Source: Candidatus Methanophagales archaeon | GTDB taxonomy: Archaea; Halobacteriota; Syntropharchaeia; Alkanophagales; Methanospirareceae | DNA length: 61,394 bases | NCBI GenBank assembly: GCA_025435355.1 | Contig: JANJFQ010000001.1 | Coordinates: 1-61,394, forward strand | Direction of reading: 5' to 3' | Shown: positions 1 through 61,394 of the stretch, one piece after another | Layout of the letters: each line of letters begins with the position of its first letter | How positions within the stretch are numbered: position 1 is the stretch's first letter | Position numbers and translations under genes: made by a program | Notes under the pieces: model-generated | What the model was told of the DNA's origin: nothing | The model's database searches: none | Seen by the model: the letters and a program-made list of their open reading frames with translations, nothing else

Positions 1-558
1 GTGGTGGACGGCATTGAATTGGGCTCCATTGAATATGGCGTAGAGCACTGCCACACGCCTGTGCTGGTGGTGCTTGGACATTCGAGTTGCGGCGCGGTTA
101 CCGCGGCTGTTGGAGGCGGTGTCGAAGGAAATATTGGGACCATCATGGCTGAAATCGAGCCCGCACTGGAAACCGCGAAAGAAACCAACAAAACCGGCAC
201 GGAACTGATAGAAGAAACGGTGAATGAAAACGTGAAGTTGGTCATCCAAAACATACTGAATAGAAGCCAGGTTACGAAAGAGCTTGTTGAAAACGGAAAG
301 CTGGAGATAGTGGGCGCCAAATACTTCCTCGATACTGGAGAAGTAGAAGTAATAGAAGTAGTAGATGCTACTTCGCTTGCCGAAGTTACAACGCCAGCAC
401 CTGAGGAAACGCCAGTAGCGACGCCAACGGCAACACCAACGGCTGAAGAACCAACACCAACACCAACACCGACGCAAGCACCAGGCTTTGGGGCTGTCCT
501 CGCCATGGCAGGAATCCTTGTAGTTGCATATTTTGTATTGCTGCGAAGAAGAATGTGA
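1..558 (+). CDS. beta-class carbonic anhydrase, C-terminal part (5' end cut by window edge), with Pro/Thr linker and PGF-CTERM sorting signal
   Basis: ORF is open to base 1. 'VLGHSSCGAV' fits the HxxC zinc-ligand motif of beta-CAs. A PT-rich linker (TPAPEETPVATPTATPTAEEPTPTPTPT) is followed by 'PGFGAVLAMAGILVVAYFVLLRRRM' (PGF + TM + basic tail). Confidence 0.7.
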   Translation: MVDGIELGSIEYGVEHCHTPVLVVLGHSSCGAVTAAVGGGVEGNIGTIMAEIEPALETAKETNKTGTELIEETVNENVKLVIQNILNRSQVTKELVENGKLEIVGAKYFLDTGEVEVIEVVDATSLAEVTTPAPEETPVATPTATPTAEEPTPTPTPTQAPGFGAVLAMAGILVVAYFVLLRRRM

Positions 559-720
559 AACGAAAAAATTAGATTAGGGGATTTATTTTTTATTCCTCTT
601 ATTTTATTTTTTTCGCTTTAAGCAAAAATCGAAAAATTTTTATAACTCCCTTATGCAAAGTGATATGGGTGCCATAAAACGGTACAAAGTAAAGGCGAAA
701 AATAGGGGGTATGTAATAAA

Positions 721-1119
721 ATGGAACTAAACTTGGAAGAAGCAAAGAGGGTTGTAGAGGCGGCAGAAGCAAAAGCGGGAGCGATAGGTGTGCCGATGAA
801 CATTGCAGTTGTGGATGTAGGTGGGAACTTAGTGGCTTTTGAAAGGATGGACAATGCATGGTTAGGGAGCATAAACATAGCCATGAACAAGGCATTTACT
901 GCTGTTGCGTTCAACATGACGACTGAAGATCTGGGTAAAGCGTCACAGCCTGAAAAATCGCTATTTGGCATACATGCGACGAACATGGGTAGATTGGTAA
1001 TATTCGGAGGAGGAATTCCACTGAGGAAAGGTGGTGAGCTTGTAGGTGCAATTGGTGTCAGCGGAGGAGCTGTACCTCAGGATATAGAAGTTGCAGAGGC
1101 TGGCGTAAAGGCATTTTAA
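721..1119 (+). CDS. GlcG/HbpS-like (DUF336) heme-binding family protein
   Basis: 132 aa. 'AIGVPMNIAVVDVGGNLVAFERMD...AIGVSGG' is the typical GlcG/PduO-C pattern. Confidence 0.7.
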   Translation: MELNLEEAKRVVEAAEAKAGAIGVPMNIAVVDVGGNLVAFERMDNAWLGSINIAMNKAFTAVAFNMTTEDLGKASQPEKSLFGIHATNMGRLVIFGGGIPLRKGGELVGAIGVSGGAVPQDIEVAEAGVKAF

Positions 1120-1180
1120 TAGATAAAATATACTCAGCTTCTCCCTTTTTATTTTTTGAATAAATTCCGGAGAAAAGTTT

Positions 1181-1939
1181 ATGGAAACGGAACGAATTCT
1201 TCTAAAGAAGTGTTTGGCAGAGTTGATAGGGACGTTCATCCTCGTGTATATAGGAGCAGGCGCAGCTGCTATCACTATTCTACTTGCAAAAGGAGAGACA
1301 TGGCAATCCGATTTTCTTTGTAAAGGAATAGGTGCTCTCGGCGGTCTTGCCGATTGGCTCTCAATAGGAATCGCTTTTGCTATTGCAGTAGCCGCATCAA
1401 TTTACATCTTTGGGCATATATCAGGATGTCATATCAACCCCGCGGTGACACTAGCTTTATGGGCAGTAAAGAGATTTCCGGGGAAAGAGGTTATTCCTTA
1501 TATTATTTCCCAGTTGATAGGTGCTGCTCTGGCAAGCATTTTATTCGTTATAATAGTGGGTAAACGTGCAGCAACAGATGGATGTTGCGGTGCCACTGCA
1601 TTATTTCCCGGTATCAGCTATGCGCAGGGGATTTTAAATGAGGCAGTGATTACGTTTTTTTTGATGCTCACTATCATGGCATTGGCAGTTGATGAAAGGA
1701 CACCAAAGCAGTTCGCTGGCTTAATCATTGGTCTGGTAGTAGGCGGGGGCATAATCACTACGGGTAACATTACCGGGGCGTCATTTAATCCTGCAAGAAC
1801 ATTTGGACCTTATGTCGGAAACACTTTGTTTGGAGGACCAAATCTTTGGGCTCAGTTCCCAATATATATCATAGGTCCCGTAATTGGAGCGATTATTGCG
1901 GCTTTCTTATATACTTACATAGCTGGACTTAAAACGTAA
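1181..1939 (+). CDS. aqpM: aquaporin / MIP channel (AqpM-like)
   Basis: Two NPA boxes ('HINPAVT', 'SFNPART') in a 6-TM protein of 252 aa. Confidence 0.85.
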   Translation: METERILLKKCLAELIGTFILVYIGAGAAAITILLAKGETWQSDFLCKGIGALGGLADWLSIGIAFAIAVAASIYIFGHISGCHINPAVTLALWAVKRFPGKEVIPYIISQLIGAALASILFVIIVGKRAATDGCCGATALFPGISYAQGILNEAVITFFLMLTIMALAVDERTPKQFAGLIIGLVVGGGIITTGNITGASFNPARTFGPYVGNTLFGGPNLWAQFPIYIIGPVIGAIIAAFLYTYIAGLKT

Positions 1940-2072
1940 ATCTCTGAAGAAAGAGAGTATGCCATCGATGCTGTTTGCGTTTTTAAATTATTTGTCAGTA
2001 GTTGCGTATGTTGCTATCCTAAATTTCTTTCAGAAACGGGGGCGTTCGGAAGTACTGATAAAAAAGAAGGGG

Positions 2073-2994
2073 TTATAACCCCAGTTCCTTCAACTTCTCT
2101 TCCGTAGGATGCCCGTTTTCATCGTAACCCCGCTTCTCATAATACACCGTGAGCATCTTCTCTAAGGGATGCACCTTCCCCTTTGCGGGTCCTTCCGGCA
2201 TCGGCTCCTTTAGCAGTCTCTCAGGCAGCGTGTCATCCTTCCTCCCGAACCCCTCTCGCTTGTTAAACATCCTTTCCAGTGCGAATATCCGCTCACCAGT
2301 CTTTAAAAACTCTTTCTCTCCATAAACCATCCCAGCCCGCTGCACCTGCAATCATGTCCGCATACTCCTCTGCACCCACGGCAAAAGTCAGGAATATGCA
2401 ATTAACCGCGGAATCAATCGCAGCATAGAAGTCCTGGAACAATATCGTCAAGTCCACCCTTTCTTCACTCGCATCAAATGGATCAACCTTCAGCGGCGAC
2501 CTGACTGCCTCAACTGCAATCGTATATCCGCTGACATGACAGCCTCCCCGGTTCGCAGTTGCGAAAATCAATCCTATGCCCATTGCTCCCCTTGGGTCGT
2601 ATGCAGGAAGCTCAAGCCCTTTCACCTGCATCGTATAATAATCTGCGCCTTTTCCTATCTTCTCTGCTGCTTTCCTCGTCCCATCCGCTAAGACATCGCC
2701 AAAACCTTCTCGCTTCGCTATCAGTTCTGTCATACTTACCATCGCTTTATCATCACCGAATTTTAGTTTGAAACCAACATCCTTCTTGGAAATTATCCCT
2801 TTTTCGAAAAGTTCCATCGCAAATCCTATGGTATTGCCCACGGAAATCGTGTCCAGTCCATATTCGTTACATATATAGTTCACTTTCGCAAGCGCACCCA
2901 AATCACTCACGCCGCACTGACCACCGAATGCCCAGCTCGTCTCATATTCGAGATTCTCTCCTTCTATTCCTTTATACTTCCCTTTATCTACAAT
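2073..2994 (-). pseudogene. aldehyde:ferredoxin oxidoreductase (AOR family) remnant, 5'-truncated and frameshifted
   Basis: The reading frame continues upstream of the tracked ORF ('IVDKGKYKGIEGENLEYETSWAFGGQCGVSDLGA...') to an in-frame TGA at 2995-2997, with no start codon. About the N-terminal half of an AOR is missing. The C-terminal part is split between two frames near 2322-2335 ('...AGAAGWD' / 'YGEKEFLKTGERIF...DDTLPERL...YYEKRGYDENGHPT'). Confidence 0.75.
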
Positions 2995-3102
2995 TCACGT
3001 GTAAATAACGCATTGTCAGAGCCATATGAGAAAACAAGTTTCAGCTTAAAGCCATCCCAATATCACACTTTATATACCTGTGTTATATAAAATGGTTGTG
3101 AT

Positions 3103-3675
3103 ATGAAAATGAATGTGAAACTATTCCCGGTAGCGGTAACGGCACTCGTGATGCTTTCGGCTTTCGCCGGTGCCTGTATGCAAAACGTATTTGCCTATAA
3201 TCACGCATCAGGTAATGCAACGCATAGTATAGCAATCGTTCCTAATCCCAACCAAATAACCCATGTGAACATCGTTGTTGAAGAGACAAAACGAATGATT
3301 GAATCCAAATCCGAAGATGTCACTTTACTGGATGTGAGAACAGCGGATGAGTATCACACAGCGCATATAGAGGACGCAACATTGATTCCAGTCGCAGAGT
3401 TAAGTAATCGAACGGAGGAGTTGAACAAGAGCAAGAAAATCATTGTTTATTGTCGAAGTGGTAAGCGGAGTGTTACAGCCAGCGGTATTCTTATAGAGCA
3501 TGGGTTCGACAGGGTTTACAACGTGCTTGGTGGAATAAACGCATGGGAAGAAAGTGGTTATGCCGTTGTTCCTTCCACAACTCCTGAACAGCCAGGATTC
3601 GAATCAGTTCTTGCAATTGCTGGTTTGCTTGCCGTTGCCTGTTGGATAAGGTGCAAGAAGGTATCGTTTAAGTGA
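3103..3675 (+). CDS. secreted single-domain rhodanese (sulfurtransferase) with signal peptide and PGF-CTERM anchor
   Basis: N-terminal hydrophobic signal sequence, active-site loop 'VYCRSGKRS', and C-terminal 'PGFESVLAIAGLLAVACWIRCKK'. Confidence 0.75.
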   Translation: MKMNVKLFPVAVTALVMLSAFAGACMQNVFAYNHASGNATHSIAIVPNPNQITHVNIVVEETKRMIESKSEDVTLLDVRTADEYHTAHIEDATLIPVAELSNRTEELNKSKKIIVYCRSGKRSVTASGILIEHGFDRVYNVLGGINAWEESGYAVVPSTTPEQPGFESVLAIAGLLAVACWIRCKKVSFK

Positions 3676-3787
3676 CCCGGGAAATGTAAGGACAAAATCG
3701 TATGCACGTAAATTATTGACATAGCTTTTCATATCCTTTTTATATAAACAGTAACAAGTATATATAACTAAAATAGGTGGTGATAAT

Positions 3788-4051
3788 ATGCAGGAAAAGG
3801 TAAACGAGGTTATAGAAAAGGAGATAAGACCGCTTTTGGCGATGGACGGCGGCAGTATCGAACTAGTAAGCGTGGAGAACGGCGTGGTGAAAGTGAGGTT
3901 GAGTGGTGCATGTGCGGGATGTCCGATGAGTCAATACACACTGGTGAACTTCGTTGAAGCGACGTTGAAGGAAAAGGTCCCTGAGGTGAAGGAAGTAATT
4001 GCGGTTGATGACTTCAAGGACCGGTTTGGACCAGGGCGGAGTTGCTATTAA
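3788..4051 (+). CDS. NifU-like (Nfu C-terminal domain) Fe-S scaffold/carrier protein
   Basis: 'IRPLLAMDGGSIELVSVENGVVKVRLSGACAGCPMS' is the canonical Nfu CxxC domain. Confidence 0.75.
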   Translation: MQEKVNEVIEKEIRPLLAMDGGSIELVSVENGVVKVRLSGACAGCPMSQYTLVNFVEATLKEKVPEVKEVIAVDDFKDRFGPGRSCY

Positions 4052-4055
4052 ATTG

Positions 4056-4796
4056 GTGGATGAGGATGTTTCTCTAAGTGAATCCGAATTGAGGAGATAC
4101 GAGAGACAGATACGGCTATTTGGAGAGGAAGGGCAGAAGAGTCTTAAAAAGACGAAAGTTACAATTGCTGGCGCTGGTGGACTCGGTTCTGTCTCAGCAG
4201 CATATTTAACGGTTGCAGGAGTTGGAAGGATAAGAGTCGTGGATAATGATGTAGTAGAATTGAGCAATTTAAATCGTCAGATATTGCATTGGGAAAAGGA
4301 TATAGGACGGAGGAAAGCGGAATCGTTTGAGGGAAAACTCTCGCAGATGAATCCGGAGGTGGAAGTGGCGGTACTGAACGAGAAGATAGTAGAGGATAAT
4401 GTTGCTGAGATTGTTTGCGATTCTGATTTGATAGTGGATGCGATGGACAACTTTCAAACGAGATACTTGCTGAACAGGGTTGCTTTAGAGAAGAATATGC
4501 TTTTTTTTCATGGAGGCGTGTATGGATTTGAGGGTCAGGTGACAACGATAATTCCGGGTGAGACAGCTTGTTTAAGGTGCATATTCCCTGAAGCACCTGC
4601 TCCAGAAACTTTTCCCGTAATAGGCGCTACGTGTGGTGTGATAGGTGGTATTCAAGCAACAGAAGTGGTGAAATATATTGTGGGTGTGGGGGAGCTGCTA
4701 ACAAACAGGCTTTTGGTATGGGATGGATTGGATGCGAGGATAGAGGAGTTTGCAGTTGAGAGGAACCCGGCGTGTGTGGAGTGCGGTGATTTTTAG
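4056..4796 (+). CDS. ThiF/MoeB/HesA-family E1-like adenylyltransferase
   Basis: 'LRRYERQIRLFG', the nucleotide loop 'IAGAGGLGS', and Cys pairs 'CLRC' / 'CVEC'. I set the start at GTG 4056, just after the NifU stop. The ORF-track ATG at 3999 would overlap NifU by 53 nt. Confidence 0.8.
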   Translation: MDEDVSLSESELRRYERQIRLFGEEGQKSLKKTKVTIAGAGGLGSVSAAYLTVAGVGRIRVVDNDVVELSNLNRQILHWEKDIGRRKAESFEGKLSQMNPEVEVAVLNEKIVEDNVAEIVCDSDLIVDAMDNFQTRYLLNRVALEKNMLFFHGGVYGFEGQVTTIIPGETACLRCIFPEAPAPETFPVIGATCGVIGGIQATEVVKYIVGVGELLTNRLLVWDGLDARIEEFAVERNPACVECGDF

Positions 4797-4832
4797 TATT
4801 TATAAGTCCACAGGATATTAGCGATTATAGGG

Positions 4833-6311
4833 GTGCCATACGCGATGATAAGCCCTGTGATTAAAATTGCTCCTTCAAGATTTCCAAATGAGATATGCGA
4901 GATTGAGGTTAAAAGGGACGTTTCTAAATGCATAAACTGTGGCACATGCGCTAAGGTATGCCCTTTCGGAGTTCATGAAAGAAAAACGGGTTATAATAGG
5001 ATTTCTAAGCCTTTAAGTCACCTCTGTATGGGCACTTCATGTGAAGATAAACCTTTTTACTGCGTCAATCGCTGCCCCCGAAAAGCGCTTTCCCTGGTCA
5101 TAAGCCCTGAATACAGAACTATTGGGGATTATCGCTGGACTCGTGACCTTATAATCGGAACATGGTGGCATGCAGAAACAGGAATACCGCTTAATGGGAG
5201 AAGATACGAAATTGGGAACTCCGGGGGTGGTTTTGACCGCATAATCTTAAATTTCCCGAAGGATGGCGTAAAAGACGATATTGAAGATGAAGATATAAGC
5301 ACTGAGATAGACCTCAATAAGAGGGGTGATGGGAAGAAAATCAATATTAAAGTACCGTTCTACGGCGGTGGGATGTCTTTTGGCTCTGTCAGTCTATCAG
5401 TAATGCTTGCAAAAGCAAAAGCAGCGAGAGCATGGAGCACATTTACCTGCACGGGTGAGGGTGGCTACCCGGAAGAATTAAAAGAATACGATGATAACGT
5501 GATTACACAGGTTGCAACCGGGTTATTTGGTGTGATGGAAGACACCATTCAACGTGTAAAGATTGTTGAATTAAAATATGCACAGGGTGCAAAGCCGGGT
5601 CTTGGTGGGCATTTACTGAGCGATAAAGTAACAACAGAAGTTGCACGTATGCGAGAAGCTGTTTCAGGGAGTAGCTTGTTTTCTCCTTTCCCATTTCATA
5701 GCGTCTATTCGGTGGAAGACCATAAAAAACATGTAGATTGGATAAAAGAGATAAATCCTGATGCCATTGTCTCTGTAAAGGTTTCAACGCCCACGGATGT
5801 AGATATGGTGGCAGTGGGGAGCTATTACGCGGGTGCAAATATTCTTCATCTTGATGGTAGTTACGGTGGCACGGGAGCGGCACCCGATATTGCGAAGAAG
5901 AATATCGCAATGCCTGTCGAATATGCGATACCGAAGGTGCATGAGTTTCTTAAAGAGGAGGGCATACGAGATAAGATGACGGTTATCGCAAGCGGTGGTA
6001 TAAGAACAGCTTATGATGCGGCAAAAGCGATTGCTCTGGGTGCCGATGGCGTTGTTATCGGCACAGCCGAGCTCGTTGCACTGGGATGTGTCCGGTGCGG
6101 TAACTGTGAGTCCGGGAGGGGATGCTCGCGTGGAATTACAACAACCGACCCGGAACTTTCCAAAGCCGTTGATACCGAATGGGGTGCTCAACGCCTGATT
6201 AATCTATATGCTTCGTGGAGAAGCGAGATTGTTGGTATCCTTAAAAGGCTCGAAATGAAGAGTATAAAGGAATTGGTAGGGAGATACGATTGTTTGTATT
6301 ATCTGGAATGA
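4833..6311 (+). CDS. gltB: archaeal glutamate synthase FMN-binding subunit (GltB domain 2) with N-terminal ferredoxin-like Cys clusters
   Basis: 'CINCGTCAKVCPFG'; FMN/synthase core 'ELKYAQGAKPGLGGHL', 'LDGSYGGTGAAP', 'ASGGIRT'; C-terminal 'CVRCGNCESGRGC'. Confidence 0.8.
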   Translation: MPYAMISPVIKIAPSRFPNEICEIEVKRDVSKCINCGTCAKVCPFGVHERKTGYNRISKPLSHLCMGTSCEDKPFYCVNRCPRKALSLVISPEYRTIGDYRWTRDLIIGTWWHAETGIPLNGRRYEIGNSGGGFDRIILNFPKDGVKDDIEDEDISTEIDLNKRGDGKKINIKVPFYGGGMSFGSVSLSVMLAKAKAARAWSTFTCTGEGGYPEELKEYDDNVITQVATGLFGVMEDTIQRVKIVELKYAQGAKPGLGGHLLSDKVTTEVARMREAVSGSSLFSPFPFHSVYSVEDHKKHVDWIKEINPDAIVSVKVSTPTDVDMVAVGSYYAGANILHLDGSYGGTGAAPDIAKKNIAMPVEYAIPKVHEFLKEEGIRDKMTVIASGGIRTAYDAAKAIALGADGVVIGTAELVALGCVRCGNCESGRGCSRGITTTDPELSKAVDTEWGAQRLINLYASWRSEIVGILKRLEMKSIKELVGRYDCLYYLE

Positions 6312-6362
6312 AATTCATATTTTAAACTATAAAAATAATAAGAACAAGAAGGAAACGAAGTC

Positions 6363-8909
6363 ATGAAGCTATACAAATCCGAGGCGGAAGGTGGATGTGG
6401 TGTCGTCGGTTTCGCATCCACGATTCCAATCAGGGGTAAGCACATATTTGAACCCGCTATACAGATGCATAACCGTGGTAACGGAAAGGGAGGCGGTATT
6501 GCCGCAGTTGGTCTCTCTCACGAAGACCTCGGAGTTACAGAATCAATACTTAAAAACGATTATTTGCTACTGATAGCATTACTCAACCCGGAAGCCCGCA
6601 GCGAGATAGAAAAGGCGTTCATAACGCCTTTGATGAACGTTGATAAGTCAGAAAGGATACCAACCGTTTCGGATTATCGCAAGATAAAGGGGTTAGAGAC
6701 AAAACCACCGGATGTATGGCGCTATTTTGTCCGTGTTAAAGAGGATGTGCTTGATAGGTTCATAATGGGAAATAAATTAGAGGATAGAGACCGAAGAAGA
6801 GCAGAAGACGAGTTCATCTATCAAAACAGTTTCAAAATCAATACGAAGTTCTACGCTTCGCTCGGCGAAAAGAGTGCGTTTGTGCTCTCTCATGGCAGGA
6901 ATATGATGATATTGAAGATAGTTGGCTATGCAGAGGACATTGTAAGATACTATGGGCTTGAGGATTTCAGAGCTCATGTCTGGATAGCGCATCAGCGTTA
7001 TCCCACAAAGGGTAGGGTCTGGCATCCGGGCGGTGCACACCCATTCATGGGCATGCATGAAGCTCTCGTTCACAATGGTGATTTCGCTAACTATCATTCC
7101 GTGGTGGAATATCTTGAACAGCGTGGCAGACATCCTCTATTCTTGACCGATACAGAGGTTTCCGTTCTGCTATTTGACCTGTTAAACCGGCAGTATAACT
7201 ATCCGCTGGAGTATATTATAGAGGCAATGGCGCCAACGACCGAGCTTGACTTTGATATGCTACCCGCAGAAAAGCAGAAGATATACCACGCTATACAGAC
7301 TACGCATATACATGGTTCACCTGACGGACCCTGGTTTTTTATAATTGCGAGAACCGAGCCTTACGAGAACTATTTCCAGTTGATTGGGATAACGGATACC
7401 GCTATGCTGAGACCGCAGGTATTTGCACTTGTAGATGGAGAAGATGTCCCGATAGGGCTCATCGCTTCGGAAAAGCAAGCGATAGATGCAACACTTAAGA
7501 GTTTATCTGAGGAGGATAAGAGAGTTCCTTCTGTCGCGGATAAGTACTGGAATGCACGTGGCGGAAGCTATACCGACGGCGGTGCTTTTATATTCACAAT
7601 AAAGGGTGCTGAGAAGAAAACTCTCGTATGCACCAATAAGTTCGGCGAAGTTATAAAAACACCCGAATATCAGACGCACTGCGATTTCACAAAACCTGTC
7701 ACGACACTCCAGAATTGCGATAGGCAAGGAGAAAAGATAAAGGCAGAATTGAAAAGTCCGCTAAACGTATTCGAGTTCTTGAGAAGAGGCGTTAAGGATT
7801 GGGATTGTAACAAACTACGATGGACTGTATCCGAGCTTACAAAGTATGCAAATGAAGATGAGCGGAGCAAGGCGATTGTGGTAGAGGGTTTAACGCTCCT
7901 TAACGACCGCAGGTATGACACAGGTACTAAAAAGAGGAGTTCGGTAGCCCAGATTGTAAAAGAAGCACTTCACATGATATTTGATGAGACACTGGCGATA
8001 GAGGCAAAAAGCGCGGGTATCTATCATTTGATTTGCTGGTCGAATAAGGACCGTTTTAGACCGCCGGAGAGAGAAGACGATATTTTGATAGTAAATGCGG
8101 CGAAATTTCCACCCGAAGGAGAAGAGAGTGATGCGAGGCTTATTGTAAAGGCTTATGAAATGTGCTGGAAGAGGTTTATTGTATATAACGCACATGGGCA
8201 GCGTTTTTGCGGCTCAGGATTAGGTCCTGATACAACAGGTGTGCGGATTGATGTTTATGATAGCCCCGGGGATTATCTCGGCTCATCTATGGATGGTGCG
8301 GAACTTTACGTACACGGAAATGGGCAGGACCAGCTCGGGCAGATATTGAAGAATGGAAAACTCGTTGTCTTCGGTGATGTCGGACAGACGTTCATGTATG
8401 GGGCAAAAGGAGGAGAAGCATACGTGTCGGGAAATGCGGCTGGCAGACCACTTATAAACGCAGTGGGAAAGCCTCGCGTGGTGATAAATGGGACATGTCT
8501 TGATTATTTAGCGGAATCCTTCATGGCTGGTGAACCTCTAAATGGCGGCGGCTTTGTAGTGGTGAATGGGCTCGAACCCGATGAGAAAGGTAATTTTATA
8601 GAACAGGATACGCCATATCCGGGTTCAAACTTGTTTTCACTTGCTTCCGGCGGTGCGATTTATATAAGAGACCCGCATTGTAAGCTGATAGAGGAGCAAT
8701 TAAACGGTGGTGAATTCTCAATCCTTACGGCAGAAGATTGGGCGCTTATTTTACCTTATTTAAAAGAAAACGAGAGGTTTTTTGGTATATCCGTCGAAAA
8801 TGACCTTCTGGTTGTAAATGGCGATAAGAAAACACCGCAAGAGGTGTATAGAAAGGTTAAGCCGGTAAAGACTTCTGTTCTTGTGGAGTGTCATGATGCG
8901 GATGAATAA
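6363..8909 (+). CDS. fusion of glutamate synthase class-II glutamine amidotransferase domain and GXGXG (GltB domain 3) domain
   Basis: N-terminal 'GGCGVVGF' (Ntn Cys) plus 'HQRYPTKG...HPF'. C-terminal 'YNAHGQRFCGSGLG...VHGNGQDQLGQILKNGKLVVFGDVGQTFMYGAKGGEAYVSGNAAGRP'. Confidence 0.75.
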   Translation: MKLYKSEAEGGCGVVGFASTIPIRGKHIFEPAIQMHNRGNGKGGGIAAVGLSHEDLGVTESILKNDYLLLIALLNPEARSEIEKAFITPLMNVDKSERIPTVSDYRKIKGLETKPPDVWRYFVRVKEDVLDRFIMGNKLEDRDRRRAEDEFIYQNSFKINTKFYASLGEKSAFVLSHGRNMMILKIVGYAEDIVRYYGLEDFRAHVWIAHQRYPTKGRVWHPGGAHPFMGMHEALVHNGDFANYHSVVEYLEQRGRHPLFLTDTEVSVLLFDLLNRQYNYPLEYIIEAMAPTTELDFDMLPAEKQKIYHAIQTTHIHGSPDGPWFFIIARTEPYENYFQLIGITDTAMLRPQVFALVDGEDVPIGLIASEKQAIDATLKSLSEEDKRVPSVADKYWNARGGSYTDGGAFIFTIKGAEKKTLVCTNKFGEVIKTPEYQTHCDFTKPVTTLQNCDRQGEKIKAELKSPLNVFEFLRRGVKDWDCNKLRWTVSELTKYANEDERSKAIVVEGLTLLNDRRYDTGTKKRSSVAQIVKEALHMIFDETLAIEAKSAGIYHLICWSNKDRFRPPEREDDILIVNAAKFPPEGEESDARLIVKAYEMCWKRFIVYNAHGQRFCGSGLGPDTTGVRIDVYDSPGDYLGSSMDGAELYVHGNGQDQLGQILKNGKLVVFGDVGQTFMYGAKGGEAYVSGNAAGRPLINAVGKPRVVINGTCLDYLAESFMAGEPLNGGGFVVVNGLEPDEKGNFIEQDTPYPGSNLFSLASGGAIYIRDPHCKLIEEQLNGGEFSILTAEDWALILPYLKENERFFGISVENDLLVVNGDKKTPQEVYRKVKPVKTSVLVECHDADE

Positions 8910-8965
8910 ATAGCACCAAAAAATTTGTAAGATACTTTTTATTTTATTTTAAGAGATGATGTAAT

Positions 8966-9196
8966 ATGGAAGAAGGAATAAGTTTTGAGGAAGCGATGAA
9001 GAGGTTAGAGAGGATAGTGGAAATGCTGGGTGAAGGGAATCTTTCTCTGGAAGAATCACTGAAGATATTTGAGGAGGGTATGGGACTGTGCAAGTTTTGC
9101 AATAAGAAGTTAGACGAGGCAGAATATAAAGTGGAGAAGTTGATGGAGAATGAAGGAGGGGGGATAAGCGTGGAGGAATTCGAGGTGAAGGAGTGA
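8966..9196 (+). CDS. xseB: exodeoxyribonuclease VII small subunit-like
   Basis: 76 aa. 'SFEEAMKRLERIVEMLGEGNLSLEESLKIFEEGMGLCKFCNKKLDEAE' matches the XseB helical hairpin pattern. Confidence 0.6.
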   Translation: MEEGISFEEAMKRLERIVEMLGEGNLSLEESLKIFEEGMGLCKFCNKKLDEAEYKVEKLMENEGGGISVEEFEVKE

Positions 9197-10035
9197 ATAT
9201 GGAAGCTAAGGATGACTTAGAAAGAGCATTGTATTATGCAAAAGAGTTTCGTGACAAAGTGTTTGTGATAAAATTCAGTGGTGAAGTATTGGCAGATGAA
9301 GGCATAATGGACTCAGTAATTTCTGATTTAATCACGTTAAAATACGATGCCGGCATAAACGTAGTCGTCGTGCATGGAGGAAGTAAGAGAATATCTTCTA
9401 TGATGGATAAATTTGGTTTGAAGGCGAGATTTATTGACGGATTAAGAGTTACAGATGAAGATGCGCTTGAGGTTGTCCAGGCAGTCCTATCTGATTTTAA
9501 TCAAAGGATAGTTTGGAATATAAATCAAAGAGGGGGTAAAGCAGTTGGCATTTCTGCCGTTTCTGGCAATTTATTTGCAGCCAGAAAAATACACCCTGAT
9601 TTAGGATTGGTTGGAAGCATTGAAGAGGTTGATGATGAACTTGTTACGTTATTTACACGAAATGGATATATACCCATAATCTATCCAATAGGCTCAGACG
9701 GAGAAGGAAATCTGCTTAACATCAATGCAGACCATGGTGCGAGCGAGCTGGCATGCAGTCTAAATGCGGAGAAACTCATCATTTTAACACCTGTGAAGGG
9801 TGTGCTACGTAATCGCAACGATGAAAACACTCTGATACCGGCACTGACGTTATCAGAGGCAAAAAGCATTCAGGAAGAGAGTTTCATAACCGCGGGTATG
9901 AAGCCGAAGATAGAATCCTGCGTAACTGCGGTAGAGTATGGTGTTAAATGCGCACATATTATTGGGTTGAAAAACCACGCGATATTACAAGAGATATTTA
10001 CCGAAAAAGGCTCTGGAACGATGATAACGAGGTGA
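9193..10035 (+). CDS. argB: acetylglutamate kinase (amino-acid kinase family)
   Basis: 'FVIKFSGEVL', 'VVVHGGS', 'GLRVTDE', 'LNINADHGASELA'. The GTG start overlaps the xseB stop by 4 nt. Confidence 0.8.
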   Translation: MNMEAKDDLERALYYAKEFRDKVFVIKFSGEVLADEGIMDSVISDLITLKYDAGINVVVVHGGSKRISSMMDKFGLKARFIDGLRVTDEDALEVVQAVLSDFNQRIVWNINQRGGKAVGISAVSGNLFAARKIHPDLGLVGSIEEVDDELVTLFTRNGYIPIIYPIGSDGEGNLLNINADHGASELACSLNAEKLIILTPVKGVLRNRNDENTLIPALTLSEAKSIQEESFITAGMKPKIESCVTAVEYGVKCAHIIGLKNHAILQEIFTEKGSGTMITR

Positions 10036-10044
10036 ATCGAATAT

Positions 10045-10926
10045 TCATAAATATTCCACCTCACCACTCGAATAAATTTTTACGGATGCTTTTCGAGCAG
10101 CCCAGCACTGGAAATTTATCGCAACAGGCAAACTTGTTATGTGCGTACCTGCGGTTTCTATATGCACGTCAAGCGCAGTTGTTTTCCCTCCCAAACCCAT
10201 AGGACCTATGCCCGTGTTGTTCACCGCAGCGAGAAGTTCTTCCTCAATTCTCGCTATCCTCACATCTTTGCTCCTCTCGCCTACGGGTCGAAGCAACGCT
10301 GCTTTCGCGAGCCACATCGCTATATCGGCAGAGCCACCCATACCAACACCAATGATTGTGGGCGGGCAAGGTTTCCCGGCAGCGTTGAGCACCGTCTCGA
10401 GAACAAACTTCTTTATCTCTTTCTCTGCTTCCTCTTCCGGCTTAGGAGTAAACATAGTAAAAGCACTGACGTTCTCCGAGCCTCCACCTTTTGGAAATGC
10501 GGTTATCTCAAGTCCGTCAATATCTGCGATTTTATAATTTATATACGGCATTCTATCACCTATGTTCGCTCCCTCGCCCTCTCTTGTTATCGCATCCACC
10601 ACGTTTGGGCGTAACGGGATTATCTTCGTGGCTTCCTTCACGCCCTCGCGTATGCCGCTCTCAACGTCGCCCAAGTTCATGCTTATGATGCCACTTTTGA
10701 GCTTCACGAAAAAAAGCGGGATGCCTGTATCCTGACATAAAGGTCTTTGCATTTCCTCCGCAAGCTTCACATTCTTGAGCATTGCCTTCAACTGCACCTT
10801 CGCTATTTCATTCTCTTCGCACTCGTATGCACGAACCAACGCCTCTTTCACATCGCCCGGAAGTGTTGTCTCTGCCCTCCTCAAAATAGTTATCGTTACT
10901 TCCGTAATCAATTCTTTCGTAATCAT
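10045..10926 (-). CDS. class I (Fe-S) fumarate hydratase / tartrate dehydratase alpha subunit
   Basis: 'PLCQDTGIPLFFV', 'ITAFPKGGGSEN', 'CPPTIIGVGMGGS'. The start is set at MITKELI, 11 codons inside the tracked ORF, which clears the upstream gene's stop at 10937. Confidence 0.75.
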   Translation of the reverse strand: MITKELITEVTITILRRAETTLPGDVKEALVRAYECEENEIAKVQLKAMLKNVKLAEEMQRPLCQDTGIPLFFVKLKSGIISMNLGDVESGIREGVKEATKIIPLRPNVVDAITREGEGANIGDRMPYINYKIADIDGLEITAFPKGGGSENVSAFTMFTPKPEEEAEKEIKKFVLETVLNAAGKPCPPTIIGVGMGGSADIAMWLAKAALLRPVGERSKDVRIARIEEELLAAVNNTGIGPMGLGGKTTALDVHIETAGTHITSLPVAINFQCWAARKASVKIYSSGEVEYL

Positions 10927-10936
10927 TTGGTAAAAA

Positions 10937-12835
10937 CTAAGCCAGCCACCCGTGTACAAGCATAGCGATCAAATATAAAGCGAAAAAGAGAAGCACCAGC
11001 AGCACCCCAGTCCCTATGCTCATTCTTTCCATTGGTTCTTCTACTGGTCGCATCTTTACCTCCTCCAGATCTCGCTCGTAATGCTTATATACTGGTTGTA
11101 TTACCAGGTTGAAAACGAAAACAAAAGGTTTCAACAGCGCTACACCTATCATGTCCATCATCATTCTTGTTCCTCGCAGTGGATTCTTGCTGAACTTGAC
11201 GAAAAAATCCGCTATTCTCAATACTATTTTCTCTACGGCAATCGCAAAACTCACTAATGGGCTCTCGCATAGCCATATGAATCCTCTACCAGCTTTTCTA
11301 TACAGATAATCTACGTCATTCGTTATCTTCTCATGAGGCGCAAAGAACCCTATCATGAAGAACAGAAAAACAGTCATCAGCACCAACTCTACTGTTCCTA
11401 AAGTGTGCCCGAGTTCGTATGCATGGTAATGTAACGCCGCCTCCTTATAAGGCAGTATTCCATAAAGCAACTTTGGGTATAATCCGATAACAATGCAAAG
11501 GAAAGCGGTAACGCACATTGGAACAAGCATTGGTAACGGCGCCTCCTTCGCTTCTATATTCTCATTTTTACTGAAAAAAGCAAAATAGGTGAGTTTTAAG
11601 AATGATATGAGTGTGCCTACTGAACCCAACATCAAAGCTAATTCTAAAATCCCCATTCCTCGTACCCCGTTTAAAGCTGCCTCGTGTGCCGCGTGAATTA
11701 TCATACCCTTGCTCACATATCCATTAAAGCCTATAACGCCGGAGATGGAAAGCGCCGCTATCACGCACGTTATCATCGTTACGGGCATCTTCTTCGCCAG
11801 TCCTCCCAGTTCTGTGAGGTTGTTTTTTCCTGTTCTATATATCACTGCACCCATACACATGAACAGCGTTGTCTTGAACAACAGGTTGTTGAAAAGGTGT
11901 GCAATTGAACCGTTTATAGCTATCTCAGTTGCTACTCCGGCTGCCATTCCCACACCTGCTACCATATAGCCCAATTGACTCACAATGTGATAAGAAAGGA
12001 GTTTTCTCACATCGTTCTGTAATATCGCAAATATAACGCCGTAGAGACACATCGCTCCGCCCAGGTATGCTACCGCTTCTACACCCGAGAAGGTCCTCGC
12101 AAGCACGTATATACCCGTCTTCGTAGTGAATATGGACAAAAAAATGGTGCCTGCTATGGTTGCCTTCGGATACGAATCCGGCAGCCATGTATGCAGTGGA
12201 ATAAATGCTGCGTTTACTCCTATCCCTATAAGCAAAAGGAAATATCCTAGACCCGGCTTTACTGGTCCTACTGCGATAAGACCGGTGTTCATATAATGTA
12301 TTAGTATCCCGCCGAGAAGGGCACAACCACCAAACAGGTGAAACAGAATGTATCGCATTCCCGAATCTCTCGCTCTCCTCGAACCCTCGTACCATATCAA
12401 ACCAAGAGAAGAGAACGCCATCATCTCCCAGAATATGTACAGCGTGAAGAAATCTCCCGCGAATACCGCTCCCAACGCGCTTCCCATGTACAGCAACGCA
12501 CATATATGATGACCATTCTCTTTTACAGTAGATAGAGAATATATTATCGCCGACCCTCCCGCTATGGCAAATATATACCCCATTATAATGCTCAATCTAC
12601 CAAGATATCCACTCTCAACGTGTAAGAATGTCAGCTTCAATCCCGGCAGAACAGAAAATTCCCAGCCGGGTAGTGGTTGTCTTCCTATCAAAGCCACACT
12701 TATCAAACCAAGCGCTGCTAAAAGGATAAGGTAAACGTTCCTCACTCTACCTTTCCCAAAGAGAGGTATTAACACCGCACCAAAGATGAATATAAAAGCC
12801 GGTGGTATGTTCGGTACACTGCTTATATCAATCAT
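10937..12835 (-). CDS. antiporter-like subunit (PF00361-type, NuoL/M/N-MrpA/D superfamily), 'C/X-type' with C-terminal helix+TM tail
   Basis: 632-aa polytopic ORF. Motifs 'LHTWLPDSYPKATIAG', 'LLSYHIVSQLGYMVAG', 'GLAKKMP'. The tail is '...FSKNP...YERDLEEV...IGTGVLLVLLFFALYLIAMLVHGWLA'. Confidence 0.8.
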   Translation of the reverse strand: MIDISSVPNIPPAFIFIFGAVLIPLFGKGRVRNVYLILLAALGLISVALIGRQPLPGWEFSVLPGLKLTFLHVESGYLGRLSIIMGYIFAIAGGSAIIYSLSTVKENGHHICALLYMGSALGAVFAGDFFTLYIFWEMMAFSSLGLIWYEGSRRARDSGMRYILFHLFGGCALLGGILIHYMNTGLIAVGPVKPGLGYFLLLIGIGVNAAFIPLHTWLPDSYPKATIAGTIFLSIFTTKTGIYVLARTFSGVEAVAYLGGAMCLYGVIFAILQNDVRKLLSYHIVSQLGYMVAGVGMAAGVATEIAINGSIAHLFNNLLFKTTLFMCMGAVIYRTGKNNLTELGGLAKKMPVTMITCVIAALSISGVIGFNGYVSKGMIIHAAHEAALNGVRGMGILELALMLGSVGTLISFLKLTYFAFFSKNENIEAKEAPLPMLVPMCVTAFLCIVIGLYPKLLYGILPYKEAALHYHAYELGHTLGTVELVLMTVFLFFMIGFFAPHEKITNDVDYLYRKAGRGFIWLCESPLVSFAIAVEKIVLRIADFFVKFSKNPLRGTRMMMDMIGVALLKPFVFVFNLVIQPVYKHYERDLEEVKMRPVEEPMERMSIGTGVLLVLLFFALYLIAMLVHGWLA

Positions 12836-13022
12836 CCTGCTTTCCTTCCTTTTGTATCAAAGACAATATCTTCGCCATTACCATGAAAAGTCCAACTCCT
12901 ATCGCACCGTATAGAAAGCCTGTAAACTGCTCCGATTGTCTCAAAAACACAAATATTGCTGATATCCCTAATACCACACACACCATCATCAGTAGCAATC
13001 CTTTCAGCACCTTTTTATCCAT
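12828..13022 (-). CDS. small 2-TM membrane protein, translationally coupled to the downstream antiporter-like gene
   Basis: 64 aa with two hydrophobic helices. Its stop overlaps the start of 10937..12835 by 8 nt. A relic of its 3' end is retained at 15848..15877. Confidence 0.5.
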   Translation of the reverse strand: MDKKVLKGLLLMMVCVVLGISAIFVFLRQSEQFTGFLYGAIGVGLFMVMAKILSLIQKEGKQDD

Positions 13023-13186
13023 CTTTCTTCTCCATCATCCCCCCTTCCGATGGCTTCATTACAAATTTTATGGTGTATATAAATAAATATAAGTATTTCT
13101 TAATTTTTTCTTTCGGAAGATAAGATTTTTAGATTACAGAAGTATATCTTAACTGAACACATACCCTAAATAAAAAGAGAAAAGAG

Positions 13187-13612
13187 GTGAAAGAAGAAGC
13201 GATGGCGGCGGAATTATTATTAGAAGTTAGGGATGTAATGACCTATCCAGCTATCACTGAAGATGAAGACGCTTCGGTTGCTATAATATCGAAGGACATG
13301 AAATTGTCGAGAATAGGGAGTGTGGTCATAACAAAAGAAGATAAACCCGTAGGGATAATCACTGACCATGACATAGTGGTAAAAGTTATAATGAAGGATA
13401 GAAACCCAAGTAAGGTAAAAGCGGAAGAAATAATGTCCTCCCCTTTGGTGACCATCGAGGCAGATGCATCTCTTATGGGTGCATGCAAACTCTTGGCAGA
13501 GAAGGGCATAAGAAGACTACCTGTGACTGAGGATGATGCGCTCGTGGGCATCGTAAGTGTTAGAAATATACTGACAAGAGAGCCAGAGCATGTAAGAAAA
13601 TATTTATTTTAA
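13187..13612 (+). CDS. CBS-domain pair protein
   Basis: Two CBS repeats ('IGSVVITKEDKPVGIITDHDI', 'IRRLPVTEDDALVGIVSVRNIL'). Paralog of 21518..21910. Confidence 0.8.
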   Translation: MKEEAMAAELLLEVRDVMTYPAITEDEDASVAIISKDMKLSRIGSVVITKEDKPVGIITDHDIVVKVIMKDRNPSKVKAEEIMSSPLVTIEADASLMGACKLLAEKGIRRLPVTEDDALVGIVSVRNILTREPEHVRKYLF

Positions 13613-13713
13613 TCCCGAGGAATTTAGCAATAGGATTCGGTAAATCGTCCAGCAAAAATCAAAAGTTATTAATACTCTAAAACCTTATAAACATAAGGGG
13701 GTGATGTAAAAAA

Positions 13714-13959
13714 ATGTTGTTTATGACGTGCGTGAGAGTCAATCCGGGCATGGTGGAGAACGCGAGAAAATTCGGTGACAGGATACTTAAAGAGCCGCCC
13801 AAGGGCGTCAAGTTCCTGCAGGTTTATCATACGCTGGGTAGGTATGATGCGATATGGATTTACGAGGCGGAAGACGCAAAAGTGATTGAAGATTTCCTTC
13901 ATCAAAGCCGGGATGTCTCAACAACCGAAACCTGGGTTGCGTTTGCAAGGGAGATGTAG
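13714..13959 (+). CDS. GYD-domain protein
   Basis: 81 aa. 'YHTLGRYDAIWIYEAEDAKVIEDF' carries the GRYD signature. Confidence 0.6.
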   Translation: MLFMTCVRVNPGMVENARKFGDRILKEPPKGVKFLQVYHTLGRYDAIWIYEAEDAKVIEDFLHQSRDVSTTETWVAFAREM

Positions 13960-14022
13960 GTAAGGGGTCTGTCGCCAGCCCCCTCCCTTTTTATTTTTTA
14001 AAAACTTGCCTATTGGTTCCGA

Positions 14023-15855
14023 TTACAACCACAGCAGCCCATGCGTCAGATAAATAATCAGATAGAGCGTGAAAAACACGAGTGCCAGCAACACCCCTGT
14101 TCCTATCGCCACTCTCGGCACTTCTCCCGGATACACCTTCTTGAGCTCCTCCAAATCCCGCTCATATCGCATATACGCGGGATTGAAAGGTCTCATTACC
14201 ACTGCACCCACCATAGCCACCATTATTCTTGACGCCGCCGTTGGGTTCCTGCTGAACCATACGAAAGAATCAGCAATTCTAAGCAATCCTTTATCAATGA
14301 AATTCGCAACTGTCACTAATGGCTGCTCGCAGAACCATATAAACCCTCTCCCTGCCTTCCTGTATAGGTGGTCTATATCATACGTTATTCTTTCATGTGG
14401 TGTAAGTACGATTTTCATTATGAAGAACATAAATGCAGTCATTATCAACAATTCCAGCGTGCCTATCGTATGCCCAAGTGCGTATGGATGAAAATGAACA
14501 ACTTCATAAGGTAGTATTCCGTAAAGCAGCTTTGGATACACACCAATAGCAACGCAAAGGAAAGCAGTAACGCTCATTGCGATTAGCATGGGCAGCGGTG
14601 CTTCTTTCGCTTTTATTTCATCATTTCGCTTGAAAAACGTGAAATAAGTGAGTTTTAAGAAAGACAGGAAAGTGCCTACTGAACCCATTATCAAAGCAAG
14701 TGCAAGGATATGCATCCCGTCCAGTTCCGCAGCTTGAATCACCATACTTTTGCTTATGTATCCGTTAAAGCCCATAACGCCTGAAATAGAAAGAGCTGCT
14801 ATCACGCACGTTATCATCGTCACCGGCATCTTCTTCGCTAATCCACCAAGTTCTGTAAGGTTGTTCCTTCCTGTCGCATATATCACTGCACCCATACACA
14901 TAAACAGCAGTGCCTTATACAAAATATGGTTGAAAACGTGTGCGATTCCTCCGTTTATCCCTATATAAGTCCCTATCCCTATACCAGCAACCATGTAGCC
15001 TACCTGACTCACAATATGGTAAGAAAGGAGTTTCCTTACATCGTTTTGCATCAGTGCAAACACAACACCATAGAGGCACATCGCTCCGCCTATGTATGCT
15101 ACCGCCTCTACACCAGGAAAAGTCCTCGCAAGCACATATACGCCCGTCTTTGTCGTATATACAGACAAAAATACAGCTCCTGCTATCGTTGCTTTTGGAT
15201 ATGAATCCGGTAACCAGGTATGCAGTGGAATAAATGCCACGTTCACACCTATTCCGATAAGCATAAGGAGATATCCTAAAATACCTGCTTCATTTATATT
15301 TATAGACGCCACCAGTACAGAACCTGTGTTCATGTAATGTATCAGTATTCCACCAAGAAGGGCACAACCACCAAACAAGTGAAACAGGATATATCGCATC
15401 CCCGCGTTTGTCGCCCTCTCTGTCCGGCTGTACCAGATTAACCCGAGCGAAGAGAAAGCCATTATCTCCCAGAAGATGTACAAAGTGAAGAAATCGCCGG
15501 CAAATACCACACCAAGGGCGCTTCCTAAATATAGCAATCCACATACAAACTCGCCGCTCTCTTTCACTATATTTACTGAATATAATATCGCAGCACCGCC
15601 TATCAGAGCAAATATGTAGCCCATTATAAGGCTCAAACTATCGGCATGCAAGAACGTCAGCTCAAATCCGGGGAGAACTGTAAATCCCCATGTTGTCTGT
15701 GGTTTTATTAAAGCTACACTGATTAACCCAAGCGCAGCTAAGACGATAAGATAAATCTTCCTCCCCTTTCCCTTTCCGAGCAAGGGTATTAATGCAGCTC
15801 CTGCAAGGTAAATAAGAGCAGGAGGCACATTCGGTATGCTACTTATATCAATCAT
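14023..15855 (-). CDS. antiporter-like subunit (PF00361-type), 'C/X-type' with C-terminal helix+TM tail
   Basis: Close paralog of 10937..12835 ('MIDISSIPNVPPALI...', 'LHTWLPDSYPKATIAG'). The tail is 'FSRNPTAASRIMV...RPFNPAYMRYERDLEELKK...IGTGVLLALVFFTLYLIIYLTHGLLWL'. Confidence 0.8.
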   Translation of the reverse strand: MIDISSIPNVPPALIYLAGAALIPLLGKGKGRKIYLIVLAALGLISVALIKPQTTWGFTVLPGFELTFLHADSLSLIMGYIFALIGGAAILYSVNIVKESGEFVCGLLYLGSALGVVFAGDFFTLYIFWEIMAFSSLGLIWYSRTERATNAGMRYILFHLFGGCALLGGILIHYMNTGSVLVASININEAGILGYLLMLIGIGVNVAFIPLHTWLPDSYPKATIAGAVFLSVYTTKTGVYVLARTFPGVEAVAYIGGAMCLYGVVFALMQNDVRKLLSYHIVSQVGYMVAGIGIGTYIGINGGIAHVFNHILYKALLFMCMGAVIYATGRNNLTELGGLAKKMPVTMITCVIAALSISGVMGFNGYISKSMVIQAAELDGMHILALALIMGSVGTFLSFLKLTYFTFFKRNDEIKAKEAPLPMLIAMSVTAFLCVAIGVYPKLLYGILPYEVVHFHPYALGHTIGTLELLIMTAFMFFIMKIVLTPHERITYDIDHLYRKAGRGFIWFCEQPLVTVANFIDKGLLRIADSFVWFSRNPTAASRIMVAMVGAVVMRPFNPAYMRYERDLEELKKVYPGEVPRVAIGTGVLLALVFFTLYLIIYLTHGLLWL

Positions 15856-15904
15856 CCTGCTTACCCTCCTTTTGTATTAGTATCGGGCAACGCTTATCAT
15901 TTAC

Positions 15905-16171
15905 CTAAATCCACACGCCCATATATGTCCAAGAAATAACCAAATATGCCACAGCGAAAGCAAGCGAATAAAACAGCGCAGCCCCTATCGCTAAGGTTCG
16001 GGTATCTCCTATACATTCTTTTGACATTTCTAATCCCTTCGCATAGCCCATGCGAGCAGGACTAAACGGTCTCAGCACCGTCACACCCACTAAGTTTACC
16101 AGTATCTTCGTTGCAAGCGCCGGATTCTTCCCAAAACATCTCCACGAGCCCAAAATTTTTTTTATTCCCAT
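15905..16171 (-). CDS. free-standing homolog of the antiporter C-terminal tail (amphipathic segment + 1 TM)
   Basis: 88 aa. 'GKNPALATKILVNLVGVTVLRPFSPARMGY...LAIGAALFYSLAFAVAYLVISWTYMGVWI' aligns with the last ~90 aa of 14023..15855 and 16507..18315. Confidence 0.6.
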   Translation of the reverse strand: MGIKKILGSWRCFGKNPALATKILVNLVGVTVLRPFSPARMGYAKGLEMSKECIGDTRTLAIGAALFYSLAFAVAYLVISWTYMGVWI

Positions 16172-16204
16172 GTCCTTTCACCCCCTATTTTTCATCACCC
16201 CTTC

Positions 16205-16275
16205 GGGACACCTTCTTCACCTTCGCTTTTTGTTCCCCTTTAGCCACCTTTTTCACTTGTATCACAAGTGTCCCC
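16205..16275. promoter_or_regulatory. conserved leader/operator element: GGGACAC ... GTATC-N4-GTGTCCCC
   Basis: 'GGGACAC' (16205-16211) is the reverse complement of 'GTGTCCC' (16269-16275). 'gtatcacaagtgtcccc' (16259-16275) matches the motif at 18977-18993, 29199-29214 and 41711-41724. Confidence 0.45.
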
Positions 16276-16397
16276 TATACACTATATGTAACATGAGTAT
16301 TAAAAAGGTTTTCGATTATGGCACGTCGTGCCACCGGTGCCACCCGTGTCACCAATGGCACAAAGATAAGAAAAACATTAGCGAGTTCCTATACTTG

Positions 16398-16472
16398 TTT
16401 ACTGCTGAACCTGCCGAAAACACAGAGAGCCTGGAAAATCATTTACTGGATCTCCGCGATCTCGGCGGTAAA
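16398..16472. repeat. MITE-like short interspersed repeat, copy 1 (shorter)
   Basis: 'TTTACTGCTGAAC...GAAAACACAGAGAG...TCTCCGCGATCTCGGCGGTAAA' aligns with 51102..51203. The ends are inverted repeats (TTTACyGCTGA / TCGGCGGTAAA). Confidence 0.5.
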
Positions 16473-16506
16473 CAAATACAAATTTTCCATTGGCTATTGG
16501 CTCCAA

Positions 16507-18315
16507 TTACGCCCATAGCACCCCGTACGTCAGATACATAAACAGGTATAGCGTGAAAAACATGATTACCAGCAGCACGCCTGTTCCAATCGCCACCCTG
16601 TGCACCTCTCCGGGATACAACCTCCTGAGCTCCTCTAAATCTTGCTCATATCGCATATACCCTGGATTAAATGGTTTCAAAAGCACCATGCTTGCCGTAA
16701 GCACCATTATTCGTGAGGCTACTGCCGGGTTCTTGCTGAACCAAACGAAGGAATCAGCAATTCTCAACAGGGTTTTGTCAATGGAATCCGCAAAATTTAA
16801 CAACGGTTTCTCGCAGAACCATATAAATTTCTTCCCCGCTATTCGATAGAACCAGTCGGTATCAAGCGTGATTGTTCGTTCCCCGCGAAGCATCCCTTTC
16901 AGCATCCAAAATGCTAAAAATGTAAACAGAAGTAGTTGACTCATTCCTATTACATGCGATGCGGTGTAAGGAGCATAATCAACTGCATAAGGAAGCATCT
17001 TGTAAAGGGCTTGTGGATACACGCCGATAAATACGCAAAGAAAAGCAGTAACACCCATCGCTGCGAGCATATTTTTAGGTGGCTCTCTTGCCTCAACGAC
17101 CGACTTCTTTCTCCCAAACCATGTAAGATATGGGAGTTTTAGACATGTGACGAGGAATGTTCCTATTGCAGCTCCTTCGAGCAACAACCATACAATGGGC
17201 AGATGTGCCGCCGCTTCCACAACCATTGTTTTACTCACAAATCCACTGAACAGAGGGAATCCGGAAATGGAGAAAGCGCCAATCATGTAAAGCCCGAAAG
17301 TGAGGGGCATGTATTTGTACATACCGCCCAATTCAGTGAACTTACTTCTCCCCGTCATCTCAAGCACTGCACCTGCACCCATGAATAGCAACGCCGTATA
17401 AAGAATGCAGCTTAAAGCATGTGCAGTTGAACCATTTATTGCCATCCCGATTCCTATTCCAACACCTGCTACCATGTATCCTCCCTGACCGATGATAGAA
17501 TAGGCGAGAAGTCTTCTTATATCATTCTCAAGCACAGCGAAAATAACTCCATACACTGCCATTATCGCTCCCAACCATATCAAAAGCTCAACACCCGGGA
17601 AACCCCGGATCAACACATATATCGCACTTTTTGTCGTGAACGCGGTCAAAAATACGGCTCCAGTAACCGTGGCTTCCGGGTAAGCATCAGACAACCAGGC
17701 ATGCAATGGAGGAACCGCGGCGTTTATAATAAAACCAACGAATATAAAGTAAGAGGACAAGTAACCCCAACCCGTTCCCCAACTAAAAGGGTTAAAAGCA
17801 ATGGAGCCTGTGTTTTGCATGTGTAAAATAATGCCTGCTAATAGGCATATACCACCAAAAATATGCACCATGATATATCGGAATCCCGCTTCAGAAGATG
17901 CCTTCGTCTTGCGATACCAGATAAGGAAAAGCGAAGAAAAAGCCATCACTTCCCAAAATAAGTACAGAGTAAAAAGGTCCCCTGCGAAAACTATTCCCAG
18001 TGCGCTTCCAACGTAGAGGAAGGCAGATATATGTTGCCCGTCCTCTTTTACATGCAGTGCATAAAGAGTGGCACAAAAAGCTACAATAACAAATATATAA
18101 CCGAAAACCAAACTCAATTGGTCAACCCTGCCAAAAACGAGCTCATATTCCAAAAGAGGAATACTCCAGAATACACCTTCCGACATATACAGAAGGTCTA
18201 TAAGCGCCGCTATCGGCAACAGAAGCAGATATATCTTTTTCCAGTTTCCTTTTAGGACCGGTATTAGAAGAGCGCCTAAGATAAATATAAGTCCCGGATG
18301 CAGCCACTCAATCAT
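16507..18315 (-). CDS. antiporter-like subunit (PF00361-type), 'C-type' with C-terminal helix+TM tail
   Basis: 'LHAWLSDAYPEATVTGAVF', 'LLAYSIIGQGGYMVAG', 'GGMYKYMP'. The tail is 'FSKNPAVASRIMV...KPFNPGYMRYEQDLEELRR...IGTGVLLVIMFFTLYLFMYLTYGVLWA'. The start is set at MIEWLHPGLIF by analogy with 36409..38229 (the ORF track starts at 18366). Confidence 0.8.
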   Translation of the reverse strand: MIEWLHPGLIFILGALLIPVLKGNWKKIYLLLLPIAALIDLLYMSEGVFWSIPLLEYELVFGRVDQLSLVFGYIFVIVAFCATLYALHVKEDGQHISAFLYVGSALGIVFAGDLFTLYLFWEVMAFSSLFLIWYRKTKASSEAGFRYIMVHIFGGICLLAGIILHMQNTGSIAFNPFSWGTGWGYLSSYFIFVGFIINAAVPPLHAWLSDAYPEATVTGAVFLTAFTTKSAIYVLIRGFPGVELLIWLGAIMAVYGVIFAVLENDIRRLLAYSIIGQGGYMVAGVGIGIGMAINGSTAHALSCILYTALLFMGAGAVLEMTGRSKFTELGGMYKYMPLTFGLYMIGAFSISGFPLFSGFVSKTMVVEAAAHLPIVWLLLEGAAIGTFLVTCLKLPYLTWFGRKKSVVEAREPPKNMLAAMGVTAFLCVFIGVYPQALYKMLPYAVDYAPYTASHVIGMSQLLLFTFLAFWMLKGMLRGERTITLDTDWFYRIAGKKFIWFCEKPLLNFADSIDKTLLRIADSFVWFSKNPAVASRIMVLTASMVLLKPFNPGYMRYEQDLEELRRLYPGEVHRVAIGTGVLLVIMFFTLYLFMYLTYGVLWA

Positions 18316-18538
18316 AATAATCCTCCCCCCTTTGAAGCCAGTGATGCCCCAGGGCTTTTGAGACAACGATGATCAGAATACAGCCAATAAACCCACATAT
18401 TGCACTAAATCCCGGGATTGCCTGCCATAAGAAGGCAGCGTGAGCATGCTCGTGGAAATTAACGAGCACACCAGCTAATACAGTCACCGCAAGGCATACA
18501 TAAAGCATACAAACCAAATACTTCTTTTCTATCCCCAC
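18308..18538 (-). CDS. small His-rich 2-TM membrane protein (family of 3 in this window)
   Basis: 76 aa. 'NFHEHAHAAFLWQAIPGFSAICGFIGCILIIVVSKALGHHWLQRGEDYYD'. Paralogs at 25857..26087 and 38278..38514. Its stop overlaps the start of the downstream C-type gene. Confidence 0.65.
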   Translation of the reverse strand: MGIEKKYLVCMLYVCLAVTVLAGVLVNFHEHAHAAFLWQAIPGFSAICGFIGCILIIVVSKALGHHWLQRGEDYYD

Positions 18539-18618
18539 TTCATACGACCTCCAAATTTACAACTAACCTGTTATTCGCAACCTCTGCAAACCTTTTCGCC
18601 TCCGCTTTTTATTTTTAC

Positions 18619-18894
18619 CTAAACCCACGCCTTCCCATACGTCAGATAAAGGAACAAATACATCATGCTGAAGGCAAGCGACATCATTACCACAGTCCAA
18701 ATCGTCAAGCCTTGGAGCTGTTCTTCGGGGCATCTACCCTTCATCGCTTCTTCTAAATCACGCTCATAGCGCACATACGTATGATTAAATGGTTTCAGCA
18801 GTGTCGCTCCTACCACGTCTATCAATATCCTTGTTGCAAGTGCCGGATTTTTGCTAAGACATCTCCACGGGCCAAAAATATTTTTTATTCTCAT
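18619..18894 (-). CDS. free-standing homolog of the antiporter C-terminal tail (amphipathic segment + 1 TM)
   Basis: 91 aa. 'SKNPALATRILIDVVGATLLKPFNHTYVRYERDLEEA...LAFSMMYLFLYLTYGKAWV' aligns with the fused tails. Confidence 0.6.
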   Translation of the reverse strand: MRIKNIFGPWRCLSKNPALATRILIDVVGATLLKPFNHTYVRYERDLEEAMKGRCPEEQLQGLTIWTVVMMSLAFSMMYLFLYLTYGKAWV

Positions 18895-18931
18895 TTCCTT
18901 TTTCCTTCACCTCCTACTTTTATCCTTCTGA

Positions 18932-18993
18932 GGACACCGCCTTACTTGCACCTCGCTTTTCTCCCCCGTGACTTTGGTGTCACCAGTGTCCCC
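18932..18993. promoter_or_regulatory. conserved leader/operator element: GGACAC ... GTGTC-N4-GTGTCCCC
   Basis: 'ggacac' (18932-18937) is the reverse complement of 'gtgtcc' (18986-18991). 'gtgtcaccagtgtcccc' spans 18977-18993. The region is homologous to 16205..16275. Confidence 0.45.
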
Positions 18994-19054
18994 AATTAAT
19001 TATATGTCACAGGTGCCTTATAAAACTTTCGGTTTCGCGCAAAGAAACATCGAG

Positions 19055-19083
19055 GATGTAAAAATCGAAATGTATTTATATAC
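19055..19083 (+). promoter_or_regulatory. putative archaeal promoter (TATA box region) of 19125..20063, conserved with 29276..29304
   Basis: 'GATGTAAAAATCGAAATGTATTTATATAC' versus 'GATGTAAAAACCGAAATATATTTATACAC' upstream of the paralog. The region just before the ATG is also shared ('TCAGATAAAGATGGGC'). Confidence 0.5.
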
Positions 19084-19124
19084 CCTCTATAAATAGGTGA
19101 TAATTGTAGAGTCTTCAGATAAAG

Positions 19125-20063
19125 ATGGGCGTAAAAGAATCCTTAGAAAAAGCGATAATGGATAAAAGAACGCTGGTTGTGGTAATAGTTATAGCGATTT
19201 TGTGGCGGACGGCTATAAGCCTTGACAAAGAGATAGCGCTTTGGGAAAGTATGTGCTCAGGTGTTGCTCTTTTCATCATGGGCTGGACTCTCTTCGGTTA
19301 CCTGTATCACATGTCCCTGAAAGAGACGAGCTGGTTAATTTCGAATAAGATGTTTCAGGGGATTGCCGTTAGCCTATGCACCTTAAATGCTTACGTTCTT
19401 GTTTACTATGGGATGAGATGGTATAGATTAATGAGTGAAACGGAAGCTTATATGCCAATGGATTACCTTCTTAGAAATATGAGATACGCCATGTTAGTGC
19501 TGGCTTATTGTGGCATAATATGGTCGGCGGGTTACCTGAAAAAGATGCACGATAATTATATGCTGATAACCAAAGAAATTCCAGAGATGCATAAAGGAGT
19601 CATAAGAGACGCATTATTCAAAATTATAACTGATGAGCGAACGGTGATAGTGATAATAGGCATAGCGTTTTTATGGCGAACCGCTGTAAGCCTTGACAAA
19701 GAGATAATGCTTTGGGAAAGTATGTGCTCAGGTGTTGCTCTTTTCATCATGGGCTGGGTTCTCTTCGGTTACATAAGTTCATTGACCCTGAGGGTGACCA
19801 GACCAAGCATGATGAAGATCTACCAGGGGATTGCCATTGCTCTATGCGCTATAAACATTTATTCTATTGTTTACTACGGAATGAGATGGTATAGAGTGAT
19901 AAGCATGGGAGAGGAAGTCTTAATGCCGCTGGATTTTCTCTTTAGAGACGTAAGATATTTTATGTTAGTGATATTTTATTGCACGGCAATAGTGCTATCG
20001 AAGTATTTAGAAAAAGCATCTGAGGAGTGTGAGTTCCTGATTAAGAAAGAATCGGAGGCTTAA
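19125..20063 (+). CDS. polytopic membrane protein of unknown family with internal tandem duplication (2 x ~155 aa)
   Basis: Both halves share 'ILWRTAxSLDKEIxLWESMCSGVALFIMGWxLFGY ... YQGIAxxLCxxNxYxxVYYGMRWYR ... RYxMLVxxYC'. An 85-nt stretch (19217-19301) is nearly identical to 19688-19772. Confidence 0.65.
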   Translation: MGVKESLEKAIMDKRTLVVVIVIAILWRTAISLDKEIALWESMCSGVALFIMGWTLFGYLYHMSLKETSWLISNKMFQGIAVSLCTLNAYVLVYYGMRWYRLMSETEAYMPMDYLLRNMRYAMLVLAYCGIIWSAGYLKKMHDNYMLITKEIPEMHKGVIRDALFKIITDERTVIVIIGIAFLWRTAVSLDKEIMLWESMCSGVALFIMGWVLFGYISSLTLRVTRPSMMKIYQGIAIALCAINIYSIVYYGMRWYRVISMGEEVLMPLDFLFRDVRYFMLVIFYCTAIVLSKYLEKASEECEFLIKKESEA

Positions 20064-20128
20064 AATAGAGAAATCCCAATAATTACCAAATCCCAAAAAT
20101 TTGGTAGTATTTGTAGTATTGGTATGTA

Positions 20129-21088
20129 TTGGGGTTTTCTAAGATGAGCATGAGAGCATTCACATTTAAGGCACTAACAGATGAACGGATATTAATAGTA
20201 ATAATAGGTGTAGCGTTTTTATGGCGAACCGTCGTACGCCTCGACAGTAAGATAGCACTTTGGGAATGTATCTGCTCCGGTATTACTCTTCTCATAATGG
20301 GCTGGCTTCTCTTCGTTTACCTATATTCCATGTCTTTAAAACCGACACGCTGGCCGGTATCGAATAAGATTTATCACGGTATTGCCCTTAGCCTTCTCGT
20401 TATAAATATTTATGTGGTTATTTACTATGGGATGAGATGGTTTGGATTACCGCTTGTAGAAGTTTCCATGCCGCGTGATTACATTTTCAGAGATGTAAGA
20501 TATGTGATGTTCGTGACGTTTTATTGTGCGGTAATATGGTCGACCCGGTATCTCAGAGGGATGCACGAGAATTACAGACTACTAATCAAAGAAAGACCGA
20601 AGAAGTCTGCAAAGAGCATGAAAAAATTTTTATTCAGAGTAATAACGAATGAACGAACATTAATAGCGATAATAGTAGCAGCGATTCTGTGGCGAATAGC
20701 CATAAGCTTTGACTACATTATAACCTTTTGGGAAAGTACGTGCTCATGTATTACTCTGCTCATGATAGGCTGGTTTCTCTTCGGTTACATAAGTGCATTA
20801 ACCGTGAAAGTGAAGGCAACGTTAGAATTAGCTAAAGTCTGCTATGGGCTTGCCCTTGGTCTATGCGCTGTAAACATTTATGCTATTTTTTACTATGGTA
20901 TGAGATGGTATGAAGTGATAGGCATAGTCATGGGAAATGTGCCGGGAATTTATGTGCCTCAGCCACTGGATTTGGTCTTTAGTGGTGTAAGGTATGTCAC
21001 GTTAGTGATATTTTATTGCACAGCAATAGTGTTATCAAAGTATTTAGAAAAGGCATACGAGGACTATACGGTGCCGGTCAAAATGTAA
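20129..21088 (+). CDS. polytopic membrane protein, same internally duplicated family
   Basis: 'FLWRTVVRLDSKIALWECICSG...YYGMRWF' and 'ILWRIAISFDYIITFWESTCSC...YYGMRWY'. It lies in tandem after 19125..20063. Confidence 0.65.
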   Translation: MGFSKMSMRAFTFKALTDERILIVIIGVAFLWRTVVRLDSKIALWECICSGITLLIMGWLLFVYLYSMSLKPTRWPVSNKIYHGIALSLLVINIYVVIYYGMRWFGLPLVEVSMPRDYIFRDVRYVMFVTFYCAVIWSTRYLRGMHENYRLLIKERPKKSAKSMKKFLFRVITNERTLIAIIVAAILWRIAISFDYIITFWESTCSCITLLMIGWFLFGYISALTVKVKATLELAKVCYGLALGLCAVNIYAIFYYGMRWYEVIGIVMGNVPGIYVPQPLDLVFSGVRYVTLVIFYCTAIVLSKYLEKAYEDYTVPVKM

Positions 21089-21137
21089 AATGCAAAACGA
21101 GGTTCTTTTGGTAAAGCTTTTCTTTCTAAGAAAAGGT

Positions 21138-21386
21138 TTAAATGCGCAATATGCCTATGTTGTAAAGCAGCGACAATATATATGCCATCACGCAGAAAGC
21201 AAGAAAGGTAATCGCCAGGAAAAGGCCTACATAAAATCCTAAACTCTCCACCTCTACTCCAGGGCAATGCGCCTTTATTGAGTCCACCGCTCTCGGTTCA
21301 TACGAACCTAAACTCAGCGTGAGCCTCATTGTGTCCGCTGGACATTTAACAAAACATTTCAATGCAGTAATGAATTTACTCTCCAT
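21138..21386 (-). CDS. small Cys-containing protein with C-terminal TM anchor (family of 2)
   Basis: 82 aa. 'KCFVKCPADTMRL...HCPGVEVESLGFYVGLFLAITFLAFCVMAY'. Paralog at 34594..34860. Confidence 0.55.
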   Translation of the reverse strand: MESKFITALKCFVKCPADTMRLTLSLGSYEPRAVDSIKAHCPGVEVESLGFYVGLFLAITFLAFCVMAYILSLLYNIGILRI

Positions 21387-21517
21387 CCCCTTTCACCTGT
21401 CCTCATATTCGTAACTTATGACTTATAAATATTTCGATATTTATGATATGTATATAAATGAGATATAGAGAAAAAAACGAAAAAATAATATATTTAAATC
21501 TCTAAGAGAAAAGAAAG

Positions 21518-21910
21518 ATGAAAGTAAGAGAAATAATGAGCCGTCCAATCATCGCTGAAGATGAAGACACGTTGGTCACTAAAATAGCGGAAGATATGGA
21601 CGAGTTGGGAATTGGGAGTGTAGTGATAACAAAGGAAAATAAACCTGCGGGAATTATTACTGAGCGCGACATAGCATTAAAAGTTCTATTAAAGAATAGG
21701 TGGGTAAGCGAGGTGAAAGCAAAAGAAATAATGGCATTCCCTTTGGTCACCATCGAGCCGGAAGCATCAATAGACGAAGCGTGCCGGCTCGCAGCGAGGA
21801 AGCGCATAAAAAGACTGCCGGTGGTTGAAAATGGGATGCTCATAGGCATTGTAAGCATTCGGGACCTATTGACGAGGAAGCCAGAGTATGTAAGAGAATT
21901 CTATTTCTAA
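21518..21910 (+). CDS. CBS-domain pair protein
   Basis: Paralog of 13187..13612 ('GIGSVVITKENKPAGIITERDI', 'IKRLPVVENGMLIGIVSIRDLL'). Confidence 0.8.
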   Translation: MKVREIMSRPIIAEDEDTLVTKIAEDMDELGIGSVVITKENKPAGIITERDIALKVLLKNRWVSEVKAKEIMAFPLVTIEPEASIDEACRLAARKRIKRLPVVENGMLIGIVSIRDLLTRKPEYVREFYF

Positions 21911-22018
21911 AGTTGGAGGAATATGCTTATACAGATTTAAAGAAAGGTTTTTTAATTATACAAAGTCTTAAATAAAGATGAAACGAAAAAGTGCCTCAGT
22001 TGATAACATGATGTTGCT

Positions 22019-22300
22019 ATGAACAAAAAAAAAACGGTTGTAAAAAATGATAAAATGGCTGATAAAGAGCCTGGGGGAAAAGAGAAAAAGATTGTCGAGC
22101 TTATAGCTTCCGTCCAGAGAGCGGGAGATGAAAGAGGAAAGCGGATTTATTTCGACAGTAAGAGCATAGAAGAGATAAGAGAGAAATGCGGCGATGACTT
22201 CTTCTTGCTCAATGAAAGGACTTTACTTGTCTTCGTTGACCCCGCGGAGGAGAAGATCACGCTCACTTCGCTCAAGGGCGTTTACAAGAAGTACCTTTAA
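22019..22300 (+). CDS. hypothetical Lys-rich protein (uncertain; 3' end overlaps an antisense ORF)
   Basis: 93-aa ORF with an ATG start. No motif recognised. Confidence 0.3.
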   Translation: MNKKKTVVKNDKMADKEPGGKEKKIVELIASVQRAGDERGKRIYFDSKSIEEIREKCGDDFFLLNERTLLVFVDPAEEKITLTSLKGVYKKYL

Positions 22301-22393
22301 TTTCTCCGCTTGCTCCTTCGTTAATTCGATGTCCACCCTGCCAAAAGTGATGATTATGTTGCTGCCCACCATTACCTGCACGTCTATCTCCAT
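22223..22393 (-). CDS. hypothetical small protein downstream of the KaiC-like gene (uncertain)
   Basis: 'MEIDVQVMVGSNIIITFGRVDIELTKEQAEKLKVLLVNALE...'. The tracked ORF (to 22414) overlaps the KaiC-like stop by 8 nt. It is antisense to the end of 22019..22300. Confidence 0.3.
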   Translation of the reverse strand: MEIDVQVMVGSNIIITFGRVDIELTKEQAEKLKVLLVNALERSERDLLLRGVNEDK

Positions 22394-22406
22394 ATTTCTT
22401 CTCCCC

Positions 22407-23795
22407 CTATACAATAGCAGTAAGCTTTATCTTGAGACTATCATTACTAACAAAGTTCTCCAAGCAATGCAGCTTGGTATCAGGGCGATTGCAATAAAGG
22501 ATAACACTTCTATCGAGCACGGTCAACTTCAGGTGCACTGACGACAGGTGAATCAGCTCACTGCTCAGCACAAGCTCTGGAGTCACTCCAAATACACCTA
22601 CATTGTCCACCTCCCTTGTATCTACCATCAACTGGGATAACATCCCCACCATTTCACCTACTTTCCCTCTCTCCTTCAGTTGGTAGGGATACACCAGCGT
22701 ATCCGCCCCGATAATTACCATGACCGGCGGCTCCAAATCAGAAATGAAGTCCCGGAATTTGAAAATGTCCTCATTCATCAAGTCTCCTTTCAATATTTTC
22801 ACATTATCTCTCTCTCCTTCCTCCTTTTCTGGACCTATCTCGAAGACCGTGAAGAACTTAGTATAATCCTCTTCGCTTACAAAAGGCAATATCCCTCTTC
22901 TCAATCTCCTCTCATCCCACCCACAACACGGGATACATACACAATGATTCTCTTGCTGGATACTGTTTATAATCATGTGTGCGATAATGGACTGGTAACC
23001 CAAAATGGACATGTCATTCCCGGCTTCTATAATATTAAAGCTTCCCTTTCTGAATCCCCCACCCAGGATTTTATCTAACTCTATTATCCCGGTAGACAGG
23101 TAAGTGCGGGTATTTGGCACAACCGCTACTCTTCTCGGCTTCTCTATTCTCCGCCGCTGGTAAGGTTTTAAATAGGTAAATCTACCCCCATCTAAGCTGA
23201 ATGCGTATTTCGGCTGGTCTATTCGAACACCCCTTAATTTTTCTATCTCTAATTCCCTTGCCCTCCGGTACTCCATTGTTAGGCGCCTGAGCGTTACTAT
23301 CCCATCCACCATGTAATCAAGCGAAGAAATCCCAAGACTTTCTGACACGAGTATCAATTTCATTTCGACATGCCTTGCTAATTCCGTTATTGCCGCTTCC
23401 AGTGCTTCAGTCTTTTCCTTATCCATCTGAGATGTTATCGCTTCCCAGCTATCAATTACAACGGTAGCGGGTTTTTCTATTTTACCCAACCTCGTGTAAA
23501 GAATATCGGGGAAAGATTGCACTCCAGGAATTATATCCGAAGATACGTAGAACTTCGTCGCATCTATCAGGTTCAGTGGGCTGACACATTCGTCCAGCCA
23601 GGGGAATTGGTCATAAAGGGCGTGCGTGGAGACCCTGGCTGAAAGATAAACGGCGTTAGCTTCACCCAATTCGCCAAGCATCTCAAGTGCGAATATTGTT
23701 TTACCCGTGCCCGGCTCCCCCTTTATCAGCAGGGAATAACCCCTTCCCACAGACTGCGCCACTACCAACTCAGGAGGTATTTTTGATTCCATCAT
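22407..23795 (-). CDS. KaiC/GvpD/RAD55-type RecA-superfamily ATPase, two-domain, second domain without Walker A
   Basis: Domain 1 has 'LLIKGEPGTGKTIFALEML' and 'TVVIDSWEAI'. Domain 2 ('GIIELDKILGGGFRKGSFNIIEAGNDMS') has no GxxGxGKT. Paralog of 33151..34554. Confidence 0.75.
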   Translation of the reverse strand: MMESKIPPELVVAQSVGRGYSLLIKGEPGTGKTIFALEMLGELGEANAVYLSARVSTHALYDQFPWLDECVSPLNLIDATKFYVSSDIIPGVQSFPDILYTRLGKIEKPATVVIDSWEAITSQMDKEKTEALEAAITELARHVEMKLILVSESLGISSLDYMVDGIVTLRRLTMEYRRARELEIEKLRGVRIDQPKYAFSLDGGRFTYLKPYQRRRIEKPRRVAVVPNTRTYLSTGIIELDKILGGGFRKGSFNIIEAGNDMSILGYQSIIAHMIINSIQQENHCVCIPCCGWDERRLRRGILPFVSEEDYTKFFTVFEIGPEKEEGERDNVKILKGDLMNEDIFKFRDFISDLEPPVMVIIGADTLVYPYQLKERGKVGEMVGMLSQLMVDTREVDNVGVFGVTPELVLSSELIHLSSVHLKLTVLDRSVILYCNRPDTKLHCLENFVSNDSLKIKLTAIV

Positions 23796-23995
23796 GATTA
23801 TAATAGTAAATAGTACATTTATATAAAAGTAGGTAGCGTCCGTTGGTCAAATGTTTCCTCAAACGCTTTTTTAAATTTCTGATATGAAAAGGCTCTTTGG
23901 TGATTTCAATGGAAGAAGCGAGGAAGTTTCGGGTAACGAGAACAGCAGATAACCAAAATCCTCTCTGGCAGACCGTCGCAAACCCGCCCATGTAG

Positions 23996-25864
23996 TCATT
24001 TTATAAGCCACCCATGTATAAACATAGCTATCAAATACAAAGCGATAAAGATAAGCACCAGTAGCATTGCATTCCCTATGTTCAATCTTACCATTGGTTC
24101 TTCTGCCGGTTGCCTCTTCTTCACCTCCTCCAAATCTCGCTCATATTCCGCAGCCCTTTCTGCAGTAGCAATAGGTTTCTCCACCTTTAGCCTTGCTTCT
24201 TCTCCCTTTATTCTCAACGCAGCCATTGGATTCCTGCTGACCCAGACAAAAAACCCTGCCATTCTCATTACATTATGGTCAATGTAGTTTGCAAACGCCA
24301 TCAGCGGTCCTTCGCAGAACCATATAACTCTTTTCCCCGTTATCCGGTAGAACCAGTCGGTATCAAGCGTAATTGTCGGCGTACCATGAAGCATTCCCCT
24401 TAGCAGCCAAAACGCTACAAATGTGAACAGAAGGAGCTGGCTCATTGCTACCACATGACCCGCCGCAAAGGGTTCATAATGAACTGGATACGGAAGCATG
24501 TTGTAAAGTATTTTTGGATACACACCGAGAAGTGTGCACAAAAACGCGGTTATGCCCATTGCCGCGAGCATATTCTTAGGTGGCTCTCTTGCCTCGCATA
24601 CTGGCTCCTCTCTTGCAAACCACGCGCCCCAGGGAAGTTTTAGACCTGTATGCAGGAAGGTTCCTATTGAGGCGCCTTCGAGCATCAGCCATATAATTGA
24701 ATAATGCCACATCGCAGAGGCAGTAACAATCATTGTCTTACTCACGAATCCGTTGAATAGAGGAAATCCTGAAATCGAAAATGCACCTATCATGTAAAGC
24801 CAAAAAGTGATGGGCATGTATTTGTATATGCCACCCAGTTCGGTCAGTTTGCTTCTTCCCGTTACCTCTATTATTGCACCCATGCCCATGAAAAGTAACG
24901 CCTTATACAAAATATGACAGAAAGCATGTGCAGCCGCACCGTTTAGCGCCATTTCTCCAGCCGCAGTGCCAAAAACACCCATTCCCACTCCACACACCAT
25001 GTATCCTACCTGGGAGATGATGTGATAAGCTAAAAGTCTTCTTATATCATTCTCAAGCACTGCGTAAACAACCCCGTACACCGCCATTATCGCTCCTAAC
25101 CATATCAGAATCTCAACACCCGGGAAACCCCTTATCAGCACGTATATCGCACTCTTTGTGGTAAATGCGGTTAGAAACACCGCACCGGTAACAGTCGCTT
25201 CTGGATACGCATCAGCCAGCCACGCGTGTAAAGGTGGCACGGCGGCATTTATGATAAAGGCGGTAAACACGAGGTAAGAAGCCAGATACTCACTCCCCAG
25301 CCCCCATCCAAAAGCTTCAAAGGCGATGGAACCCGTGTTTTGCAGTTGTAAAACTACTCCCCCTAACAGACATATACCACCGAAAAAGTGCACCATGATG
25401 TATCGGAACCCCGCACCATAAGCTGCTTTTGTCCTTCGATACCAGATGAGGAATAGCGAAGACCATGCCATCACCTCCCAGAAGAAGAACAGAACAAAAA
25501 GGTCACCTGCGAAAACCACGCCCAGCGTGCTCCCAACGTAGAAGAAAGCGGCTACATGCTGCCAATTCTCCTTTATGTGAATTGCATAAAGAATCATGCA
25601 AAAGGATGCAATCACAAATATATATGCAAAAACCATGCTCAGCCGGTCTATTCTGCCGAAGGTAAGTTCATATCCTAAGAAAGAAAGGAACCATGTTTTC
25701 CCTTCTGACAGAAGCACGCCTCTCGACATGAGCAGAAGGTTTATAAATGCTACTGCCGGGAGTAAGAGCAGATATGCCTGTTTCACTCTCATTTTTCCCC
25801 GTAAAACGGGTATTAGCAGTGACCCAAAGATGTATATGAGTCCCGGGTGAAACCACTCAATCAT
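23996..25864 (-). CDS. antiporter-like subunit (PF00361-type), 'C-type' with C-terminal helix+TM tail
   Basis: 'LHAWLADAYPEATVTGAVF', 'LLAYHIISQVGYMVCG', 'GGIYKYMP'. The tail is 'SRNPMAALRI...YERDLEEVKKRQ...IGNAMLLVLIFIALYLIAMFIHGWLIK'. The start is set at MIEWFHPGLIY (ORF track 25915). Confidence 0.8.
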   Translation of the reverse strand: MIEWFHPGLIYIFGSLLIPVLRGKMRVKQAYLLLLPAVAFINLLLMSRGVLLSEGKTWFLSFLGYELTFGRIDRLSMVFAYIFVIASFCMILYAIHIKENWQHVAAFFYVGSTLGVVFAGDLFVLFFFWEVMAWSSLFLIWYRRTKAAYGAGFRYIMVHFFGGICLLGGVVLQLQNTGSIAFEAFGWGLGSEYLASYLVFTAFIINAAVPPLHAWLADAYPEATVTGAVFLTAFTTKSAIYVLIRGFPGVEILIWLGAIMAVYGVVYAVLENDIRRLLAYHIISQVGYMVCGVGMGVFGTAAGEMALNGAAAHAFCHILYKALLFMGMGAIIEVTGRSKLTELGGIYKYMPITFWLYMIGAFSISGFPLFNGFVSKTMIVTASAMWHYSIIWLMLEGASIGTFLHTGLKLPWGAWFAREEPVCEAREPPKNMLAAMGITAFLCTLLGVYPKILYNMLPYPVHYEPFAAGHVVAMSQLLLFTFVAFWLLRGMLHGTPTITLDTDWFYRITGKRVIWFCEGPLMAFANYIDHNVMRMAGFFVWVSRNPMAALRIKGEEARLKVEKPIATAERAAEYERDLEEVKKRQPAEEPMVRLNIGNAMLLVLIFIALYLIAMFIHGWLIK

Positions 25865-26087
25865 AGTAATCCTCCTCCTTCTGAAGCCAGTGATGTCCAA
25901 GCGCTTTTGACGCAACGATGATGATGATACAGCCGATAAAGCCGTAGATTGCGCTGAAAACGGGTAATTTCTCCCACCAGAAATGCGGATGGAGAAGGTG
26001 TAAATGATAAACGAGAACGCCTGCTAATACACCCGCCGCGAGACTGACATAAAGCATCAAAAACAAATGCCTCATCGTTATTTTCAT
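25857..26087 (-). CDS. small His-rich 2-TM membrane protein
   Basis: 'MKITMRHLFLMLYVSLAAGVLAGVLVYHLHLLHPHFWWEKLPVFSAIYGFIGCIIIIVASKALGHHWLQKEEDYYD'. The start is chosen to match the paralog at 38278..38514 (ORF track 26105). Confidence 0.65.
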   Translation of the reverse strand: MKITMRHLFLMLYVSLAAGVLAGVLVYHLHLLHPHFWWEKLPVFSAIYGFIGCIIIIVASKALGHHWLQKEEDYYD

Positions 26088-26097
26088 CTTTGTCTCT

Positions 26098-27615
26098 TTA
26101 CACACCTCCTAAATTGCTGACTGCCATCTCTGCAAGATTTAAGATTACGTCTGTAACAGGATTTGGGAAACAAAAAATGATGGCGAAGATTGCGGTTATT
26201 GTTAAGGGAACGACCATGAACATAGAAGATTCTTTTATTTTTGGTTTTCCATCGCTCAAACCAGATTCTGATCCTTCCGACTTGCCAAAGAACGCGGTAT
26301 ATATAATAGGGAAAAAATAAACGACATCGAGCAGGGAACTTATCAGGATAACAGCTAAGAAAATCAGCTCGCCGGCTTCCAATGTTCCCAGACAAAGGAA
26401 CCATTTACTTACGAATCCACACGCCGGTGGCGCTCCGCACATTCCAAGCGCACCCACGGTAAATGCAAACATTGTTACTGGCATCGTTCGTCCTATGCCG
26501 CCCATCTCGCTTATGTTCCTCTTTCCCGATGCTACCATTATGGAACCCGCACACATAAAGAGGGTTATCTTCATGAATCCATGAAAGGGGATGTGAATCA
26601 TTGCCCCTGTTATACCCATGGGACCTAATAACGCCACACCGAAGATGATGTAAGACAACTGGCTTATCGTGGAATACGCAAGTCTTCTTTTCAGGTTGTC
26701 CTGTGCAATCGCAAACAGAGAAGCGACAATCATCGTAAAAGATGCTAAACAAGCGAGTATCACGCCAAGACCTAGTTCGCTCATCAAATCCACGCCATAT
26801 ATGTAACACACCAGCCGCACAATTCCAAATACGCCCGCCTTTACCACTGCTACCGCATGTAAAAGCGCACTTACAGGCGTTGGTGCCGCCATTGCAGTGG
26901 GAAGCCACGAGTGGAAAGGCATCCACGCTGCTTTCATGAACCCCAGCAGGAATAACATGAACAATACCATCAGTGCCGCTCGTGATGCTTCAGAAGCAAG
27001 GTTTGGTATTCCTCCACTCACAAAATCCGTCGTTCCTGCAAAATGGTAGGTTAAAACCACAGCAGCTAAGAAGAAACAGCCTGAGGAAAGCAGATACGCT
27101 AAATATTTACGACCTGCAAATAGCGCTTCCGGTGTCTGGTCATGCGCCACTAACGGATACGTTGAGACCGTTAATATCTCATAAAAGACGAACATCGTGA
27201 GCAGGTTCCCGGAGAGAGCCACACCCACCGCACCGAAAATGGCGAAAGCGAAGCAGAAGTAGTATCGTGTTTGGGCATGCTCGTGCAGCGACCTCATATA
27301 TCCGATGGAGTAAGAGGATACTAGAATCCACAAGAAAGAAGAAGTAATGGCGAAAATAAGCCCAAAGGCATCTACTTCGAAGCCAAAATCAACAGCCGGA
27401 AATGCAGTGAAGAACGTGTATTTGATGACGCCTCCCCCGATAATTGCGGGTATCATGGAGATGATGATAAGAAATTGCATTATGCTTGCGAACATCGTCC
27501 AGCTCTCTCTTATGTTCGGTCGCTTGCCAGATAATACTATAAAGATAGAGGCAATTGCAGGGCATAAGATTGCTAACACCGGTCTATACGATATAGATAT
27601 TAATTCCTCTATCAT
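26098..27615 (-). CDS. antiporter-like subunit, 'B-type' (MrpA N-terminal/NuoL-like or second MrpD-like)
   Basis: 'VDAFGLIFAITSSFLWILVSSYSIGYM', 'FYEILTVSTYPLV', 'FHSWLPTAMAAPTPVSALLHAVAVVKAG', 'LAYSTISQLSYI'. Confidence 0.8.
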   Translation of the reverse strand: MIEELISISYRPVLAILCPAIASIFIVLSGKRPNIRESWTMFASIMQFLIIISMIPAIIGGGVIKYTFFTAFPAVDFGFEVDAFGLIFAITSSFLWILVSSYSIGYMRSLHEHAQTRYYFCFAFAIFGAVGVALSGNLLTMFVFYEILTVSTYPLVAHDQTPEALFAGRKYLAYLLSSGCFFLAAVVLTYHFAGTTDFVSGGIPNLASEASRAALMVLFMLFLLGFMKAAWMPFHSWLPTAMAAPTPVSALLHAVAVVKAGVFGIVRLVCYIYGVDLMSELGLGVILACLASFTMIVASLFAIAQDNLKRRLAYSTISQLSYIIFGVALLGPMGITGAMIHIPFHGFMKITLFMCAGSIMVASGKRNISEMGGIGRTMPVTMFAFTVGALGMCGAPPACGFVSKWFLCLGTLEAGELIFLAVILISSLLDVVYFFPIIYTAFFGKSEGSESGLSDGKPKIKESSMFMVVPLTITAIFAIIFCFPNPVTDVILNLAEMAVSNLGGV

Positions 27616-29147
27616 GGTGCTGCATACACCCCCAATCCAAACATTGAATTGACCTGGTCTAATAAGGGTATAGGTATCTCAGTGAGCCAGAGAATACCCA
27701 TGATGATGCAGAGCAAAGCAAGTGTTAATACCGGGATGAGCATGCTAGGTGGTATTTCATCTTTACCTGAACCAGATGGGTGAGAATGACTCTCTTCTCT
27801 CTTCATGTACATCATTTCTATCACGCGCCAGAAATAAACGAGGTTGAGGAGCGTGCTGAGCAGCATAACCGCTACAAATATGAATTTCCCGGATTCCAAA
27901 GAAGCAAGTATTATATACACCTTCGACACAAATCCCACGCTCGGCGGCACACCTATCATTGAAATCGCCGCTAACGTAAACGCTGCACAGGTATAGGGCA
28001 TTTTCCTACCCAAACCCTGAAAATCTGCTATATTCCACAATTCCGCCTTGTAAATAAAAGCACCGGCAACCAGAAACAAACATCCCTTCATCAATGCGTG
28101 GTTCAATATGTGCATCAATGCCGGGGTCAGCCCACCCCAAAGGGGTGAGTGTGTGGAAATGGCAAGACCAACCGCAAGCATGATGTAGCCCATTTGCGAA
28201 ACTGAGGAATAAGCAAGCATCCGTTTCAAATTATACTGCGCTATTGCAAGTATAGAACCCACGATTATGCCTATCGCCGCTATCCAGCAAAGAAAATCGA
28301 ATATGATGGGTACGTAATCTGTGATAAATTTCAGCGTGAATACGGAAAAACAGACCCTTATGAATGCGTATGTGGAGACCTCGATGATTATACCGGAAAG
28401 TAGTGCGCTTATCTCCGAAGGTGCAAAGGCATGTGCATCTGGTAACCACGTATGAAGCGGGAATAGCGCCATTTTTATGCTTAGCCCAACCATGAAAAAA
28501 GCAAAAGCCGCCTGAACTACCTTATTCCCATATAAAGAAGGCAATAAGAGCGATAGGTCGTGCATGTTCAGCGAACCCGTTACCGAATATAAAAATCCTA
28601 TCCCCAGCAAGAAGAAACAAGCACCAATAGAACCCAGCACAAGATAAGTGAAGCTCGCTTTCAGCGCTATTTTACCCCTCGATGCTATTAACGCATACGA
28701 AGATAGGGACGTTATCTCGATGAACACGTACATGTTAAATATATCGCCGGTCACGGTTATACCGCACAGACCAGTAATGAGGAGTTGATAAATGACATAA
28801 AAAGGGACAATTTTATGAGGCAGTTCGTGCTCTATGCTCCTCTTTGAATACGTGACACATATCAAAGCTAAGAATAGAAGTATGACCAATGCATAAGCAT
28901 TCAAAGCATCCACGACATATTCTATACCCCATGGCGGGCTCCATCCTCCAAGCCAGTAACGTATAGTTCCTACGGTACGGACATAATGCAGGATAAAAAC
29001 AGCCATGACGAATTGAACGAGAATGGTTGCGATGGAGATAAAACAGCACGATTTCTTGTTCAGCCGGCCAGCAATCAAGATAGTGAATGCGGAAAACAGA
29101 GATATTACAATCACAAGCACCGGGAAATGTTCAACTGCTGTCAGCAT
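27612..29147 (-). CDS. antiporter-like subunit, 'A-type' (MrpD-like)
   Basis: 'YWLGGWSPPWGIEYVVDALNA', 'TGDIFNMYVFIEITSLSSYALIA', 'LHTWLPDAHAFAPSEISALLSG', 'LAYSSVSQMGYI'. Confidence 0.8.
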   Translation of the reverse strand: MLTAVEHFPVLVIVISLFSAFTILIAGRLNKKSCCFISIATILVQFVMAVFILHYVRTVGTIRYWLGGWSPPWGIEYVVDALNAYALVILLFLALICVTYSKRSIEHELPHKIVPFYVIYQLLITGLCGITVTGDIFNMYVFIEITSLSSYALIASRGKIALKASFTYLVLGSIGACFFLLGIGFLYSVTGSLNMHDLSLLLPSLYGNKVVQAAFAFFMVGLSIKMALFPLHTWLPDAHAFAPSEISALLSGIIIEVSTYAFIRVCFSVFTLKFITDYVPIIFDFLCWIAAIGIIVGSILAIAQYNLKRMLAYSSVSQMGYIMLAVGLAISTHSPLWGGLTPALMHILNHALMKGCLFLVAGAFIYKAELWNIADFQGLGRKMPYTCAAFTLAAISMIGVPPSVGFVSKVYIILASLESGKFIFVAVMLLSTLLNLVYFWRVIEMMYMKREESHSHPSGSGKDEIPPSMLIPVLTLALLCIIMGILWLTEIPIPLLDQVNSMFGLGVYAAP

Positions 29148-29170
29148 CAGAATTGTTTATAGGAAACAAA

Positions 29171-29214
29171 ATATATAAAGATATCCCTTTTTCTCCACGG
29201 GACACCGGTGACAC
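29171..29214 (-). promoter_or_regulatory. putative BRE/TATA promoter plus upstream conserved operator (GTGTC-ACCG-GTGTCCC, core CACCGGTG)
   Basis: The minus strand reads 'GTGTCACCGGTGTCCCGTGGAGAAAAAGGGATATCTTTATATAT'. About 40 of 47 nt are shared with 41680..41728, upstream of the paralogous operon. Confidence 0.55.
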
Positions 29215-29275
29215 GCTGAAAACTGCAAGAAATTTCTCTTGCTTTTTGCGTTACACCCCAGCTCGAAATGGCGAA

Positions 29276-29304
29276 GATGTAAAAACCGAAATATATTTAT
29301 ACAC
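29276..29304 (+). promoter_or_regulatory. putative promoter (TATA region) of 29354..30349, conserved with 19055..19083
   Basis: See 19055..19083. Confidence 0.5.
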
Positions 29305-29353
29305 TCATTCAAATTAAAATAATAGCCGGAAGGATAGGAGTTTTCAGATAAAG

Positions 29354-30349
29354 ATGGGCATAAAAGAATCCATAGGCAAAGTGATAATGGATGGGCGAAC
29401 ATTAGTAGCAGTAATATTTGTAGCGATTTTGTGGCGAGCGGTCATTAGTCTTGATGGCGAGATAGCGCTTTGGGAAAGTATGTGTTCGGGTATTGCTCTT
29501 TTCATTTTTGGCTGGGTTCTCTTTGCTTACATGTATCTCAAGTCCAAGAACCTGGAGGGCTGGGTAATGTCGAACTGGATTTATCAAGGGATTGCCGTTA
29601 GCATGGTCTCAATAAACATTTACGTTGTTATTTACTATTCGATGAGATGGTTCGAGTTACTGCATGTAGAAGCTTATCCGCAAATGGATTACCTTTTCAG
29701 AAATATAAGATATATCGCATTAGTGGTGTTTTATTGCGCTGTAATATGGTCAGCGATATATCTAAAAAAGATGCACGAGGATTATATATCGCTATCCAGA
29801 GAGAAGGGTCTTCTGCGTCTCCTATCTCCCTATTTATACGTAAGGGGTAAAAAGCTGAGAGAAATGGGCATTAAAGAGTTGATAGGCACGGTGATAACTG
29901 ATGAACGAACATTATTAGTGATAGTAGGGTTAGCGTTTTTATGGCGAACAGTCATAAGCATTGACTATAATATAGCGCTTTGGGAAAGTATGTGTTCAGG
30001 TATCGCGCTCTTCATCATGGGCTGGCTTTTTTTCGCCTACATATATTCTATGTCTAAGAAACAGGAAGACTGGTTGGATTTGATTAAAGTCTATCATGGA
30101 ATTGCCATTGGTCTAACCGCTATAAACATTTATGTTCTCGTTTACTATGGAATGAGGTGGTATAGCTTAGCGGGCTTAGTAGAAGAAGTTTTTGTGCCAC
30201 TGGATTACCTTTTCAGAGATGCAAGATTTTTCGCATTAGCGATATTCTACTGTGCATCAATAGTGCTATCGAAATTTCTAAAAAGGGCGTATGAGGAATA
30301 TCGGTTGCTATCCGCGGAAGCGGAGAGCAGTAAATTATCCTCGCAGTAA
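29354..30349 (+). CDS. polytopic membrane protein, internally duplicated family (third gene)
   Basis: 'ILWRAVISLDGEIALWESMCSGIALFIFGW...YYSMRWF' and 'FLWRTVISIDYNIALWESMCSGIALFIMGW...YYGMRWY'. It is divergent from the antiporter module that starts at 29147. Confidence 0.65.
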   Translation: MGIKESIGKVIMDGRTLVAVIFVAILWRAVISLDGEIALWESMCSGIALFIFGWVLFAYMYLKSKNLEGWVMSNWIYQGIAVSMVSINIYVVIYYSMRWFELLHVEAYPQMDYLFRNIRYIALVVFYCAVIWSAIYLKKMHEDYISLSREKGLLRLLSPYLYVRGKKLREMGIKELIGTVITDERTLLVIVGLAFLWRTVISIDYNIALWESMCSGIALFIMGWLFFAYIYSMSKKQEDWLDLIKVYHGIAIGLTAINIYVLVYYGMRWYSLAGLVEEVFVPLDYLFRDARFFALAIFYCASIVLSKFLKRAYEEYRLLSAEAESSKLSSQ

Positions 30350-30376
30350 TTGCTCAATATCGATTTGCTTGTGATG

Positions 30377-33046
30377 CTAAAATTCTGCCTTCACAGTAAC
30401 TATCTCAAAAGGTTTCATCTTCAATTCTATTCTTTTACCATTTTTTTTCAACTTTTTTACCACACCCTCGTCCTCTTCCTCCAGCAGGTTCACCGCCTTG
30501 ACAGTCTTTGGCTCTCTGAACAGAGTTATTTCAGCATTCGTTTTTTCTCCCTTCGTCTCATAGAATCTTAGAATTGCTCCCTCTCCGTCCTCTGCCCTCT
30601 TAAGTGCGGATAAAACCACACTTTCCGGTTCCATTTTCAAAAAATACCGCTTCAAAGGCATTTTTTTGCCCTTCGGTAACTGCAATGCATCCAAAATGAA
30701 ATTGAATTCAAGAGCTTGCTTGTATGATGCGGCTTCTCTCCAATCTCCTCTGTGCGGATAAATGGAATATCTAAATACGTATCTTTTAAACTCCTGCGCA
30801 TCTGGAACAGGTATTGCAGGTCCTGTCCTACCATCCGAGGACAGCATTGAAACACTTCTGAGCAACGTCAAATAGATGTCTCCATCTCTTACCATGTTTT
30901 CCGGCGTACCCATGTGCATCACGGTCAAGCCCTTCTTTCCGTCAGAATAATCAAGCCACCTCAGCGATGGAAATACACCGCAGGGCCTCTCAACCCACTT
31001 CCCTTCCGGCTTACTTCTAAATTGGCATGTCGGACGGGAAACAACACCAAATTGTGTTCCGCATGCGTAATCAGAAGATTTTATGTCCGTGGAGAACCTG
31101 ACCCTGAGTCGTGCCCTCGGATGCTGGTCTTCTATATTCGTGATGAAATCTATTCTTGGGATGTCCTTATAAACTATAATTTTTTTCCCGCACGCTAGGT
31201 ATTTATGCTCCCATATAAGTGGTTCCAGCTTCTCCGTCAATCTGTACGGCCATCTCAGTGAAAAATAATCGGTTTTGACATTGATAACTCGTCTCAAAGG
31301 ACTTTCATTTATCCAGAAGTTCTTTACCCTGAACGAGCCGTACTTAACACCCTCGCCCGTTTCTGTTTTCACAGGGATATACAATTTTTGCAGATGGTAG
31401 TATAGGTCACCGGTTTCTTCCTCCAGCACAAGCTCATTCGCCATGCAAATCCTCTCGCCTTCTTGAATCACGTCAATTAACCCGGTGGCAGGGTCCGTCT
31501 CAACCCCAAAGAATCCATTTTCTATGGTGTTCCCCCTTATCAGGATATAATTCGGGTCATAACGATAATGTTTAGGCTCCCGCTCAAGGATCTTATAGAC
31601 CTTATATCCCAGTCCAGGAACAGTGGGAACAAATCCTATCCTCGCATATCTCAACGAGTCATCTTCATACCTCACAAACCGTATGACCTCTACATCTATT
31701 TCCTCTTCACCACTCATTAATCCTTTAATCGCTACTACTTCCCCTTTTTCAAAATTCAAATCCATCTCTACCCAGTCCTTCACTTCCCACGACAGCGAGT
31801 TAAATACTATTATATCCCCACTTTCAACTTCCCTTCCACCTTCTTCAGATTCCTGCTCTACTATTAAAGGGAACATGCGAGGGCAGAGGGTGCGCATTTT
31901 GGTCCTGAGGAAATGCAGATATTCTCTCACATCATCATAACCCCTGTCCATCCCTGTTCCCGGAACTACATCATGAAACGCGATGTACAAGATTTTTCGC
32001 CAGCAGTCTCTCAACTCATCAGAGGGATAGTAGCCATTCAGGATAGAGGATATTGTACACCATCGCTCGCAAGACAACAACCAACTTTCGTGGCTGCAAA
32101 GTCCCTGTTTTATCCACATCCTGCTCGAGCAGCAATCAGGAAAAACCGCGGAGTACTTCCCTGAATACATCTCCCCCTTCCTTACCTCCATCTTAAGATT
32201 CTTTTCCTCTATTTCCTTCTCCAGTGCTTCAAAGAATTCACTTGGCGTTGCAATCTTCATCTTCGCTACTTCTCCTTTATTCTCTTTCCATGCCTTCACA
32301 ACCTCCGGTGTTTCTGGTTGCGGCATCGTAACTCCGCTCCCGGAAGGCATCAAGATATGAGAGGTTGCTGCCACTTCCTTGAGTTTCTCATAGCTTTCTT
32401 CCAGCTTTGTCAAGTCCAACCCTGCCCTGTATCCTAAAGGCATCCAGTGAGCTAAAATTATCGTTTCATCCAAACCCTTCCAGAAGAATTCCGAGGGCTT
32501 TCTCTTCGATGCCCCCCTTCTGAATGCAACATATTTGTAGCCGGATTTTTTGTATATCTGCGGGAGCTGGGCATTCAAACCAAAACTGTCTGCCTGCCAC
32601 ATTACCGGAACATCAACCCCGAACTTTGCCCTTATATATCTCTTACCCATCAAGATTTCTCTTATCAGTGTCTCTCCTTCCGGGAGCATTGTATCTGCCA
32701 TCAGGTATTCTCCGTCAGCAATCTCTATCTTGCCTTCCTTTATGCACTTCGCAATCTTTGAGAACAGTTCTGGATACCTTTTCTCCATCTCCTCCAGCAG
32801 AAAGGTTTGCTCTATCAAGAACTTGTAATCTGTCTTCTCAACAAGCCCAACCACTTCCTTCAGAATGAGCAGCATATTGATATAAAAATAATTCTCCTTC
32901 GTGAAGACCCAGATGGCATCGTAATGCGTGTGTGGGACGAGGTAAATCGTGTCTTTTTCTTTTTTCTTCCCGTTTGTCATATCTTTCATTTCAGCTTGTG
33001 TCAATACTTTCAAAAAAAATCCATATCTCTTTAGGCTTGAGAGCAC
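30377..33046 (-). CDS. GH38-family alpha-mannosidase
   Basis: N-terminal 'LVPHTHYDAIWVF' (HxHxDxxW metal site), 'QADSFGL', size ~870-890 aa. The true start may be the internal Met at 32989. Confidence 0.7.
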   Translation of the reverse strand: MLSSLKRYGFFLKVLTQAEMKDMTNGKKKEKDTIYLVPHTHYDAIWVFTKENYFYINMLLILKEVVGLVEKTDYKFLIEQTFLLEEMEKRYPELFSKIAKCIKEGKIEIADGEYLMADTMLPEGETLIREILMGKRYIRAKFGVDVPVMWQADSFGLNAQLPQIYKKSGYKYVAFRRGASKRKPSEFFWKGLDETIILAHWMPLGYRAGLDLTKLEESYEKLKEVAATSHILMPSGSGVTMPQPETPEVVKAWKENKGEVAKMKIATPSEFFEALEKEIEEKNLKMEVRKGEMYSGKYSAVFPDCCSSRMWIKQGLCSHESWLLSCERWCTISSILNGYYPSDELRDCWRKILYIAFHDVVPGTGMDRGYDDVREYLHFLRTKMRTLCPRMFPLIVEQESEEGGREVESGDIIVFNSLSWEVKDWVEMDLNFEKGEVVAIKGLMSGEEEIDVEVIRFVRYEDDSLRYARIGFVPTVPGLGYKVYKILEREPKHYRYDPNYILIRGNTIENGFFGVETDPATGLIDVIQEGERICMANELVLEEETGDLYYHLQKLYIPVKTETGEGVKYGSFRVKNFWINESPLRRVINVKTDYFSLRWPYRLTEKLEPLIWEHKYLACGKKIIVYKDIPRIDFITNIEDQHPRARLRVRFSTDIKSSDYACGTQFGVVSRPTCQFRSKPEGKWVERPCGVFPSLRWLDYSDGKKGLTVMHMGTPENMVRDGDIYLTLLRSVSMLSSDGRTGPAIPVPDAQEFKRYVFRYSIYPHRGDWREAASYKQALEFNFILDALQLPKGKKMPLKRYFLKMEPESVVLSALKRAEDGEGAILRFYETKGEKTNAEITLFREPKTVKAVNLLEEEDEGVVKKLKKNGKRIELKMKPFEIVTVKAEF

Positions 33047-33150
33047 AGCCTCTACAATGCTTCATAACTGTTTTTTTCTTTTAATTGCAAGAATACTGCA
33101 GGAAACGTTTTAAAATAAGGGATAGCTATACAAATACATGTAAATTATCA

Positions 33151-34554
33151 TCATACAAAAGGGATGAGCTTTAATTTAAGAGCCTCTTCGGTGATAATAT
33201 TCTCCAAGCAATGTAACTTGGTATCAGGGCGATTGCAATAAAGGATAACACTCCTGTCGAGCACGGTCACCTTAAAGCGATTTGTTACCATGTGACCCAG
33301 CTCTTCGCCCAATGCGCCTCCGGTAGGCATTCCAAATACTGCTACATTTCCCGCCTCTCTTATCTCCATTACCCAGTATGAGAATAACTCCGCCATTCTC
33401 TCAAGGTTGCCCGGCATTTTCAAGCGATATTGGTACTCTAACAAATCAGTTCCGATGATAACCATGACTGGGGGTTCTAAACCGGAAATGAAATCCGTGA
33501 ACAACGGAAAATCTTCCTCCATTGATTCTCCTTTCAAAACTTTCACGTTCTCTCTTACTTCTTTCCTCTCCTTTCTTATCTCAAAGACTGTGAAATACTT
33601 CATATAATCCTCTTCCTTCACGAAGGGCAATATCCCCCTCCTTAACCTCCTCTCGTCCCATCCACTGCTCGGAATCTTCACGCAATGGTTCCCTTGCTGT
33701 ATATTGTTTATAATCATGTGAGCGACGATGGATTGGTATCCTAAAAGGGATAAATCATCTCCATATTCTACTATCGTGGTACTTCCCTTGCTTAATCCGC
33801 CTTCCACAATCCTATCCAATTCCACGCAACCCGTAGATATATTTGTGGCGGTATTTGGCACAATCTCTACCCTTCTCGGCTTCTCTATTTTCCTCCTCTG
33901 GAAAGAACGGAAAAAACGGAATCTGCCACCATCTAAGGTAAAACCATATTTGTGCTGGTCTATTCGGATACCTCTTAATTTCTTTAGCACCATTTCCCTT
34001 GCCCTCCGATAGTCTATGGTCATGCGGCTTAGCTCTACTATTCCATCAACTATATAATCAAGCGGAGTGGTGTCAGTTGTTTCCGATATGAGTATCAAAT
34101 TCATTTTGTATTGCGTTGCATAATTCCTTACCAGGTCGGTTATTGCAGCTTCCAGCACTTCCCTCTTATCCTCTTTTCCCCCCGATATTATCGCCTCCCA
34201 GCTATCAATTACGAGTGTAGCGGGTTTTCCTGCCTCTACCATTTTCACGTGAAGAATATCAGAAATAGGGGGCGCTCTTGGAAACGCCTTTGATGAAATA
34301 TACAACTTAGTTGCATCTACCACGCTAAAACCGACACGTTCTTCCAACCATGGAAATTGGTTGTAAAGAGCAGGAAGTGAAACCCTCGCTGAAAGATATA
34401 CGGCATTCTCGCCTCCGAACTCGTCGAGCATTTCAAATGCAAGCATTGTCTTCCCCGTGCCCGGCTCCCCCTTTATCAGCAGCGAATACCCTTCCCCTGC
34501 TGATAGCGCCGCCCTCAATTCAGGTGGTATTCTGCTATTCATATCATTCAACAT
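33151..34554 (-). CDS. KaiC/GvpD/RAD55-type RecA-superfamily ATPase, two-domain, second domain without Walker A
   Basis: 'LLIKGEPGTGKTMLAFEML', 'TLVIDSWEAI'. The C-terminal 'VLDRSVILYCNRPDTKLHCLEN' is identical to that of 22407..23795. Confidence 0.75.
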   Translation of the reverse strand: MLNDMNSRIPPELRAALSAGEGYSLLIKGEPGTGKTMLAFEMLDEFGGENAVYLSARVSLPALYNQFPWLEERVGFSVVDATKLYISSKAFPRAPPISDILHVKMVEAGKPATLVIDSWEAIISGGKEDKREVLEAAITDLVRNYATQYKMNLILISETTDTTPLDYIVDGIVELSRMTIDYRRAREMVLKKLRGIRIDQHKYGFTLDGGRFRFFRSFQRRKIEKPRRVEIVPNTATNISTGCVELDRIVEGGLSKGSTTIVEYGDDLSLLGYQSIVAHMIINNIQQGNHCVKIPSSGWDERRLRRGILPFVKEEDYMKYFTVFEIRKERKEVRENVKVLKGESMEEDFPLFTDFISGLEPPVMVIIGTDLLEYQYRLKMPGNLERMAELFSYWVMEIREAGNVAVFGMPTGGALGEELGHMVTNRFKVTVLDRSVILYCNRPDTKLHCLENIITEEALKLKLIPFV

Positions 34555-34593
34555 AAGCGATTCATAAATAAAAAACCTTTCGGTTTTTTGAAT

Positions 34594-34860
34594 TTATGGA
34601 GGGAAAAGCATTTCCCGGTACAGGATAACGGCTTTAAGCGCGTAAAAAAATAGATACGCCATCACACAAAGAACAACGAAAAGAACACCCATGAAAAGAC
34701 CGAAGTAATAACCTAAACTCTCCACTTCTACTTCAGGGCAATTTTCCTTTATTAATTCCAATGTCTCAGGGTCACATGAACCCAAACCACGGATGAGCCT
34801 AATGGTGCATGCGGGACATCTAATAAAACATTTAATTGCACTGCCGAATTTACTTCCCAT
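34594..34860 (-). CDS. small Cys-containing protein with C-terminal TM anchor
   Basis: 'KCFIRCPACTIRL...NCPEVEVESLGYYFGLFMGVLFVVLCVMAY'. It ends 39 nt upstream of the KaiC-like gene. Confidence 0.55.
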   Translation of the reverse strand: MGSKFGSAIKCFIRCPACTIRLIRGLGSCDPETLELIKENCPEVEVESLGYYFGLFMGVLFVVLCVMAYLFFYALKAVILYREMLFPP

Positions 34861-34915
34861 CTCCTTTACCTCCTTTTATACTTATGATCTATAAATATTT
34901 CGTTATTTATCGCCA

Positions 34916-36412
34916 TTATAATAGTCCTATTACAGAGTGGAGGAGATCCATGATGGGTTCAGGATACAAGCCTATGATGAAAGATATAACTGCCAGGATG
35001 AGAAGAGGAATACTCATCGTTAATGGCGGGTCCCTAATCTTAGCGTTATTTGCTAGTTCGGGCTTTAAGGGACCAAAGAATATTCTATGCGCAGCCCAGA
35101 ATGTATAAGCACCCGTTAATATGGTTGAGAGGATACCCAGACTTGCAATTACCAGTCCTATGGAAGTTGGATTTGCACTGAAAATGCCGGTAAACAATAT
35201 CCATTTTCCTGTAAATCCACTTGTGAGAGGAACACCTGTGAGTATTACTGCGCCTGCTATCCAGAGCGTAGCGGATATTGGCATCTTATGTATAAGTCCA
35301 CCCATCTTACTCATATTCCTGATCCCCGTTACATAAACTATTATACCGGCAGTTGAAAAGAGAATGGCTTTACCCAGGATATGACTCAGGAAGTAATAGA
35401 CTCCGCCTTCAATACTCCAGATTGTGAGTGCTCCCAGCCCAATGAGCGAGTATGATATCTGACCGATAGTTGAGCACGCACAGAGTCGCTTCACGTCATC
35501 TTGAGCCAGCGTGAGAAGAGCGCCATATACTATGGTTATCAGAGCCATTATCATAATAGGTATGCCGAACACTTTGAGGTCATTATGGAGTGGCAGGATG
35601 AGAACCCTAACAATCACATACGCAGCTATATTAGCATAAACGGCAAGCAATCCCGCTATGCAGGTGGGATGCTCTGCGTGAACCGAGGGCATCCAAACGT
35701 GAAGCGGAAATACTGCCATCTTGGTAAATAGACCGAGAAAGATAAGTAATGCAATCCAAAAAGCCATTGGATTCCCTGCAAGAGCATGTAACTCTGAGAT
35801 TTCAAAGGTACCCATCTGAGAGTAAACTAATACAGACCCAAATAAGACGAATGTTCCACCAACAATTCCCCATAGGAAACACATTACGGCAACTCTAAAG
35901 CGCTCTACATAGCCAAAGTAACTCATGATGAAGTAAAGGGGAATAACGAGTAATTCTATAAAGAGGTATATTATTATGAGGTTTGTAGCAAAGCAAATAC
36001 CAAGGAAACTTATGGGGAAGAGGAGGTAGAGCCAGAAATAGGTGGTGTAATACGCAAGCCGTGTCTTTTCATCTTCGTCTTCATATATTACCTCTAATCG
36101 GTGTTCTACATAGTGCAGTGAGTAAAACGAAAGAGCGGTGCATATTATATTTATTATCAATGCAACAGGTAGACTCAAACCGTCAGCCAAAAGCCCAAAG
36201 GTCACATAGGGCCCCCACACATATTCCTCGCGAATCACCGTACCCTGATAAACGCGGATGCCCGCTATGAAGAGAAGAGCAGTAGTGTATAGTAGAGCCA
36301 TAATGGGTATCCATCCAGCTCTTCTTCCTATTTTGCGCCTGGTTAAAAGTATGACCAGAGCGGCTATAACTGGCACGAGCATTGTTTGCAGGAGAATATA
36401 GGGTATCATCAT
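34916..36412 (-). CDS. antiporter-like subunit, 'D-type' (NuoM/ND4-like)
   Basis: 'LLADGLSLPVALIINIIC', 'FIELLVIPLYFI', 'LHVWMPSVHAEHPTCIAGLLA', 'CSTIGQISY', 'GGLIHKMP'. The start overlaps the upstream stop by 4 nt. Confidence 0.75.
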   Translation of the reverse strand: MMIPYILLQTMLVPVIAALVILLTRRKIGRRAGWIPIMALLYTTALLFIAGIRVYQGTVIREEYVWGPYVTFGLLADGLSLPVALIINIICTALSFYSLHYVEHRLEVIYEDEDEKTRLAYYTTYFWLYLLFPISFLGICFATNLIIIYLFIELLVIPLYFIMSYFGYVERFRVAVMCFLWGIVGGTFVLFGSVLVYSQMGTFEISELHALAGNPMAFWIALLIFLGLFTKMAVFPLHVWMPSVHAEHPTCIAGLLAVYANIAAYVIVRVLILPLHNDLKVFGIPIMIMALITIVYGALLTLAQDDVKRLCACSTIGQISYSLIGLGALTIWSIEGGVYYFLSHILGKAILFSTAGIIVYVTGIRNMSKMGGLIHKMPISATLWIAGAVILTGVPLTSGFTGKWILFTGIFSANPTSIGLVIASLGILSTILTGAYTFWAAHRIFFGPLKPELANNAKIRDPPLTMSIPLLILAVISFIIGLYPEPIMDLLHSVIGLL

Positions 36413-38229
36413 TCCACCACCACCGTAAATAGTATATAGACGAGAAGGACGAACATAGCAAGAAGTATGTAGAGTAAATTATACGACAACTCTCTATCCT
36501 TAATTTGCTTTATTTTGTCATGGATCTCTTTGAAATTGAGTAGTTCCGGAAGTCTCACGTGAAACGCTTTATCCAGTGGATTCTCAACATACGTAACTAC
36601 GAGGGGCCAAAAATCATTGCCGAAAAAACCTGCCATTCTCATTACATTACGGTCAACGTAGTTCGCGAACGCCATTAACGGCTTCTCGCAGAACCATATA
36701 ACCCTCTTCCCCGGTATTCGATAGAACCAGTCGGTATCAAGCGTGATTGTTGGCGTACCATGAAGCATTCCCTTTAGCAGCCAAAACGCTACGAATGTGA
36801 ACAGAAGGAGCTGGCTCATTGCTACCACATGACCAGCCGCATAAGGAACGTAATCAACTGGATAAGGAAGCATGTTGTAAAGTATTTTTGGATACACACC
36901 GAGAAGTGTGCACAAAAACGCGGTTATGCCCATTGCGGCAAGCATATTCTTAGGTGGCTCCCTTGCCTCGCATACTGGCTCCTTTCTTGCAAACCACGCG
37001 CCCCACGGAAGTTTCAAACCGGTATGCAGGAAGGTTCCAATCGAAGCGCCTTCGAGCATCAGCCATATAATTGAATAATGCCACATCGCAGAGGCAGTGA
37101 CAACCATTGTCTTGCTCACGAATCCGTTGAATAGAGGAAATCCGGAAATCGAAAATGCGCCGATCATATAAAGCCAAAAAGTGATGGGCATGTATTTGTA
37201 GATACCACCCAATTCGGTCAGTTTGCTTCTTCCCGTTACCTCTATTATTGCACCCATACCCATGAAAAGGAGCGCTTTGTAAAGGATATGGCAGAAAGCA
37301 TGCGCAGCCGCACCATTTATTGCCATTTCTCCAGCCGCAGTGCCAAAAACGCCCATCCCCACCCCGCATACCATGTATCCCACCTGGGAGATGATATGAT
37401 ATGCAAGAAGTCTTCTTATATCATTCTCAAGTACTGCAAATACAACCCCATACAGCGCCATGATCGCTCCTAACCATATCAGAACCTCAACACCCGGAAA
37501 GCCTCTTATCAGCACGTATATCGCACTCTTCGTGGTAAATGCAGTTAAAAACACCGCTCCGGTAACCGTCGCTTCCGGATACGCATCCGCCAGCCAAGCA
37601 CCTAAAGGAGGCACGGCAGCATTTATGATAAATGCGAGAAATATAAGATAAGAAGCCAGATACTCACTTCCTAATCCCCATTCAAAACTTTCAAATGCGA
37701 TAGAACCCGTAGCTTGCAACTGTAACACAACACCTGCTAATAGGCATATACCGCCAAACATGTGCACCATGATAAACCTGAATCCCGCACCGTATGCTGC
37801 CTTCGTTTTACGATACCAAATTAAGAGCATTGATGACCATGCCATCACTTCCCAGAAGAAGAATAGAGTAAAGAGGTCGCCTGCGAATACCACTCCCAGC
37901 GTGCTGCCGACGTAGAAGAAAGCGGCTAAATGCTGCCCCGTCTCGCTTACATGAAGTGCATAAATCGTCATGCAAAAGGATGCAATCACGAATACGTATG
38001 CGAATACCATGCTCAGCCGGTCCACTCTCCCGAGGGTAAGCTCGTATCCCATGAAGGAGAGCTGCCAGAAAGGGCCAGTCCCGAATACGCCCTTTGATAT
38101 GAGTATGAGGTCAATAAACGCTACTGCGGGCAACAGAAGCAAATACACCTGCCTCCCTTTACCCTTTAACACGGGTATCAAAAGGGCTCCTAAGAGAAAT
38201 ATAAGTCCTGGGTGCAACCATTCAATCAC
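36409..38229 (-). CDS. antiporter-like subunit, 'C-type', with a different C-terminal tail
   Basis: The core is near-identical to 23996..25864 up to 'NVMRMAGFF'. It then diverges into 'GNDFWPLVVTYVENPLDKAFHVRLPELLNFKEIHDKIKQIKDRELSYNLLYILLAMFVLLVYILFTVVVE'. Confidence 0.8.
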   Translation of the reverse strand: MIEWLHPGLIFLLGALLIPVLKGKGRQVYLLLLPAVAFIDLILISKGVFGTGPFWQLSFMGYELTLGRVDRLSMVFAYVFVIASFCMTIYALHVSETGQHLAAFFYVGSTLGVVFAGDLFTLFFFWEVMAWSSMLLIWYRKTKAAYGAGFRFIMVHMFGGICLLAGVVLQLQATGSIAFESFEWGLGSEYLASYLIFLAFIINAAVPPLGAWLADAYPEATVTGAVFLTAFTTKSAIYVLIRGFPGVEVLIWLGAIMALYGVVFAVLENDIRRLLAYHIISQVGYMVCGVGMGVFGTAAGEMAINGAAAHAFCHILYKALLFMGMGAIIEVTGRSKLTELGGIYKYMPITFWLYMIGAFSISGFPLFNGFVSKTMVVTASAMWHYSIIWLMLEGASIGTFLHTGLKLPWGAWFARKEPVCEAREPPKNMLAAMGITAFLCTLLGVYPKILYNMLPYPVDYVPYAAGHVVAMSQLLLFTFVAFWLLKGMLHGTPTITLDTDWFYRIPGKRVIWFCEKPLMAFANYVDRNVMRMAGFFGNDFWPLVVTYVENPLDKAFHVRLPELLNFKEIHDKIKQIKDRELSYNLLYILLAMFVLLVYILFTVVVE

Positions 38230-38277
38230 TATCTATCACCTCCAGAGCGCACGGCGCTCATTTTCAAGGTGCATTTT

Positions 38278-38514
38278 TCAGTGCTTCTCATAGTAATCCT
38301 CCTCCTTCTGAAGCCAGTGATGTCCAAGCGCTTTCGACGCAACGATGATGATAATACAACCGATAAAGCCGTATATAGCACTGAAAACGGGTAATTTCTC
38401 CCACCAGAAATGAGGATGAAGAAGGTGTAAATGGTAAACGAGAATGCCAGCTAAGACACTCGCCGCAAGACTTACATAAAGCATCAAAAACAAATGTCTC
38501 ATTTTTATTTCCAT
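38278..38514 (-). CDS. small His-rich 2-TM membrane protein
   Basis: Near-identical to 25857..26087 ('...YHLHLLHPHFWWEKLPVFSAIYGFIGC...SKALGHHWLQKEEDYYEKH'). Confidence 0.65.
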   Translation of the reverse strand: MEIKMRHLFLMLYVSLAASVLAGILVYHLHLLHPHFWWEKLPVFSAIYGFIGCIIIIVASKALGHHWLQKEEDYYEKH

Positions 38515-38517
38515 TTT

Positions 38518-40074
38518 TTATATTCCCCCTACTAAACCTGCAACTGCGATTTTTGCAAGCTCTAATATGTAAAACGTATTCGGGCGCAAACAGAAAATAA
38601 TGGAGATAATTGCCGTTAGGGTCAAAGGAACGAGCATGAAAAGCGGAGCTTCTTTTATCTTCGTCTTTTTATTCTTATTCTCACTATCAGTCCACTCTCT
38701 GGATTTACCAAAGAACGCAGTAAATATGATAGGGAAAAAATAAACGATATCGAGCAAGGAACTTACCAGGATAACAGCCAAGAAAATCAGCTCGCCGGCT
38801 TCCAGTGTACCCATGCAAAGATACCATTTACTTATAAATCCTGACACCGGGGGGATACCACTCATTCCAAGCGCACCTACGGTAAATGCTAACATCGTTA
38901 CCGGCATCGTTCGTCCTATGCCCGCCATTTCGCTTATGTTCTTCTTTCCCGATGCCACCACTATGGAACCTGCACACATAAAGAGGGTTATCTTCATGAA
39001 CCCGTGAAAGGGAATGTGAATCATTGCCCCTGTTACACCCATAGGACCCAATAGCGCAACGCCAAAGATTATATAGGATAGCTGGCTTATGGTGGAATAT
39101 GCAAGCCTTCTTTTAAGGTTATCTTGCGCGATGGCAAACAAAGAAGCGACAATCATAGTAAACGCCGCCAGGGAAGCGAGTATTATCCCCAGTCCAAGCG
39201 CACTCATCAAATCCACGCCATATATGTAACACACAATTCTGACGATTACAAACACCCCTGCCTTCACCACTGCTACGGCATGCAAAAGCGCACTCACCGG
39301 CGTTGGCGCAGCCATTGCCGTCGGCAACCAACTGTGGAAAGGCATCCATGCTGCTTTCATGGAGCCCATCAAGAATAGCGCAAATAACATCATCAACGTC
39401 AAGCGTGATGCGGAATCGAGATTTAATATTCCACTGTTCTCAAAATCAGTCGTCCCGGTAAGGTAAAACGTTAACACTATCGCGACAAAAAAGCACCAAC
39501 CCGAAAAAAGCAAATATGCTAAGTATTTACGACCCGCAAATCGTGCTTCCCGTGCCTTATCAGACTCCTCTGCCTTGTGACCCCACGCGGGTAAGCCATC
39601 GTGAGCCACTAAGGGATATGTTGCTATCGTTAATGCTTCATAAAAAAAGTACATCGTGATCAGGTTCTTAGACATTGCTATACCTACCGCACCGAAAATG
39701 GCTAAAGCGAAACAGGCGTAGTATCGCGTTTGGGCGTGTTCGTGCAATGACCTCATATATCCTATGGAGTAGGACGACACAAGAATCCACAGGAAGGAAG
39801 AAGTAATCGCGAAAATAAGACCAAAAGCATCTATTTTGAATATAAAAACAATCCCGGTAAATACCGTAAAGAGAGGGCATTCAATTACGTTTCCTTCCAC
39901 AACAATTGGTACCATGGAACCGATAATCAAAAACTGTAGTATACTGGCGAACATCGTGCAGCTCTCTCTTATGTTCGGTCGCTTGCTAAATAGTAATATG
40001 AGAAAAACACAAATAAAGGGGCATGAAATTGCTAACAACGGTCTTATGGATTCTACTATCGCCAATTCATCCAC
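38518..40074 (-). CDS. antiporter-like subunit, 'B-type'
   Basis: Paralog of 26098..27615, with an extra loop 'GLPAWGHKAEESDKAREARF'. Confidence 0.8.
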   Translation of the reverse strand: MDELAIVESIRPLLAISCPFICVFLILLFSKRPNIRESCTMFASILQFLIIGSMVPIVVEGNVIECPLFTVFTGIVFIFKIDAFGLIFAITSSFLWILVSSYSIGYMRSLHEHAQTRYYACFALAIFGAVGIAMSKNLITMYFFYEALTIATYPLVAHDGLPAWGHKAEESDKAREARFAGRKYLAYLLFSGWCFFVAIVLTFYLTGTTDFENSGILNLDSASRLTLMMLFALFLMGSMKAAWMPFHSWLPTAMAAPTPVSALLHAVAVVKAGVFVIVRIVCYIYGVDLMSALGLGIILASLAAFTMIVASLFAIAQDNLKRRLAYSTISQLSYIIFGVALLGPMGVTGAMIHIPFHGFMKITLFMCAGSIVVASGKKNISEMAGIGRTMPVTMLAFTVGALGMSGIPPVSGFISKWYLCMGTLEAGELIFLAVILVSSLLDIVYFFPIIFTAFFGKSREWTDSENKNKKTKIKEAPLFMLVPLTLTAIISIIFCLRPNTFYILELAKIAVAGLVGGI

Positions 40075-41608
40075 CTCCTAAAATTGTAAGTGATGCCCTA
40101 ACGGCTAATCTAATGAGTGAAATGGGGAATAAGCCCCCTATAAGGCAGAAGAACGCAAAAACAACAACTGAGAATACCATTGGAAAAGGTGCCTCGTGGG
40201 TTCTAACAGCACCGCTTTCTATCATTAAAACCTTTGTCACTTTGAGATAATATGCAGCGGCGTATATAACATTAAATAAGAGAAGGATAAAAGTCGTAAG
40301 TATCACCACACCGCCAACAGACCGAAGTGCCATTGCCACAGACATTATTATTAGAAATTTACTCCAAAAACCAATTAAAGGCGGCAAACCTAATAATGAG
40401 AGCAAGCCTACCGTCATTGAGTAACCGGAATAGGGCATGTCCCTTCCAATGCCTCCCATTTTCGAGAGCTCCCTCGTATGGATACTGGAATGAATGTTGC
40501 CAGAACCCAGGAACACCATCGCTTTGGCTACACCATGACTCAAAATATGGAGTAAGGCACCAGCCATAGCTAAAGATGCCGCTTCAGGAGGGGTTTTTGA
40601 TGGTTCAGCTACGGTTGAGAGAATATAAGCGGCAACTCCTACACCTGTGGCTATAATACCTATGTTGACAATGCTTGAGTAGGCGAGAAGTCTTTTCAAG
40701 TCATTTTGGAAGTAGGCAAAGAGGTTTGCCACTGTCATTGACAGGAGACCCAGGATAAGCAAGATGAGACCATAATTGTAATACAAGGGAAAGAGTGTGA
40801 AAAGCACTCTAATTAACGCGTAAAATCCAACCATTATCATTATTCCACTCAGCATTGCTGAGATCGAACTGGGTGCGGCTGGGTGTGCTTCTGGTAACCA
40901 CGTATGAAGCGGAAAGACAGCCATCTTTATACCCAATCCCACGATGAAGAAAATAAAAGCCGCTTGAACTACTCTATTTCCATATAAAGGCGGCAATAAA
41001 AGCGAAAGGTCCTGTATGTTCAGCGAACCCGTTACTGAATACAGGAAACCGATGCCAAGCAAGAAGAAACAAGCACCGATAGAACCCATTACGAGGTAGG
41101 TAAAACTTGCCCTCAGTGCCATTCCCCCTTTCGAACCTACTAATGCATACGCAGCTAAAGACAATATCTCGAGAAACACGTACATGTTAAATATATCGCC
41201 GGTCACGGTTACACCGCATAAACCCGCTATAAAGAGTTGATAAATGGTATAAAAAGGAACAATTTTATGTGATAATTCTGGTAGTTCGTGCTCTATACTA
41301 CTTTTTGCATGTAGTGCGCATAGCAAGCCTAAAAACAGAATGATGACTAATACATAAGCGTTTAACACATCCACGAGATATTCTATGCCCCAGGGCGGCT
41401 TCCATCCTCCGAGCCAGTAATGTATGGTTCCTTTAGTAAGGACATGATTCAGGATAAAAAAAGACATGACGAGCTGAACGAGAATGGCTGCGATAGAAAT
41501 GAAACAGCAAGATTTCTTGTTCAGCTGGCCAGCAATCAGAATGGTGAATGCAGAAAACAGCGATATTGCAACTACAAGAACCGGGAATTGTTCAACTGGA
41601 CTTAACAT
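40067..41608 (-). CDS. antiporter-like subunit, 'A-type' (MrpD-like)
   Basis: 'YWLGGWKPPWGIEYLVDVLNA', 'TGDIFNMYVFLEILSLAAYALVG', 'LHTWLPEAHPAAPSSISAMLSG'. Confidence 0.8.
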   Translation of the reverse strand: MLSPVEQFPVLVVAISLFSAFTILIAGQLNKKSCCFISIAAILVQLVMSFFILNHVLTKGTIHYWLGGWKPPWGIEYLVDVLNAYVLVIILFLGLLCALHAKSSIEHELPELSHKIVPFYTIYQLFIAGLCGVTVTGDIFNMYVFLEILSLAAYALVGSKGGMALRASFTYLVMGSIGACFFLLGIGFLYSVTGSLNIQDLSLLLPPLYGNRVVQAAFIFFIVGLGIKMAVFPLHTWLPEAHPAAPSSISAMLSGIMIMVGFYALIRVLFTLFPLYYNYGLILLILGLLSMTVANLFAYFQNDLKRLLAYSSIVNIGIIATGVGVAAYILSTVAEPSKTPPEAASLAMAGALLHILSHGVAKAMVFLGSGNIHSSIHTRELSKMGGIGRDMPYSGYSMTVGLLSLLGLPPLIGFWSKFLIIMSVAMALRSVGGVVILTTFILLLFNVIYAAAYYLKVTKVLMIESGAVRTHEAPFPMVFSVVVFAFFCLIGGLFPISLIRLAVRASLTILGGG

Positions 41609-41679
41609 CTGCCCTTACTTCCCCCCCTTTATTCTTTATTTGTTTAAAAATTCCTTAATATATGTAGAAAAAACCATAA

Positions 41680-41724
41680 TATATAAAAGGTATCACTTTT
41701 TCTCCGACGAGACACCGGTGGCAT
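41680..41724 (-). promoter_or_regulatory. putative BRE/TATA promoter plus upstream conserved operator (core CACCGGTG)
   Basis: The minus strand reads 'ATGCCACCGGTGTCTCGTCGGAGAAAAAGTGATACCTTTTATATAT', homologous to 29171..29214. Confidence 0.55.
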
Positions 41725-41745
41725 GCTTTTCCTCTCTTGCACAGC

Positions 41746-41753
41746 AAAAAAAA
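41746..41753 (-). terminator. oligo-T (T8) archaeal-type terminator after the canonical mrp operon
   Basis: An A8 run on the plus strand is T8 on the coding strand. It starts 3 nt after the TAA of 41757..43298 and is followed by the independent promoter element at 41680..41724. Confidence 0.5.
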
Positions 41754-41756
41754 TTA

Positions 41757-43298
41757 TTACGGAATCACGTTTCCTACCGCTAGTTCCACAAGCTTATAGA
41801 AATACATAGAGATTATGTCCAACCTCAGAATGAAATCAAGGAAAAATATAACCGAGAAAATTGCCGTTATAGATAACGGAACGAGCATAAACAAGGGTGC
41901 CTCTTTTATCTCTTCTCCCACGCCTTCTGGTTTCTTGAAGAATGCAGTATGTATGATAGGGAAGAAATAAACGACATCCAGAAAAGAAGCTATTAAGAGA
42001 ATAAATAAAAAGGCTATCTCTTCTGCCTGTAGTGCACCCTGGCAAAGGAACCATTTACTTATGAATCCACATGCCGGCGGAATTCCGCACATCCCAAATG
42101 CGGTTATGGTGAATGCGAGCATCGTTACCGGCATCGTCTTCCCTACTCCGCTCATCTCACTTATGTTCTTCTTCCCTGTCGCTACCATTATCGCACCCGC
42201 GCAGAGGAACAGCGTTATCTTCATGAATCCATGGAAGGGGATGTGAATCATCGCTCCTCGTATCCCTTCCGTAGTTAACAATCCCGCACCTAAGAGTATA
42301 TACGATAGCTGGTTTATCGTGGAGTATGCAAGTCTTCTTTTCAAGTTGTCCTGCGCGATGGCAAACAAATTGGCTACGATCATTGTAAAACCCGCTATAC
42401 AGGCAAGCGCCAACCCAAGGTCAAGATGTTCGCCCACCAAATATACTTTGCCCATTAAATCCACGCCATAGATATAGCATACAATCCTGACGATTCCAAA
42501 TACGCCCGCCTTCACCACCGCTACTGCGTGTAAAAGCGCACTTACCGGCGTGGGTGCGATCATTGCAGTGGGAAGCCACGAGTGAAATGGCATCCACGCC
42601 GCTTTCAGGAACCCCAACAAGAAACAGAAGAACAGAATCGCCAGTGTCACTGAAGATACAGAACCGGCATCAAAACCTTCTTTTAGTATACCGCCATTCG
42701 TAAAATCGGTGGTCCCCGTAAGATAATAAGTCATCATCACCGCGAACAGGAAGAAAACGCCAGAGGTAAGCAGATAAGCGAAATATTTACGACCCGCACT
42801 CAAAGCTTCTGGTGACTGGTCGTGAATAACCAACGGATACGTTGAGACCGTTAATATCTCATAAAATATAAACAACGTGAGCAGATTTGCTGATAGCGCT
42901 ATGCCTATGGCACCGAATATGGCGATAGCAAAGCAGAAATAGTATCTTGTCTGCGCATGCTCCTTCAAAGACCTCATGTACCCTATGGAATAGAACGATA
43001 CGAGAATCCACAAAAAGGATGCAGTGAGAGCGAAAATAAGACCAAAAGCATCCACTTTAAACCCAAATGCAATTCCCTCGAACATCGTCTGGAAGAACGT
43101 GCATTCTATGACTTTCCTTTCCAAAATAATCGGCACCATGGATGCAACGAGCGAGAACTGCAGTATGCCAGCGATAATCGTCCAGCTCTCTCTTACGTTC
43201 GACCGCTTGCTGGACAACAATATGAGAATCGCAGCAGTGGCAGGGCATAGAATTGCTAACAAAGGTCTGTAACTGTAAACTATTGATTCCTCTATCAT
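41757..43298 (-). CDS. Mrp antiporter large subunit, B-type (MrpA N-terminal/NuoL-like or second MrpD)
   Basis: 'VDAFGLIFALTASFLWILVSFYSIGYM', 'FYEILTVSTYPLV', 'FHSWLPTAMIAPTPVSALLHAVAVVKAG'. It is the last gene of the mrp operon. Confidence 0.8.
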   Translation of the reverse strand: MIEESIVYSYRPLLAILCPATAAILILLSSKRSNVRESWTIIAGILQFSLVASMVPIILERKVIECTFFQTMFEGIAFGFKVDAFGLIFALTASFLWILVSFYSIGYMRSLKEHAQTRYYFCFAIAIFGAIGIALSANLLTLFIFYEILTVSTYPLVIHDQSPEALSAGRKYFAYLLTSGVFFLFAVMMTYYLTGTTDFTNGGILKEGFDAGSVSSVTLAILFFCFLLGFLKAAWMPFHSWLPTAMIAPTPVSALLHAVAVVKAGVFGIVRIVCYIYGVDLMGKVYLVGEHLDLGLALACIAGFTMIVANLFAIAQDNLKRRLAYSTINQLSYILLGAGLLTTEGIRGAMIHIPFHGFMKITLFLCAGAIMVATGKKNISEMSGVGKTMPVTMLAFTITAFGMCGIPPACGFISKWFLCQGALQAEEIAFLFILLIASFLDVVYFFPIIHTAFFKKPEGVGEEIKEAPLFMLVPLSITAIFSVIFFLDFILRLDIISMYFYKLVELAVGNVIP

Positions 43299-44821
43299 GG
43301 CGCTGCTACCACCCCCGTGCCCAACAATGCATTCACTGCATGGTCAACTACCGGTAGTAAAGGTGTCTCCGTACCCGCAAGCCAGAGGATACCAACGATA
43401 ATGCAGAGAGAACCGAGAATTAATGCGGGAAGAACCATGCTCATCGGTGCTTCATCTTTTCTTATCTCTTTTTCTTCCTCTCCTTCACCCTTCACAAAAT
43501 ACATGCGCTCTATAACTCGCCAGAAATAAACGAGGTTGAGAAGCGTGCTGGCAAGTATAACGGCTACAAAGGCATATTCCACAGCTTCTAAAGACGCAGC
43601 CAGCAAGCACAATTTCGTTATAAATCCCACGCTTGGCGGCACCCCTATCATTGATAACGCCGCTATCGTGAAAGCAGCGCAGGTATACGGCATCTTCTTC
43701 CCCAACCCCACGAAATCGTGTATGTTCCACAAACCATAACGGTATATTATGGCACCGGCAACCAGGAACAAGCATCCTTTTGTTAGCGCATGATTCAATA
43801 TATGCATCAACGCACCGTATAGACCCCACTGAGTAGAATAGAGTCCCACGCCAAGCACGATATAGCCTACCTGTGCGACACTGGAGTAAGCAAGCATTCT
43901 CTTCAAATTAGACTGCATTATTGCAATAATCGAGCCCACGATAATGGCTATCGCGGCTATCCAGGAAATGGCAGTGGCGATAGGCACGTAAATCCGGATG
44001 AATTCCGTGGTGAAGACAGAGAAAAAGACCCTTATGAAAGCATAAATGGAAACCTTTGACATCGCCGCGGCTATTATCACGGTAACCGCGGAAGGAGCAT
44101 ACGTATATGCGTCGGGTTGCCATATATGGAGTGGGAAGAGCGCCATTTTTATGCTCATTCCAACAACGAAGAAGACAAAAGCCGCTTGCACTACTTTATT
44201 CTCATACAGTGGTGGCAACAGGTGCGAAAGGTCCGCCATGTTAAGCGAGCCTGTTACGGCATACAGAAAACCAGCACCAAGAAGGTAGAAGCAAGCACCT
44301 ATGGAGCCCATAATTACGTAGTTATAGCTCGCTTTCAACGCTCTCCTTCCTGCAACGGCTATTAACGCATACGCCGCTAAAGAGGCTATCTCCAGGAATA
44401 CATACAGGTTGAATATATCCCCGGTTACCGTTATACCGCATAAACCGGTGATAAGAAGTTGAAAGACCACGTAGAACGGCACGATCCTGTGTGGCTGCTC
44501 GCGCTCTATACTCCTCTTTGCATATATTGCCGTTAACAGGCAGATGAATAGAACTATAACCAACACGTACGCGTTGAATGCGTCTATAACGTATTCTATG
44601 CCCCATGGAGGTGCCCATCCACCCAGCCTGTAATGTATCGTGCCACGAGTGATGACCTGGTTTAAAATGAAAAGAGCCATAAATAGCTGCACGGAAATGG
44701 TTGCGATGGAAATAGGCAAACAAGTCTTCTTATTCCACCGTCCTGCAATCAAAATAGTAAATGCAGAAAGCATGGATATTACAATGACAAGCACCGGAAA
44801 ATGTTCAGTTACAATCAACAT
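43295..44821 (-). CDS. mrpD: Mrp antiporter subunit D
   Basis: 'YRLGGWAPPWGIEYVIDAFNA', 'TGDIFNLYVFLEIASLAAYALIA', 'LHIWQPDAYTYAPSAVT', 'LAYSSVAQVGYI'. Confidence 0.8.
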   Translation of the reverse strand: MLIVTEHFPVLVIVISMLSAFTILIAGRWNKKTCLPISIATISVQLFMALFILNQVITRGTIHYRLGGWAPPWGIEYVIDAFNAYVLVIVLFICLLTAIYAKRSIEREQPHRIVPFYVVFQLLITGLCGITVTGDIFNLYVFLEIASLAAYALIAVAGRRALKASYNYVIMGSIGACFYLLGAGFLYAVTGSLNMADLSHLLPPLYENKVVQAAFVFFVVGMSIKMALFPLHIWQPDAYTYAPSAVTVIIAAAMSKVSIYAFIRVFFSVFTTEFIRIYVPIATAISWIAAIAIIVGSIIAIMQSNLKRMLAYSSVAQVGYIVLGVGLYSTQWGLYGALMHILNHALTKGCLFLVAGAIIYRYGLWNIHDFVGLGKKMPYTCAAFTIAALSMIGVPPSVGFITKLCLLAASLEAVEYAFVAVILASTLLNLVYFWRVIERMYFVKGEGEEEKEIRKDEAPMSMVLPALILGSLCIIVGILWLAGTETPLLPVVDHAVNALLGTGVVAAP

Positions 44822-44954
44822 TTATTTACCTCCTTTCTCTTTTCCATTTGGGTTCGCACGTATAATAAAAAATTATTCATGCGCCCCAAAAGGGAATAAA
44901 AAAGAACTCATTATATAAGATTATCCTTTTTTTGGTGGCACATTTTATCTCCTC

Positions 44955-45344
44955 TCACAGCCCCATCTCTCTCTCCTTCTCTATTATCTCCTCTTCTTCC
45001 ATCGTCCCGTATTCCTCATACATTCTTATTACCAGCGCGAGGGCAACCGCAGTCGTGGCAACCGCTACCACTATCGCCGTCAGGATAAGCACGTGAGGTA
45101 ACGGATTCACGTAAACGTAACCCATATGTATTATTTCTTCGCTTACAATTGGCTCGGTTCCTCCTCTTATATCAGCCAGCGAAATGAAGAATAAGAATAT
45201 AGCGGTTTGAAATATGTTCAATCCGATGATTTTCTTTATCAGATTGCCCTTTGCTATCATCGCATAGAAACCGATGAGCATAAGCACAATGGAAACCCAG
45301 TAATTATATTTCGCAAATACTTCCCCGATTAGCCATTCCATCAT
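44955..45344 (-). CDS. mrpC: Mrp antiporter subunit C (NuoK-like)
   Basis: 'NYWVSIVLMLIGFYAMIAKGNLIKKIIGLNIFQTAIFLFFISLA'. The start is set at the internal MM (ORF track 45398) to clear the upstream stop. Confidence 0.75.
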   Translation of the reverse strand: MMEWLIGEVFAKYNYWVSIVLMLIGFYAMIAKGNLIKKIIGLNIFQTAIFLFFISLADIRGGTEPIVSEEIIHMGYVYVNPLPHVLILTAIVVAVATTAVALALVIRMYEEYGTMEEEEIIEKEREMGL

Positions 45345-45346
45345 TT

Positions 45347-45847
45347 CTATTCCTGTTCCTCCTTTTCTCCTACCTCTTCTTCGCTTTCTCTTTTCCACAC
45401 GAGGTTAAAAAATATAGAGGTAATTACAGCCATTACGGTTATCCCGATTCCTATTTCTACGAGGTCCATTCCTAAAGCGCGGTTCTCCTCAAAATGGGTT
45501 GTTAATGGAATGAAACCATAGTTTAAATACTGCGCAGCTCCAAAACTGAGGATTACGCACAGGAGTCCAACCCCCGCAAAGATATACACACCAACACTGA
45601 AAAGGTTGGTATTTACAGCCTCCGGGAATCTGTCCCCGGCATCAACGATACCAAAAGCAATAACGAGTAAGATAAAAGAAGCGGCGAATATAACTCCGCC
45701 TTGAAATCCTCCCCCGGGTCCGCCTGCTCCATGAATTATCACATACAATGCAAACAACTGGATAAAAGGTACCATCAGTCTCGATACTGTCTCTACTATG
45801 ACATCTCCACCTTTGCCTTCTCCTGTCGCACTATTTTCCGTGTTCAA
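45347..45847 (-). CDS. mrpB: Mrp antiporter subunit B (MnhB domain)
   Basis: 'HGAGGPGGGFQGGVIFAASFIL' is the MnhB signature. Confidence 0.8.
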   Translation of the reverse strand: MNTENSATGEGKGGDVIVETVSRLMVPFIQLFALYVIIHGAGGPGGGFQGGVIFAASFILLVIAFGIVDAGDRFPEAVNTNLFSVGVYIFAGVGLLCVILSFGAAQYLNYGFIPLTTHFEENRALGMDLVEIGIGITVMAVITSIFFNLVWKRESEEEVGEKEEQE

Positions 45848-45870
45848 AGCTTACCTCGCCTCCCAAAATA

Positions 45871-45948
45871 AACCACGAGATTCCACGAGATTAACACAAG
45901 AAGAGGTTGTTCCTATTTTCTCGTGGAAATCTGTGTAATCTTGTGGTT
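45871..45948. repeat. intercistronic imperfect inverted repeat (nested stems) with direct repeat CCACGAGATT x2
   Basis: 'AACCACGAGATT' (45871-45882) pairs with 'AATCTTGTGGTT' (45937-45948) with one mismatch. The inner 'CCACGAGA' (45883-45890) pairs with 'TCTCGTGG' (45919-45926). Confidence 0.55.
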
Positions 45949-45950
45949 AC

Positions 45951-46514
45951 CTATTCCGGTCTTTTCTCTCGCCTCCGCAATAATAATAATACTCCCACAC
46001 CCGCGGTAAATATAACGGTGACCTCACCAAGCGTATCGTAACCTCTGTAATCAGCGAGGATATAAGTTACCATATTCGGCACTTCTGTCTCATGGTGCCC
46101 TTCCTCTATATACCGTATGATAGGTGCATACCGGTAGACATCCAGCGTATCCCCCTCTCTCTTAATAAAGTAATACTTGGAGCGTTTCTGCTCGAGCTCT
46201 GGAAGGTCTTGATAATACTTCTCCGGTGGAATAACATATGCATCCCATTCGCCTTCTGTTACCGTTTCAACACTCGAAGGTAGTTCGTCTTTCCGGAAAC
46301 CTATGGCTTCAAGTTCACTCACCAACGCCTCAGGAACAATACCCTGATTCAAATCGTCCACTAACTCATCGGCATCCATGCTGATATCCAACTTCACATA
46401 TCTATTAGGAGGGGAATAGGGGTCTCCAAATGCGGGTATATCTTCAGCCACGTATATGAAAAGAGCGCCTAAAAAAATTACGGAAACAAGAGCCATTGCC
46501 GATATTAATTTCAT
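45951..46514 (-). CDS. MbhE-like / MrpB N-terminal-like subunit with a long hydrophilic insertion
   Basis: TM1 is 'MKLISAMALVSVIFLGALFIYV'. The C-terminal 'NMVTYILADYRGYDTLGEVTVIF' is the MbhE/MnhB-N motif. The start is at the internal Met and overlaps the upstream stop by 4 nt (ORF track 46658). Confidence 0.65.
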   Translation of the reverse strand: MKLISAMALVSVIFLGALFIYVAEDIPAFGDPYSPPNRYVKLDISMDADELVDDLNQGIVPEALVSELEAIGFRKDELPSSVETVTEGEWDAYVIPPEKYYQDLPELEQKRSKYYFIKREGDTLDVYRYAPIIRYIEEGHHETEVPNMVTYILADYRGYDTLGEVTVIFTAGVGVLLLLRRREKRPE

Positions 46515-46756
46515 TTCTTCTCCCACCTCGCCGTCCTGGACAAAGCAGCGATTAAGAATGCGGTGGTTGCACCGGCGCCGACGGCAGCTTCTGTAAATGC
46601 CACATCCACCGAATGCATCTGCACCCAGACCACAGCCATCAGAAAACTGTAAGCACACAACAGCATAATCGCACTCAATAAGTCTCTCACGGTTATTGCA
46701 GCTATTGCGATTGCCACAATTAAAAATAACACAATGAGGTCAAGCTGCCATATCAT
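46511..46756 (-). CDS. MbhD-like (DUF4040; MrpA C-terminal-like) subunit
   Basis: 'AIAAITVRDLLSAIMLLCAYSFLMAVVWVQMHSVDVAFTEAAVGAG'. Confidence 0.7.
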   Translation of the reverse strand: MIWQLDLIVLFLIVAIAIAAITVRDLLSAIMLLCAYSFLMAVVWVQMHSVDVAFTEAAVGAGATTAFLIAALSRTARWEKK

Positions 46757-46878
46757 TTTTTTATTTATCTCCTACTTCTGCTGTTCATATTTAAAATATA
46801 TTATATAAAACTGTCGCTTTTTACCCGTAACTTTAACTTTTGCGCTTTTCATTTTTCATTGCCGCCGTCAGGCGATTA

Positions 46879-47385
46879 TCACCCTTCCATATACACATCA
46901 GCTACTTTCTTTTGCATCGTCTTATCCACTAAGAGCGCGTCAGCGGGTTTTTTCGCGATTGCATGCACCCAAAACTTACCTTTTTCACGGTCTACCAATA
47001 TGGTTATCGTTCCGGGGGTTAAGGTGATGGAATTAGCTAAGGTAACGAGAGCGAAATCGCTTCGCACGGAAGTTTCAAATTCTATTATTCGAGGGTCTAT
47101 CGGCATCTTCGGATGGAGAACTCGATATGCAACGTCGAAGTTTGCCAGTAATATCTGCCACAATTCCCAACCGAGGTAAATAACGAATCTAAAGGACTTC
47201 AAAAGCATCTTCTCGCCTTTTCCCTTTACCAGCAGGTCATGAGAAATCAACGCCACAATCGCACTGCATATTATACCGGCTGTGAGATGGAAGGTGTCGA
47301 AGTGTCCGGATAAGAGAAGCCAGAACAAGAACAGGGCACAAAACGTTACGAGTATTCCAAAAGCTTTTCCTGATTTAGCGGTCAT
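46879..47385 (-). CDS. mrpE: Mrp antiporter subunit E
   Basis: 'FWLLLSGHF', 'VLHPKMPIDPRII', 'LANSITLTPGTI'. Confidence 0.8.
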   Translation of the reverse strand: MTAKSGKAFGILVTFCALFLFWLLLSGHFDTFHLTAGIICSAIVALISHDLLVKGKGEKMLLKSFRFVIYLGWELWQILLANFDVAYRVLHPKMPIDPRIIEFETSVRSDFALVTLANSITLTPGTITILVDREKGKFWVHAIAKKPADALLVDKTMQKKVADVYMEG

Positions 47386-47404
47386 CTACTCTTCTTCCTC
47401 CTCT

Positions 47405-47737
47405 TCACATCCTTGCATCCCCTTTCTTCCAGGGCTTTACGCCTGTATTATAAGCAGCTTTCATTATCGCATGTGTCGCCGTTGGATTGGCGAGGAAAAT
47501 GAATATTATTAAAAATAGAAGTTTCACAGGTACGAGAGGTGTTTCAGGATAATGAAATAAATGGTATAACAACAAACCAGCGATTATAAGGACTTCTCCA
47601 AGCGTGTCGCACTTACCGGTTGCATGCAGTCTCGTGTAAAAGTCAGGCAATCTCAGTAATCCAACTACGCCGGTGAACATAAAGAAAATTCCAGCAGCTA
47701 GGAATATCATTACGATTATCTCGATTATTTCGACCAT
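47405..47737 (-). CDS. mrpG: Mrp antiporter subunit G
   Basis: 'GVVGLLRLPDFYTRLHATGKCDTLG'. Confidence 0.8.
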   Translation of the reverse strand: MVEIIEIIVMIFLAAGIFFMFTGVVGLLRLPDFYTRLHATGKCDTLGEVLIIAGLLLYHLFHYPETPLVPVKLLFLIIFIFLANPTATHAIMKAAYNTGVKPWKKGDARM

Positions 47738-47994
47738 ACTTCACCCCTCTCCAAATATTTCGCGAAGGCTAAAGTGCCTATGAAATTCAGCACTGCATAG
47801 AGAAGCGAGATGTCAAAGAACAGAGGTCTTTCGAAATAATAGCCTATGATAACTAAAAGAACGATTGTTTTTGTCCCTATTACGTTCACCGCCGTCACGC
47901 GATTAAATACGCCGGGTCCAAGCGCTGCTCGGTATAAACTCAACAATATCGTGAGTGCAATTAACAGCCCGATTGCTAAAAATACTTCTATCAT
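47725..47994 (-). CDS. mrpF: Mrp antiporter subunit F
   Basis: 89 aa, 3 TM. 'LYRAALGPGVFNRVTAVNVIGTKTIVLL' is MnhF-like. Confidence 0.75.
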   Translation of the reverse strand: MIEVFLAIGLLIALTILLSLYRAALGPGVFNRVTAVNVIGTKTIVLLVIIGYYFERPLFFDISLLYAVLNFIGTLAFAKYLERGEVWSK

Positions 47995-48110
47995 TTTTCG
48001 CGGGTTTTGATTAATTTATAGTATGTTGGTTGTTGAGGAAATATAAATAACTTTTGGAATTTTTCTGTGGTATGTAAAAAAGCAAAGGTCTCGTAGCGGT
48101 GTCAATGTAA

Positions 48111-48683
48111 ATGTCTGTATTTGAAGCAGCGAAGAAGAGGGCGATGGAGAGATTGCGGATAGGGGGAGCGGACGAAGAAGTAGCGGGAATAATAGAAAGG
48201 CTAAACAGTTTTGAAGGGTTTTTCACGACGAGCAGTTGCTCCGGAAGAATCGCTTTGATTTGTTTACCGGAGATAGGGGCGAAGCGAGAAGCGGAATTTA
48301 TTGGTAAATGGCATCGTTCAGTGACGAAGGAAGAAGTGTTAGAGGCGATAAAGACTTCAGAGAAAGGTGAGATCTGGCTATTATCGCAATCGCCGATATT
48401 GCACGTGGCGTGCAGAAGTTTGGAGAAGGCAAAGGCGTTGTTAAGGATAGCGATTGAGTCCGGCTTTAAATACAGCAGTATAAAAGCGATTTCAAAGGAT
48501 AATGAAAAAGTGGTGGTGGAGATAATGAGCACGGAAAGGATGGACGTTCCGTTGGGTAAAGATGGCGTGATGTTTTGCAGCGAATCGCACCTGGATTTTA
48601 TCTTGTCGAAGGCGAATTTCATGCTCGAAAGGGTGAAAGAGAAGTTGAAGCGGTTTTGTTATGGGTTGAAGGAGCTTAAGTAG
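48111..48683 (+). CDS. taw3: tRNA wyosine-derivative methyltransferase Taw3 (TYW3 family)
   Basis: 'FFTTSSCSGRIAL' (SSCSGRI motif), 'ILHVACRSLEKAKALL', ~190 aa. Confidence 0.75.
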   Translation: MSVFEAAKKRAMERLRIGGADEEVAGIIERLNSFEGFFTTSSCSGRIALICLPEIGAKREAEFIGKWHRSVTKEEVLEAIKTSEKGEIWLLSQSPILHVACRSLEKAKALLRIAIESGFKYSSIKAISKDNEKVVVEIMSTERMDVPLGKDGVMFCSESHLDFILSKANFMLERVKEKLKRFCYGLKELK

Positions 48684-48845
48684 ATTGTTTTCGTTCGATA
48701 GTTTTTATTATAATGCATTTTAGATGGCAAAAAGCGAAAACCATATGTACTCTAATAACACTACAATTAGAGTGTAACGTCGAATAGGGATACCATCAAG
48801 ATACCGCGGGAAGAATAACAAAAAAATTATCAGGAGAAGATAGAA

Positions 48846-49592
48846 ATGGAGATATTGGTGCTTGTGGTCTTTTTGGCTATTTTGATGGAACTTATTGACA
48901 CATCTCTGGGTATGATGTATGGAACCATACTCAGCCCGCTGTTAATCTCGGTAGGATTCGATCCGAAACTTGTTGTCCCTTCTATCCTCATTTCACAGGC
49001 AATTGGTGGCATAATAGGAACTATAAGGCATCATAACTATAATTCCGCTAATTTTAAGGGATGGACAAGGGATACAAGAGTAGTTTCTGCTATCGTATTG
49101 CCGGGAGTTTTTGCTTGTTTGTTAGGCGCTTTTATAGCTGTTTCTATTCCAAGCTGGGCACTGAAAACATATATTGGATTACTTGTGATTCTAATGGGCG
49201 TTTTATGTTTAAAGCCATACTCGTATAAATTCTCATGGGGGAAGATATACGTGATTGGAATAGTGGCTGCATTCAATAAAGCACTATCAGGTGGGGGTTT
49301 TGGTCCGGTAACGTCTACCGGAAAAATTCTCGGAGGCTTGAATCCAAAAGTATCAATAGCCACGACAACTTATGCGGAGGTCCCAATATGTCTGCTGAGT
49401 TTCCTTTTTTGGGTGATGCTAAGAGGCGGTATTGGGATAGCCTTTCCTTTAGCGTTATGCGCGGGAGCAGCTTTTGGAGCCATAATCGGACCATGGATAA
49501 CTTACAAATTGAAATCTGATAAACTTAGGAGTGTTGTTGGAATATTAGCGATAATCACTGGAATTTGGTGCATGACTAAACTTTTTGTATAG
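48846..49592 (+). CDS. TauE/SafE-family anion exporter membrane protein
   Basis: 248 aa, ~7-8 TM, with a duplicated 'GG..G' helix pattern ('ISQAIGGIIGT', 'LSGGGFGPVT'). Confidence 0.55.
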   Translation: MEILVLVVFLAILMELIDTSLGMMYGTILSPLLISVGFDPKLVVPSILISQAIGGIIGTIRHHNYNSANFKGWTRDTRVVSAIVLPGVFACLLGAFIAVSIPSWALKTYIGLLVILMGVLCLKPYSYKFSWGKIYVIGIVAAFNKALSGGGFGPVTSTGKILGGLNPKVSIATTTYAEVPICLLSFLFWVMLRGGIGIAFPLALCAGAAFGAIIGPWITYKLKSDKLRSVVGILAIITGIWCMTKLFV

Positions 49593-50282
49593 CTTCTCAT
49601 CATGTAGATATTCAGTGATGACCTTGTATTCAATCTCAGATAGCGAAGTTTTCAGCCATTCAATTCCTTTCGATTTAAAAGGGATGAGAGAATGAAAAGA
49701 AATGCCATGCTGACTTGCTACCGCAGCCGCTCCTTGCTCGCGATCAAGTAAAACAATTACATCTTTGCATTCGACCTTTAAACCGCTCTTTTTCGCTTCT
49801 GTTTTTATTTGCTCAATAGCAACGAGTTTAGAATCGAATTTTGTCGCTAAATCGTCAATAACTGCTATCCTGTCGCCCGTTTCAAACTCGCCCTCTACCA
49901 GCGTATGCTCACCATAACTTTGAATGTATTTTTTAAATTCGGCTAAAGACCTGACTTCGATTTTTCTCGTCCAGAGAGATGGTATGCCTTCCTGTAACGT
50001 TATTGCGCAGGCAATGGGTATCCCCGTCATTGCTACACCCACCACTTTATTCACAGCTTTGCATTCCTCTTTGAGCATTTTTCCAAGTGCATATCCCACC
50101 TTTCGGAGCAGTTCGGGGTAAGAAGGGAGCGGTCTTAATTGTACGTAGAAAGGGCTCCATAAACCAGAAACGAGCTTCCAACCATCTGGATTATCACGAT
50201 ACCACGTTTTTATCAGCCCATTCTCGTATAATAAACGAGTTATTTCTTTTCCGAGTTCCTCTTTCTCCTCCTCCCATGTCAT
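49545..50282 (-). CDS. orotate phosphoribosyltransferase-like (type I PRTase)
   Basis: 'SPFYVQLRPL', 'VVGVAMTGIPIA', PRPP loop 'DRIAVIDDLATKFDS'. ATG at 50282 (the tracked ORF starts at TTG 50294). Confidence 0.6.
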   Translation of the reverse strand: MTWEEEKEELGKEITRLLYENGLIKTWYRDNPDGWKLVSGLWSPFYVQLRPLPSYPELLRKVGYALGKMLKEECKAVNKVVGVAMTGIPIACAITLQEGIPSLWTRKIEVRSLAEFKKYIQSYGEHTLVEGEFETGDRIAVIDDLATKFDSKLVAIEQIKTEAKKSGLKVECKDVIVLLDREQGAAAVASQHGISFHSLIPFKSKGIEWLKTSLSEIEYKVITEYLHDEKLYKKFSHAPNSSDYR

Positions 50283-50422
50283 TTTATTTTTCAATTAAAA
50301 CCACGCCTATCCCCATTTCACCAGGATTTGGTATTGCTGCACCATCAAAATGTATCTTTTTCATCTTTTACCTCTTGTTCAACATACGAATTCTTTATTA
50401 TTAAATCTTGGTTGGAAAAACC

Positions 50423-51073
50423 ATGAACTGGAATGAACTACAAGAGGAAATAAAGCGATGTAAGAAGTGCAAAGAAGAAGGCAATTGTGAGGTTATATGT
50501 CCTGATGAGCGGGTTCCTATATCAGAGCCACGGAACGTAAAACTTCTTTTTATTTCCGAAGCACCACCTCTGAATAGCCATTACTACTTCTACAACGAAA
50601 ATTCAAATGATAGACTGCGGAATAGCTTATTTGAGTTATTACGAACTGACCTGAGCTATGAAATCAGCGCTATAAGCGATTTTATCGCTGCGGGTTTTTA
50701 CCTTCTGCCGACAGTGAAGTGCCCATCGGCGAGAAATGGGCGAAATGCCGCTCCTCATGGAAAAGTTATAAAACTCTGTGCTGAGTGCCATCTTAAACGA
50801 GAAATAGAGCATATAAAGCCCGAAGGTGTTTGTTTATTGGGAGGGACGGCACTACGGGGTTTTTTAGTCTTACGTAATCTCTGGGACATGCAGGTACAAA
50901 ACCCATGGGAAGTGGGAAGGACATTATCCGAGGCAGCAGGAAAAATGTTAGAAGTGAAGATTTTGGATAAAGGTATCAAGTTTATCCCCTCATACTGGCC
51001 CACGAGAAGACATCGCAAGTTTCACGAAATAAGCGAGCACATAAGGATGTTGATGGAGGGAATAGAGTTTTAG
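50423..51073 (+). CDS. uracil-DNA glycosylase superfamily-like protein
   Basis: N-terminal Cys cluster 'CKKCKEEGNCEVIC', 'LLFISEAPP' (cf. the GEAPG motif A region), 'LLPTVKCP'. The assignment is tentative. Confidence 0.4.
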   Translation: MNWNELQEEIKRCKKCKEEGNCEVICPDERVPISEPRNVKLLFISEAPPLNSHYYFYNENSNDRLRNSLFELLRTDLSYEISAISDFIAAGFYLLPTVKCPSARNGRNAAPHGKVIKLCAECHLKREIEHIKPEGVCLLGGTALRGFLVLRNLWDMQVQNPWEVGRTLSEAAGKMLEVKILDKGIKFIPSYWPTRRHRKFHEISEHIRMLMEGIEF

Positions 51074-51101
51074 AGGATATTGATGATATCTTTTGTACTT
51101 A

Positions 51102-51203
51102 TTTACCGCTGAGCCCGCTGAGCCCGCTGAGCTCGCAGAGAACACAAAGAGTCAGGTAAATCTTTTATCTCATCTCAACGCTCTCCATGATCTCGGCGGT
51201 AAA
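51102..51203. repeat. MITE-like short interspersed repeat, copy 2, with internal 9-bp tandem (GCTGAGCCC)
   Basis: 'TTTACCGCTGAGCCCGCTGAGCCCGCTGAGCTCGCAGAGAACACAAAGAG...TCTCCATGATCTCGGCGGTAAA'. The termini are inverted repeats. Confidence 0.5.
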
Positions 51204-51240
51204 CAAAATTATTTAAATCTTGTATAACAAAGTATCATTC

Positions 51241-51591
51241 ATGGCGGACAATCTATCCCCTTTTGTGTGGGTTCATGACGATATTATAATAAAGGGGAAG
51301 AAAGAGGTGAAGATAGTATGTATATTGGAGCTATCAGACGATTTAAAAGATATAATTGCTGTTTTAATTGAAACCGGTCTTTCTAAGGCGGAGAAGATGA
51401 GAGAGGTATTACAACTAATGGGGGAAATTCTAAGAAGAGATGACCGATTTAAGGATATTGTAGCAGAGATGAAAATCTACCGTGAAACAGTTTTTAGTCG
51501 CAGCATACCATTCACAATGATAAAAGCGAGAGCAATCTTAAGCAAGCTTAGGAAATGGCAGAATGCCATAGAGAGGAGGTTGGGAACATAA
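51241..51591 (+). CDS. hypothetical protein, tightly linked to the downstream glucan-phosphorylase-like gene
   Basis: ATG at 51241 (the tracked ORF starts at TTG 51220, inside the repeat flank). Its stop lies 1 nt before the ATG at 51593. Confidence 0.4.
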   Translation: MADNLSPFVWVHDDIIIKGKKEVKIVCILELSDDLKDIIAVLIETGLSKAEKMREVLQLMGEILRRDDRFKDIVAEMKIYRETVFSRSIPFTMIKARAILSKLRKWQNAIERRLGT

Positions 51592-51592
51592 G

Positions 51593-54136
51593 ATGGTAGC
51601 TGCAATTCCCCAGATGAATGAAGAAGCATCGAAGTTAGCAGCAGAGATTTCGACTTTGGCTGTGGAAGTAGAAAATCTTGGAGCACTTTCACCAGAATGG
51701 TATCTTTTGAATTTACTCAGTCAGACAATGGTTAATATGAAGGAGCAGTTTGGAGGAGAAGCACTTATTGACGAAGAAAGAATTGCAGCGGTTTTAACAG
51801 ATGAGTTCATCGCACGTGGTTTTAAGCTAAATGAAGGGCAGATAAAAGAATTACTGTATAAGCCGAAGAAAAGATTTGAGGAGCTGGCTATTTTAACCAG
51901 TGATTATAAATGGATTATCCATAATTTAAGAGAAAGATTAAACAACTATAATGCCTTACTCAATTTTCTTAAGATACTCTCCTGGGCAACCCGTATAAAG
52001 TCTTCACATCCCGTTGAAGCACGCTGGCCGGTATTAAAAGCGGTAGCACTCTTAGAAAAGGAAGAGCAGAAGGGTTTGGTCTCTATTCTTGAAGATACAG
52101 GCGTTTTCTTGCAAACAGACCCTCTAATCAACTCCATTTTGCTAATGTTTGGTAAAGTATCTGATAATTGGCTGAAAGAGAACGTTCCTTTACTTACTGC
52201 CCGTCGTATCTATCAGATTGCCTGTGAGATTTGGCATCCCGGAAGAGAAGGAGGAGGGTTAAAGAGGGTCATGCGCAACCACGGTAAAGCGATAAAGAGA
52301 CTAATCGGCGAAGATGCAGAACTTATTCATATCGAGCCTTATTTCCCTTGCGGGCTAAATAGAGAAGGCAAAGTGGTAGAGGTGGAATGGGAGAAGTCAA
52401 TAAAGAATATACGAGAATTTATAAGGTTTGCAGTAGAGGTAGGGGGAAAGCCAGTCGAGGTTGTTGTTTACACAGGAAAGACCAGAGAGGAGGATATACC
52501 TATATTTTTAATCAGGGATAAAGAAGCCTACTATGTGAAGATGTTGTATTTTTATGGTGGGGACTACACGAATTGGGCAGATTTTACTGAATTTTTCTCA
52601 AGAGCAGCCTTAGAGTTAATCTGTACTCTGGAAGAAAGAACTTTAGAAAGACTTGGGGAAGGCTATAAATCTCCGGTTATCCACACTAATGATGCTCAGA
52701 CTGCACCTCTAAATGTATTTAGATTTTTTGGTGAGTATCGTAATAGAGCGGTATTAAATGATGCCTTATTTTGGTTTACTACCCATACTTACGGTAATCG
52801 TGGGATATATGACTATGAGGAAGGAAATAGGATTTTATCCCGGTGGAAGCTTCCGGAAGAAGTAAAATGGTGGTTTATGCGGTCAGAAGCAAGAGTTATA
52901 GATATAAGCAGTGTAGGGATTCGTTCTGCTGAGGGTGTCAACGGAGTAAGTGAAATTCAGGTAGAGGAGGTTAAGGAGTATGATAAAGGTGTGCCTCTGA
53001 TTTCTATTACCAATGGAGATGACAGGAGCTTTTCAGCAAAGGTGTTCCGGGGAATTTTGACGGATACTTTTAAAGATGTAGATGTAGAATTTCTTGAGCC
53101 ACAGCAAATAGAAATAGCAAAAAGAATTGCTAAGGTCAGATTAGGGCTGAATCCTTATCAGCCAGTAATTTCTTATTCGGGTCGTTTGGTTGATGAGAAA
53201 GTTGGACTCAAGCGAGCATTTACAGATGAAAATATTGAGGAATTAGTCAAGATGGGTGCACAGGTAGTCATCTTTGGCAATGTTCAACCTGGCGCAGGGA
53301 GTCAAAAGCTTTATGAAGGATTAATAGCGCTTCTTAACAGGCTCGAAGCAAAGAGATACGCTGGAAAGTTAATAGTAGTCAATAACTTTACCTTGGAAGA
53401 GCAGATTGCACTTTTAGCCGCTACCGATATTCAGGTTCAGGATTCAGACAGAGGAACAGAGGGGGCAGGGTATACTGAAGCAGATATTAGTGCAAATGCC
53501 GGACTTCAAGTAGGTCCACCATATAAAGAAGGAATTATTCAGGCTCATGGTGCAATCGTTAATTTTGCTGTCCCTGGAGAGGGGAATACGATAATCCCAG
53601 CTAATCCTACACCTCAAAGCTATCTTGCCATACTTAAAAGGCTGATAGAGATGAATCCTGCGGATTTTGCAAAATACCAGGCGACTTCTGTAAGACTTAG
53701 CCGCATCTTAGGGGCTGGACTGACTGCTGCTGGATACTTAAGGCAGTGGAATAAAGCTCTTAAGTGTAAAGGGGTTATTTCGGTTGAAGATAGCCAGCCT
53801 GTTAAAGAAATAGGAACTATTGGATTATATGAGTATTTACCCGTTATTGCAAAGGTGGGTTTAAGTGAGGGTGTCCCCTTAGAGGAAGTGCTTGTTCAGA
53901 TTTGGACGAATGCAACTGAGGATGGAAGATGGATACCTGTAAACATGCATCTTACTGAAAAAGAAGAAGATAAATATGTATATAGTGGCGAAATAGAGCC
54001 CCCGAAAGAGGGTAAATTTGAATACACTTTAAGGGTTTCTCCGGATTTTGGTAAGACCTGGAAGTGGGCAGGTAAACCGGGAGAAAATAGGGTATTTTCT
54101 TGCATTGCTTATGCTCCTTCCACGATGGTTTTCTAA
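51593..54136 (+). CDS. GT-B fold alpha-glucan phosphorylase / glycogen-synthase-like protein with N-terminal helical extension
   Basis: 'GREGGGLKRV' (GGLG-like), 'VIHTNDAQTAPL', 'ISITNGDD', 'VISYSGRLVDEKVGL', 'RGTEGAGYTEADISANAGLQ'. The C-terminal 'YVYSGEIEPPKEGKFEYTLRVSPD' resembles the tail of the TIGR02094-type phosphorylases. Confidence 0.45.
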   Translation: MVAAIPQMNEEASKLAAEISTLAVEVENLGALSPEWYLLNLLSQTMVNMKEQFGGEALIDEERIAAVLTDEFIARGFKLNEGQIKELLYKPKKRFEELAILTSDYKWIIHNLRERLNNYNALLNFLKILSWATRIKSSHPVEARWPVLKAVALLEKEEQKGLVSILEDTGVFLQTDPLINSILLMFGKVSDNWLKENVPLLTARRIYQIACEIWHPGREGGGLKRVMRNHGKAIKRLIGEDAELIHIEPYFPCGLNREGKVVEVEWEKSIKNIREFIRFAVEVGGKPVEVVVYTGKTREEDIPIFLIRDKEAYYVKMLYFYGGDYTNWADFTEFFSRAALELICTLEERTLERLGEGYKSPVIHTNDAQTAPLNVFRFFGEYRNRAVLNDALFWFTTHTYGNRGIYDYEEGNRILSRWKLPEEVKWWFMRSEARVIDISSVGIRSAEGVNGVSEIQVEEVKEYDKGVPLISITNGDDRSFSAKVFRGILTDTFKDVDVEFLEPQQIEIAKRIAKVRLGLNPYQPVISYSGRLVDEKVGLKRAFTDENIEELVKMGAQVVIFGNVQPGAGSQKLYEGLIALLNRLEAKRYAGKLIVVNNFTLEEQIALLAATDIQVQDSDRGTEGAGYTEADISANAGLQVGPPYKEGIIQAHGAIVNFAVPGEGNTIIPANPTPQSYLAILKRLIEMNPADFAKYQATSVRLSRILGAGLTAAGYLRQWNKALKCKGVISVEDSQPVKEIGTIGLYEYLPVIAKVGLSEGVPLEEVLVQIWTNATEDGRWIPVNMHLTEKEEDKYVYSGEIEPPKEGKFEYTLRVSPDFGKTWKWAGKPGENRVFSCIAYAPSTMVF

Positions 54137-54159
54137 TAAAGTTTCTTTTGAGTTAAATT

Positions 54160-54879
54160 CTACAAAAACTCCATCGCCTCGCTGCAAAATCTCCTCGCCG
54201 CACCTTCTACATCCCTGCTTTTATATATCGCAGACCCTATAATGGCATACGCCGCTTTACCTTTTACTGCTTCAAACGCTTTCCTTATCTCCCCTCCTTG
54301 CGAACCAATCCCTGGCATGCAAAACTTTGGCTCTTTCACAGTCCCCGATATGAGCGTGTTGTATTCGCAAATAATATCGGGTTTGTTCCCGGGGACTACA
54401 AAATACTCCACACCGTATTTCGCACCGATTTTATACATCTCTTTTGGCGCATCATCCACGAGAAATCCGCCTTCTCTATGCAGATACTTTTCATGCGTCA
54501 TCTCTCCCCCTACCCACGGAACCAACCCTCTCCGGAATAACGCTTTAATAAATGCTTTCTCTGTTTCTGAACCTGCCATTGGGAAAATAATAACGGCTTT
54601 CATACCTGCTTTTGAGCAGACCTCTGCGAATTTATCGCCCATCTGCGGTATATCCGTGCCTGCTTTTTGGTGGTCGTAAATCAGCGGCAAGTCTGTCTGT
54701 TCGGCTACTATCTCCGTCAGCCTTGATAGACTATAACTCAATGCGAGTGTGCATCCCACCTTATAACCCACGATTCCCTCAATCGGGCACGTCCTCTCAA
54801 TTAATGTTTTGAAATCTTCGATCGTGGCTACGTCACAGGCGGGGATTACTCCATGCGTCAGGTGAAATAGTTTTTCCAT
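54160..54879 (-). CDS. orotidine-5'-phosphate decarboxylase family protein (PyrF-like)
   Basis: 'VIPACDV', 'IYDHQKAGTDIPQMG' (DxKxxDIP), 'CMPGIGSQGG', 'AIIGSAIY'. Confidence 0.55.
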   Translation of the reverse strand: MEKLFHLTHGVIPACDVATIEDFKTLIERTCPIEGIVGYKVGCTLALSYSLSRLTEIVAEQTDLPLIYDHQKAGTDIPQMGDKFAEVCSKAGMKAVIIFPMAGSETEKAFIKALFRRGLVPWVGGEMTHEKYLHREGGFLVDDAPKEMYKIGAKYGVEYFVVPGNKPDIICEYNTLISGTVKEPKFCMPGIGSQGGEIRKAFEAVKGKAAYAIIGSAIYKSRDVEGAARRFCSEAMEFL

Positions 54880-54945
54880 TTTATTTAAACTTTACCCGCC
54901 AGTCAAGTAAAGTTAAAGGAATACACTTCAAAGCTTGCGTAAACG

Positions 54946-55701
54946 TCACACGCCGGACACCAAATCCAGCAATGCTTCCCTCGGGTCCTTCGCCTTCACT
55001 ACGCCTGAAGCCAGCAACACGCCATCTGCACCCAACTCTATCGCCGCTCTCACATCCTCACCATCTGTAACTCCCGCACCGCAGAGCACAACACTTTCTT
55101 TATCCACTCGCCTCACCTCTTTCACCGTGTTTTCCACTATCTCCGGGTCCACCTTTGATACTGACCTCCCGGTTCCTATCAACTCTGGCGGTTCAACCGC
55201 GATTGCATACGGCTTCAATTCTGCAACTGCCTTACTTACTGCGATATTATTCGTGCAAACAATCATTAAGAGGTTTAAGCTCGCAGCCTTTTTTATGATA
55301 TAGTCTATTTCCGCTATTTTCAGCCGGTGCTCAGAGTGATTTACAAGCGACCCCGTTGCTCCTGCCTCCTTTATCGTCTCCAGCGTTACGAAGCCGGTAT
55401 GACTTCCCGGTTCTATGGCATCAACGTGCTGTGCGAAGCAAGGTATGTTTACCATAGACGCTATCAGCGCAAGCTCGACCTGTTGAGGGCAGATAGCAAT
55501 GTTTACCCCTTTCTCATCCGCAACCTCCTCACATATCTCGGCGAGTTCAAACCCTTTTTCACCCATTGACTCCGCATACGCCTTCACATTCAACACAATC
55601 ACAGGTGTTTCTATTTTTGCCCCCATTCCTGTTCCTGCTCTTGTCTCTGCTCCTATTCCCATCCTTTCTTCTCTTCTTTCCTCCACAGCCATCATATTCA
55701 T
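54946..55701 (-). CDS. tpiA: triosephosphate isomerase (archaeal type)
   Basis: 'VIVLNVKAY', 'GSLVNHSEHR', 'AIAVEPPELIGTG', 'LCGAGV'. The true start is probably the internal Met at ~55626. Confidence 0.85.
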   Translation of the reverse strand: MNMMAVEERREERMGIGAETRAGTGMGAKIETPVIVLNVKAYAESMGEKGFELAEICEEVADEKGVNIAICPQQVELALIASMVNIPCFAQHVDAIEPGSHTGFVTLETIKEAGATGSLVNHSEHRLKIAEIDYIIKKAASLNLLMIVCTNNIAVSKAVAELKPYAIAVEPPELIGTGRSVSKVDPEIVENTVKEVRRVDKESVVLCGAGVTDGEDVRAAIELGADGVLLASGVVKAKDPREALLDLVSGV

Positions 55702-55702
55702 C

Positions 55703-56413
55703 TCACAAAATCCTCCTTAATTCCCCTATATCCTTCACTAAAAACGTTGGCTTATAATTATCTCTTACCTCCCTTTCCCCATTATAAATAAACACAGATT
55801 CTATACCTGCCCTCTTAGCTGCTAATACCCCAACCAAGCTATCATCTACCAATATCGCCTCCCTCTTACTCATGCTCAATCCGCTCAACACTTTATTTAT
55901 GTAAAAAGGATTTGGTTTCCTGTTAGTCAGACATTCCAATTCGCTCCTCCTACCATACCATATCTTGAAGTACGGTTTCAAATTAAAATGTTCTACCGCG
56001 TAATCCACGCATTCTTGTTGCGAATCGCTTACCACCGCAAGATAAGATTTCTTACTAAGATATTTTATTACTGCCTCAGAACCTTTGCATAGTTTTATCT
56101 CACCATTTCGCATCGCTTCTATCTTCGCTTCTATGACGCCCCTCTCCCTTCTGCTCCAAAAGTCCTCACAATCCAGGTCAAATCTATCACAAAATCTTCT
56201 CACCCCTTCTTCTCCATCAGAATGCAGAGGAGCGAGGAAAAGATTATTCATTTCCTCTATGGTAAGATTTATTCCGTAAAGACTCAAAGTTTTTCTGAAT
56301 GCTTCGTATGCCCACTCATGTGCTATATCTCCTTCTCCTCTCGAATCCAGAAACGTTCCGTCCATATCAAAGATGACCAGCTTATATTCTTTTTCCATAT
56401 ATTTACTCAACAT
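55703..56413 (-). CDS. HAD-superfamily hydrolase
   Basis: Motif I 'VIFDMDGTFLDS'; 'AVVSDS'; motif IV 'ILVDDSLVGVLAAKRAG'. Confidence 0.7.
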   Translation of the reverse strand: MLSKYMEKEYKLVIFDMDGTFLDSRGEGDIAHEWAYEAFRKTLSLYGINLTIEEMNNLFLAPLHSDGEEGVRRFCDRFDLDCEDFWSRRERGVIEAKIEAMRNGEIKLCKGSEAVIKYLSKKSYLAVVSDSQQECVDYAVEHFNLKPYFKIWYGRRSELECLTNRKPNPFYINKVLSGLSMSKREAILVDDSLVGVLAAKRAGIESVFIYNGEREVRDNYKPTFLVKDIGELRRIL

Positions 56414-56481
56414 ATATATTGAAAGGGGGGTTATAAATATCCCTTACCCCAAACTGAAGAAAGGGATAGGGGGGTGGAAAA

Positions 56482-56898
56482 ATGAGCGTTGTTACGAAGG
56501 AACTTCACTTCGATACAAAAGGAGAAGTAGAAATTGTAGATATAACAGAAAAGGTGGACGGCAAGCTAAGAGAATCAAGCATTGAGGATGGTATTGTAAC
56601 TATCTTCGTGCCCGGTTCGACTGGTGCGGTCACGACCATAGAATACGAACCGGGACTGTTGCTGGATTTACCCAGGGCATTAGAGAGGTTGTTCCCGAAG
56701 GGAATAGGCTATGAGCATGAGTATAGATGGCACGACGGTAACGGGCATTCGCATGTAAGAGCTTCTTTTTTGGGCCCTTCATTAACGGTGCCGTTTAGAA
56801 ATAAAAAGATGTTGTTAGGGACGTGGCAGCAGGTTGTGTTTATCGAGTTGGACAATAAGAGAAGGTCGAGAAGAATAATTCTTCAGATCTTGGGATAA
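56482..56898 (+). CDS. YjbQ/UPF0047 family (secondary thiamine-phosphate synthase-like)
   Basis: 'IVTIFVPGSTGAVTTIEYEPGL', 'NGHSHVRASFLGPSLTVPF'. Confidence 0.7.
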   Translation: MSVVTKELHFDTKGEVEIVDITEKVDGKLRESSIEDGIVTIFVPGSTGAVTTIEYEPGLLLDLPRALERLFPKGIGYEHEYRWHDGNGHSHVRASFLGPSLTVPFRNKKMLLGTWQQVVFIELDNKRRSRRIILQILG

Positions 56899-56932
56899 TT
56901 CATATTCATTACTGACCTTTCTACACAATACG

Positions 56933-57562
56933 TTATAAATTTCTCAGACGGATATTCGTACCCATTTCTATTTCTCTAAGGCACATTTTTACTTTACTTA
57001 CAATTTCGTCGAGTTTCTCTTGTGGAACATCCGCATTTCTCACAATGCCCGTCACGATGCCCATGACTTTACCCGGCGTCTCGCCTTCATTATTTCTCGT
57101 GCTTACCCCTATTTGCTCGAAATCTTTGAATGTTACCGGGCACTGGCAAAGAATGATAGCAGGTATCGCCACCTTTTTCAACTCAAACCTCACTTTGTAG
57201 ATGAAATGCGGTTTTACGTTACCGTGATGCAATATGGCGAGTTTATGCTGTCCAATTATATCTATCTCCCTTGGTTCCAATCCAAAGGCTACGCCATGCC
57301 CTCCCCCTGATGGTGCATCTGCTGGTGTCCCATCCCCGGCATTCAATATTATTTCTCCTGTGTTTATACCCCTACTCCTTAATTCTGTGGTTATCTGACA
57401 TACTGGCTTTGGCACATGCCTGATCCCCGGAGACATCGCAACTGCTATTACATCATTCCGCCACGCTTTCGCAAATGTCCCTCTCTGCGCAATACCACCA
57501 CCTAAGCCAAGCGCCTGCCCCTTCCTACAGGCTACAACCTGTGTTTCTCTCCCAACGCCCAT
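56933..57562 (-). CDS. mcrC: methyl-coenzyme M reductase operon protein C
   Basis: 'GLGGGIAQRGTFA', 'IAVAMSPGIRHVPKPVCQIT', 'NAGDGTPADAPS', 'PQEKLDEIVSKVK' align along the whole length with McrC of methanogens. Confidence 0.85.
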   Translation of the reverse strand: MGVGRETQVVACRKGQALGLGGGIAQRGTFAKAWRNDVIAVAMSPGIRHVPKPVCQITTELRSRGINTGEIILNAGDGTPADAPSGGGHGVAFGLEPREIDIIGQHKLAILHHGNVKPHFIYKVRFELKKVAIPAIILCQCPVTFKDFEQIGVSTRNNEGETPGKVMGIVTGIVRNADVPQEKLDEIVSKVKMCLREIEMGTNIRLRNL

Positions 57563-57574
57563 TTTTTTACATTT

Positions 57575-59173
57575 TCACGCGGTCCGCAATACCTCTATCT
57601 TCGTTATTTTACCATCCTTCATATGCGCTACTCTATCGCAAACCATTTCAACAAAATCAAGGTCATGAGAGACAATTAAGAAAGTTATCCCTAAATTCTC
57701 CCTCGCCGCCCTTATAGACTCTGCAACGAATTTCTTTGTTATTGGGTCCATTGTTCCTGTTGGCTCATCAAGTATCGCTATCGCAGGCTCCTTCATCAAT
57801 ATCTGAGCAAGAACTACCCGCTGTCTTTCTCCAACGCTTAGTTGAGTATGGTCCTTCGGGAGTATCTCCACCGCTTCTTCTTCGCTAAATCCTATCCCCT
57901 GCAAGATAAAGATTGCCTTCATCCTCGCAAGCTCTTCTGGTATCTTCAAACCTATGCAGCTCGTGAGATTCTCTAACACCGTCTTCTCAGGATATAATGA
58001 ATACTCTTGGTGTAACATAGCTACGTGCGTCGCTGCTTGTTCGCCTACTCCTGGCGTAGTCGCTCCCCATGCAATCCACACACCGGTTTCTGCTACCCTT
58101 CCCACCTCTATCCACCTATCTCCTGCTCTTATCTTAATTGAGCCACCAGTTAGTGCGTCTATTTGGCATATAATTCGCGATAAACTCGTTTTCCCCGCTC
58201 CACTCTTCCCTAATAGCCCAAATATCTCGTTCTCATAGATTGTAAGCGAAACATCATCTACCGCTTTCACCATCCCTCTCCATATAGAGTAATAATACTT
58301 CTTACAATGGTCAATTTCTATCTTCGGCTCCCCGAGCTTCACATATTCTTCTCGCTCTATTTCTCCCACCTGCTTCTTAAAATCTTCCACTACTTTCTTT
58401 GAGTCGCCATACTCGACAATTTCACCATGATCCAGCCATAATGCTTTTTCTGTTAGTTCTTCAATGACGTAAGGCCAGTGGGAAGTGACAATAAGGGTCA
58501 TTCCTGCCTTCATGCTATCTACCAGTGCTTTATGCACAAGTTTTGCCGTTTCGAAGTCTAACGTCCCCGTAGGCTCATCCGCCAACAGTAACAGGGGGTC
58601 CAATGCCAGTTGTCTTGCAAGCACTACTCTTTGTTTTTCCCCTCCACTAAGGTCGCTTGCTGGAAAGGTTATGCGGTGAATCATTTTCACTGCTTTCAGC
58701 AGCTCATAAGCTCTTCTAAACTTCTTCTCCGCGGGATACTTTCTGCTCTCCAATGCCTGTAATACATTATACATCACTGTATCATCCCCGTATAACCCGA
58801 AAGTACGCTGCAACATAATAGCAACAGCCCTTTTTACTTTCCTCCTCACTTTAGCGTCCTTCCAGTAATTTACTTCCTTTAACTCTAATTCCGCCTCGCA
58901 CTTAATGCACACATTGCCTGCTTTGCTTGGTGCCTCTATCCACGAACAAGCCGGGCACATCGCCACCCTGAGAATTACCTCGCCTGAGGTAGGTGCGTAT
59001 TCCTCACTACCTCGCAACATGTGAAGCAAAACAGATTTCCCCGACCCGCTCTTTCCAAGCAAACCTAAAGGCTCTCCTTCCCATATATCCACGCTCACGT
59101 TTTTCAAGACTTCTTTGCCGTCGAACTCCTTGCTCACCCCGGAAACTTTTATAAATGGCTTCTCTTCACTCAT
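57575..59173 (-). CDS. atwA: methyl-coenzyme M reductase system component A2 (double ABC ATPase)
   Basis: 532 aa with two ABC cassettes ('GKSGSGKS', 'LSGGEKQRV', 'GKSGAGKT', 'LSVGERQRV') and the Cys-rich insert 'CPACSW...CIKC' typical of AtwA. Confidence 0.8.
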   Translation of the reverse strand: MSEEKPFIKVSGVSKEFDGKEVLKNVSVDIWEGEPLGLLGKSGSGKSVLLHMLRGSEEYAPTSGEVILRVAMCPACSWIEAPSKAGNVCIKCEAELELKEVNYWKDAKVRRKVKRAVAIMLQRTFGLYGDDTVMYNVLQALESRKYPAEKKFRRAYELLKAVKMIHRITFPASDLSGGEKQRVVLARQLALDPLLLLADEPTGTLDFETAKLVHKALVDSMKAGMTLIVTSHWPYVIEELTEKALWLDHGEIVEYGDSKKVVEDFKKQVGEIEREEYVKLGEPKIEIDHCKKYYYSIWRGMVKAVDDVSLTIYENEIFGLLGKSGAGKTSLSRIICQIDALTGGSIKIRAGDRWIEVGRVAETGVWIAWGATTPGVGEQAATHVAMLHQEYSLYPEKTVLENLTSCIGLKIPEELARMKAIFILQGIGFSEEEAVEILPKDHTQLSVGERQRVVLAQILMKEPAIAILDEPTGTMDPITKKFVAESIRAARENLGITFLIVSHDLDFVEMVCDRVAHMKDGKITKIEVLRTA

Positions 59174-59236
59174 TCCTCCACACTCTCCTCACTCTTCGTT
59201 ATTTATCTCTATTTTTAAAAAATGTTTCTATATTTT

Positions 59237-59608
59237 TCATCTCTTCTTTTTCTTTAACACCATTATGTCGGGTCTTGGAGGTGCTTTAGAACCTGCAAAC
59301 TCTCTTTTACACCTCTCACACAGTTCCCTCGCCGTAAGCGTAACCACTTCTTCACTCCCCGGTAGCTTCCTCGCATATACAAACTCTGGCTCTACACCAA
59401 CAGACTTGCTTATTTCTTCCAGCAGCGCATTTATCCTATCCTTGAATACCTCCACATCATCGCTCTGCAATCCTCGGAGGTCAGAAGTGAAGCCTACACA
59501 GCCACAAGTCATCTCGAAAACTTTCGCCTCCGGCACAAATAGGTTCCCTGTCAGAGCTTTCAGTTCCTCTTCCAACTTTCTCCTGCCTTCTCCTATTTCC
59601 TTCTTCAC
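59237..59608 (-). CDS. hypothetical protein (123 aa), start overlaps the U32 gene stop
   Basis: 4-nt overlap with 59605..60627. Contains 'CGC' and 'CERC'. No family recognised. Confidence 0.45.
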   Translation of the reverse strand: MKKEIGEGRRKLEEELKALTGNLFVPEAKVFEMTCGCVGFTSDLRGLQSDDVEVFKDRINALLEEISKSVGVEPEFVYARKLPGSEEVVTLTARELCERCKREFAGSKAPPRPDIMVLKKKKR

Positions 59609-60627
59609 TTTTTTATTTCACCCACAACCTTACTTGTTAGTTCATCACAATACCGGCATTCTTCACATATCTTTTTGCACCCTTTCCACTGTTTTATAGC
59701 CCCTGCCAAATCTGCATTGTCTATAAAGAACATATCTTTAAGTTCGGCGGGGCAATCTAAAAGGTCGAGCAAATTACCTTCATACGCCCTGCTCGAATAC
59801 GCTTGCATGCCGTTCAGTATCCAATTAACTGTATTCGCTCGCCCGGAAATCTTGAAATCTTCTATGCCTATCGCCTCATATTCCCTCATGTCCTCAGGTC
59901 TTATCCACGGCGACCTTATGATTTGCGATGGGTCTCGCACCCGGATGGAGATGCACTTGTCAAAATAGTAATCGCCAAAGGTATTCAGAGGCTGAGCTCG
60001 TGCGTTTGAGAAAGAAGCGCGAAAGGTAGTTATGTGGGAGAAGAGGTTAAAATGCGAGTAGCGAAATGGGCACTTATAAAGACAACCTTCATTTACAATT
60101 ACCCTGATGCCACAGTTAACCGCCCTTAATATCGCTTCTAAAACCTTGAAGTTTCTGTTTATGTTTGTATCCACAGTGATTGCATCAGCACCAAGCGCTT
60201 CAAAAAATTCAGCACGTTGCGGCGAATCTACATGTGCCACACATGAAATAACCGTTTCCATCGGGAGATCCCTTAATAGTTCAATAAGATATGGCTCTGC
60301 CACGGTAACGCCATCAACACCTGCCTTGTTAAGTTCGTTGAAATACCACTCAAACATCTTATAACCCTCAAATGTCAGATGATAGCCACCCAGGCAGGAA
60401 GCATTCAGCACGACGTTCATCTTTACGTGGTGCTGGTGCGCATAAGCGGTTTGCTCTTTGATATCTTCAATAAGCGCTGCATGTAATGTCGCTCTCCCGC
60501 TTCCCATCACTTCCGGAGAGCCGGCCATGTAAACTTCTTCCACTTCTTTCAAGCCCTCTGCTTCTTTTGTCTCTATTATCTCCTTCAAAGCGGAGAAATG
60601 TCCTGGGTGTGGAATTATCAATTGCAT
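59605..60627 (-). CDS. peptidase U32 family protein
   Basis: TIM-barrel-like pattern 'YAHQHHVKMNVVLNASC', 'AGVDGVTVAEPYLIELL', 'GADAITVDTN', and Cys cluster 'NEGCLYKCPFRYSHF'. Confidence 0.6.
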   Translation of the reverse strand: MQLIIPHPGHFSALKEIIETKEAEGLKEVEEVYMAGSPEVMGSGRATLHAALIEDIKEQTAYAHQHHVKMNVVLNASCLGGYHLTFEGYKMFEWYFNELNKAGVDGVTVAEPYLIELLRDLPMETVISCVAHVDSPQRAEFFEALGADAITVDTNINRNFKVLEAILRAVNCGIRVIVNEGCLYKCPFRYSHFNLFSHITTFRASFSNARAQPLNTFGDYYFDKCISIRVRDPSQIIRSPWIRPEDMREYEAIGIEDFKISGRANTVNWILNGMQAYSSRAYEGNLLDLLDCPAELKDMFFIDNADLAGAIKQWKGCKKICEECRYCDELTSKVVGEIKK

Positions 60628-60635
60628 TTTCTATC

Positions 60636-61394
60636 TTATTCTATACTACGAGGGTTATAAATATATTTATGAAATGTTTCCAAGTTGCCCAACAAAACAA
60701 CCTCAACGAGGGATGAGGAGAAGATTAAAAAACCAATATTCACAATACCCAGAAGGTATAGTAGTGTAATTAGTATTGGTTGATGAATCAGGTAAATTAG
60801 TAATGAATGCCGCCCTAAAAAGCAAAACAATCTTATAAGAATATAATTAGAAAGGTCACAAAGGTTAAATTGCCGTGTGTAGTCAGGATATAGCAAATTC
60901 CCAAAAAACAATCCAATTAGAATTACTCCAAACCATGGAAAAATCGGGAAATAGTCAACAGTATAGAAGCGCTCTGGCATGAGTCCTAACCACATTAACC
61001 AGGGAAAACCAAAAGTAAGGTTCTTCAAATATATTCCAAGCGATATAAAAGCAATACCTATCAACAGATTCCAGGAACGGAGTTTTAAAAAGGGATATGC
61101 CAGAATAATCGAAATTCCAATAAGATGAAGTATCCCAAATACAATAAACCCCTCTCTCAAAAAGATCCAAGTCGTTAAGGTAATAATTAAACCCCATGAA
61201 AAGACCTTTAAACCTCTTTTGAGATATTTTTGGTATACTTTTTTCCCGGTATTCTGTATTTTCTTAACCCTTGAAAAACTAAGAGTTAGTGATATACCCA
61301 CCAAAAGAATAAAGATTGTGGCGGTCATGCGCCCAAAATATAACCAAAAACCAGAATGTAAATTAAGATTGTATTCACCGAAATAAGTCAGGTC
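60636..61394 (-). CDS. DUF1624 (heparan-alpha-glucosaminide N-acetyltransferase-like) membrane protein, 5' end outside the window
   Basis: The frame stays open upstream of the tracked Met to the window edge ('DLTYFGEYNLNLHSGFWLYFGRMTATIFILLVGISL'). 'FGILHLIGISIILAYPF' is family-typical. Confidence 0.55.
   Translation of the reverse strand, partial: DLTYFGEYNLNLHSGFWLYFGRMTATIFILLVGISLTLSFSRVKKIQNTGKKVYQKYLKRGLKVFSWGLIITLTTWIFLREGFIVFGILHLIGISIILAYPFLKLRSWNLLIGIAFISLGIYLKNLTFGFPWLMWLGLMPERFYTVDYFPIFPWFGVILIGLFFGNLLYPDYTRQFNLCDLSNYILIRLFCFLGRHSLLIYLIHQPILITLLYLLGIVNIGFLIFSSSLVEVVLLGNLETFHKYIYNPRSIE

Follow-up and report, generated by a model that had tools for sequence, protein, structure and literature searches.

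Non-canonical "group 3" gene orders have been described for the Mrp (Mnh/Pha) antiporter of the CPA3 class (Ito et al. 2017, PMC5703873). Comparative genomics of ANME-2 and ANME-3 identified an "ANME-specific" Mnh/Mrp homolog (PMC12180501; bioRxiv 10.1101/2024.05.23.595608), a subtype that is defined by the presence or absence of MnhBCEFG, is patchily distributed and is thought to move horizontally (PMC12180501). A variable number of antiporter-like subunits is held by the lateral helix HL, whose length tracks that number, and in MBH this helix belongs to a small subunit of its own, MbhI (PMC8165549).

The locus described here lies in a 61,394-nucleotide stretch of a Candidatus Methanophagales contig (JANJFQ010000001.1, positions 1 to 61,394; "the window"), and we rate it as a known kind of system, a putative Mrp of the ANME-associated type, in a new form. 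It resembles the Mrp complexes of known structure (6Z16, 7QRU and 7D3U) in having MrpE, F, G, B and C together with homologs of the MrpA C-terminus, in large subunits that are PF00361 proteins (antiport itself is predicted), and in C-type subunits that are nearest to MrpA in sequence and predicted fold, with a lateral helix and a TM anchor. Unlike Mrp, it has a split MrpA, six antiporter-like subunits in the operon plus its downstream cassette (compared to two in the studied group 1 systems), a stand-alone cassette with a further three, a small, conserved His-rich subunit with no Mrp counterpart, and an invariant asparagine in place of the TM7 lysine in the C-type subunits. The ANME-specific Mrp is likewise a distinct subtype in ANME-related archaea, and the closest relatives of the locus are MAGs with such labels (Methanosarcinales, Methanophagales or Halobacteriota), a likeness that does not imply orthology; the work on that subtype, however, makes no mention of concerted evolution, chimeric subunits, several D-type cassettes or alternative tails.

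The core gene order also parallels MbhA-H of the Thermococcales MBH and MBS complexes (6CFW, 6U8Y), and the A-type proteins, above all the C-terminal half of A2, match models of the MBH and Hyf/FHL membrane subunits best (MbhH/HyfB type). Two tail genes stand on their own, at 18619-18894 and 15905-16171, in an arrangement like that of the separate MbhI. Unlike MBH, MBS or Hyf, the window contains no hydrogenase or other redox module and has many more antiporter-like subunits. With NuoL/ND5 of complex I the locus shares an L-type subunit in which a long lateral helix and a terminal TM clamp the neighbours, but it is without a quinone or peripheral arm. Chadwick and colleagues reportedly described, in ISME J in 2018, forms of complex I in which an additional NuoM goes with a lengthened HL. 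Concerted evolution of prokaryotic paralogs by gene conversion is known, for example, from tufA/tufB and rRNA operons. The locus is like these in that same-genome paralogs are, in some tracts, closer than orthologs, with sharp breakpoints and tracts of differing age, and unlike them in that conversion acts on multi-gene membrane-complex cassettes and is bounded by conserved non-homologous modules. We found no literature joining "gene conversion" with "antiporter-like subunits".

Two paralogous cassettes, A1-B1-s1-C1 and A2-B2-s2-C2, each encode three antiporter-like subunits and a small His-rich protein. The shared A-B-small-C order that the sequence-only reading had pointed out was confirmed in both stretches (29147 to 23996 and 41608 to 36409), with every gene on the minus strand. 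Cassette 2 lies directly downstream of the sole Mrp core operon and has an extra subunit gene, X, while cassette 1 stands alone, 7 kb off. The features are as follows:

22407..23795, minus strand: K1, KaiC/GvpD-like ATPase downstream of C1, paralog of K2 (PF07088 and PF06745)
23996..25864, minus strand: C1, C-type subunit (MrpA-N/NuoL-like) with canonical lateral-helix and TM tail; the start used is MIEWFHPG
23996..24247, minus strand: C1 tail (WVSRNP...YERDLEE...HGWLIK), canonical lateral helix and TM
24248..24904, minus strand: youngest conversion tract, C1 side, codons ~321-539, pairing with 36622-37278
25857..26105, minus strand: s1, small His-rich membrane protein, with a true start probably near 26087 or 26075
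26098..27615, minus strand: B1, B-type antiporter-like subunit (PF00361 and PF00662); its start overlaps the A1 stop
27612..29147, minus strand: A1, A-type antiporter-like subunit (MrpD/MbhH-like) of cassette 1 (PF00361)
29171..29210, minus strand: cassette 1 promoter-like element, palindrome CACCGGTG, then GAGAAAAAG, then TATA box TTTATATAT
33151-34554, minus strand: K2 ATPase downstream of X, paralog of K1
34594-34860, minus strand: small membrane protein downstream of X, with a paralog at 21138-21386
34916..36412, minus strand: X, extra NuoM-like antiporter-like subunit (PF00361; TIGR01972 at 245 bits)
36409..38229, minus strand: C2, C-type subunit with a C1-clade body and an X-type tail (NF009310)
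36409..36621, minus strand: C2 X-type tail (NDFWPLV..ENPLDKAFH..SYNLLYILL, then TM)
38278..38514, minus strand: s2, small His-rich membrane protein
38518..40074, minus strand: B2, B-type subunit, its 5' two-thirds of a lineage seen in X-containing operons
40067..40883, minus strand: A2 C-terminal half (TM8 onward), of a different PF00361 subfamily
40884..41608, minus strand: A2 N-terminal half (TM1-7), A-type, homogenised with A1
41680..41720, minus strand: cassette 2 promoter-like element in the D3-A2 spacer, homologous to the element upstream of A1
41757..47994, minus strand: Mrp core operon mrpF-G-E-(MbhE-like)-B-C, then a third A-B pair, D4-D3
41757-43298, minus strand: D3, B-type (PF00361)
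43295-44821, minus strand: D4, A-type, 69% identical to A1

PF00361 was found in A1, B1, C1, A2, B2, C2, X and D3 (E 1e-41 to 1e-62). MrpE, MrpF, MrpG, MrpB and MrpC are encoded together at 44955-47994, with PF01899, PF04066, PF03334, PF04039 and PF00420 above the gathering cut-off, and the core operon also matches PF20501. The flanking ATPase genes are paralogous too (22456-23748 and 33200-34496, 71.6% by blastn), with K1 and K2 61% identical in amino acids and a dS of 1.14. Taken together, the comparison shows both cassettes to be old paralogs, each a putative transcription unit, encoding the antiporter-like subunit chain of a predicted Mrp-type (CPA3) complex.

Pairwise nucleotide comparison revealed strongly non-uniform divergence between the cassettes, with identity varying sharply along their length. 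The long near-identical runs reported earlier were recovered as blastn blocks of 87.4% in the C body (24248-25675 and 36623-38049), 80.1% in the small gene plus the 3' part of B (25861-27134 and 38288-39554), 77.4% in the 5' part of B (27140-27585 and 39599-40044) and 80.4% in the A N-half (28432-29137 and 40884-41598). The example of about 5 differences in 114 positions stood as a count, but its second coordinate was 4 nt off: 24347-24460 pairs with 36721-36834 (offset 12374). Recombination breakpoint tests, run as maximum-chi2 permutations, gave significant breakpoints at 28431/40883 in the A genes and at ~24229-24248/36615-36622 in the C tails.

C1 and C2 were the only proteins to pass an NCBIfam cut-off. 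C1 matched NF009310 (PRK12668, "Na+/H+ antiporter subunit D", long form; curated cut-off 564) with 692.8 bits over profile positions 2-583 of 584, in agreement with the conserved helix and TM tail ascribed to the copy at 23996. C2 scored 687.4 bits over positions 3-555 of 584 only, owing to a tail of a different class. The A and B types fell below the cut-offs of their best models, NF009305 for the A type (cut-off 700 bits; A1 405, A2 308) and NF006236 for the B type (cut-off 663 bits; B1 618, B2 598, D3 588). AF2 models of C1 and C2 (pTM 0.82-0.83) show helices from 501/504 to 576/583 followed by a terminal TM (in C1, helices 504-583 and TM 596-621), with a low pLDDT of 45-70 in the tails. 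A Foldseek search with the C2 model returned MrpA (6z16_A and 7qru_A) as the best matches, followed by NuoL/NdhF/ND5 chains. The C-type subunits are thus predicted to have the L-type architecture, with a 14-TM antiporter core, a lateral helix and a C-terminal TM anchor.

As had been claimed, homology between C1 and C2 stops abruptly after the codons for NVMRMAGFF, which end at 24248 and 36622; nucleotide identity drops there from 0.85 to 0.35 (max-chi2 273, 0/1000 permutations), and beyond this point C2 has a different distal lateral helix and TM anchor. The last ~45 codons of the C1 tail (24006-24142) are 83% identical in nucleotides to the tail of C5 (10944-11077), a composite also found in the C1 orthologs P0121, P0124, P0127 and P0128. 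The C2 tail, on the other hand, is not the unrelated sequence that it had been taken for, but belongs to a second conserved class. An HMM of tails from distantly related X-linked C genes, whose bodies are only 50% identical, gave it 20.7 bits (1/3000 shuffles higher), compared to at most 8.4 bits for C1-type tails. This X-type tail is common to all X-linked C genes and was found only where X lies downstream (12 of 12 loci, versus 0 of 27). The overlap of C2 with an extra NuoM-like gene was also confirmed: the C2 stop overlaps the X start in ATGA, and X is kept after C2 in L003, L004, L006, L007, L045, L078 and L080. As in the complex I variants with altered HL, the alternative form of the tail thus tracks the presence of an additional subunit, here X; unlike in those variants, the X-linked tail is of another sequence class and 13 residues shorter than that of C1, not elongated. 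The simple model that an extra subunit needs a longer clamp therefore does not fit.

The A-type genes had been described as mosaic, with the C-terminal half of A1 closer to the canonical D4 than to A2. The breakpoint, at codon 242 (max-chi2 193, 0/1000 permutations), and the affinity of the A1 C-half (~70% nucleotide identity to D4, ~45% to A2, where third positions are near random) both held, but the mosaic gene is A2, not A1. At the protein level, A1 is 69% identical to D4 and 55% to A2, and its nucleotide identity to D4 stays at ~0.71 for the greater part of the gene; the one break, close to the 3' end at codon 465, is weak (0.71 before it, 0.58 after it; max-chi2 14, p ~0.01). The A2 N-half is ~80% identical to A1 in nucleotides (dS 0.78) and ends in a 23-nt run identical with A1 that encodes the PLHTWLP motif. 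The A2 C-half is only 32% identical in amino acids to the A1 C-half, versus 30% to B1, so that by sequence it is no nearer the A type than the B type; HyfB/MbhH-like profiles match it best in all four genomes with a complete A2, the best NCBIfam match being HyfB PRK06521. It forms a clade of the window, L003, L006 and L007 (bootstrap 100%), is under purifying selection (dN 0.067, dS 0.31 versus L003), and its nearest non-orthologs are 40-54% identical. No donor for it was found within the window.

B1 is 76% identical to B2 and 71% to D3 in amino acids, and its 3' third (codons 341-460) is 83-90% identical to B2 in nucleotides. Over the 5' two-thirds, B1 and B2 fall into different clades (bootstrap 84-100%), with B2 joining the B genes of distant X-containing operons: amino acids 10-329 of B2 group with the B genes of L020 and L022 (84%), which drops to 0% for amino acids 340-449, and the B2 orthologs group at 100% and 0% over the same two segments. 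For amino acids 340-449, L045-B1 joins L007-B2 (99%). The small genes s1 and s2 are 91% identical in nucleotides, whereas s1 and its L045 ortholog are 78% identical; s1 had no match in Pfam, NCBIfam or PDB.

These patterns strongly support recombination or gene conversion among the modules, as the sequence-only reading had proposed. In neighbour-joining trees of short segments, some tracts are closer to the paralog than to the ortholog and adjacent tracts show the reverse (bootstraps 97-100%). Amino acids 1-199 of C2 group with those of L003 and L006 (100%), while for amino acids 321-534 C1 and C2 of the window are sisters (97%). Quartet site patterns switch accordingly, from 62:8 in C codons 1-200 to 7:25 in codons 301-500 (Fisher p = 5e-11), and C1/C2 dS along the gene is saturated, 1.02, 0.58, 0.32 and then saturated again. 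Throughout, dN/dS is well below 1, with all copies under purifying selection. In L006, three A genes share homogenised N-halves (grouped at 100%).

The youngest tract has 90-97% nucleotide identity and a dS of 0.32; its longest perfect run is 71 nt (24501-24571), matched by 2/2000 permutations. Since the dS of C2 to its own orthologs is raised to 0.68-0.74 in this tract, C2 was the acceptor. The tract arose after this lineage had parted from that of L003/L006. The evidence on which way, and when, the C genes were converted comes mainly from the C2 orthologs, because the L045 sequence ends 93 codons into C1, and the moderately distant genomes compared contain no full-length C1 ortholog with context. 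Homologous recombination between the cassettes, as non-reciprocal conversion, has repeatedly overwritten patches in the N-half of A, the 3' third of B, the body of C, the small gene and the promoter element, and it halts where homology ends, at the PLHTWLP motif (TM7) in A and after NVMRMAGFF in C.

The reading that we favor, with a probability of about 0.7, is that old paralogous cassettes have been homogenised by conversion while retaining conserved non-homologous ends for partner specificity. On this view, specificity for partners within the assembled membrane arm would be set by the ends that resist homogenisation. The C tail would be the counterpart of helix HL and its anchor in NuoL/MrpA, clamping the row of antiporter-like subunits, and the alternative tail of C2 may be matched to X, a subunit whose gene is in translational coupling with C2. 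The A2 C-half and the N-terminal part of B2 form one contiguous unconverted block that may represent an interface; by analogy with complex I-type arms, it would be the A-distal/B-proximal one. This block could, however, simply reflect where tracts ended rather than selection on an interface. With cassette-specific ends matched to partners, the cell could putatively assemble alternative Mrp arms, or extended ones, on a single core.

It is unlikely, in our estimate, that the cassettes are instead redundant spares whose divergent ends are neutral leftovers, with conversion stopping at low similarity. Both junctions do fall where nucleotide homology ends, which by itself suffices to stop recombination, and cassette 1 is reduced in L006 (A1) and L007 (A1-B1-tail), suggesting that it is dispensable in some lineages. 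However, neutral leftovers fit poorly with an X-type tail that is kept in two clades with C bodies only 50% identical and always with X downstream, with the purifying selection on the A2 C-half, and with the translational coupling of C2 and X.

We also considered whether the mosaic arose mainly from segments imported from other organisms rather than by copying between cassettes, which we judge distinctly unlikely. C1-type bodies share 73-78% identity with their counterparts in NC10 and Syntrophobacterales bacteria, implying inter-domain transfer of this operon type, the A2 C-half is without a donor in the window, and horizontal movement has been reported for ANME-type Mrp loci (PMC12180501). 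Nevertheless, the young tracts are closest to a paralog in the same genome (C1 and C2, s1 and s2 of the window, and in L006 the three A genes), which is what intragenomic conversion leaves behind. External import probably accounts for where the A2 C-half came from, and perhaps for one whole cassette, but not for the homogenisation that is still going on.

The earlier reading had taken the duplication to be recent. In one version of that view, a single A-B-s-C block was duplicated not long ago, with uneven constraint behind the uneven similarity and with ends truncated or replaced at the junctions. The identical gene order and the long, nearly identical runs would suit it, as would the peaks of similarity in conserved catalytic parts, yet synonymous divergence varies as well within C, from saturated to 0.32, and the segment trees conflict at 97-100% bootstrap. 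Comparison with sister genomes shows that two-cassette layouts, and both special ends, already exist in relatives of 75-90% protein identity (L045, L007 and L006), although a complete second cassette is possible in L045 only, with L007 having A1-B1-tail and L006 A1 alone. L045 is fully syntenic, L006, L007, L003 and L078 partly so, and the A2 C-half and C2 tail are kept in every related genome that holds the gene. In the unconverted segments dS ranges from 1.0 to saturated, and B1 and B2 belong to different clades over their 5' two-thirds. Neither uniform low divergence nor a copy absent from relatives was thus found, and a recent origin is very improbable: the cassettes are old paralogs in which patches have been homogenised time and again, rather than a young duplicate in the course of diverging. 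Hardly credible is an assembly or binning artefact, in which a collapsed or chimeric metagenome assembly joined reads of two strains or species, since, even though the window comes from a metagenome contig and assembly is difficult for repeats with 85-97% identity, an independent 31.7-kb JGI metagenome contig from a different sample (L080) is 98.7% identical over 21.5 kb with the same genes, layout and junctions and a C1/C2 identity of 87.6%, the chimeric A2, X-type tail and layout are reproduced in L045, L003, L006, L007 and L078, and every reading frame is intact with dN/dS well below 1.

A separate TATA-containing, promoter-like element precedes each cassette, and a promoter function may be ascribed to it from its sequence and position. 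The element of cassette 1 lies ~24 nt upstream of the A1 start codon. The pattern CACCGGTG-N15-35-TTTATATA occurs only twice in the window, versus 0 expected, and related elements are present upstream of A1 or A2 in L003, L045 and L007.

All genes of interest lie on the minus strand. Two cassettes of antiporter-like subunit genes (types A, B and C, with a small His-rich protein, s) lie downstream of an Mrp-type core operon, cassette 2 being separated from the last gene of that operon, D3, by a spacer of 148 nt:

47994 down to 41757, minus strand: Mrp-type core operon with mrpF, mrpG, mrpE, an MbhE-like gene, mrpB and mrpC (by Pfam), then D4 (A-type) and D3 (B-type)
40067-41608, minus strand: A2, cassette 2
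38518-40074, minus strand: B2, cassette 2
38278-38514, minus strand: s2, small His-rich protein, cassette 2
36409-38229, minus strand: C2, cassette 2
34916-36412, minus strand: X, extra NuoM-like gene
27612-29147, minus strand: A1, cassette 1
26098-27615, minus strand: B1, cassette 1
23996-25864, minus strand: C1, cassette 1, preceded by s1 and followed by a second ATPase, K1

As the sequence-only reading had proposed, C2 and X overlap, the ATG of X sharing bases with the C2 stop (ATGA). Next after X, in the 3' direction, come genes for a small membrane protein, the ATPase K2 and a GH38 alpha-mannosidase (30377-33046), then a membrane protein gene in divergent orientation and, beyond it, cassette 1. 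All A, B, C and X genes in the Pfam scan carried PF00361, and D4 was typed as A-type from its 69% identity to A1 instead. C1 and C2 scored above the cut-off of the NCBIfam model NF009310; the A and B types matched their best NCBIfam models below the cut-offs. The small His-rich protein had no match in Pfam, NCBIfam or the PDB, its sole PDB hits being to ND4L with E above 1, and neither Rfam nor tRNA scans gave any hit in the window. Exact-sequence database look-ups matched other window proteins but not C2 or X, probably because of start-codon choice.

The cassette regions were compared pairwise by blastn, which recovered all of the similarity blocks that had been named from the sequence alone, and breakpoints were located by a max-chi2 scan with 1000 permutations.

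Nucleotide identity between the regions of cassettes 1 and 2 (blastn)
C body: 24248-25675 versus 36623-38049, 87.4%
s and 3' part of B: 25861-27134 versus 38288-39554, 80.1%
5' part of B: 27140-27585 versus 39599-40044, 77.4%
N-half of A: 28432-29137 versus 40884-41598, 80.4%
ATPases K1/K2: 22456-23748 versus 33200-34496, 71.6%

The count of five differences in 114 nt within the C genes was reproduced at an offset of 12374, which places the second segment at 36721-36834, 4 nt from where it had been put. Divergence was not uniform along the cassettes. In C, identity fell from 0.85 to 0.35 at 24229/36615, bearing out the abrupt end of homology described after the NVMRMAGFF codons (which end at 24248 in C1 and 36622 in C2), and in A it fell from 0.80 to 0.45 at 28431/40883; in neither case did any of the 1000 permutations score as high. 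The latter break agrees with the earlier description of the A copies as mosaic. Since A1 was ~0.71 identical to D4 over most of its length, and the sole break, close to its 3' end, was weak (max-chi2 14, codon 465, 0.71 then 0.58, p ~0.01), the mosaic gene is A2 and not A1.

The A1/A2 junction lies within a 23-nt identical run encoding the PLHTWLP motif of TM7, past which even common amino acids are encoded by different codons. The C-half of A2 was 32% identical to that of A1 and 30% to B1, compared to 59% between A1 and D4 over the same part. Its best NCBIfam models were HyfB (PRK06521) and MbhH-like families, its best PDB match by sequence was MbhH (6CFW_H), and its nearest non-orthologous database proteins were 40-54% identical. 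No resemblance to the C-type, or to the A gene of L020-type operons (from distant X-containing loci), was found. The chimeric A2 is common to the window and the related loci L003, L006 and L007. The A paralogs also vary at the TM8 position, where D4 has Lys, A1 has Glu and A2 has Met.

An assembly artefact is ruled out, because an independent JGI metagenome contig (L080) reproduces the genes, the junctions and the C1/C2 identity at 98.7% identity over 21.5 kb; the window itself is a complete NCBI contig of 61,394 bp. More distant relatives were retrieved with the C-type protein as query, and the nearest named MAGs are labeled Methanosarcinales, Methanophagales and Halobacteriota archaeon. Cassette 2 is present in L003 and L078. 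The gene order is C2-X-sm-K2-mannosidase-A1-B1-s-C1 in L045, while A2-B2-s-C2-X-sm-K2 is followed by A1 alone in L006 and by A1-B1-tail in L007. Orthologs in the related loci have 75-90% protein identity and dS of ~0.35-0.6. By the same measure, the unconverted parts of the window paralogs are far older: dS between C1 and C2 was saturated in codons 1-60 and the tail and 1.02 in codons 61-200, dS between B1 and B2 was 1.13 in codons 10-340, equal to that between B1 and D3, and the C-halves of A1 and A2 were saturated. In a tree of B residues 10-329, the B2 orthologs grouped with the B genes of the distant X-containing operons L020 and L022 (bootstrap 84%), and B1 with D3-type and L021-type genes. 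Because of the high dS of the unconverted parts and these different groupings, we consider the cassettes ancient paralogs, which may be of separate origin. The recent duplication that had been suggested is thus contradicted both by unconverted dS values from at least 1 to saturation and by an architecture common to relatives at 75-90% identity.

Bacterial operons from NC10, Syntrophobacterales and Deltaproteobacteria MAGs (L001, L002, L005 and L008) have the order F-G-E-x-B-C-A-B-s-C, and their C genes are 73-78% identical to archaeal C1, nearer than many archaeal homologs. This similarity points to transfer of this type of Mrp operon between domains. The stretch that links the Mrp core to cassette 2 is variable, being occupied by D4-D3 in the window, by a single A-type gene in L006 (4794-6413) and by an unrelated coiled-coil gene in L003 (5552-6271, reverse strand), and seems to be a hot spot where antiporter-like genes are gained and lost.

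In the converted parts, the phylogenetic signal switches within single genes. Over C residues 1-199, the window C2 clustered with its orthologs from L003 and L006 (bootstrap 100%), and over residues 321-534 with the window C1 (bootstrap 97%). Quartet site patterns among the window C1 and C2, L003 and bacterial L001 favored orthology by 62:8 in codons 1-200, but the ratio was 7:25 for codons 301-500 (Fisher p = 5e-11). Within the young tract of C, dS between C1 and C2 dropped to 0.32, while dS between C2 and its own orthologs was raised to 0.68-0.74 against a background near 0.4; C2 was thus overwritten from C1. The tract reaches the junction, where the window C2 shares NVMRMAGFF with C1, and L003 and L006 have NVLRIAGFF and NVMKMAGFF. 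Likewise, s1 and s2 are 91% identical in nucleotides and 78-86% identical to their own orthologs. In the 3' third of B (codons 341-460), B1 and B2 are 83-90% identical, and B1 from L045 pairs with B2 from L007 (bootstrap 99%). Judged from identities and trees, the clearest case is that of the L006 A genes, the three N-halves of which are 80-92% mutually identical and only 62-72% identical to the window orthologs (trio bootstrap 100%), while their C-halves are the respective orthologs of D4, A1 and A2 (trio bootstrap 0%; A2 clade 100%).

These comparisons demonstrate recurrent, tract-wise gene conversion between old paralogous cassettes, and the recombination among modules proposed earlier is upheld. 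The evolutionary claim is solid, though the kind of process is unsurprising. The 289 differences between the window and L080 are spread fairly evenly, with no concentration in the paralogous genes; all conversion tracts are therefore older than the split of these strains, and no very recent conversion was seen in this comparison. Since dN/dS was well below 1 everywhere, all copies are taken to be functional. Such concerted evolution makes single-gene trees of these "MnhD" genes misleading for orthology calls.

The C tails, consisting of a lateral helix and a terminal TM, fall into distinct classes. In C genes with a downstream X, every tail bears ENPxDxxFH and (S/P)(Y/F/W)NL(L/I)Y before the TM, and these motifs extend to a Methanosarcinales clade whose C bodies share only 50% identity with C2. 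X was found downstream at 12 of 12 loci with this tail and at none of 27 with the canonical WFSRNP tail. With an HMM built from distant X-linked tails, the C2-type tails in the family of the window, five in all, scored 19-33 bits and canonical tails at most 8.4, and 1 of 3000 shuffles outscored the window C2. From this linkage and the HMM match, C2 combines a body of the C1 clade with a tail of the X-linked lineage. The C2 tail does differ from that of C1, but rather than being unrelated, as first described, it belongs to a conserved class strictly linked to X; non-homologous modules at both ends are conserved. Tails of intermediate form occur among database homologs. Lengthening of the C2 tail for the extra subunit is ruled out, as it is 13 residues shorter.

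A third antiporter cluster lies outside both cassettes, with a layout matching the ANME-1 (Methanophagales) loci L011, L013, L014 and L016, and brings the PF00361 genes in the window to 12 in 61 kb:

10937-18894, minus strand: third antiporter cluster, including the following
18619-18894 and 15905-16171, minus strand: free-standing tail genes, 88-91 aa, homologous to the lateral-helix and TM tail of C3/C4
18308-18538, minus strand: s3, third His-rich small gene
16507-18366, minus strand: C3, C-type (real start near 18315)
14023-15855, minus strand: C4, C-type
10937-12835, minus strand: C5, C-type

The tail of C1 is composite: its last ~45 codons (24006-24142) share 83% nucleotide identity with the 3' end of C5 (10944-11077), against a protein identity of only 48% between C1 and C5 as a whole. 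The composite tail is present in C1 orthologs from other samples, and we interpret the likeness as a second tail exchange. The free-standing tail genes are 33-46% identical to the C3/C4 tails (E 1e-12 to 1e-19). Others, of up to ~140 aa, occur in L007 (15982-16404), L011 (364-771) and L013 (9947-10237), in the first two directly after a B-type gene, in the place of C. They recall MbhI of MBH, in which the lateral helix (HL) is borne by a separate subunit (PMC8165549). HL is universal in the superfamily, and its length fits the number of antiporter-like subunits spanned (PMC8165549).

AF2 models of C1 and C2 from 73-sequence alignments (pTM 0.82-0.83) had a confident 14-TM core and low-confidence tails, with helices 504-544, 546-562 and 568-583 and TM 596-621 in C1, and helices 501-538, 541-547, 551-564 and 566-576 and TM 582-604 in C2. 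These positions place the predicted swap point where the first lateral-helix segment ends. A Foldseek search with the C2 model returned MrpA (6Z16_A, 7QRU_A) on top, then NuoL, NdhF and ND5 chains. The canonical NuoL/MrpA TM7 Lys position is an invariant Asn in all 73 aligned C-type proteins (N206 of C1 and N203 of C2, about 25247-25249 and 37621-37623), while the Glu of TM5 and the Lys residues of TM8 and TM12 are retained.

One reading, to which we assign a probability of about 0.2, is that these genes form a combinatorial kit of Mrp arms, with one core, several A-B-s-C cassettes that can replace one another and, in addition, loose C genes, in which the tails would be exchangeable clamps choosing subunits, X included; conversion would keep the ion-translocating cores uniform, and selection would keep the interfaces distinct. 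Equally tentatively, such a kit would include both tails fused to C, of three or more sequence classes, and tails encoded by free-standing genes of ~90 aa. In the mechanism that we favor, the modules that resist homogenization would set subunit-subunit specificity, candidates being the tail with X and the C-half of A2 with the N-part of B2, and one Mrp core could then be extended by alternative arms. A purely mechanical view, in which conversion halts at the limits of homology, also agrees with the junction positions, but leaves unexplained the tail-X link kept across clades.

If the arms are indeed combinatorial, they amount to a natural experiment on HL function in the complex I superfamily. 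In complex I, Mrp, MBH and related complexes, no moving parts are less well understood than the antiporter-like subunits and the connecting HL. The natural domain swaps found here (like C bodies with different lateral-helix/anchor tails, one class being tied to an extra subunit; tails as separate small genes; and an A subunit with halves from different subfamilies) give testable rules for arm assembly and lengthening, and could serve research on the mechanism of complex I and Mrp. The density of PF00361 genes in these ANME-related archaea points to heavy investment in ion-gradient conversion, which is relevant near the thermodynamic limit of growth. An "ANME-specific" Mnh/Mrp subtype has been reported from MnhBCEFG (PMC12180501 and preprint), and Mrp operons of the irregular "group 3" have been described (PMC5703873). 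In our literature search, no account of multiple cassettes, a chimeric A2, tail classes or concerted evolution was found, and searches on gene conversion in antiporter-like subunits and on two-NuoM complex I yielded nothing usable.

A homologous element, CACCGGTG(TCYCGT)...GAGAAAAAG...TTTATATAT, lies upstream of both cassettes (29171-29210 and 41680-41720), with no further copy in the window; related elements precede A1 or A2 in L003 (as a tandem duplicate), L045 and L007. Its form resembles that of an archaeal BRE/TATA promoter preceded by a palindrome. The palindrome, CACCGGTG (29171-29178 and 41713-41720; CATCGGTG in relatives), lies ~20 nt upstream of the TATA boxes of both cassettes, is tandemly duplicated in L003 (about 6540-6600) and could be where a shared regulator binds. 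Because of its own promoter-like element, cassette 2 is probably a separate transcription unit, even though it lies 3' of D3.

Several paralog pairs flank the antiporter cassettes: KaiC/GvpD-like ATPases (22407-23795 and 33151-34554), small Cys-rich membrane proteins (21138-21386 and 34594-34860) and CBS-domain proteins (13187-13612 and 21518-21910), which may act in regulation or assembly. The ATPase and small Cys-rich protein accompany the cassettes in the archaeal relatives L004, L006, L007, L009, L039, L045 and L078, and had no blastp match in the bacterial loci examined. Three paralogous membrane proteins (29354-30349, 19125-20063 and 20129-21088, all on the plus strand) have no Pfam domain and each contain an internal two-fold repeat. 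Transcription of one of them diverges from the A1 promoter, and a reverse-strand ORF of ~336 aa occupies the equivalent position in L045, L006 and L007.
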